This document shows positions 1-64,000 of a stretch of DNA of 64,000 bases, piece by piece. The translations under genes were made by a program, and so were the position numbers. Position 1 is the first letter of the stretch, and the number at the start of each line of letters is the position of its first letter. The stretch is from assembly GCA_040005235.1 (NCBI GenBank), contig JBDTZG010000009.1:1-64000 (forward strand). Direction: 5' to 3'. The notes under the pieces were generated by a model, which did not search any database, had not been told where the DNA came from, and worked only from the letters and a program-made list of their open reading frames with translations. This DNA is from Acidobacteriota bacterium. Lineage in GTDB: Bacteria; Acidobacteriota; Thermoanaerobaculia; Multivoradales; UBA5704.

Positions 1-96
1 GGGCCGGCTGGTCCGGCGCCGTTACAGCCGCCCCGAGCAGCCGCTCGAAATGCCCGATCAGCCGATCGACCGTCGCCCCGTCGAACAGGTCGGTGG
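1..96. repeat. Near-identical direct copy of 52238-52333 (end of C domain and C-A linker before the Thr A domain)
   Basis: Manual alignment shows 4 mismatches in 96 nt, and identity falls off right of position 96. Confidence 0.9.
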
Positions 97-3000
97 AGTG
101 CTTGACGGCACCCGCGATTCCCCCGCTCCACTCCTCCAGGCTCATCGTGAGATCGAACTTCGCCGTGGTCTCCGCGGTGCCCATCGGGCGGATGCGCAGG
201 TCGGGGATCTCCAGGGCTTGCGCGGGAGCGTTGCCGAGGACGAACACCACTTGAAACAGCGGAGTGCTCGCCAGGTTTCGCTCCGGGGCAAGCTCTTGGA
301 CGAGCCGCTCGAAGGGCACGTCCTGATGCAGGTGCGCGGCCAATGCGGTCTCTCGCACCCGGCACAGCAGCTCGCGAAACGACGGGCCGCCCGTAAGGTC
401 GCCGCGCATCACCAGCGTGTTGACGAAAAACCCGATCAACCCTTCGATCTCCAACCGGTTGCGCCCGGCCACCGGAACACCGATCGCGAGGTCGTCCTGG
501 CCGCTGTACCGCGCCAGAAGCGCCTGAAATCCGGCGAGCAACAGCATGAAGAGGGTCGATCCCTCGCGCCGGCTCAAAACCTTGATCCGATCGGTGAGGT
601 CGGCCGAAAGCCGCATCGGTCGCGCGGCGCCGCGGAAGGTCTGTACCGGGGGCCGAGGCCGATCGGTGGGCAGCTCCAACCGGGGCGGCAAGCCTTCGAG
701 CTGCCGGCGCCAGAAGGCGATCTCGCTTTCGAGCAGCGCGCCGCGCAACCACGCGTGTTGCCAGGTCGAGAAGTCCGCGTACTGCACCGCCAACTCCGGC
801 AAGGGCGAGGGTAAACCGTCGGCAAAGGCCGAATAGAGCGCCGTGACTTCACGCACCAGGATGCCCATCGACCAGCCGTCGCCGACGATGTGATGCAAGG
901 AGAGGACGACCGCATGATCGTCGCGGGCCGATGCGACCAACACCCCCCGCAACAGGGGGCCTCGGGCGAGATCGAACGGACGCACCGCCTCCTGCCCGGC
1001 GAGGAGGAGCGCCAGCCCCTCGCGCGCCGCTTTCGGCAGTCCCGACAGATCCACCACGGCGAGGGCGAACGGCTCCGCCGCCCGGATCACCTGTACCGGT
1101 GAGTGCTCCCTGACCTCGAAGAGCGTGCGCAGCGCTTCGTGGCGACGGACGATCTCGCTCAAACTGCGCGCCAGCACGTCGGCTCGCAACGGCCCCTCGA
1201 CCCGGAGCGCGATCGGCAGGTTGTAGTACGGATTGCCGGGCGCGAGGCGATCGAGGAACCAGAGCCGCTGCTGCGCGAACGACAGGGGCAAAGGCCCCTG
1301 GCGCAGCATCGGAACCAGGGGCGGAGCGAGCCGCTCGGCACCGCTCTGCAGGGCGTCTTCCACGCGGGCCGCGAAGGCCGCCAAAGCCGGCGCTTCGAAG
1401 AGATCCCGCAGAGGAATCTCAACCTCGAGGGGCTGACGCAACCGGGACACCATCTGCATCGCGAGCAGCGAATGCCCGCCCAGCTCGAAGAAGCGATCCC
1501 GGCGCCCCACCCGTTCGAGCCCGAGCAGCTCGCACCAGACGGCGGCGATCAGCTCCTCGACCGGCGATCTCGGCGCTTCGAAGTCCGCTCTGAGATCGAC
1601 CCGGCCCGCCTCGGGATCCGGCAGCGCCCGCCGGTCCACTTTGCCGTGAACGGTGAGCGGCAGCGCCTCCATCGCCACGAAGACGGAAGGCACCATGTAT
1701 TCGGGAAGACGGCGCCGGGCTTCCTCTCTCAGCTCGGCGGCGAGTCCCGCGTCGGCGCCGACGGCGGCAAACCAGGCGACCAGCCGACGGGTGCCGGCGC
1801 GGTCGTCCTGCGCCAAGACCAAGGCTTGGGAGACGCGCGGGTGGGAGGCGAGCGTCGCTTCGATCTCGCCCAGCTCGATCCGAAACCCGCGCACCTTCAC
1901 CTGCTGGTCGGCCCGACCCAAGAACTCCAGTTGCCCGTCCGGCAGGCGAACCGCCAGGTCGCCACTGCGGTAGAACCGCTCGCCGTCCACGGCAACGAAC
2001 TTCTCCCGGGTGAGATCCTCCCGGCCCAGATAGCCGCGGCTGACGCCGGGACCGCCGATCCAGATCTCTCCGACGACGCCGATCGGGACCAGGTTCCCCG
2101 AGGTATCCCGCAGTTCCAGCTCCGCGCCCGCGAGCGGCCGACCGAGGAGCGGCCGCGAAGCGCCCGCCGGAACCGGATGGCTGGAGCAGATGATGGTCGC
2201 TTCGGTCGGGCCATAGAGAACGTGGATCTGCGCGCACGGAAAGACCGCCGGCAGGTCGGCCAGAAGGTCCGCCGGAACCGCGTCGCCGCCGACGAAGACG
2301 ATCCTCAAACCCGGATGGGCGTCGCCGCGCCTGCGCGCCTCGTCCACCACCTGCCGGAGCAGGGCGGGGACCGCGTGGAGCGCCGTCATCTCCCCCAACC
2401 TTTCGGCGAGATCGATCAGATCCAGAGTCGGGCGCAGCGGGAACAGGACCGAGGTTCCACCGCTCAAAAGGGGGCCGAAGAGCTCGAACAGGAAGATGTC
2501 GAACGAGAAGGGGGCGAGGCAGGGCATGCGATCCTCGGCTCGCCAGCCGAAAGTCTCGCGGCTCGCGAGCAGCACCGAGGCGAGGTTGCCGCGCTCGACG
2601 ACCACGGCCTTAGGGGTACCCGTGCTCCCCGAGGTGTAGATCAAGTAGGCCGGGTGGTGCGCCCGCACCCCGGAGACCGGGGAGTCGCCGCTCTCCCGCT
2701 CGATGGCGTCGCGGTCGCGATCGAGCGCGAGGGTGATAAGCGGGTGGCCGGCGATCTCGCCGAGACGCTCTTCGGTGACCAGGATGCGAGCGCGGCTGTC
2801 GCGGAGCAGGAGCCGAGTGCGCTCATCCGGCAGTGCCGGGTCGAGCGGCAAGTAGGCCGCCCCCGCCTTGAGCACGGCGAGGATCGCCGCCACCAGATCG
2901 GGCGTCCGCTCAAGCCGCAGCGCCACCGTGACGTCGGGACCGGCGCCGATGCGCCGCAAGGCCTGGGCCAGGCGGTTCGCTCGGAGGTCGAGGTCGTCGT

Positions 3001-6000
3001 AGGACACTTCGGTTTCGCCGCACACCAGAGCGATCCCCCCGGGCGTCCGTTCTGCTTGGATGGCGAACAGCCGGGCCGGATCCGACTCCCCTTCCGGCTC
3101 TGGGACCCGTCCCCGCCACTCGAAAACAAGCTGGTGGCGCTCCCCCTCCCCGAGCATCGGAAAAGCGGCGAGAGGACCCTGGGAATCGACCGCGATCCCA
3201 GCGAGGAGCCTTGTGAGGTGGGAAGAGAAGCGACGGATCGTCGTCGCATCGAACAGGTCGGTGCTGTACTGGAACGATCCGAACAGCTGATCCCCCGACT
3301 CCGTCAACGAGAGGGCGAGATCGAACTTGGCGGACCCTGACTCGGTGGTCATCACGCCGATTTCCAGCCCCGCCAACCGAAGCTCCTGGCCGCGCTCCCG
3401 GCGCTCGAACGCAAACAGGGTTTGAAACAGCGGATCGTGTCCGAGGCTGCGCTCGGGCCTCAGCTCGTCGACCAGCTTCTCGAACGGCAGGTCCTGATGC
3501 TCATGGGCATCGAGCGATACGTCGCGGACCCGGGCTTGAAGGTCGCTGAAATTCGCCAGGCTCTCGAGGTTGACGCGAAGAGCCAGGGTGTTGACGAAGA
3601 ACCCGATCAGCTTTTCGGTCTCGCCATGATTGCGGCCCGCGATGGGGGTGCCGATCACCAGATCCTGTTGGCCGGTGTGACTAGCCAGAAGCACAGCGTA
3701 GCAACCGAGCAAAGTCATGAAGAGCGTTGCGCCCCCCTCCTGGCCTACGCGCCGCAAGCCGGCGGCGGTCGCCTCGGGGAGGGCGAAGCGTTCGATCGCG
3801 CCCCGGCCCGAGCGGACCGTCGGCCGCGGTCGGTCGGTTCGCAGCTCCAGCAGCGGAGGTGCATCGCTCAGCGCCTGCCGCCAGAAGGAGAGCTCGGCCT
3901 CCAGGGCCGGCCCATGCAGCCAGCTCCGCTGCCACTCGGCGAAGTCGGCGTACTGGACCTCCAAGGCCGGGAGAGGCACCAGCCGCCCGGCCGACAACGC
4001 GCCGTAACTCGTGGCGACCTCGCGCACCAGCACGCCGATCGACCAGGCGTCGCTTACGATGTGATGCATCGTGAACAGCAGAATGTGGGTGGCAGGGTCG
4101 ATCCGCAGAAGCCTCGTCCGCACTAGGGAATCTTGAGCCAGATCGAAGGGAAGCCTGGCCTCCCGATCGACCTGGAAACTCACGGCCCGGGCGCGTTCGG
4201 TCGCCGGCAATCCGGAGAGGTCGCCGACCGGCAGGGCCACGGGAGCCGCAGCATGGATGACCTGAACCGGGCTCCCCGTCGCCGCGAGCGAGAACGTGGT
4301 ACGCAGCGCTTCGTGCCGGGCCACCACCGCGGTGAGCGTGCCGGCGAGAGCCGCGATGTCCAAGGTGCCTTGAAGGCGCAGAGCGACAGGGATGTTGTAG
4401 GCCGCGCCGCCCGGCGCCAACCGGTCGAGAAACCAGAGCCGTTGTTGAGCGAACGAGAGAGGCAGCGCGCGATCTCTCGGCGCCGGCCGCAGGGGCGGAT
4501 GCTTGGGAGCGTTTCCGGCCTGGCGGGCGGCCTCGATCCGACCGGCCAGCTCAGAGAGCGTCGCGGCCTCGAAGACCGAGCGCAGCGGCAGCTCTACCCC
4601 GAACGCCTTGCGGATTCGCGAGACGACCTGCGTAGCCAGCAGGGAATGGCCGCCCAGCTCAAAAAAGTTGTCGTGCACCCCGATCGGTCCGCGATCGAGA
4701 AGATCGCTCCAGACCATTCCCAGCAGCTCTTCGATCGGGGTCCGCGGCGCGACCGAAGCCATCCGGCCTACCGCCGAGTCGTCCGGTGCCGGCAACGAAT
4801 GACGGTCCAGCTTGCCGCTCGCCAAGAGCGGAAATCGCTCCAGGAAGACGAAGCTCGACGGTACCATGTATTCCGGTAGACGCTCGCGCAGGGCGGCCTG
4901 CAGGCCCTCCGCGGCCACCGAGGCACCGGCCGCTGGCGCCACGTACGCCACCAGGCGAAGCTCCCCGCCGCCATCGGCCCGCGCCAGGACGGCGACCTCT
5001 TGGGCGCCCGGAAACGTGGCGAGGACCGCTTCGATCTCCCCCAGCTCGATCCGAAAACCGCGGATCTTCACCTGGCGGTCGATCCGCCCAAGGAAGTCGA
5101 GACCACCGTCCGGGAGACGGCGCACCAGATCCCCTGTGCGATAGAGGCGGGCGCCCGGCTCGACGGCGAACGGATCGGGGAAGAAGACCTCGGCGGTCCT
5201 GCCGGGATCGCCCAGGTAGCCTCGGCCGACTCCGGCGCCGCCGACGAAGAGCTCGCCGGCAACGGCCGGCGGCACGAGCCCCAGCGGACGGTCCAAGACA
5301 TAGAGGCGCGTCCCGAGCACCGGCCGGCCGATCGGCACGCGCACCTCGCCGGCCGGCGGAGGCAAGGCGACCGTGTGATGGGTCACGTCGTCCGAGCACT
5401 CGGTCGGTCCGTACGCGTTGAGCAACGGAATTTCAGGGTAGGCCGCCAGCCAGCGACGGCAGAGATCCGGCAGCAGCGCCTCCCCGGTCGGAATCAGCCA
5501 GCGCAGGGCATCGATCGCGGGGCGCTCGCCACGCGTCGCCACCTCCTCCAGCAAGTACCCGAGGAGCGACGGTACCGTCTCCAGGATCGTCACACCCGTG
5601 CTCATCAGGCCGTCCAGCAGCCGTGCCGGATCTTGGGCGGTTTCGGCCGGGAAGATCTCAACCCGCCCGCCGACGAGAAGTACGGCGAGAAACTGCCAGA
5701 CCGAGATGTCGAAGGTCTGGGTCGCCGTCTGCGCCACCACGTCTGCCGCCCGTAGGTCGAGATCGCAGACCTTCGCACGGAGGTGGTTCAACATGCCGCG
5801 CTGATGCAGCATCGCCCCCTTGGGCAATCCCGTGGAGCCCGAGGTGAAGATGACGTAGGCGAGCTGCTCCGGCAGGGCCTCGCCGGCCGGCGGTGCCTCG
5901 TCCGGACGGCGGGAGATCAGCGCCTCTAGCGGGAGGATTCGAGGCCGTTTCGCCAGCCTTTGGGCGGCCTCATCGGCTCCGCCGAGGTAGGCCGAGGCGG

Positions 6001-9000
6001 TCAGCAGGTAGGGCGCGGCGCTCTGTTCGAGGACTTGCCTCAGCCGGTGCGGAGGGTAGAGCGGGTCGAGCGGAACATAGGCCGCGTCGGCCTTGAACGC
6101 CGCGAGCATGGCGATGGCAAAGTCGAGCCCGCGATCCGCGAGCAGCGCGACCAGCCCGCCTGGAGCGAGCCCCTCCTCCGCGAGCTCGACCGCCAAGCCG
6201 TTGGCACGGCGATCGAGCTCGCCGTAGCTCAGGCAAACCTCGCCGCAGGTCACCGCGATCGCCTCGGGGATGTCGCCGGCCACGATCCGGAAGAGCTGGT
6301 GGAACGGGCGCTCGAAGGCCATCTCGGTCGGCGCTTGATCTCCTTCCGCAAGGATCTGCCGTCGTTCCTCGGCGTCCAGCAGAGGCAGCTCGGCCAGACG
6401 CCGATCGGGGCCGTCCGCGGCACTCGTGAGCAGGTTCACAAGATGGCGCGCCAGCCGCTCCGCGGTCGCCGGTTCGAACAGGGCGGTATTGAAATCCAAG
6501 GCCCCGCGTAAGGCGCCCCGTTCCTCGGCGATCAGCAGCTCCAGGTCGAACTTCACGTTCTGACCGGCAAAGCCCAAGGGCTCGATCTCCAGGCACGGCA
6601 GCTCAAGACCTCCCGGTTCGACGCTCTGAAACGAGAACATCACCTGAAACAGCGGCGAATAGGCGAGGCTGCGTTCCGGCTGCAGCTCGTCGACCAACTT
6701 CTCGAACGGCAGGTCCTGATGGGCGTAGGCACCGAGCAGCTCCTCGCGCGCCTGAGCGAGCAGCTGGCGGAACGAGGAGACCGTTCCCAATCGGCCGCGG
6801 AGCACCAGGGTATTGACGAAAAACCCGATCAGCCCCTCGGTCTCCAGCCGGTTGCGGCCGGCGATCGGCGAGCCCACCGCGATGTCGTCCTGGCGGGCGT
6901 AACGACCCAGGAGGGCCTGCAATCCTGCGAGCAGCGTCATGAACAACGTGGCGCCGTCACCCCGGCCGACCCCCACCAGGGCCGACGCCAGCTCGGCGGA
7001 AAACAGGATGGGACGTTGGCTCCCGCGGTAGGTCTGCACCGCCGGCCGTGGGTGGTCCGTCGGCAGCTCCAGAATCGCCGGGAGGCCCGCGAGGCGCTCT
7101 CGCCAGTAGCCGAGCTCGGCCGCGAGCACCTCGCCGGAGAGCCAATCCCTCTGCCAGACCGCAAAGTCGACGTACTGCACCGGCAGGTCGACCAGCGGCG
7201 AGGGCGAACCGGCTCGAACAGCCGCATACAGCGCGGAGGCTTCTTGCGCCAGGATGCCGAGCGACCAGGCGTCGCTCACGATGTGGTGAAAGCTCAAGAG
7301 CAGGGCGTGCTCGATCTCGTCGATCCGCAGCAGAAGGTTCCGCACCAGCGGTCCCGCCGAGAGATCGAACGGCCGCGCCGCCTCCTCGGCCGCCAGGCGG
7401 CGCGCGGTCTCCTCGCGCGACTCAGTCGGCAGGCGGCGGAGGTCGACCAGCGGCAGCCGCGGTCGCGGCGCGCCGAGGACCACCTGCGACGGCCGCCCGC
7501 CGGTCGCGGCGAACCTCGTGCGCAGGATCTCGTGGCGGCGCACGATTTCGGCGAGCGTCGCCGCGAGCGCCGCCCGGTTCAAAGGTCCTCGGAGCCGCAG
7601 CGCCAAGGGGTTGTTGTAAAACGCGCTGTCCGGCTCCAGCTGATGGAGGAACCAGAGCCGCTGCTGGGCAAACGAGAGGGGCAGGTCCCGGTCGCGCGCA
7701 ACCGGTACGACCGGCGGCGCCTGCAAACCCTCGCCCGCCCGCATCGACTGCTCGATCCGCGCGGCGAGCCCGGCTACGGTCGGCTCTTCGAACAGGGTGC
7801 GGAGCGGGATTTCGATCCGAAAGGCCTCCCGCACCCGCGACATCAGCTGCGTCGCCAACAGCGAGTGACCGCCCAGGTCGAAGAACCCCTGGTCCGTGCC
7901 GATCCGATCGAGGCCCAGAAGGTCGGCCCACAGGCCCGCCAAGACCTCCTCGAACGGGTTGCGCGGCGCCACCAGGCCGTCGATAGCCTGGCCGGAAACC
8001 TCCTCCGGTACGGGCAGCGCGGCGCGATCCACCTTGCCGTTTCGGTTCAGCGGGAAGCGGTCCAGGAGGACCACCACCGCGGGCACCATGTACTCCGGCA
8101 ACCGCTTGCGCAGCTGTTCGCGCAACTCGGCGGGGCTCGCTTGCGCCGGTCCGGATGTGAAGACCGGGAGCGGCGCGAGAGCGGGCGGGCTGGGCACGAA
8201 ACGGAGACCGGCTCGCCGCGCAAAGAGGTTGAAGCGATCGGTGCCGACCAGCAGCTCGTCCTGCTCGATCACCACCTCGAAGCCATGGCCTTCCAGCAGC
8301 CCGAGCAGGTCGCGGCAACGCCCCTCGCTCTCCGTGCCGGGAGCATCGTGGACCTCCATGACCACTTGGGCGACCTTGGCCCAATCCGCCGCGTCGAGGC
8401 CCGCCAGAACGTCCATCTCCGCCCTCTGAACGTCCACCTTGAGCAGGTCGATGCGCTCGACTCCCTCCTCCCGGATGACGTCCGACAGCCGGCGCAGCCG
8501 GCACTCTTCGACCTCGCTTTGGAAGCGGCCGGCCAGCAACTCGTCCGCCTCCGCCAAGAGGGCGGCGGCATCGCTCGATCCGCGCTCCTCCTCATTCCTC
8601 AAGAATCGTTTGACCACCTCGACTTCGTCTTCCGGAACCGCGTAACCGGCGAGTCCGGACATCATGGTGTACCGGGGGTAGTAGGTGAACTGCGCCGTCT
8701 GCTCTTTTTGCGCCAGACCGTGGCGAAAGAGGTGAACCTCCTCCGGACCGTACAGATTGGCGTTTCCTTCGAGAGCCGCAAAGATCGGGCCGATCGGCTC
8801 GAAGGCGTAGATTCGAGCGGTCGGGCAGCTTCTGGCAACGAATAGGGTGAACATGCCGATGTTCGCCCCGACATCGAACACGCAGGCGTTTTCCGGCAAC
8901 GCGATGCCGTGCTGGAAATAAGCCTCCTTGCGGAAGATCTCCTCGTACAGGTACTCGGTCTCGTTGCGGTTCTGGTGGAAGACGGCCATGCCGTTGGGGA

Positions 9001-11794
9001 GCAGATGGCGATGCGCCTCCGCCGGGCGGTCGCCCTCCCGGTGGGTCACGTAGGCGACCAGCCGCTTTTCTCCCGGCGGTTCGTCCCGCAGCACCACCAC
9101 CGCTTGACGGACGCCAGGACAGGCAGCGAGGGCCGCCTCGACCTCCCCCAGCTCGACCCGAAAACCGCGGATTTTCACCTGATGATCGACGCGGCCGAGA
9201 AACTCCAGGCCGCCGTCCGCCAGGTACCGGACCAGATCTCCGGTGCGGTACATTCGGGCTCCGGCGACTCCCGACCAGGGATCGGGCACGAACCGTTCCG
9301 CCGTCAGATCGGCCCGGCCGAGATAGCCTCGGGCCAGCCCCTCGCCGCCCACCCACAGCTCTCCGGCGGCGGTATCGAGAGCGAGAGAGCCGTCCGCCTC
9401 CACCACGTTTAAGCGGACATTGGGAATGGCACGCCCGATCGACGGACGAACCGCGTGCCAATCGACCCGGCCGACCGCCGCATCCACCGTGCATTCGGTC
9501 GGGCCGTAGACGTTCCAGAACGGCAACCCATCCACCCCCGCCAGCTCGGCCCACTGCGCCGGCTCGATCGCCTCGCCGCCGACCAGGAATCGACGCGGCA
9601 GCCGGTCCGCCCGCCTTTCAAACAGCCCCGCCGCCGCGAGCAGCCGAAGCTGCGAAGGCGTGCAGTCCAAGACGTCGAGCTGCTGCGCCAGGACGAACCG
9701 GAGCAGCTCTTCGCCATCCGGACGAATGTCGTCCGCCACCAGGCAAAGACCGTGACCGAACAGGAGCTGGACCCACTGTTTGACCGATGCGTCGAAGGTC
9801 AGCGGCGCGTTGACGCTCACCCGCAAGACCCGGCCGACGAGCTCGGCGTAGACCGTGTCTCGCAGCGCCCAGGCCAGATTCACCACCGACCGGTGCCGGA
9901 TCACCACCCCTTTGGGCCGGCCGGTCGAACCGGAGGTGAAGAGCACATAGGCAGCGTTGTCCGGCGACAGGCCGAGGATCAGGTTTGCAGAGGCCCGAGG
10001 CCCGAGCTGTGCGCCCGGCCTGAGCGCTTCCTCCAAGCTCAACACCCGCGCCGGGGTCGCCGGCAGGCGGTCGCGCAGACCCTCCTGGGCCAACAGCACC
10101 TTCATCCCCGCGTCCTGCACCATCGCCACCAGCCGCTCGCCGGGCTGGAGAGGATCGAGCGGCAGGTACGCCGCCCCCGCCTTGAGAATCCCGAGCAGTG
10201 CCACGATCTGATCGATCGAGCGTTCCATGCAGATCCCGACGAAAGACTCCGGGCCGATCCCTTGCTCGCGCAGGCAGTACGCCAAAAGGTTTGCCCGGTC
10301 GTTCAGCGTGCCGAAGCTCACGCAATCCGAGCCGAAACTCACCGCCAACGTATCGGGCGTGCGCTCGACCTGGCGTTCGAACAGAGCTTGGATGCTCTCC
10401 TCGCGGGGAAATTCCGCCGCCGTCGCGTTGCGCTCCACCAGGAGCAGGCGTCGCTCGGCCGCCGACATGATCGCGAGGTCCGCCACCGCTCGCCGGGGTG
10501 TTTCCAGCAGGCCCGCGATCAGGGTCTCATAGCGCTCCAGGAGCCTCTCGATCGTGGCTCGCGCGAACAGCTGCGGGGCGTAATGAAGCTCCAGATCCAA
10601 CCCGGAGGCGGACCGAGACACCGAGAGCCGGAGTTTGCAATAGCCGATGTTGACGAACCAGTGGCGCACCGAAAAGAGCACCGTTCCGGCCCTGCGCTCG
10701 CCCGTCCGTTGGGAGAAATCGAAGCCGATCGGAGCGGCAGCCCTGTCCGAGCCCGCGGTGCCCTCTTCCCAAGGGAAACACTCCTGCCAACCTTGGACCT
10801 CGGCGACGTGCCGCGCCACCCGTGCCGCAAAGCGGTCGAAGCCTTCCTCAGGGCGGATGCGCGTCGAGATCGGAAGGTAGCTGGCGAACATCCCCAGCCC
10901 CTGTTCCAGCTCCTCGAACTTACGGCCGTCGAAAAGGTTTTCGACCACCACATCGGTCCGGCGCGAAATGCGCGCCAACAGTGCCTGCCACGCGGCGAGC
11001 AGCCAGGAGGAGAGTGTCGACTCCGCCCGCTCGGCCTCGGAATCCAGGTCGCTCAAGGTCCGCGGCGGGAGATGCCGCGTCACAGATTCGACGGACAGAT
11101 CATCCAGCCGCAACTCCGCGGCATCCGGGGCATGGGCGACCTCCCCTTCCCCGGGGAGCACGATGGAAGCGTCCGTTGGTAGCGCCTGCTCACGCCAGAA
11201 CTGACGCCCCGCTTCGCTCTCCTCCAGGCTCCCCACTTCGTTCTGCCATTCCGAGAACTGGACGTACTGGACCGGCTCGTCCTCCGCCTCCTCGCCCGCT
11301 TCCGCAGCCGCCGCATAGGCCTGTGCGATCTCGTCCAACAGATTTTCAAGGCTCCGCGCATCGGAGCAGACCGCAGGCAGGCTCACCATCAGAGCCAGAC
11401 GATCGGCGGCGAGCAGGAAGAGCGTGAACCGGGCCAAAGGCGCGCGGTCGAAGTGGAACGGCAAGCACCCCTCGCGGCGAAAATGCGCTTCGATCTCGCG
11501 CCCTTGTTCTTCTTCGCCGTACGCCGTAAGGTCGATCTCCGGGCAATCGACGGCGACACTTTCGAGCACGACCTGCACGGGCAGGTCCATCCCGGGAAGA
11601 CTTTCGAAGAGGGTCCGCAAGATTTCGTGACGGCGAACGACCTTCCCCAGGGCCTCGCGCACCTCCCGCCGGCCCGGAGATCCGGACAGCAGGACCACGC
11701 ACTGCGCCCGGAACGCCAGACTGCGCCGCTGCCGGCCCCACAACAGTCTCTGTTGAGGCGACAGGCGAAACCCTTCGATGATTTCTCCCGGCAT
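1..11794 (-). CDS. NRPS, 3'-truncated, >3900 aa: I-A(Glu; FkbM-MT insert)-T-C-A(Dab)-T-C-A(unknown, Hpg-like code)-T-C...
   Basis: Hand translation from ATG 11794 (GGAG upstream) gives [19 protein letters not shown]...LPAVCSD (I domain). A codes read DAKDLGVVDK, DIWEITADDK and DIFHFGLIIK. The MT motif VFDVGANIG is near 8860-8885. GGHS T motifs lie near 7870, 4650 and 1475, and HHIVSD/HHIVGDG C motifs near 7280, 4060 and 885. Absence from the ORF track fits a frame open to the edge. Confidence 0.93.
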   Translation of the reverse strand, partial: MPGEIIEGFRLSPQQRLLWGRQRRSLAFRAQCVVLLSGSPGRREVREALGKVVRRHEILRTLFESLPGMDLPVQVVLESVAVDCPEIDLTAYGEEEQGREIEAHFRREGCLPFHFDRAPLARFTLFLLAADRLALMVSLPAVCSDARSLENLLDEIAQAYAAAAEAGEEAEDEPVQYVQFSEWQNEVGSLEESEAGRQFWREQALPTDASIVLPGEGEVAHAPDAAELRLDDLSVESVTRHLPPRTLSDLDSEAERAESTLSSWLLAAWQALLARISRRTDVVVENLFDGRKFEELEQGLGMFASYLPISTRIRPEEGFDRFAARVARHVAEVQGWQECFPWEEGTAGSDRAAAPIGFDFSQRTGERRAGTVLFSVRHWFVNIGYCKLRLSVSRSASGLDLELHYAPQLFARATIERLLERYETLIAGLLETPRRAVADLAIMSAAERRLLLVERNATAAEFPREESIQALFERQVERTPDTLAVSFGSDCVSFGTLNDRANLLAYCLREQGIGPESFVGICMERSIDQIVALLGILKAGAAYLPLDPLQPGERLVAMVQDAGMKVLLAQEGLRDRLPATPARVLSLEEALRPGAQLGPRASANLILGLSPDNAAYVLFTSGSTGRPKGVVIRHRSVVNLAWALRDTVYAELVGRVLRVSVNAPLTFDASVKQWVQLLFGHGLCLVADDIRPDGEELLRFVLAQQLDVLDCTPSQLRLLAAAGLFERRADRLPRRFLVGGEAIEPAQWAELAGVDGLPFWNVYGPTECTVDAAVGRVDWHAVRPSIGRAIPNVRLNVVEADGSLALDTAAGELWVGGEGLARGYLGRADLTAERFVPDPWSGVAGARMYRTGDLVRYLADGGLEFLGRVDHQVKIRGFRVELGEVEAALAACPGVRQAVVVLRDEPPGEKRLVAYVTHREGDRPAEAHRHLLPNGMAVFHQNRNETEYLYEEIFRKEAYFQHGIALPENACVFDVGANIGMFTLFVARSCPTARIYAFEPIGPIFAALEGNANLYGPEEVHLFRHGLAQKEQTAQFTYYPRYTMMSGLAGYAVPEDEVEVVKRFLRNEEERGSSDAAALLAEADELLAGRFQSEVEECRLRRLSDVIREEGVERIDLLKVDVQRAEMDVLAGLDAADWAKVAQVVMEVHDAPGTESEGRCRDLLGLLEGHGFEVVIEQDELLVGTDRFNLFARRAGLRFVPSPPALAPLPVFTSGPAQASPAELREQLRKRLPEYMVPAVVVLLDRFPLNRNGKVDRAALPVPEEVSGQAIDGLVAPRNPFEEVLAGLWADLLGLDRIGTDQGFFDLGGHSLLATQLMSRVREAFRIEIPLRTLFEEPTVAGLAARIEQSMRAGEGLQAPPVVPVARDRDLPLSFAQQRLWFLHQLEPDSAFYNNPLALRLRGPLNRAALAATLAEIVRRHEILRTRFAATGGRPSQVVLGAPRPRLPLVDLRRLPTESREETARRLAAEEAARPFDLSAGPLVRNLLLRIDEIEHALLLSFHHIVSDAWSLGILAQEASALYAAVRAGSPSPLVDLPVQYVDFAVWQRDWLSGEVLAAELGYWRERLAGLPAILELPTDHPRPAVQTYRGSQRPILFSAELASALVGVGRGDGATLFMTLLAGLQALLGRYARQDDIAVGSPIAGRNRLETEGLIGFFVNTLVLRGRLGTVSSFRQLLAQAREELLGAYAHQDLPFEKLVDELQPERSLAYSPLFQVMFSFQSVEPGGLELPCLEIEPLGFAGQNVKFDLELLIAEERGALRGALDFNTALFEPATAERLARHLVNLLTSAADGPDRRLAELPLLDAEERRQILAEGDQAPTEMAFERPFHQLFRIVAGDIPEAIAVTCGEVCLSYGELDRRANGLAVELAEEGLAPGGLVALLADRGLDFAIAMLAAFKADAAYVPLDPLYPPHRLRQVLEQSAAPYLLTASAYLGGADEAAQRLAKRPRILPLEALISRRPDEAPPAGEALPEQLAYVIFTSGSTGLPKGAMLHQRGMLNHLRAKVCDLDLRAADVVAQTATQTFDISVWQFLAVLLVGGRVEIFPAETAQDPARLLDGLMSTGVTILETVPSLLGYLLEEVATRGERPAIDALRWLIPTGEALLPDLCRRWLAAYPEIPLLNAYGPTECSDDVTHHTVALPPPAGEVRVPIGRPVLGTRLYVLDRPLGLVPPAVAGELFVGGAGVGRGYLGDPGRTAEVFFPDPFAVEPGARLYRTGDLVRRLPDGGLDFLGRIDRQVKIRGFRIELGEIEAVLATFPGAQEVAVLARADGGGELRLVAYVAPAAGASVAAEGLQAALRERLPEYMVPSSFVFLERFPLLASGKLDRHSLPAPDDSAVGRMASVAPRTPIEELLGMVWSDLLDRGPIGVHDNFFELGGHSLLATQVVSRIRKAFGVELPLRSVFEAATLSELAGRIEAARQAGNAPKHPPLRPAPRDRALPLSFAQQRLWFLDRLAPGGAAYNIPVALRLQGTLDIAALAGTLTAVVARHEALRTTFSLAATGSPVQVIHAAAPVALPVGDLSGLPATERARAVSFQVDREARLPFDLAQDSLVRTRLLRIDPATHILLFTMHHIVSDAWSIGVLVREVATSYGALSAGRLVPLPALEVQYADFAEWQRSWLHGPALEAELSFWRQALSDAPPLLELRTDRPRPTVRSGRGAIERFALPEATAAGLRRVGQEGGATLFMTLLGCYAVLLASHTGQQDLVIGTPIAGRNHGETEKLIGFFVNTLALRVNLESLANFSDLQARVRDVSLDAHEHQDLPFEKLVDELRPERSLGHDPLFQTLFAFERRERGQELRLAGLEIGVMTTESGSAKFDLALSLTESGDQLFGSFQYSTDLFDATTIRRFSSHLTRLLAGIAVDSQGPLAAFPMLGEGERHQLVFEWRGRVPEPEGESDPARLFAIQAERTPGGIALVCGETEVSYDDLDLRANRLAQALRRIGAGPDVTVALRLERTPDLVAAILAVLKAGAAYLPLDPALPDERTRLLLRDSRARILVTEERLGEIAGHPLITLALDRDRDAIERESGDSPVSGVRAHHPAYLIYTSGSTGTPKAVVVERGNLASVLLASRETFGWRAEDRMPCLAPFSFDIFLFELFGPLLSGGTSVLFPLRPTLDLIDLAERLGEMTALHAVPALLRQVVDEARRRGDAHPGLRIVFVGGDAVPADLLADLPAVFPCAQIHVLYGPTEATIICSSHPVPAGASRPLLGRPLAGAELELRDTSGNLVPIGVVGEIWIGGPGVSRGYLGREDLTREKFVAVDGERFYRSGDLAVRLPDGQLEFLGRADQQVKVRGFRIELGEIEATLASHPRVSQALVLAQDDRAGTRRLVAWFAAVGADAGLAAELREEARRRLPEYMVPSVFVAMEALPLTVHGKVDRRALPDPEAGRVDLRADFEAPRSPVEELIAAVWCELLGLERVGRRDRFFELGGHSLLAMQMVSRLRQPLEVEIPLRDLFEAPALAAFAARVEDALQSGAERLAPPLVPMLRQGPLPLSFAQQRLWFLDRLAPGNPYYNLPIALRVEGPLRADVLARSLSEIVRRHEALRTLFEVREHSPVQVIRAAEPFALAVVDLSGLPKAAREGLALLLAGQEAVRPFDLARGPLLRGVLVASARDDHAVVLSLHHIVGDGWSMGILVREVTALYSAFADGLPSPLPELAVQYADFSTWQHAWLRGALLESEIAFWRRQLEGLPPRLELPTDRPRPPVQTFRGAARPMRLSADLTDRIKVLSRREGSTLFMLLLAGFQALLARYSGQDDLAIGVPVAGRNRLEIEGLIGFFVNTLVMRGDLTGGPSFRELLCRVRETALAAHLHQDVPFERLVQELAPERNLASTPLFQVVFVLGNAPAQALEIPDLRIRPMGTAETTAKFDLTMSLEEWSGGIAGAVKHSTDLFDGATVDRLIGHFERLLGAAVTAPDQPA

Positions 11795-11835
11795 TTACCG
11801 CTCCCCTCGGTGATGCTGCTAAGGATCCCCGCGAC

Positions 11836-12876
11836 CTACGCGATCTCGGTGCTGGTGTATAGGTTCGCCATGGCGACCAGGATCTTTCGTGGGCCGGAGA
11901 ACGGCTCGCGACCATGGGAAACCAGGAAGTTGTCCACCAGCAGCATGTCGCCCTGCTGCCAAGCGAAACGGCAGGCGGCCGCTTCGTAGACTCCCCGAAT
12001 CTCCGCCAGGATCGAGTCCTCGATCGGCGAACCGTCGCCGTAAAACGAGTTGCGCGGTAGCTCGTCGCCTTGAAATTCGGACAGCAGAGCCTCACGTACT
12101 TCGGCCGGTAGGTTCGACTGGTGGAACATGTGTGCGTGATTGAACCAGAGCGTCTCACCCGTCCGTGGATGAACGGCGTAGACCTGCCGTACGGTGCGCG
12201 TCCTCAGCCGGTCGCTGCTGCGCCATTCCACCTCCATTTGCGCCGTGCGGCAGTACTCTTCCACCACGCTCCGATCCGTGGTCTGGAATGCGTCCTGCCA
12301 AGAGAGATCGACGCCTTCGCCATAGTTCCTGACGTACATCACCCGCTTCTCGCGAAACCGTTTCTGAACCTCCGGGTCGATCAGGTGGATGACCTTGCGA
12401 TCGTCGACGATCGGGGTTCGACCGCCTTCTACCGCCGGCTGGGCGCAGTGAAACCAGATCTGGGTCGGCCAGTTGTGGGAATAGGACATCTCATGATGCA
12501 TCGGGATCGACTGATCGGCGGGAAACTCGGTCGAGGTATAGACACCTTTCTGCACCTGGATGCGCGGCGCCGCACGCTCCTGATAGTCCAGAAGATCCCC
12601 GGAAATCGTCCTCGCGATCTCCTTGAACTGCTCGGCAGATTCGACTTTGAAGCCGCGGAACAGGATCGCACCGTGCTCCAGCAGCTTGAGGTCGATCAGC
12701 TCGCGGTTGCTCTCGCCCCAGGTCATCAGGTTCAGACCCTCTGTGTTTGGCTCGATCACGGCGAAACGCTCCTGAGGGTCGAGCGAGCTCTGCCGAACGA
12801 TCTCGTCCTGGCTGAGCCGGACGGTCTGTCTCTTGGTGGCTTTGAATCGGTTGAACGGACTGCTCGGGTCACTCAT
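11836..12876 (-). CDS. TauD/TfdA (SyrP-like) Fe(II)/2-oxoglutarate dioxygenase, probable aminoacyl-T beta-hydroxylase
   Basis: 346 aa with [29 protein letters not shown] (HxE), GGRTP, WFNHAHMFH and WQQGDMLLVDNFLVSHGREPFSGPRKILVAM. It lies directly upstream of an I-domain NRPS. Confidence 0.92.
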   Translation of the reverse strand: MSDPSSPFNRFKATKRQTVRLSQDEIVRQSSLDPQERFAVIEPNTEGLNLMTWGESNRELIDLKLLEHGAILFRGFKVESAEQFKEIARTISGDLLDYQERAAPRIQVQKGVYTSTEFPADQSIPMHHEMSYSHNWPTQIWFHCAQPAVEGGRTPIVDDRKVIHLIDPEVQKRFREKRVMYVRNYGEGVDLSWQDAFQTTDRSVVEEYCRTAQMEVEWRSSDRLRTRTVRQVYAVHPRTGETLWFNHAHMFHQSNLPAEVREALLSEFQGDELPRNSFYGDGSPIEDSILAEIRGVYEAAACRFAWQQGDMLLVDNFLVSHGREPFSGPRKILVAMANLYTSTEIA

Positions 12877-15800
12877 GCCCTACCTCCGGCCTCATCACCC
12901 CTTTGGGCTTGAAGCTCTTGAATTTCTCGTAGCTCGCCGCGCGCCCGATCGCCTCTTCTTTGGCGCGCCGCTCTTTCTCGTCATCGCTATGCATTTCCAG
13001 CGCATCGACCGCGGTATCCGGTTGGGCGACGATGCTCTCCAGCAGGGTCCGGAAACGGCTGTTCATCCTCTCGATGGTCGCCGACGCGAAAAGATCGGAG
13101 CGCCAGGTCCAGGCCGCGCGGAGCCCCGCCGGCTCCTCGGACATCCACAAGGTGAGGTCGAAGCGGACCGTCTCGGTAGCGGCCGAAACCGGGCGCAGGG
13201 AGAGACCCGAGACCTCGTGCGACTCCATGTCCAGGTTGCGCAGGCCGAAAGCGACCTGGAAGATCGGCGCTTCCCCGCTCTGTCGATCCGGCTGAAGCTC
13301 CTCGACCAGCTTGTCGAACGGCAGCTCCTGGTGCGCGAAGGCACCCAACGAAATCTCCCGAACCTGGCGCAAGAGATTCCGGAAGGTGGAGGTTGGAGAG
13401 ATCCGCACCCGCAGCGGCAGCATGTTGATGAAGAATCCGATCAGCGGCTCGGTCTCAACCCGATCACGGCCGGCGATGGCGGTGCCCACGACCAGGTCTT
13501 CCTGCGCCGTTGTGCGAAACAGGAGCACGTCGAACGCCGCGAGCAGGGTCATGAAGAGGGTCGTTCCCTCACGCCGACTGAGCGCATGCAGGTCGCGCGT
13601 CAGCTCTAGGGGCAGGGTGAAAACCGTTCGCTCGCCGCGAAACGAACGGGCGTTGGCCCGCGGGTGATCGGTCGGCAGGGCTAAGATGGGCAGCTCGCCG
13701 GCCAGCTGCTCCCGCCAATACGAGAGCAGGGCTTCCAGGACGTCCCCGGCCAGCCAACCGCGCTGCCAGGCCGAATAGTCGGCGTACTGGACCGGCAGCT
13801 CCGGAAGCGGCGAGGCGAGACCTTCCGAGAACGCCCCGACCAATGCGGCGATCTCGCCGAGCAGAATGCCCATGGACCATTCGTCCGCCGCGACGTGGTG
13901 CAGGGTGAACAGGCCGAGGTGGTCCTCGGCGGCGACTCGCAAGAGGGACCACCGGACCGGCAGGCCGTCTCGCAAGTCGAAGGGCCTGCGCGCTTCCTGC
14001 TCCACCTGGCGGCTCGCCTCGCGTTCCCGCACCGCCGAAGGCAGCGACCCCAGGTCTACCAGGGGCAGCGGGAAGGGCTCCGCCGGAGCGATCACCTGCG
14101 TCGGTTGCCCACCGATCGTTGCAAACGAGGTGCGCAAGACTTCGTGTCGCCGCGTCACTTCGTTCACCGCTCGCGCCAGGTGCCCCACGTCGAGCCGCCC
14201 GGAGATCCTCACCGCCTGCGGGATGTTGTAGAACGGGCTCCCCGGCTCCAACTGGTCGAGAAACCAGAGCCTCTGCTGGGCAAAAGAGAGCGGTAGCGAA
14301 CGGTCGCGCGAGGTCGGCCCGATCGCCGGGGCGGCGATGCCGCAACTCTCTTTGCGCAGCTCGTCGATGCGTTCGCTCAGCTCGGCCACGGTCGCCGCCT
14401 CGAAGAACGTCCGGAGCGGCAGGTCCACGTCGAGAACCAGCCGCAGACGCGAGAGCGCCCGGGTCGCCAAGAGCGAATGCCCTCCCAGATCGAAGAAATT
14501 GTCGCCGCGTCCGACTCGGACGAGGCCCAACAGTTCGCACCAGATTCCGCCCACCAGTTCCTCGGTGGGGGTACGAGGAGCGGTGAAAGGCGTTCCGTCG
14601 CGCGCGCCGGCCGCCTCCGGCAGCTCGATCCGAGCGAGCGCTTTTCGGTCCAATTTGCCGCTCGTGGTGAGCGGCAGGCTCGCCAGCGCGACGAATACGG
14701 AAGGCACCATGTAGACGGGCAGCCGCGCGGTGAGCGCCGCAGCGAGGTCGCCCGGGGCGATCTCCGCGCCTTCCGCCGGGACGAAGTAGGCGACCAAAAA
14801 ACGGTTTCCGACCGCTTCACCGATCGCCGACACGGCGCTCTCCCGGACCTGAGGAAGGCGATTCAAGGCGGTCTCGATCTCCCCCAGCTCGATCCGGAAA
14901 CCCCGCACCTTCACCTGATGGTCGATGCGTCCCAGGAAATCCAGCTTGCCGGAACGGAGCCGGCGCGCAAGGTCGCCGGTTCGGTAGAGCCGCGCTCCAG
15001 ACTCGCCGCCGAACGGATCGGGAACGAACGACCGCGCGGTGGACGACGGCTCGCCGAGATAACCGCGCCCCACGCCGACCCCGCCGACCACCAGCTCTCC
15101 GGGAACGCCGATCGGAACGATCTCGAACCGATCCAAAACGTAGATTCTGGTATTTGCGACCGGCAGTCCGATCGGCACGCGCACGACCTCCTCGTCCGGC
15201 GCCGAGCGGATCGGCTCGTGGGTCACGTCATCCGAGCATTCGGTAGGGCCGTAGGCGTTGAGGATGGGAGTCCGAGGATAGCTCGCAAGCCACTGGCGGC
15301 ACAGCTCGGGAGCCAACGCCTCTCCGGTAGGGATCAGCCAGCGCAACGCGGCAAAGACAGGCCGTCGTTGCTCGCGGCTTTCGAGCTCGACGAGCAGGGC
15401 GTGGAGCAGCGACGGTACCGTCTCCAGAATGCTCACCCCGCAAGCTTCGACCGCATCCGCCAAACGGGACGGATCGTGCGACACCTCGTCGGGAAAGATC
15501 TCCACCCGACCGCCGACCAGGGAGGCGGCGAGGAACTGCCAGATCGAGATGTCGAAGGTCTGGGCAGCGGTCTGGGCTACCGCATCCTCCGGCCCCAACT
15601 CAAGATCGACGATCTTGGCGAAGAGGTGGTTGACCATCCCTCGCTGCTCGACCATCACCCCCTTGGGCACACCGGTCGAGCCGGAGGTGAAGAGGATGTA
15701 GGCCATCTCCGATACGCCGCCGATTCCGCCGGCAGGACTGTTCTCCGCAGGGAGGGCGAGCAGATCCTCGATCGTCAACAAAACGGCCCGGCCATCCAAA

Positions 15801-18800
15801 GGAAGCCCGTCGAGCGCGCTTTCGGCGACGGTGCGCAAGCCCTCGGCGGCGAGCAGAACCTCCGCGCTCCCGCGCGAGAGGATCGCGGCCAGGCGTTCTG
15901 GAGGATGCAGCGGATCCAGGGGCAAATAGACGCAACCGGCCTTCCAGATGGCCAGCATGCAGGCGTGGAAATCGAGGCCGCGATCAGCGAGCAGCGCCAC
16001 CAACCGCTCCGGTCGGGCACCGGAAGCGGCGAGCCGGCCGGCGAGCCGGTTCGACACCTCTTCCAGCTCGGCATAGGTTCTGCGGGAGGTCCCGCAGACC
16101 GCCGCCACAGCCCCCGGAGTCCTCCGCGCCTGGTCGCGGAACAGCTCGTGGAACGGCCGGCCGGAAGGGAAGTCCCGCTCCGTTCGGTTCCAGCCCCGGA
16201 GCAGCTGTTCGCGCTCCCCGGGCACGAGCAGCGGCAGCTCCGCCACCGGCAACTCGCTCCCGTCGGCGATCCCCGCAAGCAGCGCTTCGAAATGGCGCAG
16301 CAAGCGCTCCACGGTCACCGCATCGAACAGGTCGGTGCTGTACTCGATCGATCCGACCAGCGCGCCCTCGGCTTCCGCGAGATTCAAGGTCAGATCGAGG
16401 TTGGACTTGGTGTGCTCGCGCGGCATGCCTTCGATCCGAAGTCCCGGCAGCTCCGAAGCGACCTGCGGCGTGTTCTGCAGGATGAGCATGACTTGATAGA
16501 GCGGTGAATGGCTCAGGCTGCGCTCCGGCCGCAGTTCTTCCACCAGCAGTTCGAAAGGCACGTCCTGGTGGGCATAGGCCCCGAGGGTCGTCTCCCGGAC
16601 CCGGCCGAGCAGCTCGCGGAAACGGGGATTGCCGGAAAGGTCGCCGCGCAACACCAGAGCGTTCAGCAGCAGACCGACCAGACCCTCCGTCTCCAACCGG
16701 TTGCGGCCGGCCACCGGCGTACCGACGCAGACCTCCAGCCGGCCCGAAGTGCGGCCGAGCACGATCTGGAACGCCGCGAGCAGAGTCATGAACGGCGTGA
16801 CCCCCTCCTCGCCGCCCAACCTCTTGAGGCGCCGGGTGAGATCCACCGGCAACGCCACCGGTAGCGCCGCTCCGCGGCTCCCCTGCATCGCCGGACGAAT
16901 CCGGTCGGTCGGCAGCTCGATCACCTGCGGCGCCCCGGCCAAATTCTCGCGCCAGTAGGCCAGCTGGCCCTCCAAGACCTCGCCTTCCAGCCACCGCCGC
17001 TGCCAATGCGCGTAGTCGGCATACTGGATCGCCAAATCGGCGAGCGGGGAGGGCCGGCCCGCCAGAAACGCGCCGTACAACGCGACCACGTCGTGCACCA
17101 GAATCGCCAGCGACCAGCCGTCGGCGATCGCATGGTGCAAGGTCAAGAGCAGGACATGATCGTCCGGCTCCGACCGGAGCAGTGCGAAACGGAGCAGCGG
17201 ACCGGTCTGCAGCGCAAAGGGGGCGTCCGCCACCCGGCGCGCGAGACGTCGGATCTCATCGCTCCGCATCGTCTCCGGGACCGCTTCGAGGTCGAGACAC
17301 GGCAACCGGACCGGGGAGGCAGGAGCGATCTCCTGGACCGGCTGCCCTTCCGTTGCGGGGAACGAGGTGCGCAGCCCCTCGTGGCGCCGCACCAACTCGC
17401 CGAGACTGCTCTCGAGCACCGCGGGGGCGAGGCGGCCGAGGAGACGCAAGGACAACGCGATGTTGTAGGCCGGGCTCTCGGGCTCCAGTTGATGGAGAAA
17501 CCAGAGCCGCTGTTGAGCAAACGACAGCGGCAACGGCGCCGCGCGCGAAACCGGTTCGATCGGCGGTGCCTCGCTCCGGTCGTCTCCCGCCAGCCCCTGT
17601 TCGACCCGGGCGGCAAACTCCCCGAGCGTAGGACCTTCGAAGAGCACCCGCAGAGGCACTTCCAGACCGAAGATCTTGCGCACCCGGGAGATCACCTGGG
17701 TGGCGAGCAGGGAGTGGCCGCCCAGGGCGAAAAAATGGTCGTGCGCGCCCGGTCGGGCAACCCCGAGAACCTCTTGCCAGATGTCGGCGAGAATCTCCTC
17801 GACCGGGCTGCGCGGGGCGACCGCGCTCTCCTCGGCCGGTTCGGAGGGGATCGGCAATGCGCGGCGATCCACCTTGCCGCCGGCCGTGCGCGGCAAGGAC
17901 TCCAGGAAGACGAACCCGGCCGGCACCATATGCTCCGGCAGGCTGCGGGCGAGAAAGCTCCGAAGCTCTCCTGCCTGCGGCGCGGCGTTCGGTCCGTGGG
18001 CAAGATAGGCGACCAACCGGGAACCGCCGCCACCTGCCGTTGGTGCTTCCAGTACGCGCACGACAGCCCCTTGCACGGCCGGGTGCCGGCTAAGGACGGA
18101 CTCGATTTCTCCCGGCTCGATCCTGAAGCCTCGCACCTTGACCTGCTGGTCGGCACGTCCGAGATACTCCAGTGCGCCGTCCGGCCGTTGCCGCACCCGG
18201 TCGCCGGTATCGTAGAGCCGCTCTCCGGCAACGCCGCTCAAGGGATCCGGCACGAAGCGCTCCGCGGTCAACCCGGCGGAGCGTAGGTACCCCCGCGCCA
18301 GCCCGACCCCTCCGACATGGAGAACCCCGACCGCTCCGGCCGGCACGGGGCGCCTCTCGGGGCCGAGCACCCAGGTCCTGACGTTGTCGAGCGGACGGCC
18401 GATCGGGATCTGCTCCTGGCCGAGAGCACAGATCCACGACGTGGCGTCGATCGCGACCTCGGTCGGCCCGTAGAGATTGCAGAGTTCGACCCCGGGCAAT
18501 CGCTCGAAGAACCGAGAGACCAGGGCCGGCGCGAGGGCTTCGCCGCCGCAAAACATGCGGCGCAGGCCGCTCGCCTTCTCCTCGACGCCGGGCTCCTGGA
18601 GTAAGACTCCCAGCATCGAGGGGACGAGCTGGAGGACGGTCACGGATCGGTCCGCAACGGCGCGCAGGAGGTACGAGGCGTCCCGGTGGCCGCCGGCCTC
18701 GGCGAGGAACAGCCGTGCGCCCCCAAGCAGCGGGACGAAGATCTCCCAAACCGAAGCGTCGAAGACGAACGGCGTCTTTTGCAGCAGGCAGTCGCCCGAA

Positions 18801-20740
18801 CCGAGCGGAAATCGCGCCTGCGTCCACAGCAGGCGGTTGGCGATCGCGCGATGGGAGATCATCACGCCTTTGGGCTCGCCGGAAGAACCTGAGGTGTAGA
18901 TGACGTACGCCAGGCTGTCCCGTCGCCATTCCGGCACCGGGCCTACCCCCAGCTCCTCCTTCAACTCCGGTTCGTCCAGCCGAAGGTGGACCCGAGGAAC
19001 GCTCAGGCACTCGCCGCCGATCTCCACCGGTCCCGCGGTGACCAGCGCCACCGGCCGTGCATTCCTGACGATGAGATCCTGCCGGTCCGGCGGCGCCGCC
19101 GGATCGAGCGGCAGGTAGGCGCCGCCCGCTTTGAGGATTCCGAGCAACGCGATCACCATCTCGGGCGATCGCTCCAAGAGCACACCCACGACGGTCTCCG
19201 GCCCAACCCCCGAACGTCTCAGACGGCGGGCGAGGGCGGTCGCGCGGAGATCGAGCTCCCGGTAACTCATCTCGCCGTCCGGCCACGCCAGGGCCGTCGC
19301 CTCGGGGCTCCTCGCCGTTTGCGCTGCGACCAGCTCGTGGATACCGGGGCTCGCGCCCCAGGATCGCGAGGTGTCGTTCCATTCGACGACGATCTGGTGG
19401 CGTTCCGCAGCCGCCAGCCAGGGGAGGTCCGCCACGCGGCGCTCCGGCAGCTCGACGAACGCCTTGAACCACGCCGCCAGGCGGTCGAGGAGGCGCCGCG
19501 CTCCGACCTTCTGAAAGCGGGTCTGGTCGTACTCCAGGCGCAGCGCCAGGCCGTCGTTCGGCGATGCGGAGAGCGTCAACGGAAACGTCGCCTGGCCGGT
19601 CGAGCGAATTCGGGTGATCGCGATTTCGCGGCTCTGGACCAACGTCTCGGCGAGATCCTGGTCCACCAGGAAGTTTTGGAACACCAGCAGGCTCTCGAAC
19701 AGGGATCGGCCGGCAGGCACCTCGCTCCAGCTCTGTACGTCGGCGAGCAGGCAATGCTCATGCTCTCGCGTCTCGTACTGCTGCCGCTGGATGTCGCGCA
19801 GGAACCCGACGAGAGGGGCGGCATAACGGACCCTTACCCTCACCGGAACCGTGTTGATGAACAAGCCGATGATTCCTTCCGCGCCGGCAAGCTCGGCCGG
19901 GCGACCCGAGACCACGGAACCGAAGACCACGTCCTCCTCGCCGCTGTACAAGCTGAGCAGAAGGGCCCAAGCACCTTGGACCAGGGTGTTCTGGGTGATC
20001 TGCGCCCGGCGCGCCATGGTGGCCACCGCCGCGGCCGCTTCCGGCTCAAGGCGGAGAGTCTCGGCAGCATGCCCGACGCCGGAGGGGCCATCGCTCGGCA
20101 AGGGGGTGGGCGCGGAGAAGCCCTCCAAAGTCCGGCGCCAATAGTCCTCGTCGGACCCGGCACCCTCGCGACCGAGCAGCCAGGCGATGTAGTCCCGATA
20201 AGGCACCGGCCGATCCAGCACCAGCGGTCGCCCGGCGCGATACGCGTCGTACAGAGAGAAGACCTCGCGAATCACAACGCTGCCGCACCAGCCGTCGAGC
20301 AGGATGTGATGAAAAGTCCAGGCGAGATGGTGGGCCTGTTCGCCGGTCCGGACGAGCACCAGACGCATGAGGGGCGGGACCTGCAGGGACCGATGGCCCC
20401 GGCGCCGCTCAGAGAGCAACAGATCCTCCAAGCGGCTCTCCTGTTCCGCCGTGGACAACGCCCGCCAATCCATCTGAGCGAGGGGGAGGTTCACTTGCCG
20501 GCAGACGATCTGGAGCGGCTCGTCCAGATCCTCCCACTCGAAGGCGGTGCGCAGGACGGCGTGCCGGTCGATCACCGTCCTCCATGCCCTGGCGAGCGAA
20601 TCGACATCGAGGACACCCGACAGCGAGCCGCAGAGCTGCTGCCAATACGCCCCCTCCTGCTCCTGATAAAGGGAGTGGAAAAGCATCCCTTTCTGCATTG
20701 GAGAGAGGGGATAGATGTCCTCGACCGTTTGCACCGTCAT
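12869..20740 (-). CDS. NRPS: C(DCL-like)-A(Gln)-T-C-A(Dab)-T-C(terminal)
   Basis: 2623 aa. It starts EDIYPLSPMQKGMLFH with HHILLDG. A codes DAWQFGLIDK (Gln-type) and DIWEITADDK (Dab-type), two GGHS T domains, and a final C with HHVAADE. Confidence 0.96.
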   Translation of the reverse strand: MTVQTVEDIYPLSPMQKGMLFHSLYQEQEGAYWQQLCGSLSGVLDVDSLARAWRTVIDRHAVLRTAFEWEDLDEPLQIVCRQVNLPLAQMDWRALSTAEQESRLEDLLLSERRRGHRSLQVPPLMRLVLVRTGEQAHHLAWTFHHILLDGWCGSVVIREVFSLYDAYRAGRPLVLDRPVPYRDYIAWLLGREGAGSDEDYWRRTLEGFSAPTPLPSDGPSGVGHAAETLRLEPEAAAAVATMARRAQITQNTLVQGAWALLLSLYSGEEDVVFGSVVSGRPAELAGAEGIIGLFINTVPVRVRVRYAAPLVGFLRDIQRQQYETREHEHCLLADVQSWSEVPAGRSLFESLLVFQNFLVDQDLAETLVQSREIAITRIRSTGQATFPLTLSASPNDGLALRLEYDQTRFQKVGARRLLDRLAAWFKAFVELPERRVADLPWLAAAERHQIVVEWNDTSRSWGASPGIHELVAAQTARSPEATALAWPDGEMSYRELDLRATALARRLRRSGVGPETVVGVLLERSPEMVIALLGILKAGGAYLPLDPAAPPDRQDLIVRNARPVALVTAGPVEIGGECLSVPRVHLRLDEPELKEELGVGPVPEWRRDSLAYVIYTSGSSGEPKGVMISHRAIANRLLWTQARFPLGSGDCLLQKTPFVFDASVWEIFVPLLGGARLFLAEAGGHRDASYLLRAVADRSVTVLQLVPSMLGVLLQEPGVEEKASGLRRMFCGGEALAPALVSRFFERLPGVELCNLYGPTEVAIDATSWICALGQEQIPIGRPLDNVRTWVLGPERRPVPAGAVGVLHVGGVGLARGYLRSAGLTAERFVPDPLSGVAGERLYDTGDRVRQRPDGALEYLGRADQQVKVRGFRIEPGEIESVLSRHPAVQGAVVRVLEAPTAGGGGSRLVAYLAHGPNAAPQAGELRSFLARSLPEHMVPAGFVFLESLPRTAGGKVDRRALPIPSEPAEESAVAPRSPVEEILADIWQEVLGVARPGAHDHFFALGGHSLLATQVISRVRKIFGLEVPLRVLFEGPTLGEFAARVEQGLAGDDRSEAPPIEPVSRAAPLPLSFAQQRLWFLHQLEPESPAYNIALSLRLLGRLAPAVLESSLGELVRRHEGLRTSFPATEGQPVQEIAPASPVRLPCLDLEAVPETMRSDEIRRLARRVADAPFALQTGPLLRFALLRSEPDDHVLLLTLHHAIADGWSLAILVHDVVALYGAFLAGRPSPLADLAIQYADYAHWQRRWLEGEVLEGQLAYWRENLAGAPQVIELPTDRIRPAMQGSRGAALPVALPVDLTRRLKRLGGEEGVTPFMTLLAAFQIVLGRTSGRLEVCVGTPVAGRNRLETEGLVGLLLNALVLRGDLSGNPRFRELLGRVRETTLGAYAHQDVPFELLVEELRPERSLSHSPLYQVMLILQNTPQVASELPGLRIEGMPREHTKSNLDLTLNLAEAEGALVGSIEYSTDLFDAVTVERLLRHFEALLAGIADGSELPVAELPLLVPGEREQLLRGWNRTERDFPSGRPFHELFRDQARRTPGAVAAVCGTSRRTYAELEEVSNRLAGRLAASGARPERLVALLADRGLDFHACMLAIWKAGCVYLPLDPLHPPERLAAILSRGSAEVLLAAEGLRTVAESALDGLPLDGRAVLLTIEDLLALPAENSPAGGIGGVSEMAYILFTSGSTGVPKGVMVEQRGMVNHLFAKIVDLELGPEDAVAQTAAQTFDISIWQFLAASLVGGRVEIFPDEVSHDPSRLADAVEACGVSILETVPSLLHALLVELESREQRRPVFAALRWLIPTGEALAPELCRQWLASYPRTPILNAYGPTECSDDVTHEPIRSAPDEEVVRVPIGLPVANTRIYVLDRFEIVPIGVPGELVVGGVGVGRGYLGEPSSTARSFVPDPFGGESGARLYRTGDLARRLRSGKLDFLGRIDHQVKVRGFRIELGEIETALNRLPQVRESAVSAIGEAVGNRFLVAYFVPAEGAEIAPGDLAAALTARLPVYMVPSVFVALASLPLTTSGKLDRKALARIELPEAAGARDGTPFTAPRTPTEELVGGIWCELLGLVRVGRGDNFFDLGGHSLLATRALSRLRLVLDVDLPLRTFFEAATVAELSERIDELRKESCGIAAPAIGPTSRDRSLPLSFAQQRLWFLDQLEPGSPFYNIPQAVRISGRLDVGHLARAVNEVTRRHEVLRTSFATIGGQPTQVIAPAEPFPLPLVDLGSLPSAVREREASRQVEQEARRPFDLRDGLPVRWSLLRVAAEDHLGLFTLHHVAADEWSMGILLGEIAALVGAFSEGLASPLPELPVQYADYSAWQRGWLAGDVLEALLSYWREQLAGELPILALPTDHPRANARSFRGERTVFTLPLELTRDLHALSRREGTTLFMTLLAAFDVLLFRTTAQEDLVVGTAIAGRDRVETEPLIGFFINMLPLRVRISPTSTFRNLLRQVREISLGAFAHQELPFDKLVEELQPDRQSGEAPIFQVAFGLRNLDMESHEVSGLSLRPVSAATETVRFDLTLWMSEEPAGLRAAWTWRSDLFASATIERMNSRFRTLLESIVAQPDTAVDALEMHSDDEKERRAKEEAIGRAASYEKFKSFKPKGVMRPEVGHE

Positions 20741-20744
20741 CTCG

Positions 20745-27206
<6,462 letters not shown>

Positions 27207-27223
27207 GCCGTCTCTCGCGACCG

Positions 27224-30200
27224 TCACGCCAGGCGCGTCAAGAGATCGTCCAGCTCGTCCTGGCTGAGCTGCACGTCGGGAAAGTCGGACGGGGTGTAGC
27301 CCGACGCCTCGGGCGACAGACAATGGGCGATCAGGCCCCGCAGCTGCTCGATCAGGCCCGCGGCCAGCCGCTCGATCGTGGCTCGATGATGCACCGCTTC
27401 GCTGTATCCGATCTCCAACCTGAGACACCCAGCCACGACGCTGCCGTGAACGTCCACGAGGTACCGGCGCCGGGCGAGCGGGCTCAAAGGCGGACCCGCC
27501 GATCCGGTCGAGGCGGGTTCCAGCGGCGAAGAGCTGGCGACGACGTGGTCGAGCTGCCCCAGGTAATTGAGCCGTACCTCCGCCTCGGGAAATGCCGCGA
27601 GACGGCGGGAGATCTCGTCATCCGCCGCCCGATAGCGCAGCAGGCCGTACCCCATTCCCCGCCCCGGCACGCAACGGAGCTGTTCCTTGACGTGTTTGAG
27701 CACGCCGCCGAGGTCGCGAAGCCCGGAGGTCGCGAGCCAGACCGGGTACACGGAGGTGAACCAACCGACCGTGCGAACCAGGTCCACGTCGGGGAAGATC
27801 TCCTCCCGGCCATGCCCTTCCATCTCGAGCAGCAGCGCGTCGTCACCGGTCCACGACGAAAAGGCAAGGACGAGGGCGGCCACCAGGGCGTCTTCGATCT
27901 GCGTGTTGTAGGCCCTGGGCACCTCCTGCAGGAGATCGCGGGTCTCGCTCTCGCTCAGGCTCACCCGCAGATTTCGCGCCGAGGAGACCGTGTTTCCACC
28001 GCCTTTTACGTCGCGCGGCAAGCGAGGCGCCCGCCGTCGCGCATCGGCCGCCCAGTACCCGATCTCGCCCACGATCTCGGCCGACCGGGAATGTTTCACC
28101 AACCGCTCCGCCCATTCCTTGAACGAGGTCGTCTTGTCGGGGAGCCGCGCCGGCTCTCGGCGATCGAAGCACGTCCAAACGGAAGAGAGGTCTTCCACCA
28201 GAATGCGCCAGGACACTCCGTCCACGGCTAGATGGTGAACCGCGATCAGCAGCCGGCTCGGCTCCTCGCCAAGATCGAAGCGCACCGCCCGAACCAGCGG
28301 CCCGTGCTCCAGGTCGAGGCTGCGCTGAACCTGAACGACCCTGCGGTCCGATTCGCCCGCGGCTTCTCGTGTGACCGCCGAGAGGTCCACCACCGAGAAC
28401 GGGGGCTTGTCGGCCGGAGGTGCGTTGTGCTGTTTCCAGACCCCATCCTCGTGTCGGAAACGCAGGCGCAACGCGTCATGATGTGCCAGGAGATGCCACA
28501 GCGCGGCGGGCAGGAGGTTCGGATCGAGCCCGGGCCGCAGCTCGAGCAGTAGCGACATGTTCCAGTGCCACGGCTCGGGAGAATTCAACTCGAAGAAGCG
28601 GCGCTGAATCGGCAAGAGAGGCACCCGGCCGGTGACGATCCCCTGCTCCGCCCGCACGGTCGGAGACGTACCGGCCAAGGCGGCGAGCTCGGCGATCGTC
28701 TGGCATTGGAAGATCTGCCGCGGGGTGAGGCGCAGTCCGGCCCGATTGGCCCGCGCGACGATCTGAATGCTCAGAATCGAGTCGCCGCCGAGGCGGAAGA
28801 AATTGTCGTGGACACCGATCTCCTCCCGGCCGAGGACTTCGCTCCAGATCGAGCGGAGGGTCTCTTCCGCGGCGGTTCTCGGCTCGACGACGCCCGACTC
28901 ATCTCGGACCGGTGCCTCGCCCGCCATCGACAGAGCCGCACGGTCCACCTTGCCGTTCGGCGTCCGCGGCAGCGCTTCGAAAAGCAGGAACCGGTTCGGC
29001 ACCAGGGCCTCGGGCAAGGTGCGGCGAAGAAAGCTGCGCAGCTCGTCGGTGCCCGGCGGCAGGGCCGTCGCCGGAGCAAGAGCCGGGGTATACCAGGCGA
29101 CCAGCGAGGCGGCGCCTCGCGGCTCGGCATCGCCTTGCCAAACCTGCACGAAAACCTCGCCCACTCCGGGATGCCGCAAGAGCGCGGCGGCGACCTCCCC
29201 CGGCTCGACGCGAATGCCGCGGATCTTCACCTGCTGATCGATGCGTCCGAGAAACTCCAGGTCTCCGCTTCCCGGCAGATGCCGCACCAGGTCTCCGGTC
29301 CGATAGAGCCGCCCTCCGGGCTCCTCGCCGAAGAGGTCGGGGACGAAGCGCTCCGCGGTGGCGTCCGGCTGGTCCAAGTAACCTCGGGATACCGTCGCCC
29401 CGCCGATCGCGAGCTCGCCGGGAACGCCGGGAGGCATCGGCTCCTGCCCGGACCCCAAAACGTAGAGGCGGGCGCCGGCCAGAGGCCTGCCGAGAGGCAC
29501 CGTCGAGCCCGAGCGCGGAAACGCCCGATCCGCCGCCCGATCGACTTGATACGTGACGACTCCGACCGTCGCCTCGGTCGGACCGTAGTGATTGAACAGA
29601 GCGCAATCGGGGGCCAGGGCGCGGAGGCGTCCGGCGAGGTCCCAGGTCAACGCCTCCCCCCCGAGCACCAGCGTCCGCCGGGGCAGGACTCCCGCGGCGT
29701 CCGCACCGGCGAGCAGTGCAGCGAGGTGGCCGGGCACGATCTTCAAACAGTCGACCCCTCCGCGCGCGTGGAAACCGGCGGCGAGTCGATCGGGATCCCG
29801 GATCTCGTCCTCCCCGGCGACGTACAGGCACCCGCCGAGACAGAGCGACGGCAACAGCATGGTATGCCCCAGGTCGGCGGCAAAGGTCGAGACATGGGCG
29901 AAGGTGAGCCCGCCGGTGAAATCCAACCGGTCGGCGACGGCATCGAGATAGGCGAGCGCCTGCCGGTGCTCAACCCCCACGCCTTTGGGCCGGCCGGTGG
30001 AGCCGGAGGTGAACAGCACGTAGGCCAAGCTCTCCGGCTCGGTCCGGCTGCCCGGTTTCCGGTCGCTTTCCCCCGCGACCTGGCGGTTCCAATCGGCATC
30101 GATCCGCACGACCTTCGCCGTGACCGACGGCGTGAGATCCGTCAAGCCGGCCTGGGTGACCAGAACCGCCGCACCGATGTCCGCGAGCAGGCTGGAGATC

Positions 30201-33200
30201 CGCTCGGCCGGCCAGGCCAGGTCGAGCGGGACAAAAGCTCCTCCCGCCTTGAGCACCGCGAGCATCGCCACCACCGTCTCGGCGGAGCGCTCCAGGCAGA
30301 TGCCCACCCGCACCTCCGGCCCGACGCCGAGCTTTTGGAGAGCGTTGGCCAACCGGTTGGCTCGCGCGTCGAGCTCCACGAAGCGCAACGCCCAGCCCTC
30401 GCCGGCCAGTGCTTCGGCGTCGGGAGTCCGCCGGCACTGCTCTTCGAACCGCTCGTGGATCGAGCCGCGCGGCTTCGGCGCAGCCGCTTCCGGATTCCAC
30501 TCGACCAGCACCCTTCGGCGTTCGGCCGGGCGCAACAACGGCAACTCGCCGAGGTGCCGCTCCGGCGTCTCGGCCGCCGCGGCGAGCAGGCACTCCAACG
30601 CCGCGAGCATTCGATCGACGGTCGTCGCCTCGAACAGATCGGTGCTGTACTGGAGCACCACCTGCAGACCCCCCAGAGTTTCTCCCGCCATCAGCTCCAG
30701 GTCGAACTTGGTGGTCCGGCGCTCGATTTCGACCGTCGTCACCTCTATCGCGCCCAGCCGCAGATCCGCTTCCGGAGCATTGCGCACCGTCAACATCGCT
30801 TGGAAGAGCGGTGAGAGGGCGAGGCTCCGCTCGATCTGCATTTCGTCGACCAGCTTTTCGAACGGGAGGTCCTGATGCGTGTAGGCGCCGAGGGTCTCCT
30901 CTCGGACCTGTGCGAGAAGCTCGCGGAACCGGCTCACCTCCGCCAGGCGTGCCCGCAGGACCAGGGTATTGACGAAGAACCCGATCAGCCCTTCGGTCTC
31001 CAGGCGATCTCGGCCGGCGATGGGAGTACCGACCGCCAGATCGTCCTGCCGGGCATACCGCCCCAAGAGGGCTTGAAAACCCGCTAGCAGGGTCATGAAC
31101 AGCGTCGTCCCCGCGCGGCGTCCCAGGGCGACCAGCGCCCGTAACAGGGGCTCGGACCAGACGACCTCCCGCTGGCTGCCGCGGTGGCTGTGCACCGGCG
31201 GCCGCGGCCGGTCGAGCGGCAGGTCGAGCCGGGGAGGCAATCCGTTCAAACGCGCTTCCCACCACTTCACCTGGGCGGCCAGCACCTCGCCCGCAAGCCA
31301 ACGTCGCTGCCAGGCGGAGTAGTCGGCGTACTGTACCGGCAGCTCCGCCAGCCCCGGGGACTCGCGCCGGACCAAGGCGGCATAGATCGCCGAAAGCTCG
31401 CGGGCCAGGATGCTGATCGACCAGGCGTCGCTCACGATGTGATGCAGGGTGAGCAGGACCCGGTGCTCGGCCGACTCTTGAGACGCCACCAGAAGCAGCA
31501 GCAGAGGGCGCAGCAGCGGTCCCCGCGCCAGGTCGAAAGGGCGCAGCGCCTCGACCGAGATCAGCTCGCGGGCCGTCGCCTCCCGGCGCTCGGCAGAAAG
31601 CCGACTCAGGTCGATCGCCGGCAGGCGCGTCGAGCGCACCGGCTCGATCACCTGCACCGGGCGGCCGTCGATCGCCGCGAACCGCGTCCGCAAGACCTCA
31701 TGGCGACGCACCACCTCGCCCAGGGAGGCCGCCAAAGCCGCGGCGTCGAGCCGGCCCACGAGGTGCAACGCCAAGGGATTGTTGTAGGACGCGCTCTCCG
31801 GATCGAGCTGGTTGAGGAACCAGAGCCGCTGTTGCGCGAACGAGAGCGCCAGCTCCCCGGCCCGGCTCACCGGTTCGACCGCCGGGGCGGCGAGCCCGGG
31901 CGCCAGGCGCAACTGCTCCTCGATCTGCAGGGCGAGCCCCGCCACGGTCGGCGCTTCGAACAGCTTGCGCAGCGGCAGCTCCAGACGGAAGGCCTCGCGG
32001 ACCCGCGACATCAACTGGGTGGCGAGCAGCGAGTGCCCCCCTAGATCGAAAAAGCTCTGGTCGATCCCGACGCGCTCGACCCCGAGCAGGTCCGACCACA
32101 GGCTCACCAGCACCTCCTCGAACGGTGTCCGGGGGAGGGCAACCGCCGCACCCCCTCCACCGGAAACCTCCTCCGGAGCCGGCAGCGCAGCGCGGTCGGT
32201 CTTGCCGTTGCGGGTGAGCGGCAACTCGCGCAGCACCACGATCGCCGCGGGCACCATGTAATCGGGCAGCCGGCCACGGACCTGTTCGCGCAGCTCGGCG
32301 CCGGTCGGCGGCGCTTTGGAATCGGAACGAGATGCCTGCTCGGTCCGCACGTCGGCTCGTGGGCTCGGCACGAAGGCGAGACCCCGGCGATGGGCGTACA
32401 GATTGAAACGATCGGTGCCGACCAGCAGCTCGTCCTGCTCCACCGTCACCTCGAAACCCCTGGCTTCGAGGAAGCGACGCAGCTCTTTGCTACGCCCCTC
32501 GCTCTCGCTGCCGGCTTCGTCGTGGACCTCCATCACCACCTGGGCCACCTTCGGCCAGTCCGTTTCCGCGAGCCCGGCCAGCACATCCATCTCCGCCCGC
32601 TGGACGTCGATCTTTAGCAGGTCGATCCGCTCGACACCCTCTTCCTCGATGACGTCGGACAGCCTGCGCAGGCGGCATTCGATCTCCTCTCCGGCGAACC
32701 GACCGGCGAGCAGGTCGTCCGCCTCGGCCAAGAGTGCGGTGGCGTGCGCAGAGCCCTTTTGCTCCTCGTTTCGCAGAAAGCGCTTGACCACCTCGACCTC
32801 GTCCTCAGGCACCGCGTAGCCCGCGAGCCCGGACATCATCGAGTAGCGCGGGTAGTAGGTGAACCGCGCCGACTCCTCGCGCCGCGAAAGACCATGGCGA
32901 AACAGACGAAACTCGATGCCCGCCGACGCGAGGTTCGCGCTCAAGGTCTCGAAGATCGGCCCGATCGGCTCGAAGGCGAACACCCGGGCACCGCGGCTGC
33001 GCTCGGCGACGAACAGCGAGAACATCCCGATGTTGGCTCCCACGTCGAAGACGCAGGCGTTCTCCGGCAATACGATGCCGTGCCGGACGTAGGTATCCTT
33101 CTCGAAGATCTCCTGGTACAGATATTCGGTCTCGTTTCGGTTCTGGTGAGCGACCCACAGGCCGTTCGGCAAGCGATGGCGCGGGCGGCCGGACGGAAGG

Positions 33201-35914
33201 CGCCGGCCCTCGCGGACCACCACGTAACCCACCAGGCGCTTCTCGCCGGACGCCTCGTCGCGCAGCACCACCACGGACTGATCCACCCCGGGACAGGCCG
33301 CAAGAGCCGCCTCGACCTCGCCGAGCTCGATCCGGAAACCGCGGATCTTGACCTGGTGGTCGGTTCGCCCGAGAAACTCCAGGTTGCCGTCGGGCAGATA
33401 GCGAACCAGATCGCCGGTGCGGTACAAGCGTTCCCCGGGGGCGGCACCGAACGAATCGGGAACGAATTTCTCGGCGGTCTGGCTCGGCCGGCCCAGGTAG
33501 CCGCGGGCGACTCCATCTCCCCCGACCCAGAGCTCTCCCGGCGCCTCATCGAGCGCGAGCGATCGGTCCGGAGTCACGACATAGAGGCGGACGTTGCCGA
33601 TCGCGCGGCCGATCGAAGGGTGAAGCGGCGCGCCGTCGATCCGGCAGACCGCGGCGTCGACGGTGCATTCGGTCGGGCCGTAGACATTGAAAAAAGGCTG
33701 GCCGGCCACCGCCGCAAGCTCGGCCCACAGGGCGGCGTCGATCGCCTCGCCGCCCACCAGGTAGCGGCGCGGCAGCGTCGGCGGCGCCGGGATCGAGAAG
33801 AGGCCGGCGGCGGCGAGCAACCGCAGCTGGGACGGCGTGCAGTCCAGGACATCGATCCTTTGCTCGGCGACGAAGCGCAGCAGCTCTTCGCCATCCGGCC
33901 GGACGTCATCCGGCACCAGGACCAGGCAGCGGCCGAACGTGAGCTGGACCCACTGTTTGACCGAAGCATCGAAGGTCAAAGGGGCGTTGACGCTCACCCT
34001 CAAAGCCTCGTCGCCCAGACCCGCATACACCGACCGCGCGAGCGCCCGCGAAAGGTTGACCACCGAGCGGTGGCGGATCATGACCCCTTTGGGGCGGCCC
34101 GTCGAACCCGAAGTGTAGAGCGCATAGGCGGCGTTTTCCGGCACCGCCAAAGCGGCCGGATCGCCGTCGGCCCAGGCACCGAGATCGGCACCCGGGGGGG
34201 TCTCCCCGTCGAGGACGAGCCATCGTGCGCGGCTCTCGGACGCCCGCGTCCCGAGCGCCGTCTGGGTCAAGACGATCGTCGCACCGGCGTCTGCCACCAT
34301 CGATTCCAGGCGCCCGCCGGGCTGGGAGGGATCGAGCGGCAGGTAGGCCCCTCCCGCTTTCAGGATGCCCAGGACCGCGACGATCTGGTCCACCGAACGC
34401 TCCAGGCAGAGGCCGACGAAGGATTCCGGCCCGACCCCGAGCGCCCGCAGCGCGTGCGCCAACCGGTTCGCTCGCCGGTTCAGCGCGCCGAAGCTCAAGC
34501 TCTCCCCTAGGAATGAGACCGCCGGAGCTTCCGGATGGAAAGCGGCGGCCGCCTCGAAAAGACTATGAACGCACGTCTCTCGCGGGTAATCGGCCGCCGT
34601 GGCGTTGCGCTCCTCAACGAGGAGTCTCCGCTCCGCCCTCGGCATGATCTCCAAGTCCCCCACCGCTCGGAGCGGATCCGCGGCCACGCTTGCGAGCAGC
34701 GTCTCGAAACGCTCCAGCAGCCGTTTCATCGCGCTCTGCCGATAGACCGCCGGGGCGTAGTGGAGGGTGAGCTCCAGCCCCTCGGGCGTGCGCTCTGCCG
34801 CGAGACGGAGTTTCATCGGCTCCAACTGCGACCGCCGGTGGCGAAGGGCAAAGCGGAGGTCCCCGACCCGGTGCTCCGCGCCGGCCGCACCCCGAAACTC
34901 GAATCCGACCGGAGACGCAGCCGGGGCTCCGGCGGCTTCCGACTGCCCGGCCCAAGAGAAGAAATCCTGGCGCGCGCAAGCGCTCGCGTCCGCCTCTCCG
35001 ATCAGGCTCACGGCTTCGGCGAAGGGAAAGTGCGGCTCCGGCGCGAAGCGCAGGGGAAGGTATTTCTCGAACAGCCCCAAGGCACCTTGCAGCGGCTCGA
35101 CGTTGCGCCCATCGGCCAGCCGCCAAACGGTGACCGGCACCCCGCCGCCGACGCGCCAAAGCAAGAGGCCCCAACCGGCGAGCAGGGTGACCGGCAAGGA
35201 CGCCGGTCGATCGAGCTTCGCGGCGAGGCCCTTGGGCAGCAGCACCGTGAACGCCCGGGTCTCGCCGCGGTCTCCCCCCGCCGCTCCCTCGAACGGGAGG
35301 CGGACCTCGGGGAATCCCGCCAGCGCCTCGCGCCGCCAGAACTCGCGTTCCTCAATGCCGTCGGGAGAGTCTAGAAGCTCGTTTTGCCACTCCGAAAAAT
35401 CGACGTACTGCACCACTTCCTCGTCGAAGTCGCCGCCGTCGAGCAAGGCGCCGTAGCAACGCGCGAGGTCCTGCGTCAGGATGTCGAGACTCCGAGCGTC
35501 GGCGCACAGGGCCGGCAGCGTGATCAACAGCAGATTTCGATCCGCGGCGAGCGGCGCGCAGGCGAAGCGAACGAGCGGCCCGCGCTCGAAGTCGAAAGGC
35601 TGCCGCCGCTCCTCTTCGAGCAGGGCACCGATCTCTCCGGGATCGACGTCGCGAACCTCCAGAGCGGCCTGCTCGCCGATCACCTGCACCGGAAGGTCCA
35701 TCCCGGGCAGGCGCTGAAAACTGGCGCGCAGGATCTCGTGGCGCTCCGCCATGTTCCGGACCGCCCTGGCCAGCAGCCCGCGGTCGAGCGGCCCGTCGAT
35801 CGCCAAGGCCCCCTGAACGCACAGGCCGGCGGTGCCTCCCGGCAACAGCCAGAGCCGTCTCTGCTGCGGCGACAGCCGAAACCCCTCGATCACCAGCTGC
35901 GTCGGCTCGCTCAT
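27224..35914 (-). CDS. NRPS: I-A(Glu; FkbM-MT insert)-T-C-A(Asp)-T-E-COM
   Basis: 2896 aa. N-terminal [12 protein letters not shown] with LPALCAD in place of HHxxxDG. A codes DAKDLGVVDK and DLTKVGHVGK. MT motifs FDVGANIG and [18 protein letters not shown] precedes an E domain ([23 protein letters not shown]) and the COM tail [19 protein letters not shown]. Confidence 0.96.
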
Positions 35915-36954
35915 GCGCCCTTCTCGACGTCCTTCCAGGCGAACGGCTCAGCCATGCCGACCACGACCTTGCGCGCGCCGGTAAAGGAGCTGCGCCCGTG
36001 CGCGACGAGCATGTTGTCGAGCAACAGCAGGTCGCCCCGCTCCCAAAGGAAGCTCACCGTCTCCGCCTCGTAAATGGCGCGCAGCTCGTCGAGAACGTCC
36101 GTTTCGATCGGCGTTCCATCGCCGTAGTAGGTGTTGTTGGGCAGATCCTCCTCCGCGTAGTTGCTCCGCATCGAATCGCGCAGATCCGGCGCCAGCGTGG
36201 TGACATGGAAGAAGGTCAGGTGGTTGAACCACGAGAAATCGCCGGAGCGCGGATGGCGGCCCCCGACCGAGCGCCGCTGGCGGGTGCACAGCCGCCCTTG
36301 GCCTTTCCACTCGAAATCGATTTCATGGTCGCGGCAGTACTGCTCGACGGTCCCCTCGTCCTCGGTGCGAAAGGCCTCCTGCCAGGAGAGCCCCAGGCCG
36401 TGCCCGAAATTCCGGGCGTAGAGGTAGCCCTTCTCCTGGAACGCCCGCCGGATCGCCGGGTCGATCTTCTGGAAGACCCGCCGACAATCGGCGATCGGCG
36501 TTTCGCCGCCGGTCTCTGCCGCGGTCAGGCAAAAGAAGGCGATGCGCAGCGGAAAGACCAGGTTGTAGGACTGCTCGTTGTGCAGGAAGATAGGATGCTC
36601 CGGCGGGTAGTCGGTCGAGGTGTAGACCTTGCCGCTCACCTGGCTGCGGGGAGACGACCGCTCCGTGTAGTCGAGAGCGCTGCCGTAGAGCGATCGCAAA
36701 ACTTCCTCGAACGCCTCGACCGAGGCGAGCGGGAAGCCGCGGAACAGGATCGCACCGTTCTTGAGCAGCGCCTGCTCGATGAAATCCCGGTTGGAGGCGG
36801 CCCACGAGACCAGGTTCAATCCCTCGGCTCGTGGTCGGATCACCAACGGGAAATCGCGTTCGCCGCCCAGGTTGCCGGTCTGGATCAGCTCGTCTTCCGA
36901 CAGGCGGACGGGCTGCCTCTTGCCGGAGCGGAATTTGTCGAAGCTCGTGGTCAT
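35911..36954 (-). CDS. TauD/TfdA (SyrP-like) Fe(II)/2-oxoglutarate dioxygenase, probable beta-hydroxylase
   Basis: 347 aa with [37 protein letters not shown] and [35 protein letters not shown] overlaps on both sides suggest translational coupling. Confidence 0.92.
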
Positions 36955-39900
36955 TGTTCGGGTTCCTCTCGACCGGCCGGCCGTGCCTCCACGGCGGGAG
37001 TCGCGCGCTTGGGTTTAAATCGATCCATCTTTTCCGCTTCCCGCCGCTTCTCCTCGGCCCCCTGCTCGGCGCGCTCGGCGGCGGTCCGCGTTTCGAGCGA
37101 GGAGAGCCGGGCGTCGGGCCGCTCTACGGCGTCACTAAGTAGTGCCTCGAACCGCCGTTCGAGCGACTCGATCGAAGCGAGATCGAAAAGCTCCGACCGC
37201 CAGGTCCAATCGAGGGTCAAGCCGAGATCGGCCTCACGGACCCAGACGGTGAGGTCGAAGCGCGCCGTCTCGGGCTCCGGCTCCAGCATCGTCAACCGCA
37301 GGCCGGGGAGCGCCAGGTCCTCCAGCGGCACGTTGTTCAAGCTGAACGCGATCCGCAGGAAAGGTGTCTGCAGCAGCTCCCGCCCCGGCCGCAGCTCTTG
37401 CACCAGCAGGTCGAAAGGGAGTTCTTGATGAGCGTAGGCGCCGAGCGCCGTGGTCCGAGCCCGGGCGAGCAGCTCGCGAAATTTCGGGTTTCCCGACAGA
37501 TCGGTGCGCATCGCCAACAGATTGACGAAGAAGCCGATCAAACCTTCCGTCTCCAGCCGATCGCGCCCGGCCGTTGCGGTTCCCACCACGACGTCCTCCA
37601 CCCCGGTCAGACGAGACAGAAGCGCCTGAAACCCCGCGAGGAGCGTCATGAACAGGGTGACGCCCTCGGTCCGGCTCAGGTCGCGGAGCCGGGCGGCGAG
37701 ATCCTCCGGCAGGACGAACGATCGACGCACCCCAACCTTCTCCGGCGTCTCCGTCGTCTCCGTCGGCCGCGGAAGGACCGCCGCCAGATCGATCACCGGC
37801 GGATCTCCCGCCAGCTGCTGTTTCCAGTAGAGCAGCTGGGCGGAGAGGGCCGCTCCCTGCAGCCATTCGCGCTGCCACGATGCGTAGTCCGCGTATTGGA
37901 TCGGAGGCTCTCCCAGCGGCGAGGGCAGCCCTTGGGAGAACGCCTCGTACAGGGCGGCCACCTCGCGGATGAAGACCCCGCTCGACCAGGCGTCGGTGAC
38001 GATGTGATGCAGGGTGAAGAGCAGCACGTGCTCTTGCCCGCCGAGGCGCAGCAGGCGGCATCTGAGCAACGGCCCGCGGCTCAGGTCGAAGATCCGCCGC
38101 GCCCCGTCGTCGAACGAGCGCCGCACTTCGCTCTCGCCTGAGCCGGCAGGAAGACTCGCGAGATCGACCACCGGCACGCACAGCGCCGCTGCAGGGGCGA
38201 TCCGCTGCACCGGCCTGCCGTCGATCTCCGGGAAACGGGTGCGCAGCACCTCGTGCCTTCGCACGACCTCACCGAGCGTTCGTGCCACCACCGGGAGGTC
38301 GAGGCGGCCGACCAGACGCAGGGCGCTCGGCGAGTTGTAGGCGGCCGAAGGATCGAGCCGGTCCACCAGCCAGAGGCGTTGCTGGGCGAACGAGAGCGGG
38401 AGATCTCGATCCCGCGCCGCGGGACGGATGGGAGGAGCCTCGGCCACCGCGGCGGCGATCCGCGACTCCAGATGGCTCGCGAGCTTGGCCACCGTCGGGT
38501 GATCCAGGAGGTCGCCGGGCATCAGCTCCGATCCGAGAGCCTTGCGGATGCGGGCGACCAGGCGCACCGCATGCATCGAGTGCCCGCCCAGCTCGAAGAA
38601 GTTGTCGTCGATGCCGATCTCCGGACGCTTCAACAAATCGCGCCATAGGCCGACCAGGGTCCGCTCCAGATCGGTTCGCGGCTCGGCCACCCCTGCCGCT
38701 TCGACCGCTTCGACCGCTCCGACGCCAACTGCGGCGGACGTCCAAGACTTGAGGATCTTGCGATCGACCTTGCCGTTTGCCGTGAGCGGCAGAGACTCGA
38801 CCCCGACGACGCTCGAAGGGACCATGTGCTCCGGCAGATCGAGACGGAGGAAGTCGCGGAGCTTCCCCGGCAACGCTTCAAGGTCGATCCCCGGCCGGGC
38901 GACGACGAAAGCCGCGAGGCTGGCATCGGCCCCTTCGTCGCGCACCACGACCGCCACCTCCAGAAGCGCCGGGTGGCGAACCAGTACCGCTTCGATCTCC
39001 CCCAGCTCGATCCGGAACCCTCGAACCTTCACCTGGGTATCGAAACGTCCGAGAAAATCCAACACGCCGTCCGGCCGACGGCGCGCCAGGTCTCCGGTCC
39101 GGTACAACCGCGCTCCGGGCTGCCGACCGTGAGGGTGAGGAACGAAGGCGGCGGCGGTCAAAGCCGGCCGCCCGAGATAGCCGCGGGCGAGACCCTCGCC
39201 GCCGACCGCAAGCTCGCCGGCGATACCCACCGGGGCTAGACCTCCGCCGGGCTCCAGCACGTACAGCTCGGTCCGGTCGATCGGACGGCCGATCGGTACC
39301 GGACCCGCCAGTGCATCGTCCCCCGGGATCTCATGGACCGCACAGCCGACCACCGTCTCGGTGGGACCGTATTCGTTGATCAGGCGGGTCTCCGGCGCGT
39401 CGCGTCGCCATTCCGCGAGGCTGCCTCCGTGCAGCGCCTCGCCGCCGACGATCAGCACGCGCGTGGCGCCGGCCCGTTCGTCACCCCCGAGCTGTTGCCG
39501 GAGCACGTCCAAGTGGGCCGGGGTGAGCTTGACCAGGCCGAAGTCGGGTTTGCCAAGGAAGACCTTCGCCAGCTCGCCGCCGACGGGTGATCCGGCGAGC
39601 AGCGTGACCGGCCGGCCGGCGAGCAGCGGCAAAAGAAGGCTGGTGAGCGTGAGATCGAAACCGATCGGCGAATAGGCCGGAGCGCCGGCACCTTCCGCCG
39701 CCCGGTAGGCTTCGCCCGCCCAGCGCAGATAGTTGTCGAGGCCGCGCCGGGGGATCATCACCCCCTTCGGCCGCCCGGTCGATCCGGAGGTGTAGAGGAC
39801 GTACGCGAGATGCTCGCCCGCGTCGGCAGCGTCCACCCGTTCGGCAGCCACGGGCAAGCCGGCGATCCGGTCCCAATCCGCATCGAGGCACAACAGCTGT

Positions 39901-42900
39901 GGAGCGGTCGTGCCCCCCTGCGGCAGTCGGCTCGCGAGCCGTTCGTTGGTCAACAGCCAGGCGGCGCCGCTGTCCGTGATCATGTAGGCCAGCCGTTCGG
40001 CGGGGTAGTCCGGTTCGAGCGGCACGAACGAGGCTCCCGCTCCGAGGATGCCGAAGAGCGCGACGAGCAGCTCCGGCGTCCGTTCGAAGAAGACACCGAC
40101 CCTCGCCTCGGGACCGACGCCCTGGGCTCGCAGGTAAGAGGCCAGGCGCACGGCGCGAGAGTGAAGCTCGGCGAACGACATCCGCCGATTCTCGAAAATG
40201 AGGGCGACCGCCGCGGGATCGGCGGCGGCCACGGCGCTCAGCCGCGCGAGCAGGGTGCCCGCGGTCGCCGGGCCGGGACGCGAGGTGTCGTTCCACTCCG
40301 ATCGCAGCTGGTGCAGCTCGGCTCCCCGCGCCAGAGGCAGCTCCGAAATCCGCCGGCCGGGGTCGGCGCCGATCTGCCGGAGAAGGTTTCCGAAGTGCGT
40401 CAACAGGCGCAGGATCGTGGTCCGGTCGAACAGATCGGTGGCGTATTCGAGCGCACACGTCAAGGCGCCGTACGAGTCCTCGACCAGTGCCAGGTGCAGG
40501 TCGAATTTGGCCGTCCCGGTCGCAACCTCGATCGGCTCCAGGGTCAGACCCGGAAGCTGAATCGCGAAAGCCGGCACGTTTTGCAGCGCCAGCCAGGCGC
40601 TGAACAGGGGCGACGGGCTTGCCACGCCCTCCGGCTGCAGCTCCTCCACCAGCTTTTCAAACGGCAGGTCCGGATGGGCATACGCCGCCAATGCCGCCTC
40701 GCGTGTCCGCCGCAGCTGCTCATGGAAGCTGGGGTTCCCGACAAGGTCGGCCCGAAACACCAGGGTATTGACGAAGAATCCGATCAGCGGCTCGATCTCG
40801 GGCCGGTTGCGGCCGGCGATCGGCGAACCGACCGTCAAATCCTCCTGCCCGGTGTAACGGTAGAGCAGAGTCTGGAAGCCGGCGAGCAGAACCATGAACA
40901 GGGTTGCCCGGTCCGCGCGGGTGAGCGCATATAGAGCCGCCACCGCCGCGGGCTCCAACCGGGCGACTTCGGTCGCGCCGCGCATCGTTCGGCCCGGCGG
41001 GCGCGGCCGGTCGATCGGCAGGTCGAGGGTCGATCGAGCCCCGGCCAGCCGGGAGCGCCAGAACCCGAGCATCGCTTCGAGGTTCTCGCCCGCGAGGCCG
41101 CGCCGCTGCCAGACCGCAAAGTCCGGATATTGAATCGGCAGATCGGGAAGGCGCGGCTTGGCGCCCGCCGCCAGGGCGCTGTAGATCTCGCCCAGCTCCC
41201 GGATCAGAATGCCGAACGACCACCCGTCGCTCACGATGTGGTGCATCGACGCCGAGAGGACATGCTCGCGTTCGCCGAGGCGAAGCAGCGAGAGCCGCAG
41301 CAGCGGCCCCTGGCGCAGGTCGAAGCTCCAACTGCTCGCCTCGGTCCACCGGCGAGCCCCCTCCCGCTCCCTTTCGCGCCGCGCCAGGCGGGCCAGGTCG
41401 ATCAGCGGCAACGCCATCGGCGCGGCCTGCTCGACCACCTGGATCGGCGTCTCGCGCCCCGCGTGGAACGTGGTGCGCAGCGATTCGTGGCGGGCGACGA
41501 TCGCGGTGAAGCTGTCGCGCAGCGCGGCGACGTTCAACGCTCCCGTCAACCGGAACGCCCCGGGGATGACATAAGCCAGGTTGCCCGGGTCCATCTGGTC
41601 GAGCAGCCAGAGCCGCTGCTGCGGAAACGACAGCGGCAGCTCACCGTCCCTCGGGCTCGCGACCAACGGCGGCAGCGGCAGGCCCTCCTGCACCCGCATC
41701 TCGTGCTCGACCCGCTGCGCGGTTTCGGCGATCGTCGGGCTTTCGAACAGCGTGCGCAGCGGCAGATCGACTCGAAACGTCTCCCGCAGCCGCGAGATCA
41801 CCTGGGTGAGGAGCAGCGAGTGCCCCCCCAGGAGGAAGAAGTTGCCATCCACCCGGATCCGCTCCAGGCCCAGAACCTCGCACCAGATGCCGGCGACTAG
41901 CTCTTCGACCGGCGTATAGGGCCGGTCGAAGCTCTCTTCGTCCGGCGGCGCGGCGTCCGGTTCCGGTAGGGCGGAGCGGTCGATCTTGCCGCTCGCGGTG
42001 CGCGGCAGAGCGTCGAGGAGCACGAAGGTGGAAGGAATCATCGGTGCCGGCAGCTTCTTGTCGAGAAATCCGCGTAGCGTCGTCGGGGTGGCCTCGCGCC
42101 GTTCCAGCAACCCGTTCTCGGCCGTTCGTCTGCCCGCGCGCCGTTCGAACCAGGCGGGGCGAACGGCGTAGACGTTGAACAGGCCGGCCCCCCGGAACCG
42201 GGCGTCCTCCTCGGCCACCACCGTGTAGCCCTGGTCCCGCAGCAGGGTCTCGACCGCCTCCAGCCGGCCGTCGGCCGCGTGCAGCTCGACGACGATCTGG
42301 CCGATCTTCGGCCAGTCCTCGGCGCGGATGCCGCAAAGAACGTCCAGCTCGCTTTTTTCGACGTCGATCTTGAGCAGGTCGATGCGGGCCAGCCCCTCCT
42401 CGACGAGGACGTCCGAGACGGTGCGCAGCGGGACCGAGAAGCTCTCGGCTTCGAACCGTCCGCTCAGCAGCTCGTCGGCATAGCGGGCGAGGTCGGCATC
42501 CTGGCTTTCCAGCGAGGCGCGCGCCACCCTCTCGTCCTCGGCCAGGTCGGCATACAGCCCGGACATCGCCGACCAGCGCGGATAGAAGGTGAAGACCGCT
42601 TCCCTCGGCGCGTCGGCCAGGCCGCAGTTGAACAGCTTGGCCTCCAGGCCGTACAAGCCGACGTTGCTCTCCAGGCGTTTGAAGACCGCGGGCACCGGCT
42701 CGAACGCGAACACCTTCGGGTTCTTGGCGCGCTGGTGCGCAAAAAGGGTGAACAGGCCGATGTTGGCTCCGACGTCGAACACGCAGTCGCCGTCGGCGAG
42801 ATTCACGCCGTGCCGCAGATAGACCTCGTCTTCGAAGATCTCCCGGAAGATGAGCACGGCTTCGTTGCGGTTGAGGTGGGCGATCTCCATGCCGTTCGGC

Positions 42901-45650
42901 AGAAGGAGCAGCTCGCCGGCCTCCGAGCCGAGGTCGCGGCGGGTGGCGACGTAGGCCACCAGACGAGGGTTTCCGGCCTCGCCGCGAAGGGCGACCACGG
43001 CGTCCCGGACGCCGGGATGAAGACGTAGCGCCGCCTCGATCTCTCCCAGCTCGATCCGGAAACCGCGCACCTTCACCTGATGGTCGATGCGCCCCAGGTA
43101 CTCGACAGCTCCGTCGAGCCTCCGGCGGGCGAGGTCACCGGTCCGGTAGAGACGCTCCCCCGGCCGCTCCGCGAGGGGGTCGGGAACGAAGCGCTCGGCG
43201 GTCAGGTCGGGGCGTCCCAGGTAGCCGCGCGCCAGCCCGATGCCGGCGATCGCCACCTCGCCCGCCGCTCCGGCCGGGACCGGCCACAGCCCGGCGTCGT
43301 ACAGCGACACCCTGACGTTGTCGATCGGCCGGCCGATCGGCACCGGGCTCTCGCCGCTCTCCCGCCGAAGCGGCCAAAAGCTGGCGTCGATCGAGCTTTC
43401 GGTCGGTCCGTAGAGGTTGCACAAGGCGACGCCGGTGAGGAGCTCGAAGAACCGGTCCCGAAGATCGGCCGGCAGCGCCTCGCCACCGCAGTAGACCCGG
43501 CGCAGCGCGCTCAAGCTTGAGAGCCCCGGCTCTTCGAGAATCACCCGCAGCTGCGAGGGCACCCATTGCAGGACGGTGATCTCCTGCTCGGCGATCGCGC
43601 GGATCAGATAGGAGTTGTCTCGTTGGCCGTCGGGGCGGGCCAGGAACAGCCCGGCACCGGTCGCGAGCGGCAGAAAGATCTCCCAGATCGAGGCATCGAA
43701 AGTGAACGTCGTCTTCTGCAGAACCCGATCGTCCGCGGCGAGCGGGAAACGCCTCTGCATCCACAGCAGCCGATTGACGATCGCGGCGTGCGCGACCGCC
43801 ACCCCTTTGGGCCGCCCGGAAGAGCCCGAGGTATAGATGACATAGGCCAGATTCGCGGGATCGACGGCCCCGTTCCGGCCGCTCCGGCCACTTCGGCCGC
43901 CTCCTTGCGACAGGTCCACTCGATCGAGGTCGAGCACCTCGTTTCCGGCCCGGACCGAGAGTCGTGCCAGCCATTCCGAGCGGGTCAAGACGAGGCGAGG
44001 ATCGGCATCCTGCACCAGTTGGGCGAGACGCTCCTCGGGATGGCTTGGATCGAGGGGCAGATAAGCCGCCCCCGCACGCAGCGTACCGAGCAGCGCCACC
44101 ACCATCTCAAGCCCGCGCTCCAGGCAGATGCCGACCAACGTGTCCGGTCCGGCTCCGCGCGACCGCAGGATCTCGGCCAGGCGGACCGTCCGTCGATCCA
44201 GCTCGGCGTAGGTCAGGCTCGCTCCGTCGGCCTCCACCGCGATGCGCTCAGGGGTCCGCTCGGCCTGGGCGGCAAACAGCCCCGGCAGAGTCTCCGCCGA
44301 GGGCTCGACCGAAGTGTCGTTCAGCTCCCGGACCAGGCGGTGCCGCTCCACTTCGCCGACCAGGGCGAGATCGCCGATCAGAGCGCCGGGCGCGGCGGCA
44401 ACGCTGATCAGAAGGGCTTCGAGCTGCAGCGCCCAACGCCGAACTTCGACGAGCGAGAAGACCGCGGCATCGAAAGCGAAGCGGAGCGCCAGGGAGTCGC
44501 CGCCAGCCCGGCACGAGAGCTTGAGGCGGAACGGTTCGCTCCACGCCTGGCGGGCGACCACCGTGAACGTGACTCCAGAAACTTCCTCCGCAGGCCCGAA
44601 CGGCTTCTCCATCTCAAAGCCGTAGGTCTGAACGAGCTCCTGCGGGTTCTCGTCGCGCGCCGCGAGGGCCTGCCAATCGAGAAACCGTTGCATCTCGAAG
44701 GCGACGCCAAGGGTTCGCCGAACCTGCCGCAAAACACTCTGCAAGGTGCCGGAGCTTTCCAGCCGCCAGGCCAGGGGCAGGAACCGCACCAGAGGTCCCA
44801 CCGTGGCGGCCAGCTCCTGGTAGTCGCGACCGTCGAAGGCCACCCCCACCGACAGATCCTGCCGATCGACCAGGCGGCCCAGGAAGACGACCCAGCAGGC
44901 CAGGAGCAGATCGGACAGCTCCGCCCCTTCCGCCTGCGCGATCGAGCGCAGCTTCGCGAGCGCCGGAGCCCCGAGCGCAAAGTCGAACTCCTGCGGCAGG
45001 AAGCGGCCTTTCCCCGCCTCGGCCCCGGGAGGAAACGGCGCCTCGATCACCGACGTCCGTTCGAACCAATATCCCCGTTCCGCGAGGGTCTCTTCCCCTT
45101 CGAGCAGGCTGTTCTGCCAGGTCGAAAGATCAGCGTACTGGACCGGCGGCTCCGCCTCCGGATCGAGCGCGCCCGCCCCACGATACGAACCGACGATCTC
45201 CCGCACCAGGTTGTCCAGGCCCGCCAGGTCCGAGCAGAGCGCCGGCAAGGCGAGCCGGAGCAGGCGCTCCCCAGGCTCCACTCCGATCGACGAGACCCGT
45301 AGGACCGGGCCGTCCTCCAGGTCGAACGGCAGCGCCTCCTGCGTCCGGAGCCACTCAGCGAGCTTCGCGCTCCGCTCCTGCGGCGTCCGATCCGCCCGGG
45401 GCTCGGTCACGACCTGGAGCGGCCAGGACATCCCGGGCAGCGAGCGGAAGACCGTGCGCAAGATCTCGTGCCGTTCGACGGTGCTCTGGATCGCCGCCGC
45501 GAGCCGTTCCTCGTCGAGCGCTCCCGCGACGCGAACCAAGACCTGCGCGCTCCCCAACCCTGCGCGCCAAGCCCAGGCCCTCGCCTGCTGAGGCGAGAGG
45601 GAAAAGCCGTGCAAGGTCGGCTGCATTGCGGTTTCGATCTCTGTGATCAT
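36951..45650 (-). CDS. NRPS: I-A(Gln-like; FkbM-MT insert)-T-C-A(Asn)-T-C(terminal)
   Basis: 2899 aa. GFSLSPQQARAW and LPALCSD mark the I domain. A codes DAWQYGLIDK and DLTKIGEVGK. MT motifs VFDVGANIG and [12 protein letters not shown]. The final C has HHIVTDA. Confidence 0.96.
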   Translation of the reverse strand: MITEIETAMQPTLHGFSLSPQQARAWAWRAGLGSAQVLVRVAGALDEERLAAAIQSTVERHEILRTVFRSLPGMSWPLQVVTEPRADRTPQERSAKLAEWLRTQEALPFDLEDGPVLRVSSIGVEPGERLLRLALPALCSDLAGLDNLVREIVGSYRGAGALDPEAEPPVQYADLSTWQNSLLEGEETLAERGYWFERTSVIEAPFPPGAEAGKGRFLPQEFDFALGAPALAKLRSIAQAEGAELSDLLLACWVVFLGRLVDRQDLSVGVAFDGRDYQELAATVGPLVRFLPLAWRLESSGTLQSVLRQVRRTLGVAFEMQRFLDWQALAARDENPQELVQTYGFEMEKPFGPAEEVSGVTFTVVARQAWSEPFRLKLSCRAGGDSLALRFAFDAAVFSLVEVRRWALQLEALLISVAAAPGALIGDLALVGEVERHRLVRELNDTSVEPSAETLPGLFAAQAERTPERIAVEADGASLTYAELDRRTVRLAEILRSRGAGPDTLVGICLERGLEMVVALLGTLRAGAAYLPLDPSHPEERLAQLVQDADPRLVLTRSEWLARLSVRAGNEVLDLDRVDLSQGGGRSGRSGRNGAVDPANLAYVIYTSGSSGRPKGVAVAHAAIVNRLLWMQRRFPLAADDRVLQKTTFTFDASIWEIFLPLATGAGLFLARPDGQRDNSYLIRAIAEQEITVLQWVPSQLRVILEEPGLSSLSALRRVYCGGEALPADLRDRFFELLTGVALCNLYGPTESSIDASFWPLRRESGESPVPIGRPIDNVRVSLYDAGLWPVPAGAAGEVAIAGIGLARGYLGRPDLTAERFVPDPLAERPGERLYRTGDLARRRLDGAVEYLGRIDHQVKVRGFRIELGEIEAALRLHPGVRDAVVALRGEAGNPRLVAYVATRRDLGSEAGELLLLPNGMEIAHLNRNEAVLIFREIFEDEVYLRHGVNLADGDCVFDVGANIGLFTLFAHQRAKNPKVFAFEPVPAVFKRLESNVGLYGLEAKLFNCGLADAPREAVFTFYPRWSAMSGLYADLAEDERVARASLESQDADLARYADELLSGRFEAESFSVPLRTVSDVLVEEGLARIDLLKIDVEKSELDVLCGIRAEDWPKIGQIVVELHAADGRLEAVETLLRDQGYTVVAEEDARFRGAGLFNVYAVRPAWFERRAGRRTAENGLLERREATPTTLRGFLDKKLPAPMIPSTFVLLDALPRTASGKIDRSALPEPDAAPPDEESFDRPYTPVEELVAGIWCEVLGLERIRVDGNFFLLGGHSLLLTQVISRLRETFRVDLPLRTLFESPTIAETAQRVEHEMRVQEGLPLPPLVASPRDGELPLSFPQQRLWLLDQMDPGNLAYVIPGAFRLTGALNVAALRDSFTAIVARHESLRTTFHAGRETPIQVVEQAAPMALPLIDLARLARREREREGARRWTEASSWSFDLRQGPLLRLSLLRLGEREHVLSASMHHIVSDGWSFGILIRELGEIYSALAAGAKPRLPDLPIQYPDFAVWQRRGLAGENLEAMLGFWRSRLAGARSTLDLPIDRPRPPGRTMRGATEVARLEPAAVAALYALTRADRATLFMVLLAGFQTLLYRYTGQEDLTVGSPIAGRNRPEIEPLIGFFVNTLVFRADLVGNPSFHEQLRRTREAALAAYAHPDLPFEKLVEELQPEGVASPSPLFSAWLALQNVPAFAIQLPGLTLEPIEVATGTAKFDLHLALVEDSYGALTCALEYATDLFDRTTILRLLTHFGNLLRQIGADPGRRISELPLARGAELHQLRSEWNDTSRPGPATAGTLLARLSAVAAADPAAVALIFENRRMSFAELHSRAVRLASYLRAQGVGPEARVGVFFERTPELLVALFGILGAGASFVPLEPDYPAERLAYMITDSGAAWLLTNERLASRLPQGGTTAPQLLCLDADWDRIAGLPVAAERVDAADAGEHLAYVLYTSGSTGRPKGVMIPRRGLDNYLRWAGEAYRAAEGAGAPAYSPIGFDLTLTSLLLPLLAGRPVTLLAGSPVGGELAKVFLGKPDFGLVKLTPAHLDVLRQQLGGDERAGATRVLIVGGEALHGGSLAEWRRDAPETRLINEYGPTETVVGCAVHEIPGDDALAGPVPIGRPIDRTELYVLEPGGGLAPVGIAGELAVGGEGLARGYLGRPALTAAAFVPHPHGRQPGARLYRTGDLARRRPDGVLDFLGRFDTQVKVRGFRIELGEIEAVLVRHPALLEVAVVVRDEGADASLAAFVVARPGIDLEALPGKLRDFLRLDLPEHMVPSSVVGVESLPLTANGKVDRKILKSWTSAAVGVGAVEAVEAAGVAEPRTDLERTLVGLWRDLLKRPEIGIDDNFFELGGHSMHAVRLVARIRKALGSELMPGDLLDHPTVAKLASHLESRIAAAVAEAPPIRPAARDRDLPLSFAQQRLWLVDRLDPSAAYNSPSALRLVGRLDLPVVARTLGEVVRRHEVLRTRFPEIDGRPVQRIAPAAALCVPVVDLASLPAGSGESEVRRSFDDGARRIFDLSRGPLLRCRLLRLGGQEHVLLFTLHHIVTDAWSSGVFIREVAALYEAFSQGLPSPLGEPPIQYADYASWQREWLQGAALSAQLLYWKQQLAGDPPVIDLAAVLPRPTETTETPEKVGVRRSFVLPEDLAARLRDLSRTEGVTLFMTLLAGFQALLSRLTGVEDVVVGTATAGRDRLETEGLIGFFVNLLAMRTDLSGNPKFRELLARARTTALGAYAHQELPFDLLVQELRPGRELLQTPFLRIAFSLNNVPLEDLALPGLRLTMLEPEPETARFDLTVWVREADLGLTLDWTWRSELFDLASIESLERRFEALLSDAVERPDARLSSLETRTAAERAEQGAEEKRREAEKMDRFKPKRATPAVEARPAGREEPEQ

Positions 45651-45656
45651 CGTCCT

Positions 45657-58896
<13,240 letters not shown>

Positions 58897-58907
<11 letters not shown>

Positions 58908-60579
58908 GAGCCCCGGCGACCGCAGCCCATTCGTGGCGCGTTAGGTCCGACTCGACCTGACCGAAGTCGAGCTTGATGATGCGGTCCGCGATCTGGAAAT
59001 AGCGATCATCATGAGAAATGACGAAAACCGTCTTGCCCCGCCGTTGCAGGCCTGGAAGCAGCTCAGTGTAGAAAACCTCCTTGAAGAATGGGTCTTGATC
59101 CGCGGCCCACTCATCGAATAGATAAAGGGGGCGATCCTCAAGATAGGCGGTCAAGAGTGCCAATCGCTTGCGTTGGCCCTGAGAAAGCTCGACCGTGGAC
59201 AGGCGCCCTTCCTCGACACGAACTTTTGACTCAAGCTTGAGCAGCTCAATGTAGTGCTGAGCATCGCCGGCAAATGACTCCGACCGCGTCAAGCCCAGGA
59301 ATTCCTCAAAGAGGAAGAAATCGGAAAAGACGGCTGAAAACCGCTCTCGGTACTGCTCGCGGCTCTCGTCTGTCACCTTCACGCCACCGATCGTGATACT
59401 GCCCGCCTCGGGGGAATACAGACCGAGGAGCAGCTTTGCAAGCGTGGTCTTCCCGCTGCCGTTGCCACCTACGATAAACACCAATTCGCCCCGGCGGAAC
59501 TTGAGATCCAGCGGCCCGAGGAGAAAGCTCTCGTCGTTTTCCCGCCGGTAGGTGTGACTCACTCCTTCCAGGTCGAGGGACTGCCAGAGGGGGTCGTCCA
59601 CCACACTTTGCGCTGCGGGCGCAGACTCCGACTTCAAAGAGAAGCCGAGCGCCTCGACCTTCCGTGTTGCGACGCTGGCACGCGAAAGGTTCGGGAACGC
59701 GTTGAGAAGCACTTCGAGCGGCACCATCAGTTGGAAGAGAATGATGGTGTAGCCCGAAAGGACCTTGGTGCCCAGTGGCTGAAATCGCGGCATCACCAGC
59801 ACCACCGCGCCGATCACCAAGAAGAACATCACTTGCCCCCAGCTTGACGTTGCGGCGAGCAGGACCTGACCCGAGCGATTCTCCTTCAAGAGAGCCGCGG
59901 TGCTCTCTTTGACCGAACCCAGGAAGGCGAGGCGGCGTTCCCGATGCATCTTCAACTCTTTCATCCCCTCCACCATCGAGCGGACCTGCCCCAAGACCTC
60001 GTCCAACCGATGGCGAGAGCGGGTGAAGTAGACAAATGCCTTTCTCACTGCGAGCTGATAGCTGCCAATCCCGATCACCACGACTACCATCAACTGAATC
60101 AAGACTCGCCAATCAAGCCATCCCAAATAGGCGAAGCAACTCATCACTACGGTGAAATGCATTATCAACACCGGCACGATACTCAGCGTATCGACAATCG
60201 TGCCGATGTCAACGGCAAGAGTGGCGAGTAGTTTCGCCGAACCAATCGTCTCAATTTGCCGCAGCGGCGCTTCGAGCACCCGGCGGGAATAGCGCATGCG
60301 CAGTTCGAGCAGGGCACTCTGAGACATTTTGATCAGCATAAGTTGTGCAACAAAACGCGCGACCGGCAATCCTATACAGAGAGCCGCAAAACTGAATACC
60401 AGCTTTAGCGGAGCGCTGCCCCCAGCCGAAATAATCGAATTGATCAGCGCGATCATCCCGGTAGCGGCGAGACCGCTGGCGGTCCCCGCGACTACGACCA
60501 GGAAGAGCGACAGCCGCAAATTCGGGATCTGCCCCGAGAGTCGCAGGACGAACTTCAAGAGCTGAGTTAGATCCCGCAT
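58897..60579 (-). CDS. Cyclic peptide export ABC transporter, fused permease and ATPase (SyrD/PvdE/YojI family)
   Basis: 560 aa with hydrophobic N-terminal helices, GMKELKMH, Walker A GGNGSGKT, LSQGQRKRLAL and the family signature FDEWAADQDPFFK. Confidence 0.95.
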
Positions 60580-60900
60580 CAGGGATGCCCAGATGCAAAT
60601 CGATAGGACACCGCAACCTGGATCGTCATGAGCTACCCGAATTTCTTGTCGCCACTGGACCTGACGGTGGGATCGACCTCAACTTCGGAATCTCACTTTT
60701 CGCATGGGTCCTCAAGAGATCTTCATTAGAGACAACGGTCGATCAATAGTTCTTTGCTCGCTTGCCCAAAGGGCCGCTTGGCACATGAACCATCTTTGCC
60801 TGCGACTAAAGTGGATGTGCCTAGGCCGTCGCAAAGCGGGACAGGGACTCCCGGGGGACTAAGGCGCCGTCAAGTGCGCCGCCTAAGGCTTTGATTCGAT

Positions 60901-60976
60901 TGGTGGGCGGTCAGGGGATCGAACCCTGGACCCACGGATTAAAAGTCCGTTGCTCTACCAGCTGAGCTAACCGCCC
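60901..60976 (-). tRNA. tRNA-Lys (anticodon UUU)
   Basis: Reverse complement is GGGCGGTTAGCTCAGCTGGTAGAGCAACGGACTTTTAATCCGTGGGTCCAGGGTTCGATCCCCTGACCGCCCACCA: 76 nt, canonical D and T loops, anticodon stem ACGGA/TCCGT, encoded CCA. Confidence 0.98.
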
Positions 60977-61001
60977 GAAAGGCAGGAACTGCGAAGCGCG
61001 G

Positions 61002-61030
61002 AGTATAGAGGATGGTGGCCGGCCCGTCGA
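61002..61030 (-). promoter_or_regulatory. Putative sigma70 promoter for tRNA-Lys
   Basis: Minus strand reads TCGACG-N17-TATACT, with the -10 box ending 25 bp upstream of the tRNA 5' end. Confidence 0.6.
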
Positions 61031-61035
61031 AGTCT

Positions 61036-62367
61036 TTAGCGTTCGGCGAGGACTTGGGGCAGGCGTTGGCTGGTCAGGCGCTGGAGCGCCGGGTGGTTGC
61101 GGAGAATAGTCTCTTCGCGGCGCGGGCCGGTCGAGGTGAGGACGATCGGCGTGCCCAGCTCTTGCTCGATCAGGTCTACGTAGTCGCGGGCCGCTTGCGG
61201 TAGGTCGGCGTGCTCCAGGGTGCCGACGGTCGAGGCCTTCCAGCCTGGGACGGTGCGGTAGACCGGCTCCGCGCTCTCCAGCAGGTGGCGCTCGGCGGGG
61301 AGGGTTTTGACCACTTCGCCGCGGACGCGGTAGCCGGTACAGATCGGGATTTCGGCCAGGGTGTCGAGCACGTCGAGCTTGGTGAGCGCGATGCCGTCGA
61401 TGCCGTTCAGGATCTTGGCGTAGCGGGCGACCACGAGGTCGAGCCAGCCGCAGCGGCGGGGGCGGCCGGTGGTGGTGCCGAACTCGTTGCCCCGTTGGCG
61501 CAGGTACTCCCCCTCCTCGCCGGCCAGCTCGGTCGGGAACGGTCCTTCGCCCACGCGGGTGGTGTAGGCCTTGAGCACGCCCATCGCGCCGTGGATGCGG
61601 GTGGGGGGCACTCCCGTGCCGGTCGCCGCTCCGCCGGCGGTCGAATTCGAGCTGGTGACGAACGGGTAGGTGCCGTGGTCGACATCGAGCATGGTCCCTT
61701 GCGCCCCTTCGAACAGCAGGCACTTGCCGGCATCGATCCACTCGTTCAAGAGGACGGCGGTGTCCGTGATGCACGGACGCAGGCGCTCGGCCCAGGCGCG
61801 GCACTGGTCGGCGAGCTGGCCGGGCCCGGGGAGCGGATCGCCGCCCAGTTCGGTCAGCTCGACCTGGATGTGCGCGAGCTCGGCGCGCAGGCGATCTTCG
61901 AGGTCGGGCGCCGAGAGGTCGGCGACCCGGATGCCGATGCGCGCCGCCTTTCCTTCGTAGGCCGGGCCGATGCCGCGGGAGGTGGTACCGATCTTTTCTC
62001 GTCCTCGCGCGCTCTCGCGCGCCTTGTCGAGCGCGGCATGGGGCGGCAGCAGAAGGTGGGCGCGGTTCGAGACGAACAGGCGGCCGTCGAACCGGACCCC
62101 CGCCTCGTAGAGCTTCGCCAGCTCGGAGAGGAAGGCGTCCGGAGCGAGCACCATGCCGTTGCCCAAGGCGCACAGCATGCCCGGATGGAGCACGCCGGAC
62201 GGCACCAGATGGAGCGAGAAATGTTGGTCGCGAAACTTGACGGTATGGCCGGCGTTGTGCCCGCCCTGGTAGCGGACCACGGCATCGAACGCCGGGCAGA
62301 GCAGATCGACGATCTTGCCCTTGCCCTCGTCCCCCCATTGCATGCCGACGATCACCATGTTCGCCAT
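61036..62367 (-). CDS. purA: Adenylosuccinate synthetase
   Basis: MANMVIVGMQWGDEGKGKIVD, RYQGGHNAGHT, IGTTSRGIGPAY, FEGAQGTMLDVDHGTYPFVTSS and EFGTTTGRPRRCGWLD. The start is set at ATG 62367. Confidence 0.98.
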   Translation of the reverse strand: MANMVIVGMQWGDEGKGKIVDLLCPAFDAVVRYQGGHNAGHTVKFRDQHFSLHLVPSGVLHPGMLCALGNGMVLAPDAFLSELAKLYEAGVRFDGRLFVSNRAHLLLPPHAALDKARESARGREKIGTTSRGIGPAYEGKAARIGIRVADLSAPDLEDRLRAELAHIQVELTELGGDPLPGPGQLADQCRAWAERLRPCITDTAVLLNEWIDAGKCLLFEGAQGTMLDVDHGTYPFVTSSNSTAGGAATGTGVPPTRIHGAMGVLKAYTTRVGEGPFPTELAGEEGEYLRQRGNEFGTTTGRPRRCGWLDLVVARYAKILNGIDGIALTKLDVLDTLAEIPICTGYRVRGEVVKTLPAERHLLESAEPVYRTVPGWKASTVGTLEHADLPQAARDYVDLIEQELGTPIVLTSTGPRREETILRNHPALQRLTSQRLPQVLAER

Positions 62368-62542
62368 CAGCCGAACCTCGATGGAAAAGCACCGGGCCGG
62401 ACCCATCCCGGCGCCGCTAACGGAAGCGGGTGAGGCTAGCAGATGGAGCCGAGAGCGACAAGGCAGGCCGGCGGGCGGGCCGAGGCGGCCCGCCCGCACG
62501 CGCGGCGCGGAGAGGGCGGAGGGAATGCTACGATCCGCCCCA

Positions 62543-63367
62543 ATGGAGACCTTCCTTTCCGTCGGTGTGGTTCTGCTGCCTCTGGCCTACCTGGTGGTGG
62601 TGGCGGCGTACGGTTTCCTGTTCTTTTCCGGCGCCGCCAACGAGCGCCGCTGGGCGACGCCGGCCCTCCTCGGCACGCTCGCCTTTCACCTGCTCTATCT
62701 CGTCGTCCTGGCCTATCGCTGGCACCAGTTCCCGGCAGCGACGGTGGCCCAGGCGTTGTCGATCATCGCGTTCTCGATCGCCGGGGTCTATGCCCTGGTC
62801 GAGTGGCTCGGGCGCGATCGTTCGACCGGATTCTGGCTGGTCGGTCTGGTCTTCTTCTTCCAGCTCTTTTCGTCTCTCTTGGGTCGGCCGGTCCCCCCCG
62901 ACCTCGCTCGATTCAAGATCGGCGTGATCGCGATCCACATCTCGCTCGCCCTGCTCGGCTATACCGCGTTCGCCATCGCCGCGGGTTACGCGTTCCTGTT
63001 CCTCCAGCTCTATCGCGACTTGAAGGGGGGCCGCTTCTCGACCTTCTTCGGCAAGCTCCCGCCGCTCGAAGCGCTCGAACGGATGATGCTCGGCGCGCTG
63101 GTGACCGGATTCGTCTGTCTGAGCGGCGCGGTGTTCACCGGCATTCTGTTCGCGCAGCGGGAGTTTCCGGCGGTCTGGCATCACGATCCGAAGATCATCG
63201 CGACCGCCGCGATCTGGCTGCTCTATGGCGTCGCTCTCGCGCTGCATCGGCTGCGCCGCTGGCAGGGCAAGCAGACCGCGATCGTGGCGCTCACTGGTCT
63301 CGGCGCGATTCTGTTCTCCTTGTTCGCGGTCAACTTCTTCTTCACCGACTTCCACGGGTTCCTCTGA
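62543..63367 (+). CDS. Cytochrome c assembly (CcsA/HemX-like) membrane protein
   Basis: 274 aa with multiple transmembrane segments, HISLALLGY, LPPLEALERM and WHHDPKIIATAAIWLLY. It lies directly upstream of hemA. Confidence 0.85.
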   Translation: METFLSVGVVLLPLAYLVVVAAYGFLFFSGAANERRWATPALLGTLAFHLLYLVVLAYRWHQFPAATVAQALSIIAFSIAGVYALVEWLGRDRSTGFWLVGLVFFFQLFSSLLGRPVPPDLARFKIGVIAIHISLALLGYTAFAIAAGYAFLFLQLYRDLKGGRFSTFFGKLPPLEALERMMLGALVTGFVCLSGAVFTGILFAQREFPAVWHHDPKIIATAAIWLLYGVALALHRLRRWQGKQTAIVALTGLGAILFSLFAVNFFFTDFHGFL

Positions 63368-63369
63368 GC

Positions 63370-64000
63370 ATGGCGCGACCCGACGGCCCTCCCCTGCTGC
63401 TGGTCGGAACGGATTACCGGCTCGCGCCGCTGGATCTGCGCGAGCGGGTGGCGCTCTCGCCGGCAGAGACCGAGGAGCTGCTGGTCGCCCTGCTCGCCCG
63501 GCCGGCGATCGGCGAGGCGTTTGCGCTCTCGACCTGCAACCGGACCGAGGTCTATCTTTCGCCGCGCGACGAACGCGACGAGGAGACCGCCTATCGCGAG
63601 TTGCTCGATCTACTGTTTCTCGCCCGGGCGCCGGAGCTGGGTCAGCCAGGCCGCCTGTACGTTCAGCGCAATAAAGAAGCGGCGCACCACCTGCTCTCGG
63701 TCGCCTCCGGGCTCGAATCGATGGTGCTCGGCGAGCCGGAAATCCTCGGTCAGGTGAAGCAGGCCGCGGGGATCGCCGAGCAGGTGGGATCCGGCGGCCC
63801 GGTGATGCAGCACCTGCTGCGTGCCGCGATCGAGGCGGGCGGCAGGGCACGGCGCGATACCGGCATCGCGAGCGGCGCTGTCTCCCTCGGCTACGCGACC
63901 GTCGAGCTGGCGAAGAACATCTTCCGCGACCTGGAGCAGTGCCGCGTGCTGATCCTCGGTGCCGGCGAGACCGCAAAGCTGGTGGCGCGCAACCTGCTCG
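63370..64000 (+). CDS. hemA: Glutamyl-tRNA reductase (3'-truncated)
   Basis: Hand translation from ATG 63370 gives LLLVGTDYRLAPLDLRERVA, LSTCNRTEVY, SGLESMVLGEPEILGQVK and the NADPH motif VLILGAGETA. Confidence 0.96.
   Translation, partial: MARPDGPPLLLVGTDYRLAPLDLRERVALSPAETEELLVALLARPAIGEAFALSTCNRTEVYLSPRDERDEETAYRELLDLLFLARAPELGQPGRLYVQRNKEAAHHLLSVASGLESMVLGEPEILGQVKQAAGIAEQVGSGGPVMQHLLRAAIEAGGRARRDTGIASGAVSLGYATVELAKNIFRDLEQCRVLILGAGETAKLVARNLL

What the first reader, a model, noticed from the sequence alone, without database searches (positions are those of the whole stretch)
8100..45650. Thrice-repeated interface domain + FkbM-interrupted A(Glu/Gln) module with trans hydroxylases: candidate on-line beta-methoxy amino acid system
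Seen: three NRPS genes (starts 45650, 35914, 11794) begin with a C-like domain that has LPAxCxD instead of HHxxxDG. The true C domain sits at the end of the previous NRPS. Each following A domain carries a ~280-aa FkbM-type SAM methyltransferase inserted near its C-terminus, and none of the other 11 A domains has one. Two SyrP/TauD genes are interleaved. Established: interface (I) domains accompany stand-alone beta-hydroxylases in siderophore NRPSs, mostly acting on Asp or His, and FkbM-family enzymes include O-methyltransferases. Inference: the 3-of-3 co-occurrence suggests a portable unit that hydroxylates T-bound Glu/Gln and then methylates the new hydroxyl in cis, giving beta-methoxy-Glu (twice) and beta-methoxy-Gln. 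The methoxy-Asp/Asn pathways I recall (A54145, cystobactamid) use free-standing methyltransferases, so this embedded form on five-carbon residues may be undescribed.
Basis: partly seen in the sequence, partly recalled or inferred. Interest (0 to 1): 0.9.

Follow-up and report, generated by a model that had tools for sequence, protein, structure and literature searches.

The report
Glutamate hydroxylation-methylation cassettes in lipopeptide synthetase
A lipopeptide assembly line carries three copies of a portable unit (a catalytically dead condensation-like docking domain, a glutamate or glutamine loader with a built-in methyltransferase, and helper hydroxylases) that most likely makes methoxylated amino acids on the assembly line; it resembles a known Pseudomonas toxin pathway but is used here in a new way and is widespread in soil bacteria.

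Summary
Three NRPS genes start with a condensation-family domain that has LPAxCxD in place of HHxxxDG. Each follows a canonical C domain that ends the previous protein. Each of the three A domains (Gln, Glu, Glu codes) carries a ~290-aa FkbM insert between A8 and A10; the other 11 do not. Two TauD genes, 46% identical, are interleaved.

The dead domain groups with the N-terminal domain of CcsL, the cyanochelin B module served by a stand-alone Asp beta-hydroxylase, so it is an interface-type domain.

The unit is common. 102 of 120 evaluable FkbM-interrupted A domains in the best database hits sit behind such a domain. At least 401 loci occur in species-representative genomes.

The embedded design on glutamate is already described by architecture. 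AmbE of the Pseudomonas AMB pathway is Q-A(Glu)-MT-T1, with two TauD enzymes giving 3-hydroxy-4-methoxy-Glu. I could not obtain the AmbE sequence.

One TauD clade occurs only beside Glu-like cassettes. The other also occurs with Gln, Asp and Asn. I therefore predict hydroxy-methoxy-Glu twice and beta-methoxy-Gln once. The downstream C domains are ordinary, so no vinylglycine is expected.

Verdict: a new variant of a known kind.

The parts
45819..47117 (-). Canonical C domain (HHIISDA) at the C-terminus of NRPS gene A (45657-58907; FAAL-like-ACP-C-A-T-C-A-T-C-A-T-C). It presumably condenses onto cassette 1.
   Evidence: Motifs; window-built C profile 649 bits against 164 for the I profile; Pfam on the first 1336 aa of gene A.
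44301..45650 (-). Interface-type domain of gene B (LPALCSD replaces HHxxxDG).
   Evidence: PF00668 E 2.4e-46; I profile 727 bits against 149 for the C profile (the I profile was built from these three domains); inside the 97*-supported no-HH clade with CcsL.
41946..44288 (-). A domain of cassette 1 (code DAWQYGLID, Gln-like), interrupted between A8 and A10. T-domain serine motif GGHSL at residue 1275.
42069..42974 (-). FkbM-family methyltransferase insert of cassette 1 (Gln-type MT lineage).
   Evidence: PF05050 74 bits; TIGR01444 100 bits; 43% identical to the gene C insert; groups with MTs of Gln-coded cassettes.
37089..38408 (-). Canonical C domain (HHIVTDA) ending gene B, upstream of cassette 2.
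35911..36954 (-). TauD1: Fe(II)/2-oxoglutarate dioxygenase of the T1 clade, which is found with Glu, Gln, Asp and Asn cassettes. By coordinates it overlaps the end of gene B and the start of gene C.
   Evidence: PF02668 E 9.6e-47; invariant H125, E127, H319 in an 18-row alignment; clade of 21-23 rows with support 95-96*.
34580..35914 (-). Interface-type domain of gene C (LPALCAD).
   Evidence: tblastn 32.5% identity to the N-terminus of CcsL.
32165..34567 (-). A domain of cassette 2 (DAKDLGVVD, Glu-like) with the FkbM insert at 32285-33247. T motif at residue 1292.
30515..31897 (-). Ordinary LCL-like C domain directly after cassette 2.
   Evidence: Best PDB match Txo1 at 2.2e-99; AmbE dehydrating C domain only 1.7e-20, rank 38 of 48; inside the LCL clade.
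12992..14302 (-). Canonical C domain (HHVAADE) ending gene E, upstream of cassette 3.
11836..12876 (-). TauD2: dioxygenase of the T2 clade, found only beside Glu-like cassettes.
   Evidence: PF02668 E 6.8e-49; 46% identical to TauD1; clade of 16-17 rows with support 97-100*.
10412..11782 (-). Interface-type domain of gene F (LPAVCSD).
8000..10402 (-). A domain of cassette 3 (DAKDLGVVD, Glu-like) with the FkbM insert at 8117-9073. T motif at residue 1308. Gene F runs off the contig start.

Best explanation
The window encodes part of a lipopeptide NRPS with at least 14 modules, primed by a fatty-acyl-AMP-ligase-like domain. It contains three copies of one tailoring cassette: a canonical C domain at the end of the previous protein, then I-A(FkbM)-T-C.

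Proposed mechanism:
1. The A domain loads Gln (cassette 1) or Glu (cassettes 2 and 3) onto its T domain.
2. The histidine-less interface domain at the protein's N-terminus holds a stand-alone TauD-type Fe(II)/2-oxoglutarate hydroxylase against the T-bound amino acid.
3. The FkbM-type methyltransferase embedded between A8 and A10 O-methylates a newly made hydroxyl in cis.
4. The upstream C domain then condenses onto the modified residue.

The two hydroxylases are not duplicates. TauD1 (T1 clade) is the general, probably C3 (beta), hydroxylase and serves all three cassettes. TauD2 (T2 clade) is specific to Glu cassettes and probably hydroxylates C4, as AmbD does in the AMB pathway.

Predicted residues:
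- beta-methoxy-Gln once (+30 Da).
- A hydroxy-methoxy-Glu, most likely 3-hydroxy-4-methoxy-Glu, twice (+46 Da).
These residues are kept in the peptide, because the next C domains are ordinary rather than dehydrating.

Shown: the domains, their order, family memberships, intact metal and SAM motifs, the co-occurrence statistics and the two TauD clades.
Inferred: binding of TauD to the I domain, O- rather than N- or carboxyl-methylation, regiochemistry, and the order of steps.
For: 1. Anatomy.

2. I-domain identity.
- The three start domains and 18 no-HH domains from other genomes form a 97*-supported set of 22 rows together with the N-terminal domain of CcsL (motif LPSLCAD). This set is apart from the LCL rows (99*) and the DCL rows (100*).
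- CcsL is the Asp module of cyanochelin B. [quoted passage not shown]
- CcsK is 47% identical to both window TauDs.

3. The I-MT link.
- Among the 118 best database proteins, 132 first-MT A domains were classed: 102 follow an I-like domain (all 102 at the protein N-terminus), 18 follow a canonical C domain, and 12 are truncated.
- In 79 genome loci the figures are 46 I, 14 C and 28 truncated.

4. The I-TauD link. A TauD lies within 10 kb in 25 of 40 I-only loci and in 0 of 12 C-only loci.

5. Side-chain hydroxyl logic.
- Coded substrates of 42 I-type cassettes: Glu-like 23, Asp 8, Gln 7, Asn 1, other 3.
- Coded substrates of 14 C-type modules: Thr 4, Ser 4, Asp 4, Asn 1, other 1.
- No code I recognise as hydrophobic appears.
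- In MIBiG BGCs, 29 FkbM-family proteins were documented as O-methyltransferases: 4 by experiment and 25 by the authors' inference. EreM was the only reported N-methyltransferase (passages of PMC9259500).

6. Two hydroxylases on Glu.
- The T2 clade has 17 rows (100*): 14 from Glu-like loci, 1 from a locus with an undetermined code, 1 with another code, plus TauD2. None comes from an Asp, Gln or Asn locus.
- The gene order T1-T2-cassette occurs in L008, L010, L024 and L028. T1 and T2 are fused in one ORF in L042.
- Sorangium cellulosum So ce26 has three Glu-like cassettes with one T1-like and one T2-like TauD.
- Cassettes with two tandem MT domains are Glu-coded in 4 of 4 coded cases.

7. Precedent. 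AmbC hydroxylates C3 and AmbD C4 of T1-bound Glu, and the AmbE MT methylates the 4-OH. AmbE's N-terminal stretch is 461 aa and its downstream HHxxxDG lies at 1496-1502. Here the I domains are 442-461 aa and the downstream HH motifs lie at 1470, 1491 and 1503. In CcsL, which has no MT, it lies at 1173.

8. Complex prediction, I domain of gene C with TauD1. The verdict was weak support.
- Score 0.41 against a best control of 0.01.
- The mark was reached by 58 of 80 solved complexes and 2 of 110 mismatched pairs. At 0.60 or under it was reached by only 7 of those 80 solved complexes and by both mismatches that passed.
- The runs agree in at least 87% of contacts, and the partner's pLDDT is at least 84.
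Against: - No chemistry is shown. O-methylation, regiochemistry and I-TauD binding are all inferred, and the complex prediction is only weak support.
- AmbE, AmbC and AmbD sequences could not be obtained, so homology to the amb proteins is untested.
- The C domains that could be compared show no special kinship to amb. AmbB's C domain ranks 30 of 44 for the pre-cassette C domain and 35 of 48 for the post-cassette one.
- The 25/40 against 0/12 contrast is confounded. C-type modules lie deep inside giant ORFs, so their 10-kb flanks are mostly NRPS.
- Five of 14 C-type FkbM modules are coded Asp or Asn with no hydroxylase in view. This leaves carboxyl methylation, or a distant hydroxylase, open.
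- Some Glu loci show only one TauD within 10 kb.
- CcsK, the only hydroxylase here with a known product, falls outside both the T1 and T2 starred clades. T1 = C3 therefore rests only on its association with Asp and Asn cassettes.
- A third T1-like TauD lies elsewhere in the genome.
- The trees are quick or FastTree builds, and kin are not independent.
Confidence: 0.55

Rival explanations
1. Each cassette receives a single beta-hydroxylation and the FkbM domain methylates that hydroxyl, giving beta-methoxy-Gln once and beta-methoxy-Glu twice. TauD1 and TauD2 divide the cassettes between them (for example T1 for Gln, T2 for Glu) rather than acting on the same residue.
For: - There are two TauDs for three cassettes.
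- T1-like enzymes alone accompany Gln cassettes in L062, L065 and L068.
- Some Glu loci show only a T2-like enzyme within 10 kb: L014, L018, L034, L044.
- I domains with stand-alone hydroxylases are known for beta-hydroxylation of Asp.
Against: - Tandem T1-T2 directly upstream of a single visible Glu cassette occurs in L008, L010, L024 and L028, and T1 and T2 are fused in L042.
- For L018 and L044, a wider look found a second TauD about 20 kb away. The So ce26 one was classed as T1-like. The Kofleriaceae one only scores higher against the T1-built profile.
- So ce26 has only Glu-like cassettes yet has both clades.
- Double-MT cassettes are Glu-coded in 4 of 4 cases.
- The AMB precedent uses both hydroxylases on one Glu.
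Confidence: 0.2
2. The methyltransferase does not act on a TauD-made hydroxyl. It makes the gamma-methyl ester of Glu, or methylates the backbone nitrogen or a carbon. Hydroxylation, if any, is an independent modification.
For: - Five of 14 canonical-C FkbM modules are Asp- or Asn-coded with no TauD in view.
- One FkbM-family enzyme, EreM, is a backbone N-methyltransferase.
Against: - Gln, Asn, Ser and Thr cassettes have no side-chain carboxylate.
- None of the 56 coded FkbM A domains has a code I recognise as hydrophobic (5 codes unassigned), unlike what I recall of backbone N-methylation domains.
- The tight I-MT association is unexplained if the two modifications are independent.
- The AmbE MT is an O-methyltransferase acting on 4-OH.
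- Streptomyces homologues of the MT (43-47% identity) sit in methoxymalonyl-ACP-like operons. There I recall the expected reaction to be O-methylation of a carrier-bound hydroxyl.
Confidence: 0.12
3. The cassettes make methoxyvinylglycine-type (AMB-like) enol-ether residues inside the peptide. This would follow dehydration and decarboxylation of hydroxy-methoxy-Glu, as in the full AMB pathway.
For: The first half of the AMB pathway matches in layout: an N-terminal domain, A(Glu)-MT-T, two TauD enzymes, and an upstream protein ending in C.
Against: - The C domain after cassette 2 matches ordinary C domains best (Txo1 2.2e-99), with the AmbE dehydrating domain at 1.7e-20, rank 38 of 48.
- All three post-cassette C domains sit inside the LCL clade.
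- Cassette 1 is Gln-coded and has no carboxylate to lose.
Confidence: 0.05
4. The histidine-less domain is an inert relic or merely an inter-protein docking element. The TauDs find the T domain without it.
For: - Binding is not shown; the complex prediction is only weak.
- All 102 I-like domains sit at a protein N-terminus, where docking with the upstream C-terminal C domain is also needed.
Against: - The domain is full length and conserved as its own clade across phyla, with an invariant Asp at the former HHxxxDG position.
- It co-occurs with TauD genes.
- It is absent from Ser- and Thr-coded FkbM modules, which need no hydroxylase.
Confidence: 0.08

Closest known systems
AMB (methoxyvinylglycine) pathway of Pseudomonas aeruginosa: AmbB, AmbC, AmbD, AmbE
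   Same: - The upstream NRPS ends in C (AmbB is A-T-C).
- The next protein starts with a ~460-aa non-catalytic N-terminal domain, followed by A(Glu)-MT-T1.
- Two TauD-type oxygenases act on T-bound Glu at C3 and C4, and the MT domain then O-methylates in cis before condensation.
- Sizes agree: the downstream HHxxxDG is at 1496 in AmbE and at 1470-1503 here.
Sources: passages of PMC4357302, PMC8968710, PMC10880069; window data.
   Different: - AmbE continues with a dehydrating C domain, T2 and TE, and releases Ala-AMB.
- Here the next C domains are ordinary.
- The cassette occurs three times inside a lipopeptide line of at least 14 modules, and one copy is Gln-coded.
- Sequence homology to AmbE, AmbC and AmbD was not tested because no tool gave their sequences.
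- AmbB's C domain is not specially close to the window's C domains.
Interface (I) domain with stand-alone Asp beta-hydroxylase in siderophore NRPSs (Reitz et al. 2019, not held here, known only through citing papers); tested example CcsK/CcsL of cyanochelin B
   Same: - A C-family domain without catalytic histidines (LPSLCAD in CcsL, LPA[LV]C[AS]D here) sits at the N-terminus of the module protein.
- A TauD gene lies directly upstream, and the previous NRPS ends in C.
- Both fall in the same clade (97*).
   Different: - CcsL loads Asp, has no methyltransferase insert, and belongs to an iron chelator.
- Here the substrates are Glu and Gln, a second hydroxylase clade is present, and an FkbM domain is embedded in the A domain.
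Interrupted adenylation domains with embedded methyltransferases (Labby et al. 2015; recalled, seen only as a citation), e.g. KtzH of kutzneride biosynthesis (recalled)
   Same: A methyltransferase is inserted between A8 and A9/A10 of an A domain and acts on the residue that the same module loads.
   Different: - The insert here is FkbM-family (TIGR01444/PF05050).
- It is coupled to an I domain and trans hydroxylases.
- My one search for 'interrupted adenylation' with 'FkbM' found a single paper that is not about this.
Free-standing hydroxylase plus O-methyltransferase routes to 3-methoxy-Asp/Asn
   Same: A TauD-type hydroxylation of a carrier-bound acidic or amide amino acid is followed by O-methylation.
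   Different: Those methyltransferases are separate proteins. Here the MT is part of the A domain, and an I domain is present.

Membership tests
NRPS interface (I) domain | Condensation-superfamily domain lacking the catalytic HHxxxDG histidines | tested here: met
   PF00668 E 1e-45 to 1e-53. LPALCSD, LPALCAD and LPAVCSD at the motif position. Consensus LPALCAD with an invariant Asp in 39 rows.
NRPS interface (I) domain | An extra domain in front of the A domain of the hydroxylated module, in addition to a working C domain | tested here: met
   A canonical C domain ends each preceding protein and another follows each T domain.
NRPS interface (I) domain | Co-occurrence with a stand-alone TauD-type hydroxylase | tested here: met
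   Two TauD genes in the operon. A TauD within 10 kb in 25 of 40 I-only loci against 0 of 12 C-only loci (confounded by module position).
NRPS interface (I) domain | Groups with the domain of a chemically characterised beta-OH-Asp module | tested here: met
   CcsL N-terminus: 32.5% identity, E 6e-49. I profile 342 bits against 136 for the C profile. Same 97* clade. The role of CcsL and CcsK comes from passages of PMC12628792. Those passages do not themselves use the words 'interface domain'.
NRPS interface (I) domain | Physically positions the hydroxylase | tested here: inconclusive
   Complex prediction verdict was weak support: 0.41 against a best control of 0.01. The mark was reached by 58 of 80 solved complexes and 2 of 110 mismatches. 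At 0.60 or under it was reached by only 7 of the 80 and by both mismatches.
FkbM-family methyltransferase (TIGR01444 / PF05050) | Profile match above the curated cut-off | tested here: met
   TIGR01444 at 100.2, 102.3 and 101.9 bits against a cut-off of 37.7, in 3 of 3. PF05050 at 74.4 bits against 22.7 for the gene B insert. PF05050 also matched all three inserts in the genome scan.
FkbM-family methyltransferase (TIGR01444 / PF05050) | O-methyltransferase activity on a hydroxyl | not testable with these tools
   Inferred from the family record, substrate codes and the AMB precedent.
Interrupted A domain | Foreign domain inserted between core motifs A8 and A10, with both halves intact | tested here: met
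   A8-to-A10 spacing is 360-380 residues against 79-90 elsewhere. A10 and T motifs are present after the insert.
TauD/TfdA Fe(II)/2-oxoglutarate dioxygenase | PF02668 match and metal-binding His-x-Asp/Glu...His | tested here: met
   E 9.6e-47 and 6.8e-49. H125, E127 and H319 are invariant in 18 rows. HHE and SHGR are visible in TauD2.
AMB-type Glu tailoring module (AmbE with AmbC/AmbD) | N-terminal non-catalytic domain, then A(Glu)-MT-T, behind an NRPS ending in C | tested here: met
   Architecture and sizes compared with the published description. This is a comparison of layout only.
AMB-type Glu tailoring module (AmbE with AmbC/AmbD) | Sequence homology of the Q domain, MT and oxygenases to AmbE, AmbC and AmbD | not testable with these tools
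   No tool returned these sequences. The attempt to centre a genome search on Pseudomonas gave an error.
AMB-type Glu tailoring module (AmbE with AmbC/AmbD) | Two distinct TauD-type oxygenases acting on one Glu | tested here: inconclusive
   Two clades are present, and T2 is exclusive to Glu-like cassettes. Action of both on the same residue is inferred.
AMB-type Glu tailoring module (AmbE with AmbC/AmbD) | Dehydrating C domain (CmodAA) after T1, then T2-TE | tested here: not met
   For the post-cassette C domain, AmbE's C domain (7r9x) ranks 38 of 48 at 1.7e-20, against Txo1 at 2.2e-99. The post-cassette C domains lie in the LCL clade. This is therefore not an AMB pathway, although its first half works like one.

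The most novel reading that the evidence does not exclude
The I-A(FkbM)-T-C cassette with its T1 and T2 hydroxylases is a large, uncharacterised and combinatorial side-chain oxygenation-methylation toolkit. It occurs in Acidobacteriota, Myxococcota, Cyanobacteria and others.

The number of hydroxylase clades (one or two) and of embedded MT domains (one or two) would encode the product on Asp, Asn, Gln and Glu: methoxy, hydroxy-methoxy or dimethoxy.

The unexplained 'Q' domain of AmbE would be an interface domain. That would answer the open question of how AmbC and AmbD are recruited. The products would be a new family of lipopeptides with methoxylated acidic residues.
Probability: 0.35. Interest if true: 0.7.

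Novelty: new variant of a known kind. Interest (0 to 1): 0.6.

Why it matters
If right, three things follow.

1. It ties together two separately described phenomena: interface domains that serve siderophore beta-hydroxylases, and the AmbE glutamate-tailoring module. It gives a testable answer to a question stated as open in the literature, namely how AmbC and AmbD are recruited (PMC8968710).

2. It predicts residues I do not know from any peptide natural product (hydroxy-methoxy-Glu, methoxy-Gln, dimethoxy-Glu in relatives). My only check was one full-text search swamped by glucosinolate papers. The predicted mass shifts are simple: +46, +30 and +60 Da.

3. The unit is abundant in little-studied soil phyla. 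At least 1275 protein clusters match in one length band. At least 401 loci occur in species-representative genomes. A cultivable Sorangium strain carries the same 3-cassette, 2-hydroxylase layout. Both genome mining and engineering have a concrete entry point.

Tried and rejected
Tools and papers that were not available:
- Not held: Reitz 2019 (by DOI and PMC6778253), Wheadon and Townsend 2021 (PMC8092593), Patteson 2018 (PMC6180322). What I say of them comes from citing papers or recall.
Supplementary Table 5 of PMC9259500 lists FkbM hits in 37 MIBiG clusters and could show whether the AMB cluster or other embedded FkbM domains are already catalogued.

Attempts to reach AmbE, AmbC and AmbD sequences failed:
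- PF05050 rang in 4 of 14 control genomes, none a Pseudomonas.
- NCBIfam gave no Amb-specific model.
- The genome-contig scan kept only the best 80 loci, none from Pseudomonas.
- 'of' needs a genome handle.

Sequence links to amb through C domains were sought and not found. AmbB's C domain ranks 35 of 48 and 30 of 44. AmbE's C domain ranks 38 of 48 and 36 of 44.

The ESM Atlas search on the I domain returned only generic condensation clusters.

The MT insert has no sequence relative in the PDB. Only the flanking A-domain stubs matched.

Literature searches for the architecture:
- 'interrupted adenylation' + FkbM: 1 paper, unrelated.
- interface domain + hydroxylase + nonribosomal + TauD: 0 papers.
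- FkbM + adenylation domain + O-methyl: 3 papers, none on this.
- interface domain + siderophore + hydroxyaspart: 1 paper.
- interface domain + condensation + hydroxylase + NRPS: 2 papers.
- FkbM + AmbE: 5 papers held both terms and 4 were listed. I opened one (PMC9259500), where the match is the tool name AMBER. The other three are off-topic by title.
- Methoxy-Glu/Gln spellings: 464 papers, swamped by methoxyglucobrassicin. Among the 30 listed, two held 'methoxyglutam': one (opened) concerns AMB, the other was not opened.

Rejected idea: that the window's cluster is orthologous to the So ce26 cluster. The cassette layout matches but the A-domain codes differ.

Full report
**Observation**

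The window (the first 64 kb of contig C91 of a 6.2-Mb genome) carries one minus-strand operon of six NRPS genes and two small genes. I read the domain order from motifs, Pfam and window-built profiles:

- Gene A (45657-58907): fatty-acyl-AMP-ligase-like domain, ACP, C-A-T, C-A-T, C-A-T, C.
- Gene B (36951-45650): I-A(MT)-T-C-A-T-C.
- TauD1 (35911-36954).
- Gene C (27224-35914): I-A(MT)-T-C-A-T-E.
- Gene D (20745-27428): C-A-T-C-A-T.
- Gene E (12869-20740): C-A-T-C-A-T-C.
- TauD2 (11836-12876).
- Gene F (2-11794, running off the contig start): I-A(MT)-T-C-A-T-C-A-T-C...

The three 'I' domains are full-length Condensation-family domains (E 2.4e-46 to 3.1e-53). They have LPALCSD, LPALCAD and LPAVCSD where HHxxxDG should be. 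Each is preceded by a canonical C domain at the end of the previous protein and followed, after T, by another. The I domain is therefore an extra domain, not a replacement.

The three A domains behind them have 360-380 residues between A8 and A10, against 79-90 elsewhere. The insert matches TIGR01444 at about 100 bits in 3 of 3. None of the other 11 amino-acid A domains has an insert.

**Specificity**

Stachelhaus positions were read from alignments.

| Position | Code |
|---|---|
| Cassette 1 | DAWQYGLID |
| Cassettes 2 and 3 | DAKDLGVVD |
| Uninterrupted module in gene E | DAWQFGLID |

By recalled tables these are Gln, Glu and Gln respectively. One JGI record names a relative an L-glutamate ligase (P0109). 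By the same recalled tables, the remaining codes suggest this order: acyl-Ala-Thr-Ser-Gln*-Asn-Glu*-D-Asp-(Phe-like)-X-Gln-(Dab-like)-Glu*-(Dab-like)-X...

**What the start domain is**

Against the PDB it looks like a diverged ordinary C domain (best match Txo1, 5.4e-30).

Against plasmid records, the best matches are cyanobacterial NRPSs. One of them is the N-terminus of BAU16061 on plasmid 2 of Leptolyngbya sp. NIES-3755 (32.5% identity over 98% of the query, E 6e-49). The gene before it is a TauD/TfdA protein (BAU16062), and the NRPS before that ends in a C domain.

The cyanochelin B paper (passages of PMC12628792) identifies BAU16061 as CcsL. [quoted passage not shown]

- CcsL's N-terminal domain has LPSLCAD.
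- It scores 342 bits with my I profile against 136 with my C profile.
- In a tree of 52 C-family domains, a 97*-supported set of 22 rows holds the three window domains, 18 no-HH domains from other genomes and CcsL.
- That set is apart from the LCL-type rows (99*) and the DCL-type rows (100*).

I therefore file the domain with the interface domains that accompany stand-alone hydroxylases. Reitz et al. 2019 defined that class. I could not read the paper and know it from citing papers and recall.

**How common the unit is**

A search with the MT part of gene C found 1275 proteins at E <= 1e-5 among 5092 candidates of 1592-5068 aa.

In the 118 best proteins that are not the window's own, I classed 132 first-MT A domains:

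| Class | Count |
|---|---|
| Behind an I-like domain | 102 (all 102 at the protein N-terminus) |
| Behind a canonical C domain | 18 |
| Truncated | 12 |

In addition, 26 cassettes carry a second MT domain in tandem, and 4 proteins have a fused TauD domain. Many hits are single units of about 1810-1840 aa, that is I-A(MT)-T-C.

They come mostly from Acidobacteriota MAGs. Others come from Sorangium, Kofleriaceae, Cyanobacteria, Binatia, Gemmatimonadota and Limisphaerales. In these 79 loci I classed 46 I-type, 14 C-type and 28 truncated.

In the window's own class the insert is patchy. 6 of 151 genomes searched have a match, the window's own included.

**Evidence on the chemistry**

*Substrates.*

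| Class | n coded | Codes |
|---|---|---|
| I-type cassettes | 42 | Glu-like 23, Asp 8, Gln 7, Asn 1, other 3 |
| C-type modules | 14 | Thr 4, Ser 4, Asp 4, Asn 1, other 1 |

No code I recognise as hydrophobic appears among the 56. This pattern fits a side-chain modification. It fits a single chemistry best, namely O-methylation of a hydroxyl. The hydroxyl is native in Ser and Thr. In Asp, Asn, Glu and Gln a hydroxylase must install it.

*Hydroxylase co-occurrence.* A TauD gene lies within 10 kb in 25 of 40 I-only loci and in 0 of 12 C-only loci (Fisher p 1.1e-4). This contrast is inflated, because C-type modules sit deep inside giant genes.

*Family record.* The 29 FkbM-family proteins assessed in MIBiG clusters were documented as O-methyltransferases, 4 by experiment and 25 by inference. 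EreM was the only reported N-methyltransferase (passages of PMC9259500).

*Streptomyces homologues.* Relatives of the insert on Streptomyces plasmids (43-47% identity) sit next to a HAD-IIIC phosphatase, a carrier protein, an acyl-CoA dehydrogenase and a 3-hydroxyacyl-CoA dehydrogenase. From recall this is the methoxymalonyl-ACP gene set. The methyl acceptor there would be a carrier-bound hydroxyl.

*Intact motifs.* Both TauDs keep the metal triad. All three inserts keep the DVGANIG SAM motif.

**The two hydroxylases**

TauD1 and TauD2 are 46% identical. They fall into two well-supported clades:

- T1 has 23 rows (96*). It holds TauD1 and enzymes from Glu-like (10), Asp (4), Gln (3) and other loci.
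- T2 has 17 rows (100*). It holds TauD2 and 14 enzymes from Glu-like loci, one from a locus of undetermined code and one from a locus with another code. None comes from an Asp, Gln or Asn locus.

Further observations:

- The gene order T1-T2-cassette recurs in L008, L010, L024 and L028. In L042 the two are fused in one 697-aa frame.
- The three Gln loci with a visible hydroxylase (L062, L065, L068) have a T1-like one only.
- Sorangium cellulosum So ce26 has the same overall layout as the window: a FAAL-primed first NRPS ending in C, then I-A(MT)-T-C, a T1-like TauD, I-A(MT)-T-C plus five modules, a T2-like TauD, and I-A(MT)-T-C-A-T-C-A-T-TE.
- All three So ce26 cassettes are Glu-like. There, both clades must serve Glu cassettes.
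- Cassettes with two MT domains are Glu-coded in 4 of 4 coded cases.

Together these observations fit two hydroxyls on Glu and one on Gln, Asp or Asn.

The window's MT domains agree with a difference between substrates. Those of genes C and F are 71% identical and lie among Glu-type MTs. That of gene B is 43% identical to them and lies among Gln-type MTs.

**The known precedent**

The AMB pathway of Pseudomonas aeruginosa has this logic. I saw passages of PMC4357302 and its Discussion, and passages of PMC8968710, PMC10880069 and PMC10510592.

- AmbB is A-T-C.
- AmbE is Q-A-MT-T1-C-T2-TE, with a 461-aa N-terminal stretch of unknown function.
- The A domain loads Glu.
- AmbC and AmbD hydroxylate C3 and C4 of the T1-bound Glu.
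- The MT methylates the 4-OH.
- AmbB's C domain then condenses.
- The unusual C domain dehydrates, and decarboxylation gives the enol ether.

Sizes match closely. AmbE's downstream HHxxxDG is at 1496-1502, against 1470, 1491 and 1503 here and 1173 in CcsL, which lacks the MT.

The embedded hydroxylate-then-methylate design on glutamate is thus already characterised.

Four things differ here:

- The C domain after the cassette is ordinary. Txo1 matches at 2.2e-99, and the AmbE dehydrating domain at 1.7e-20 ranks 38 of 48. All three post-cassette C domains lie in the LCL clade.
- The cassette is used three times inside a long lipopeptide.
- One copy is Gln-coded.
- The start domain can be recognised as an interface domain.

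I could not obtain AmbE, AmbC or AmbD sequences. The homology is therefore untested. The only amb domains I could compare (the C domains of AmbB and AmbE in the PDB) show no special closeness.

**Binding test**

The I domain of gene C (39-row alignment) was folded with TauD1 (18-row alignment). The score was 0.41 against a best control of 0.01, and the verdict was weak support.

- The mark was reached by 58 of 80 solved complexes and 2 of 110 mismatched pairs.
- At 0.60 or under it was reached by only 7 of those 80 and by both mismatches that passed.
- The runs agree in at least 87% of contacts, and the partner's pLDDT is at least 84.

This raises my odds slightly and shows nothing by itself.

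**Verdict**

It probably understates the chemistry on Glu and overstates the novelty.

My best reading (confidence 0.55) is beta-methoxy-Gln once and a hydroxy-methoxy-Glu twice, kept in the peptide. It is a new variant of a known kind. It is interesting because:

- the unit is so widespread in uncultured soil phyla;
- it links the siderophore interface domain to the unexplained Q domain of AmbE;
- the number of hydroxylase clades and MT domains seems to predict the product.

Noticed in passing
Relatives: P0004-P0030; L025, L026, L027, L030, L035: A subgroup of cassettes has two FkbM-type domains in tandem inside the A domain. There are 26 second MTs among 132 cassettes. The second MTs form their own 100* clade, and all 4 coded cases are Glu-like. 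This would fit dimethoxy-Glu.
   Followed up: partly
L110-L114 (Sorangium cellulosum So ce26, NZ_CP012673.1, about 5.06-5.12 Mb): A cultivable myxobacterium has the same 3-cassette, 2-TauD layout behind a FAAL-primed NRPS and ending in a TE. There are 13 A domains, codes mostly Ser-, Gly- and Glu-like. I know of no product for it.
   Followed up: partly
L089 and L090 (Streptomyces plasmids NZ_CP109227.1, NZ_CP107991.1): Relatives of the MT insert (43-47% identity) lie in an operon with a HAD-IIIC phosphatase, a carrier protein, an acyl-CoA dehydrogenase and a 3-hydroxyacyl-CoA dehydrogenase. It looks like a methoxymalonyl-ACP gene set, with an FkbM-type enzyme (818 aa in L089) in place of the usual O-methyltransferase.
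   Followed up: no
G000 contig C56, 165363-166619 (L115/L116): A third T1-like TauD (54% identical to TauD1) lies elsewhere in the same genome. No NRPS domain was detected in the 35 kb examined around it.
   Followed up: partly
window 45819-47117, 37089-38408, 12992-14302: The three C domains that precede an I domain have HHxxxDA or HHxxxDE rather than HHxxxDG. They group together in the tree with one foreign domain (support 90). This may reflect adaptation to the modified acceptor residue.
   Followed up: no
window 58897-60579 and 60911-62392: An ABC transporter gene (membrane and ATPase domains) overlaps the start of gene A and is probably the exporter. The 493-aa frame upstream has no Pfam or NCBIfam match and is overlapped by long frames on both strands, so it may not be a gene.
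   Followed up: no
window 20745-27428 and 12869-20740: The N-terminal C domains of genes D and E group with DCL-type domains (100*). Gene C ends in an E domain, but gene D ends in a T domain with a GGDS motif and no E domain. Gene E's first C domain may therefore be a dual epimerising type.
   Followed up: no
L087 (Eleftheria terrae plasmid NZ_CP106952.1, 692564-693370): The teixobactin producer's 784-kb replicon carries a 17-kb NRPS gene with an internal FkbM-type insert (46% identity). The product is unknown to me.
   Followed up: no
L039, L020, L024, L031, L042, L077; P0020, P0021, P0074, P0112: In several relatives the TauD is fused to the C-terminus of an NRPS (the cassette's own protein or the upstream one) instead of standing alone.
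   Followed up: no
window 1-11794: Gene F is cut by the contig start, so the end of the assembly line (further modules, release domain) is not in the window. No further NRPS-embedded FkbM insert exists elsewhere in the genome: of 7 PF05050 matches, the other 4 lie in frames of 281-445 aa.
   Followed up: partly
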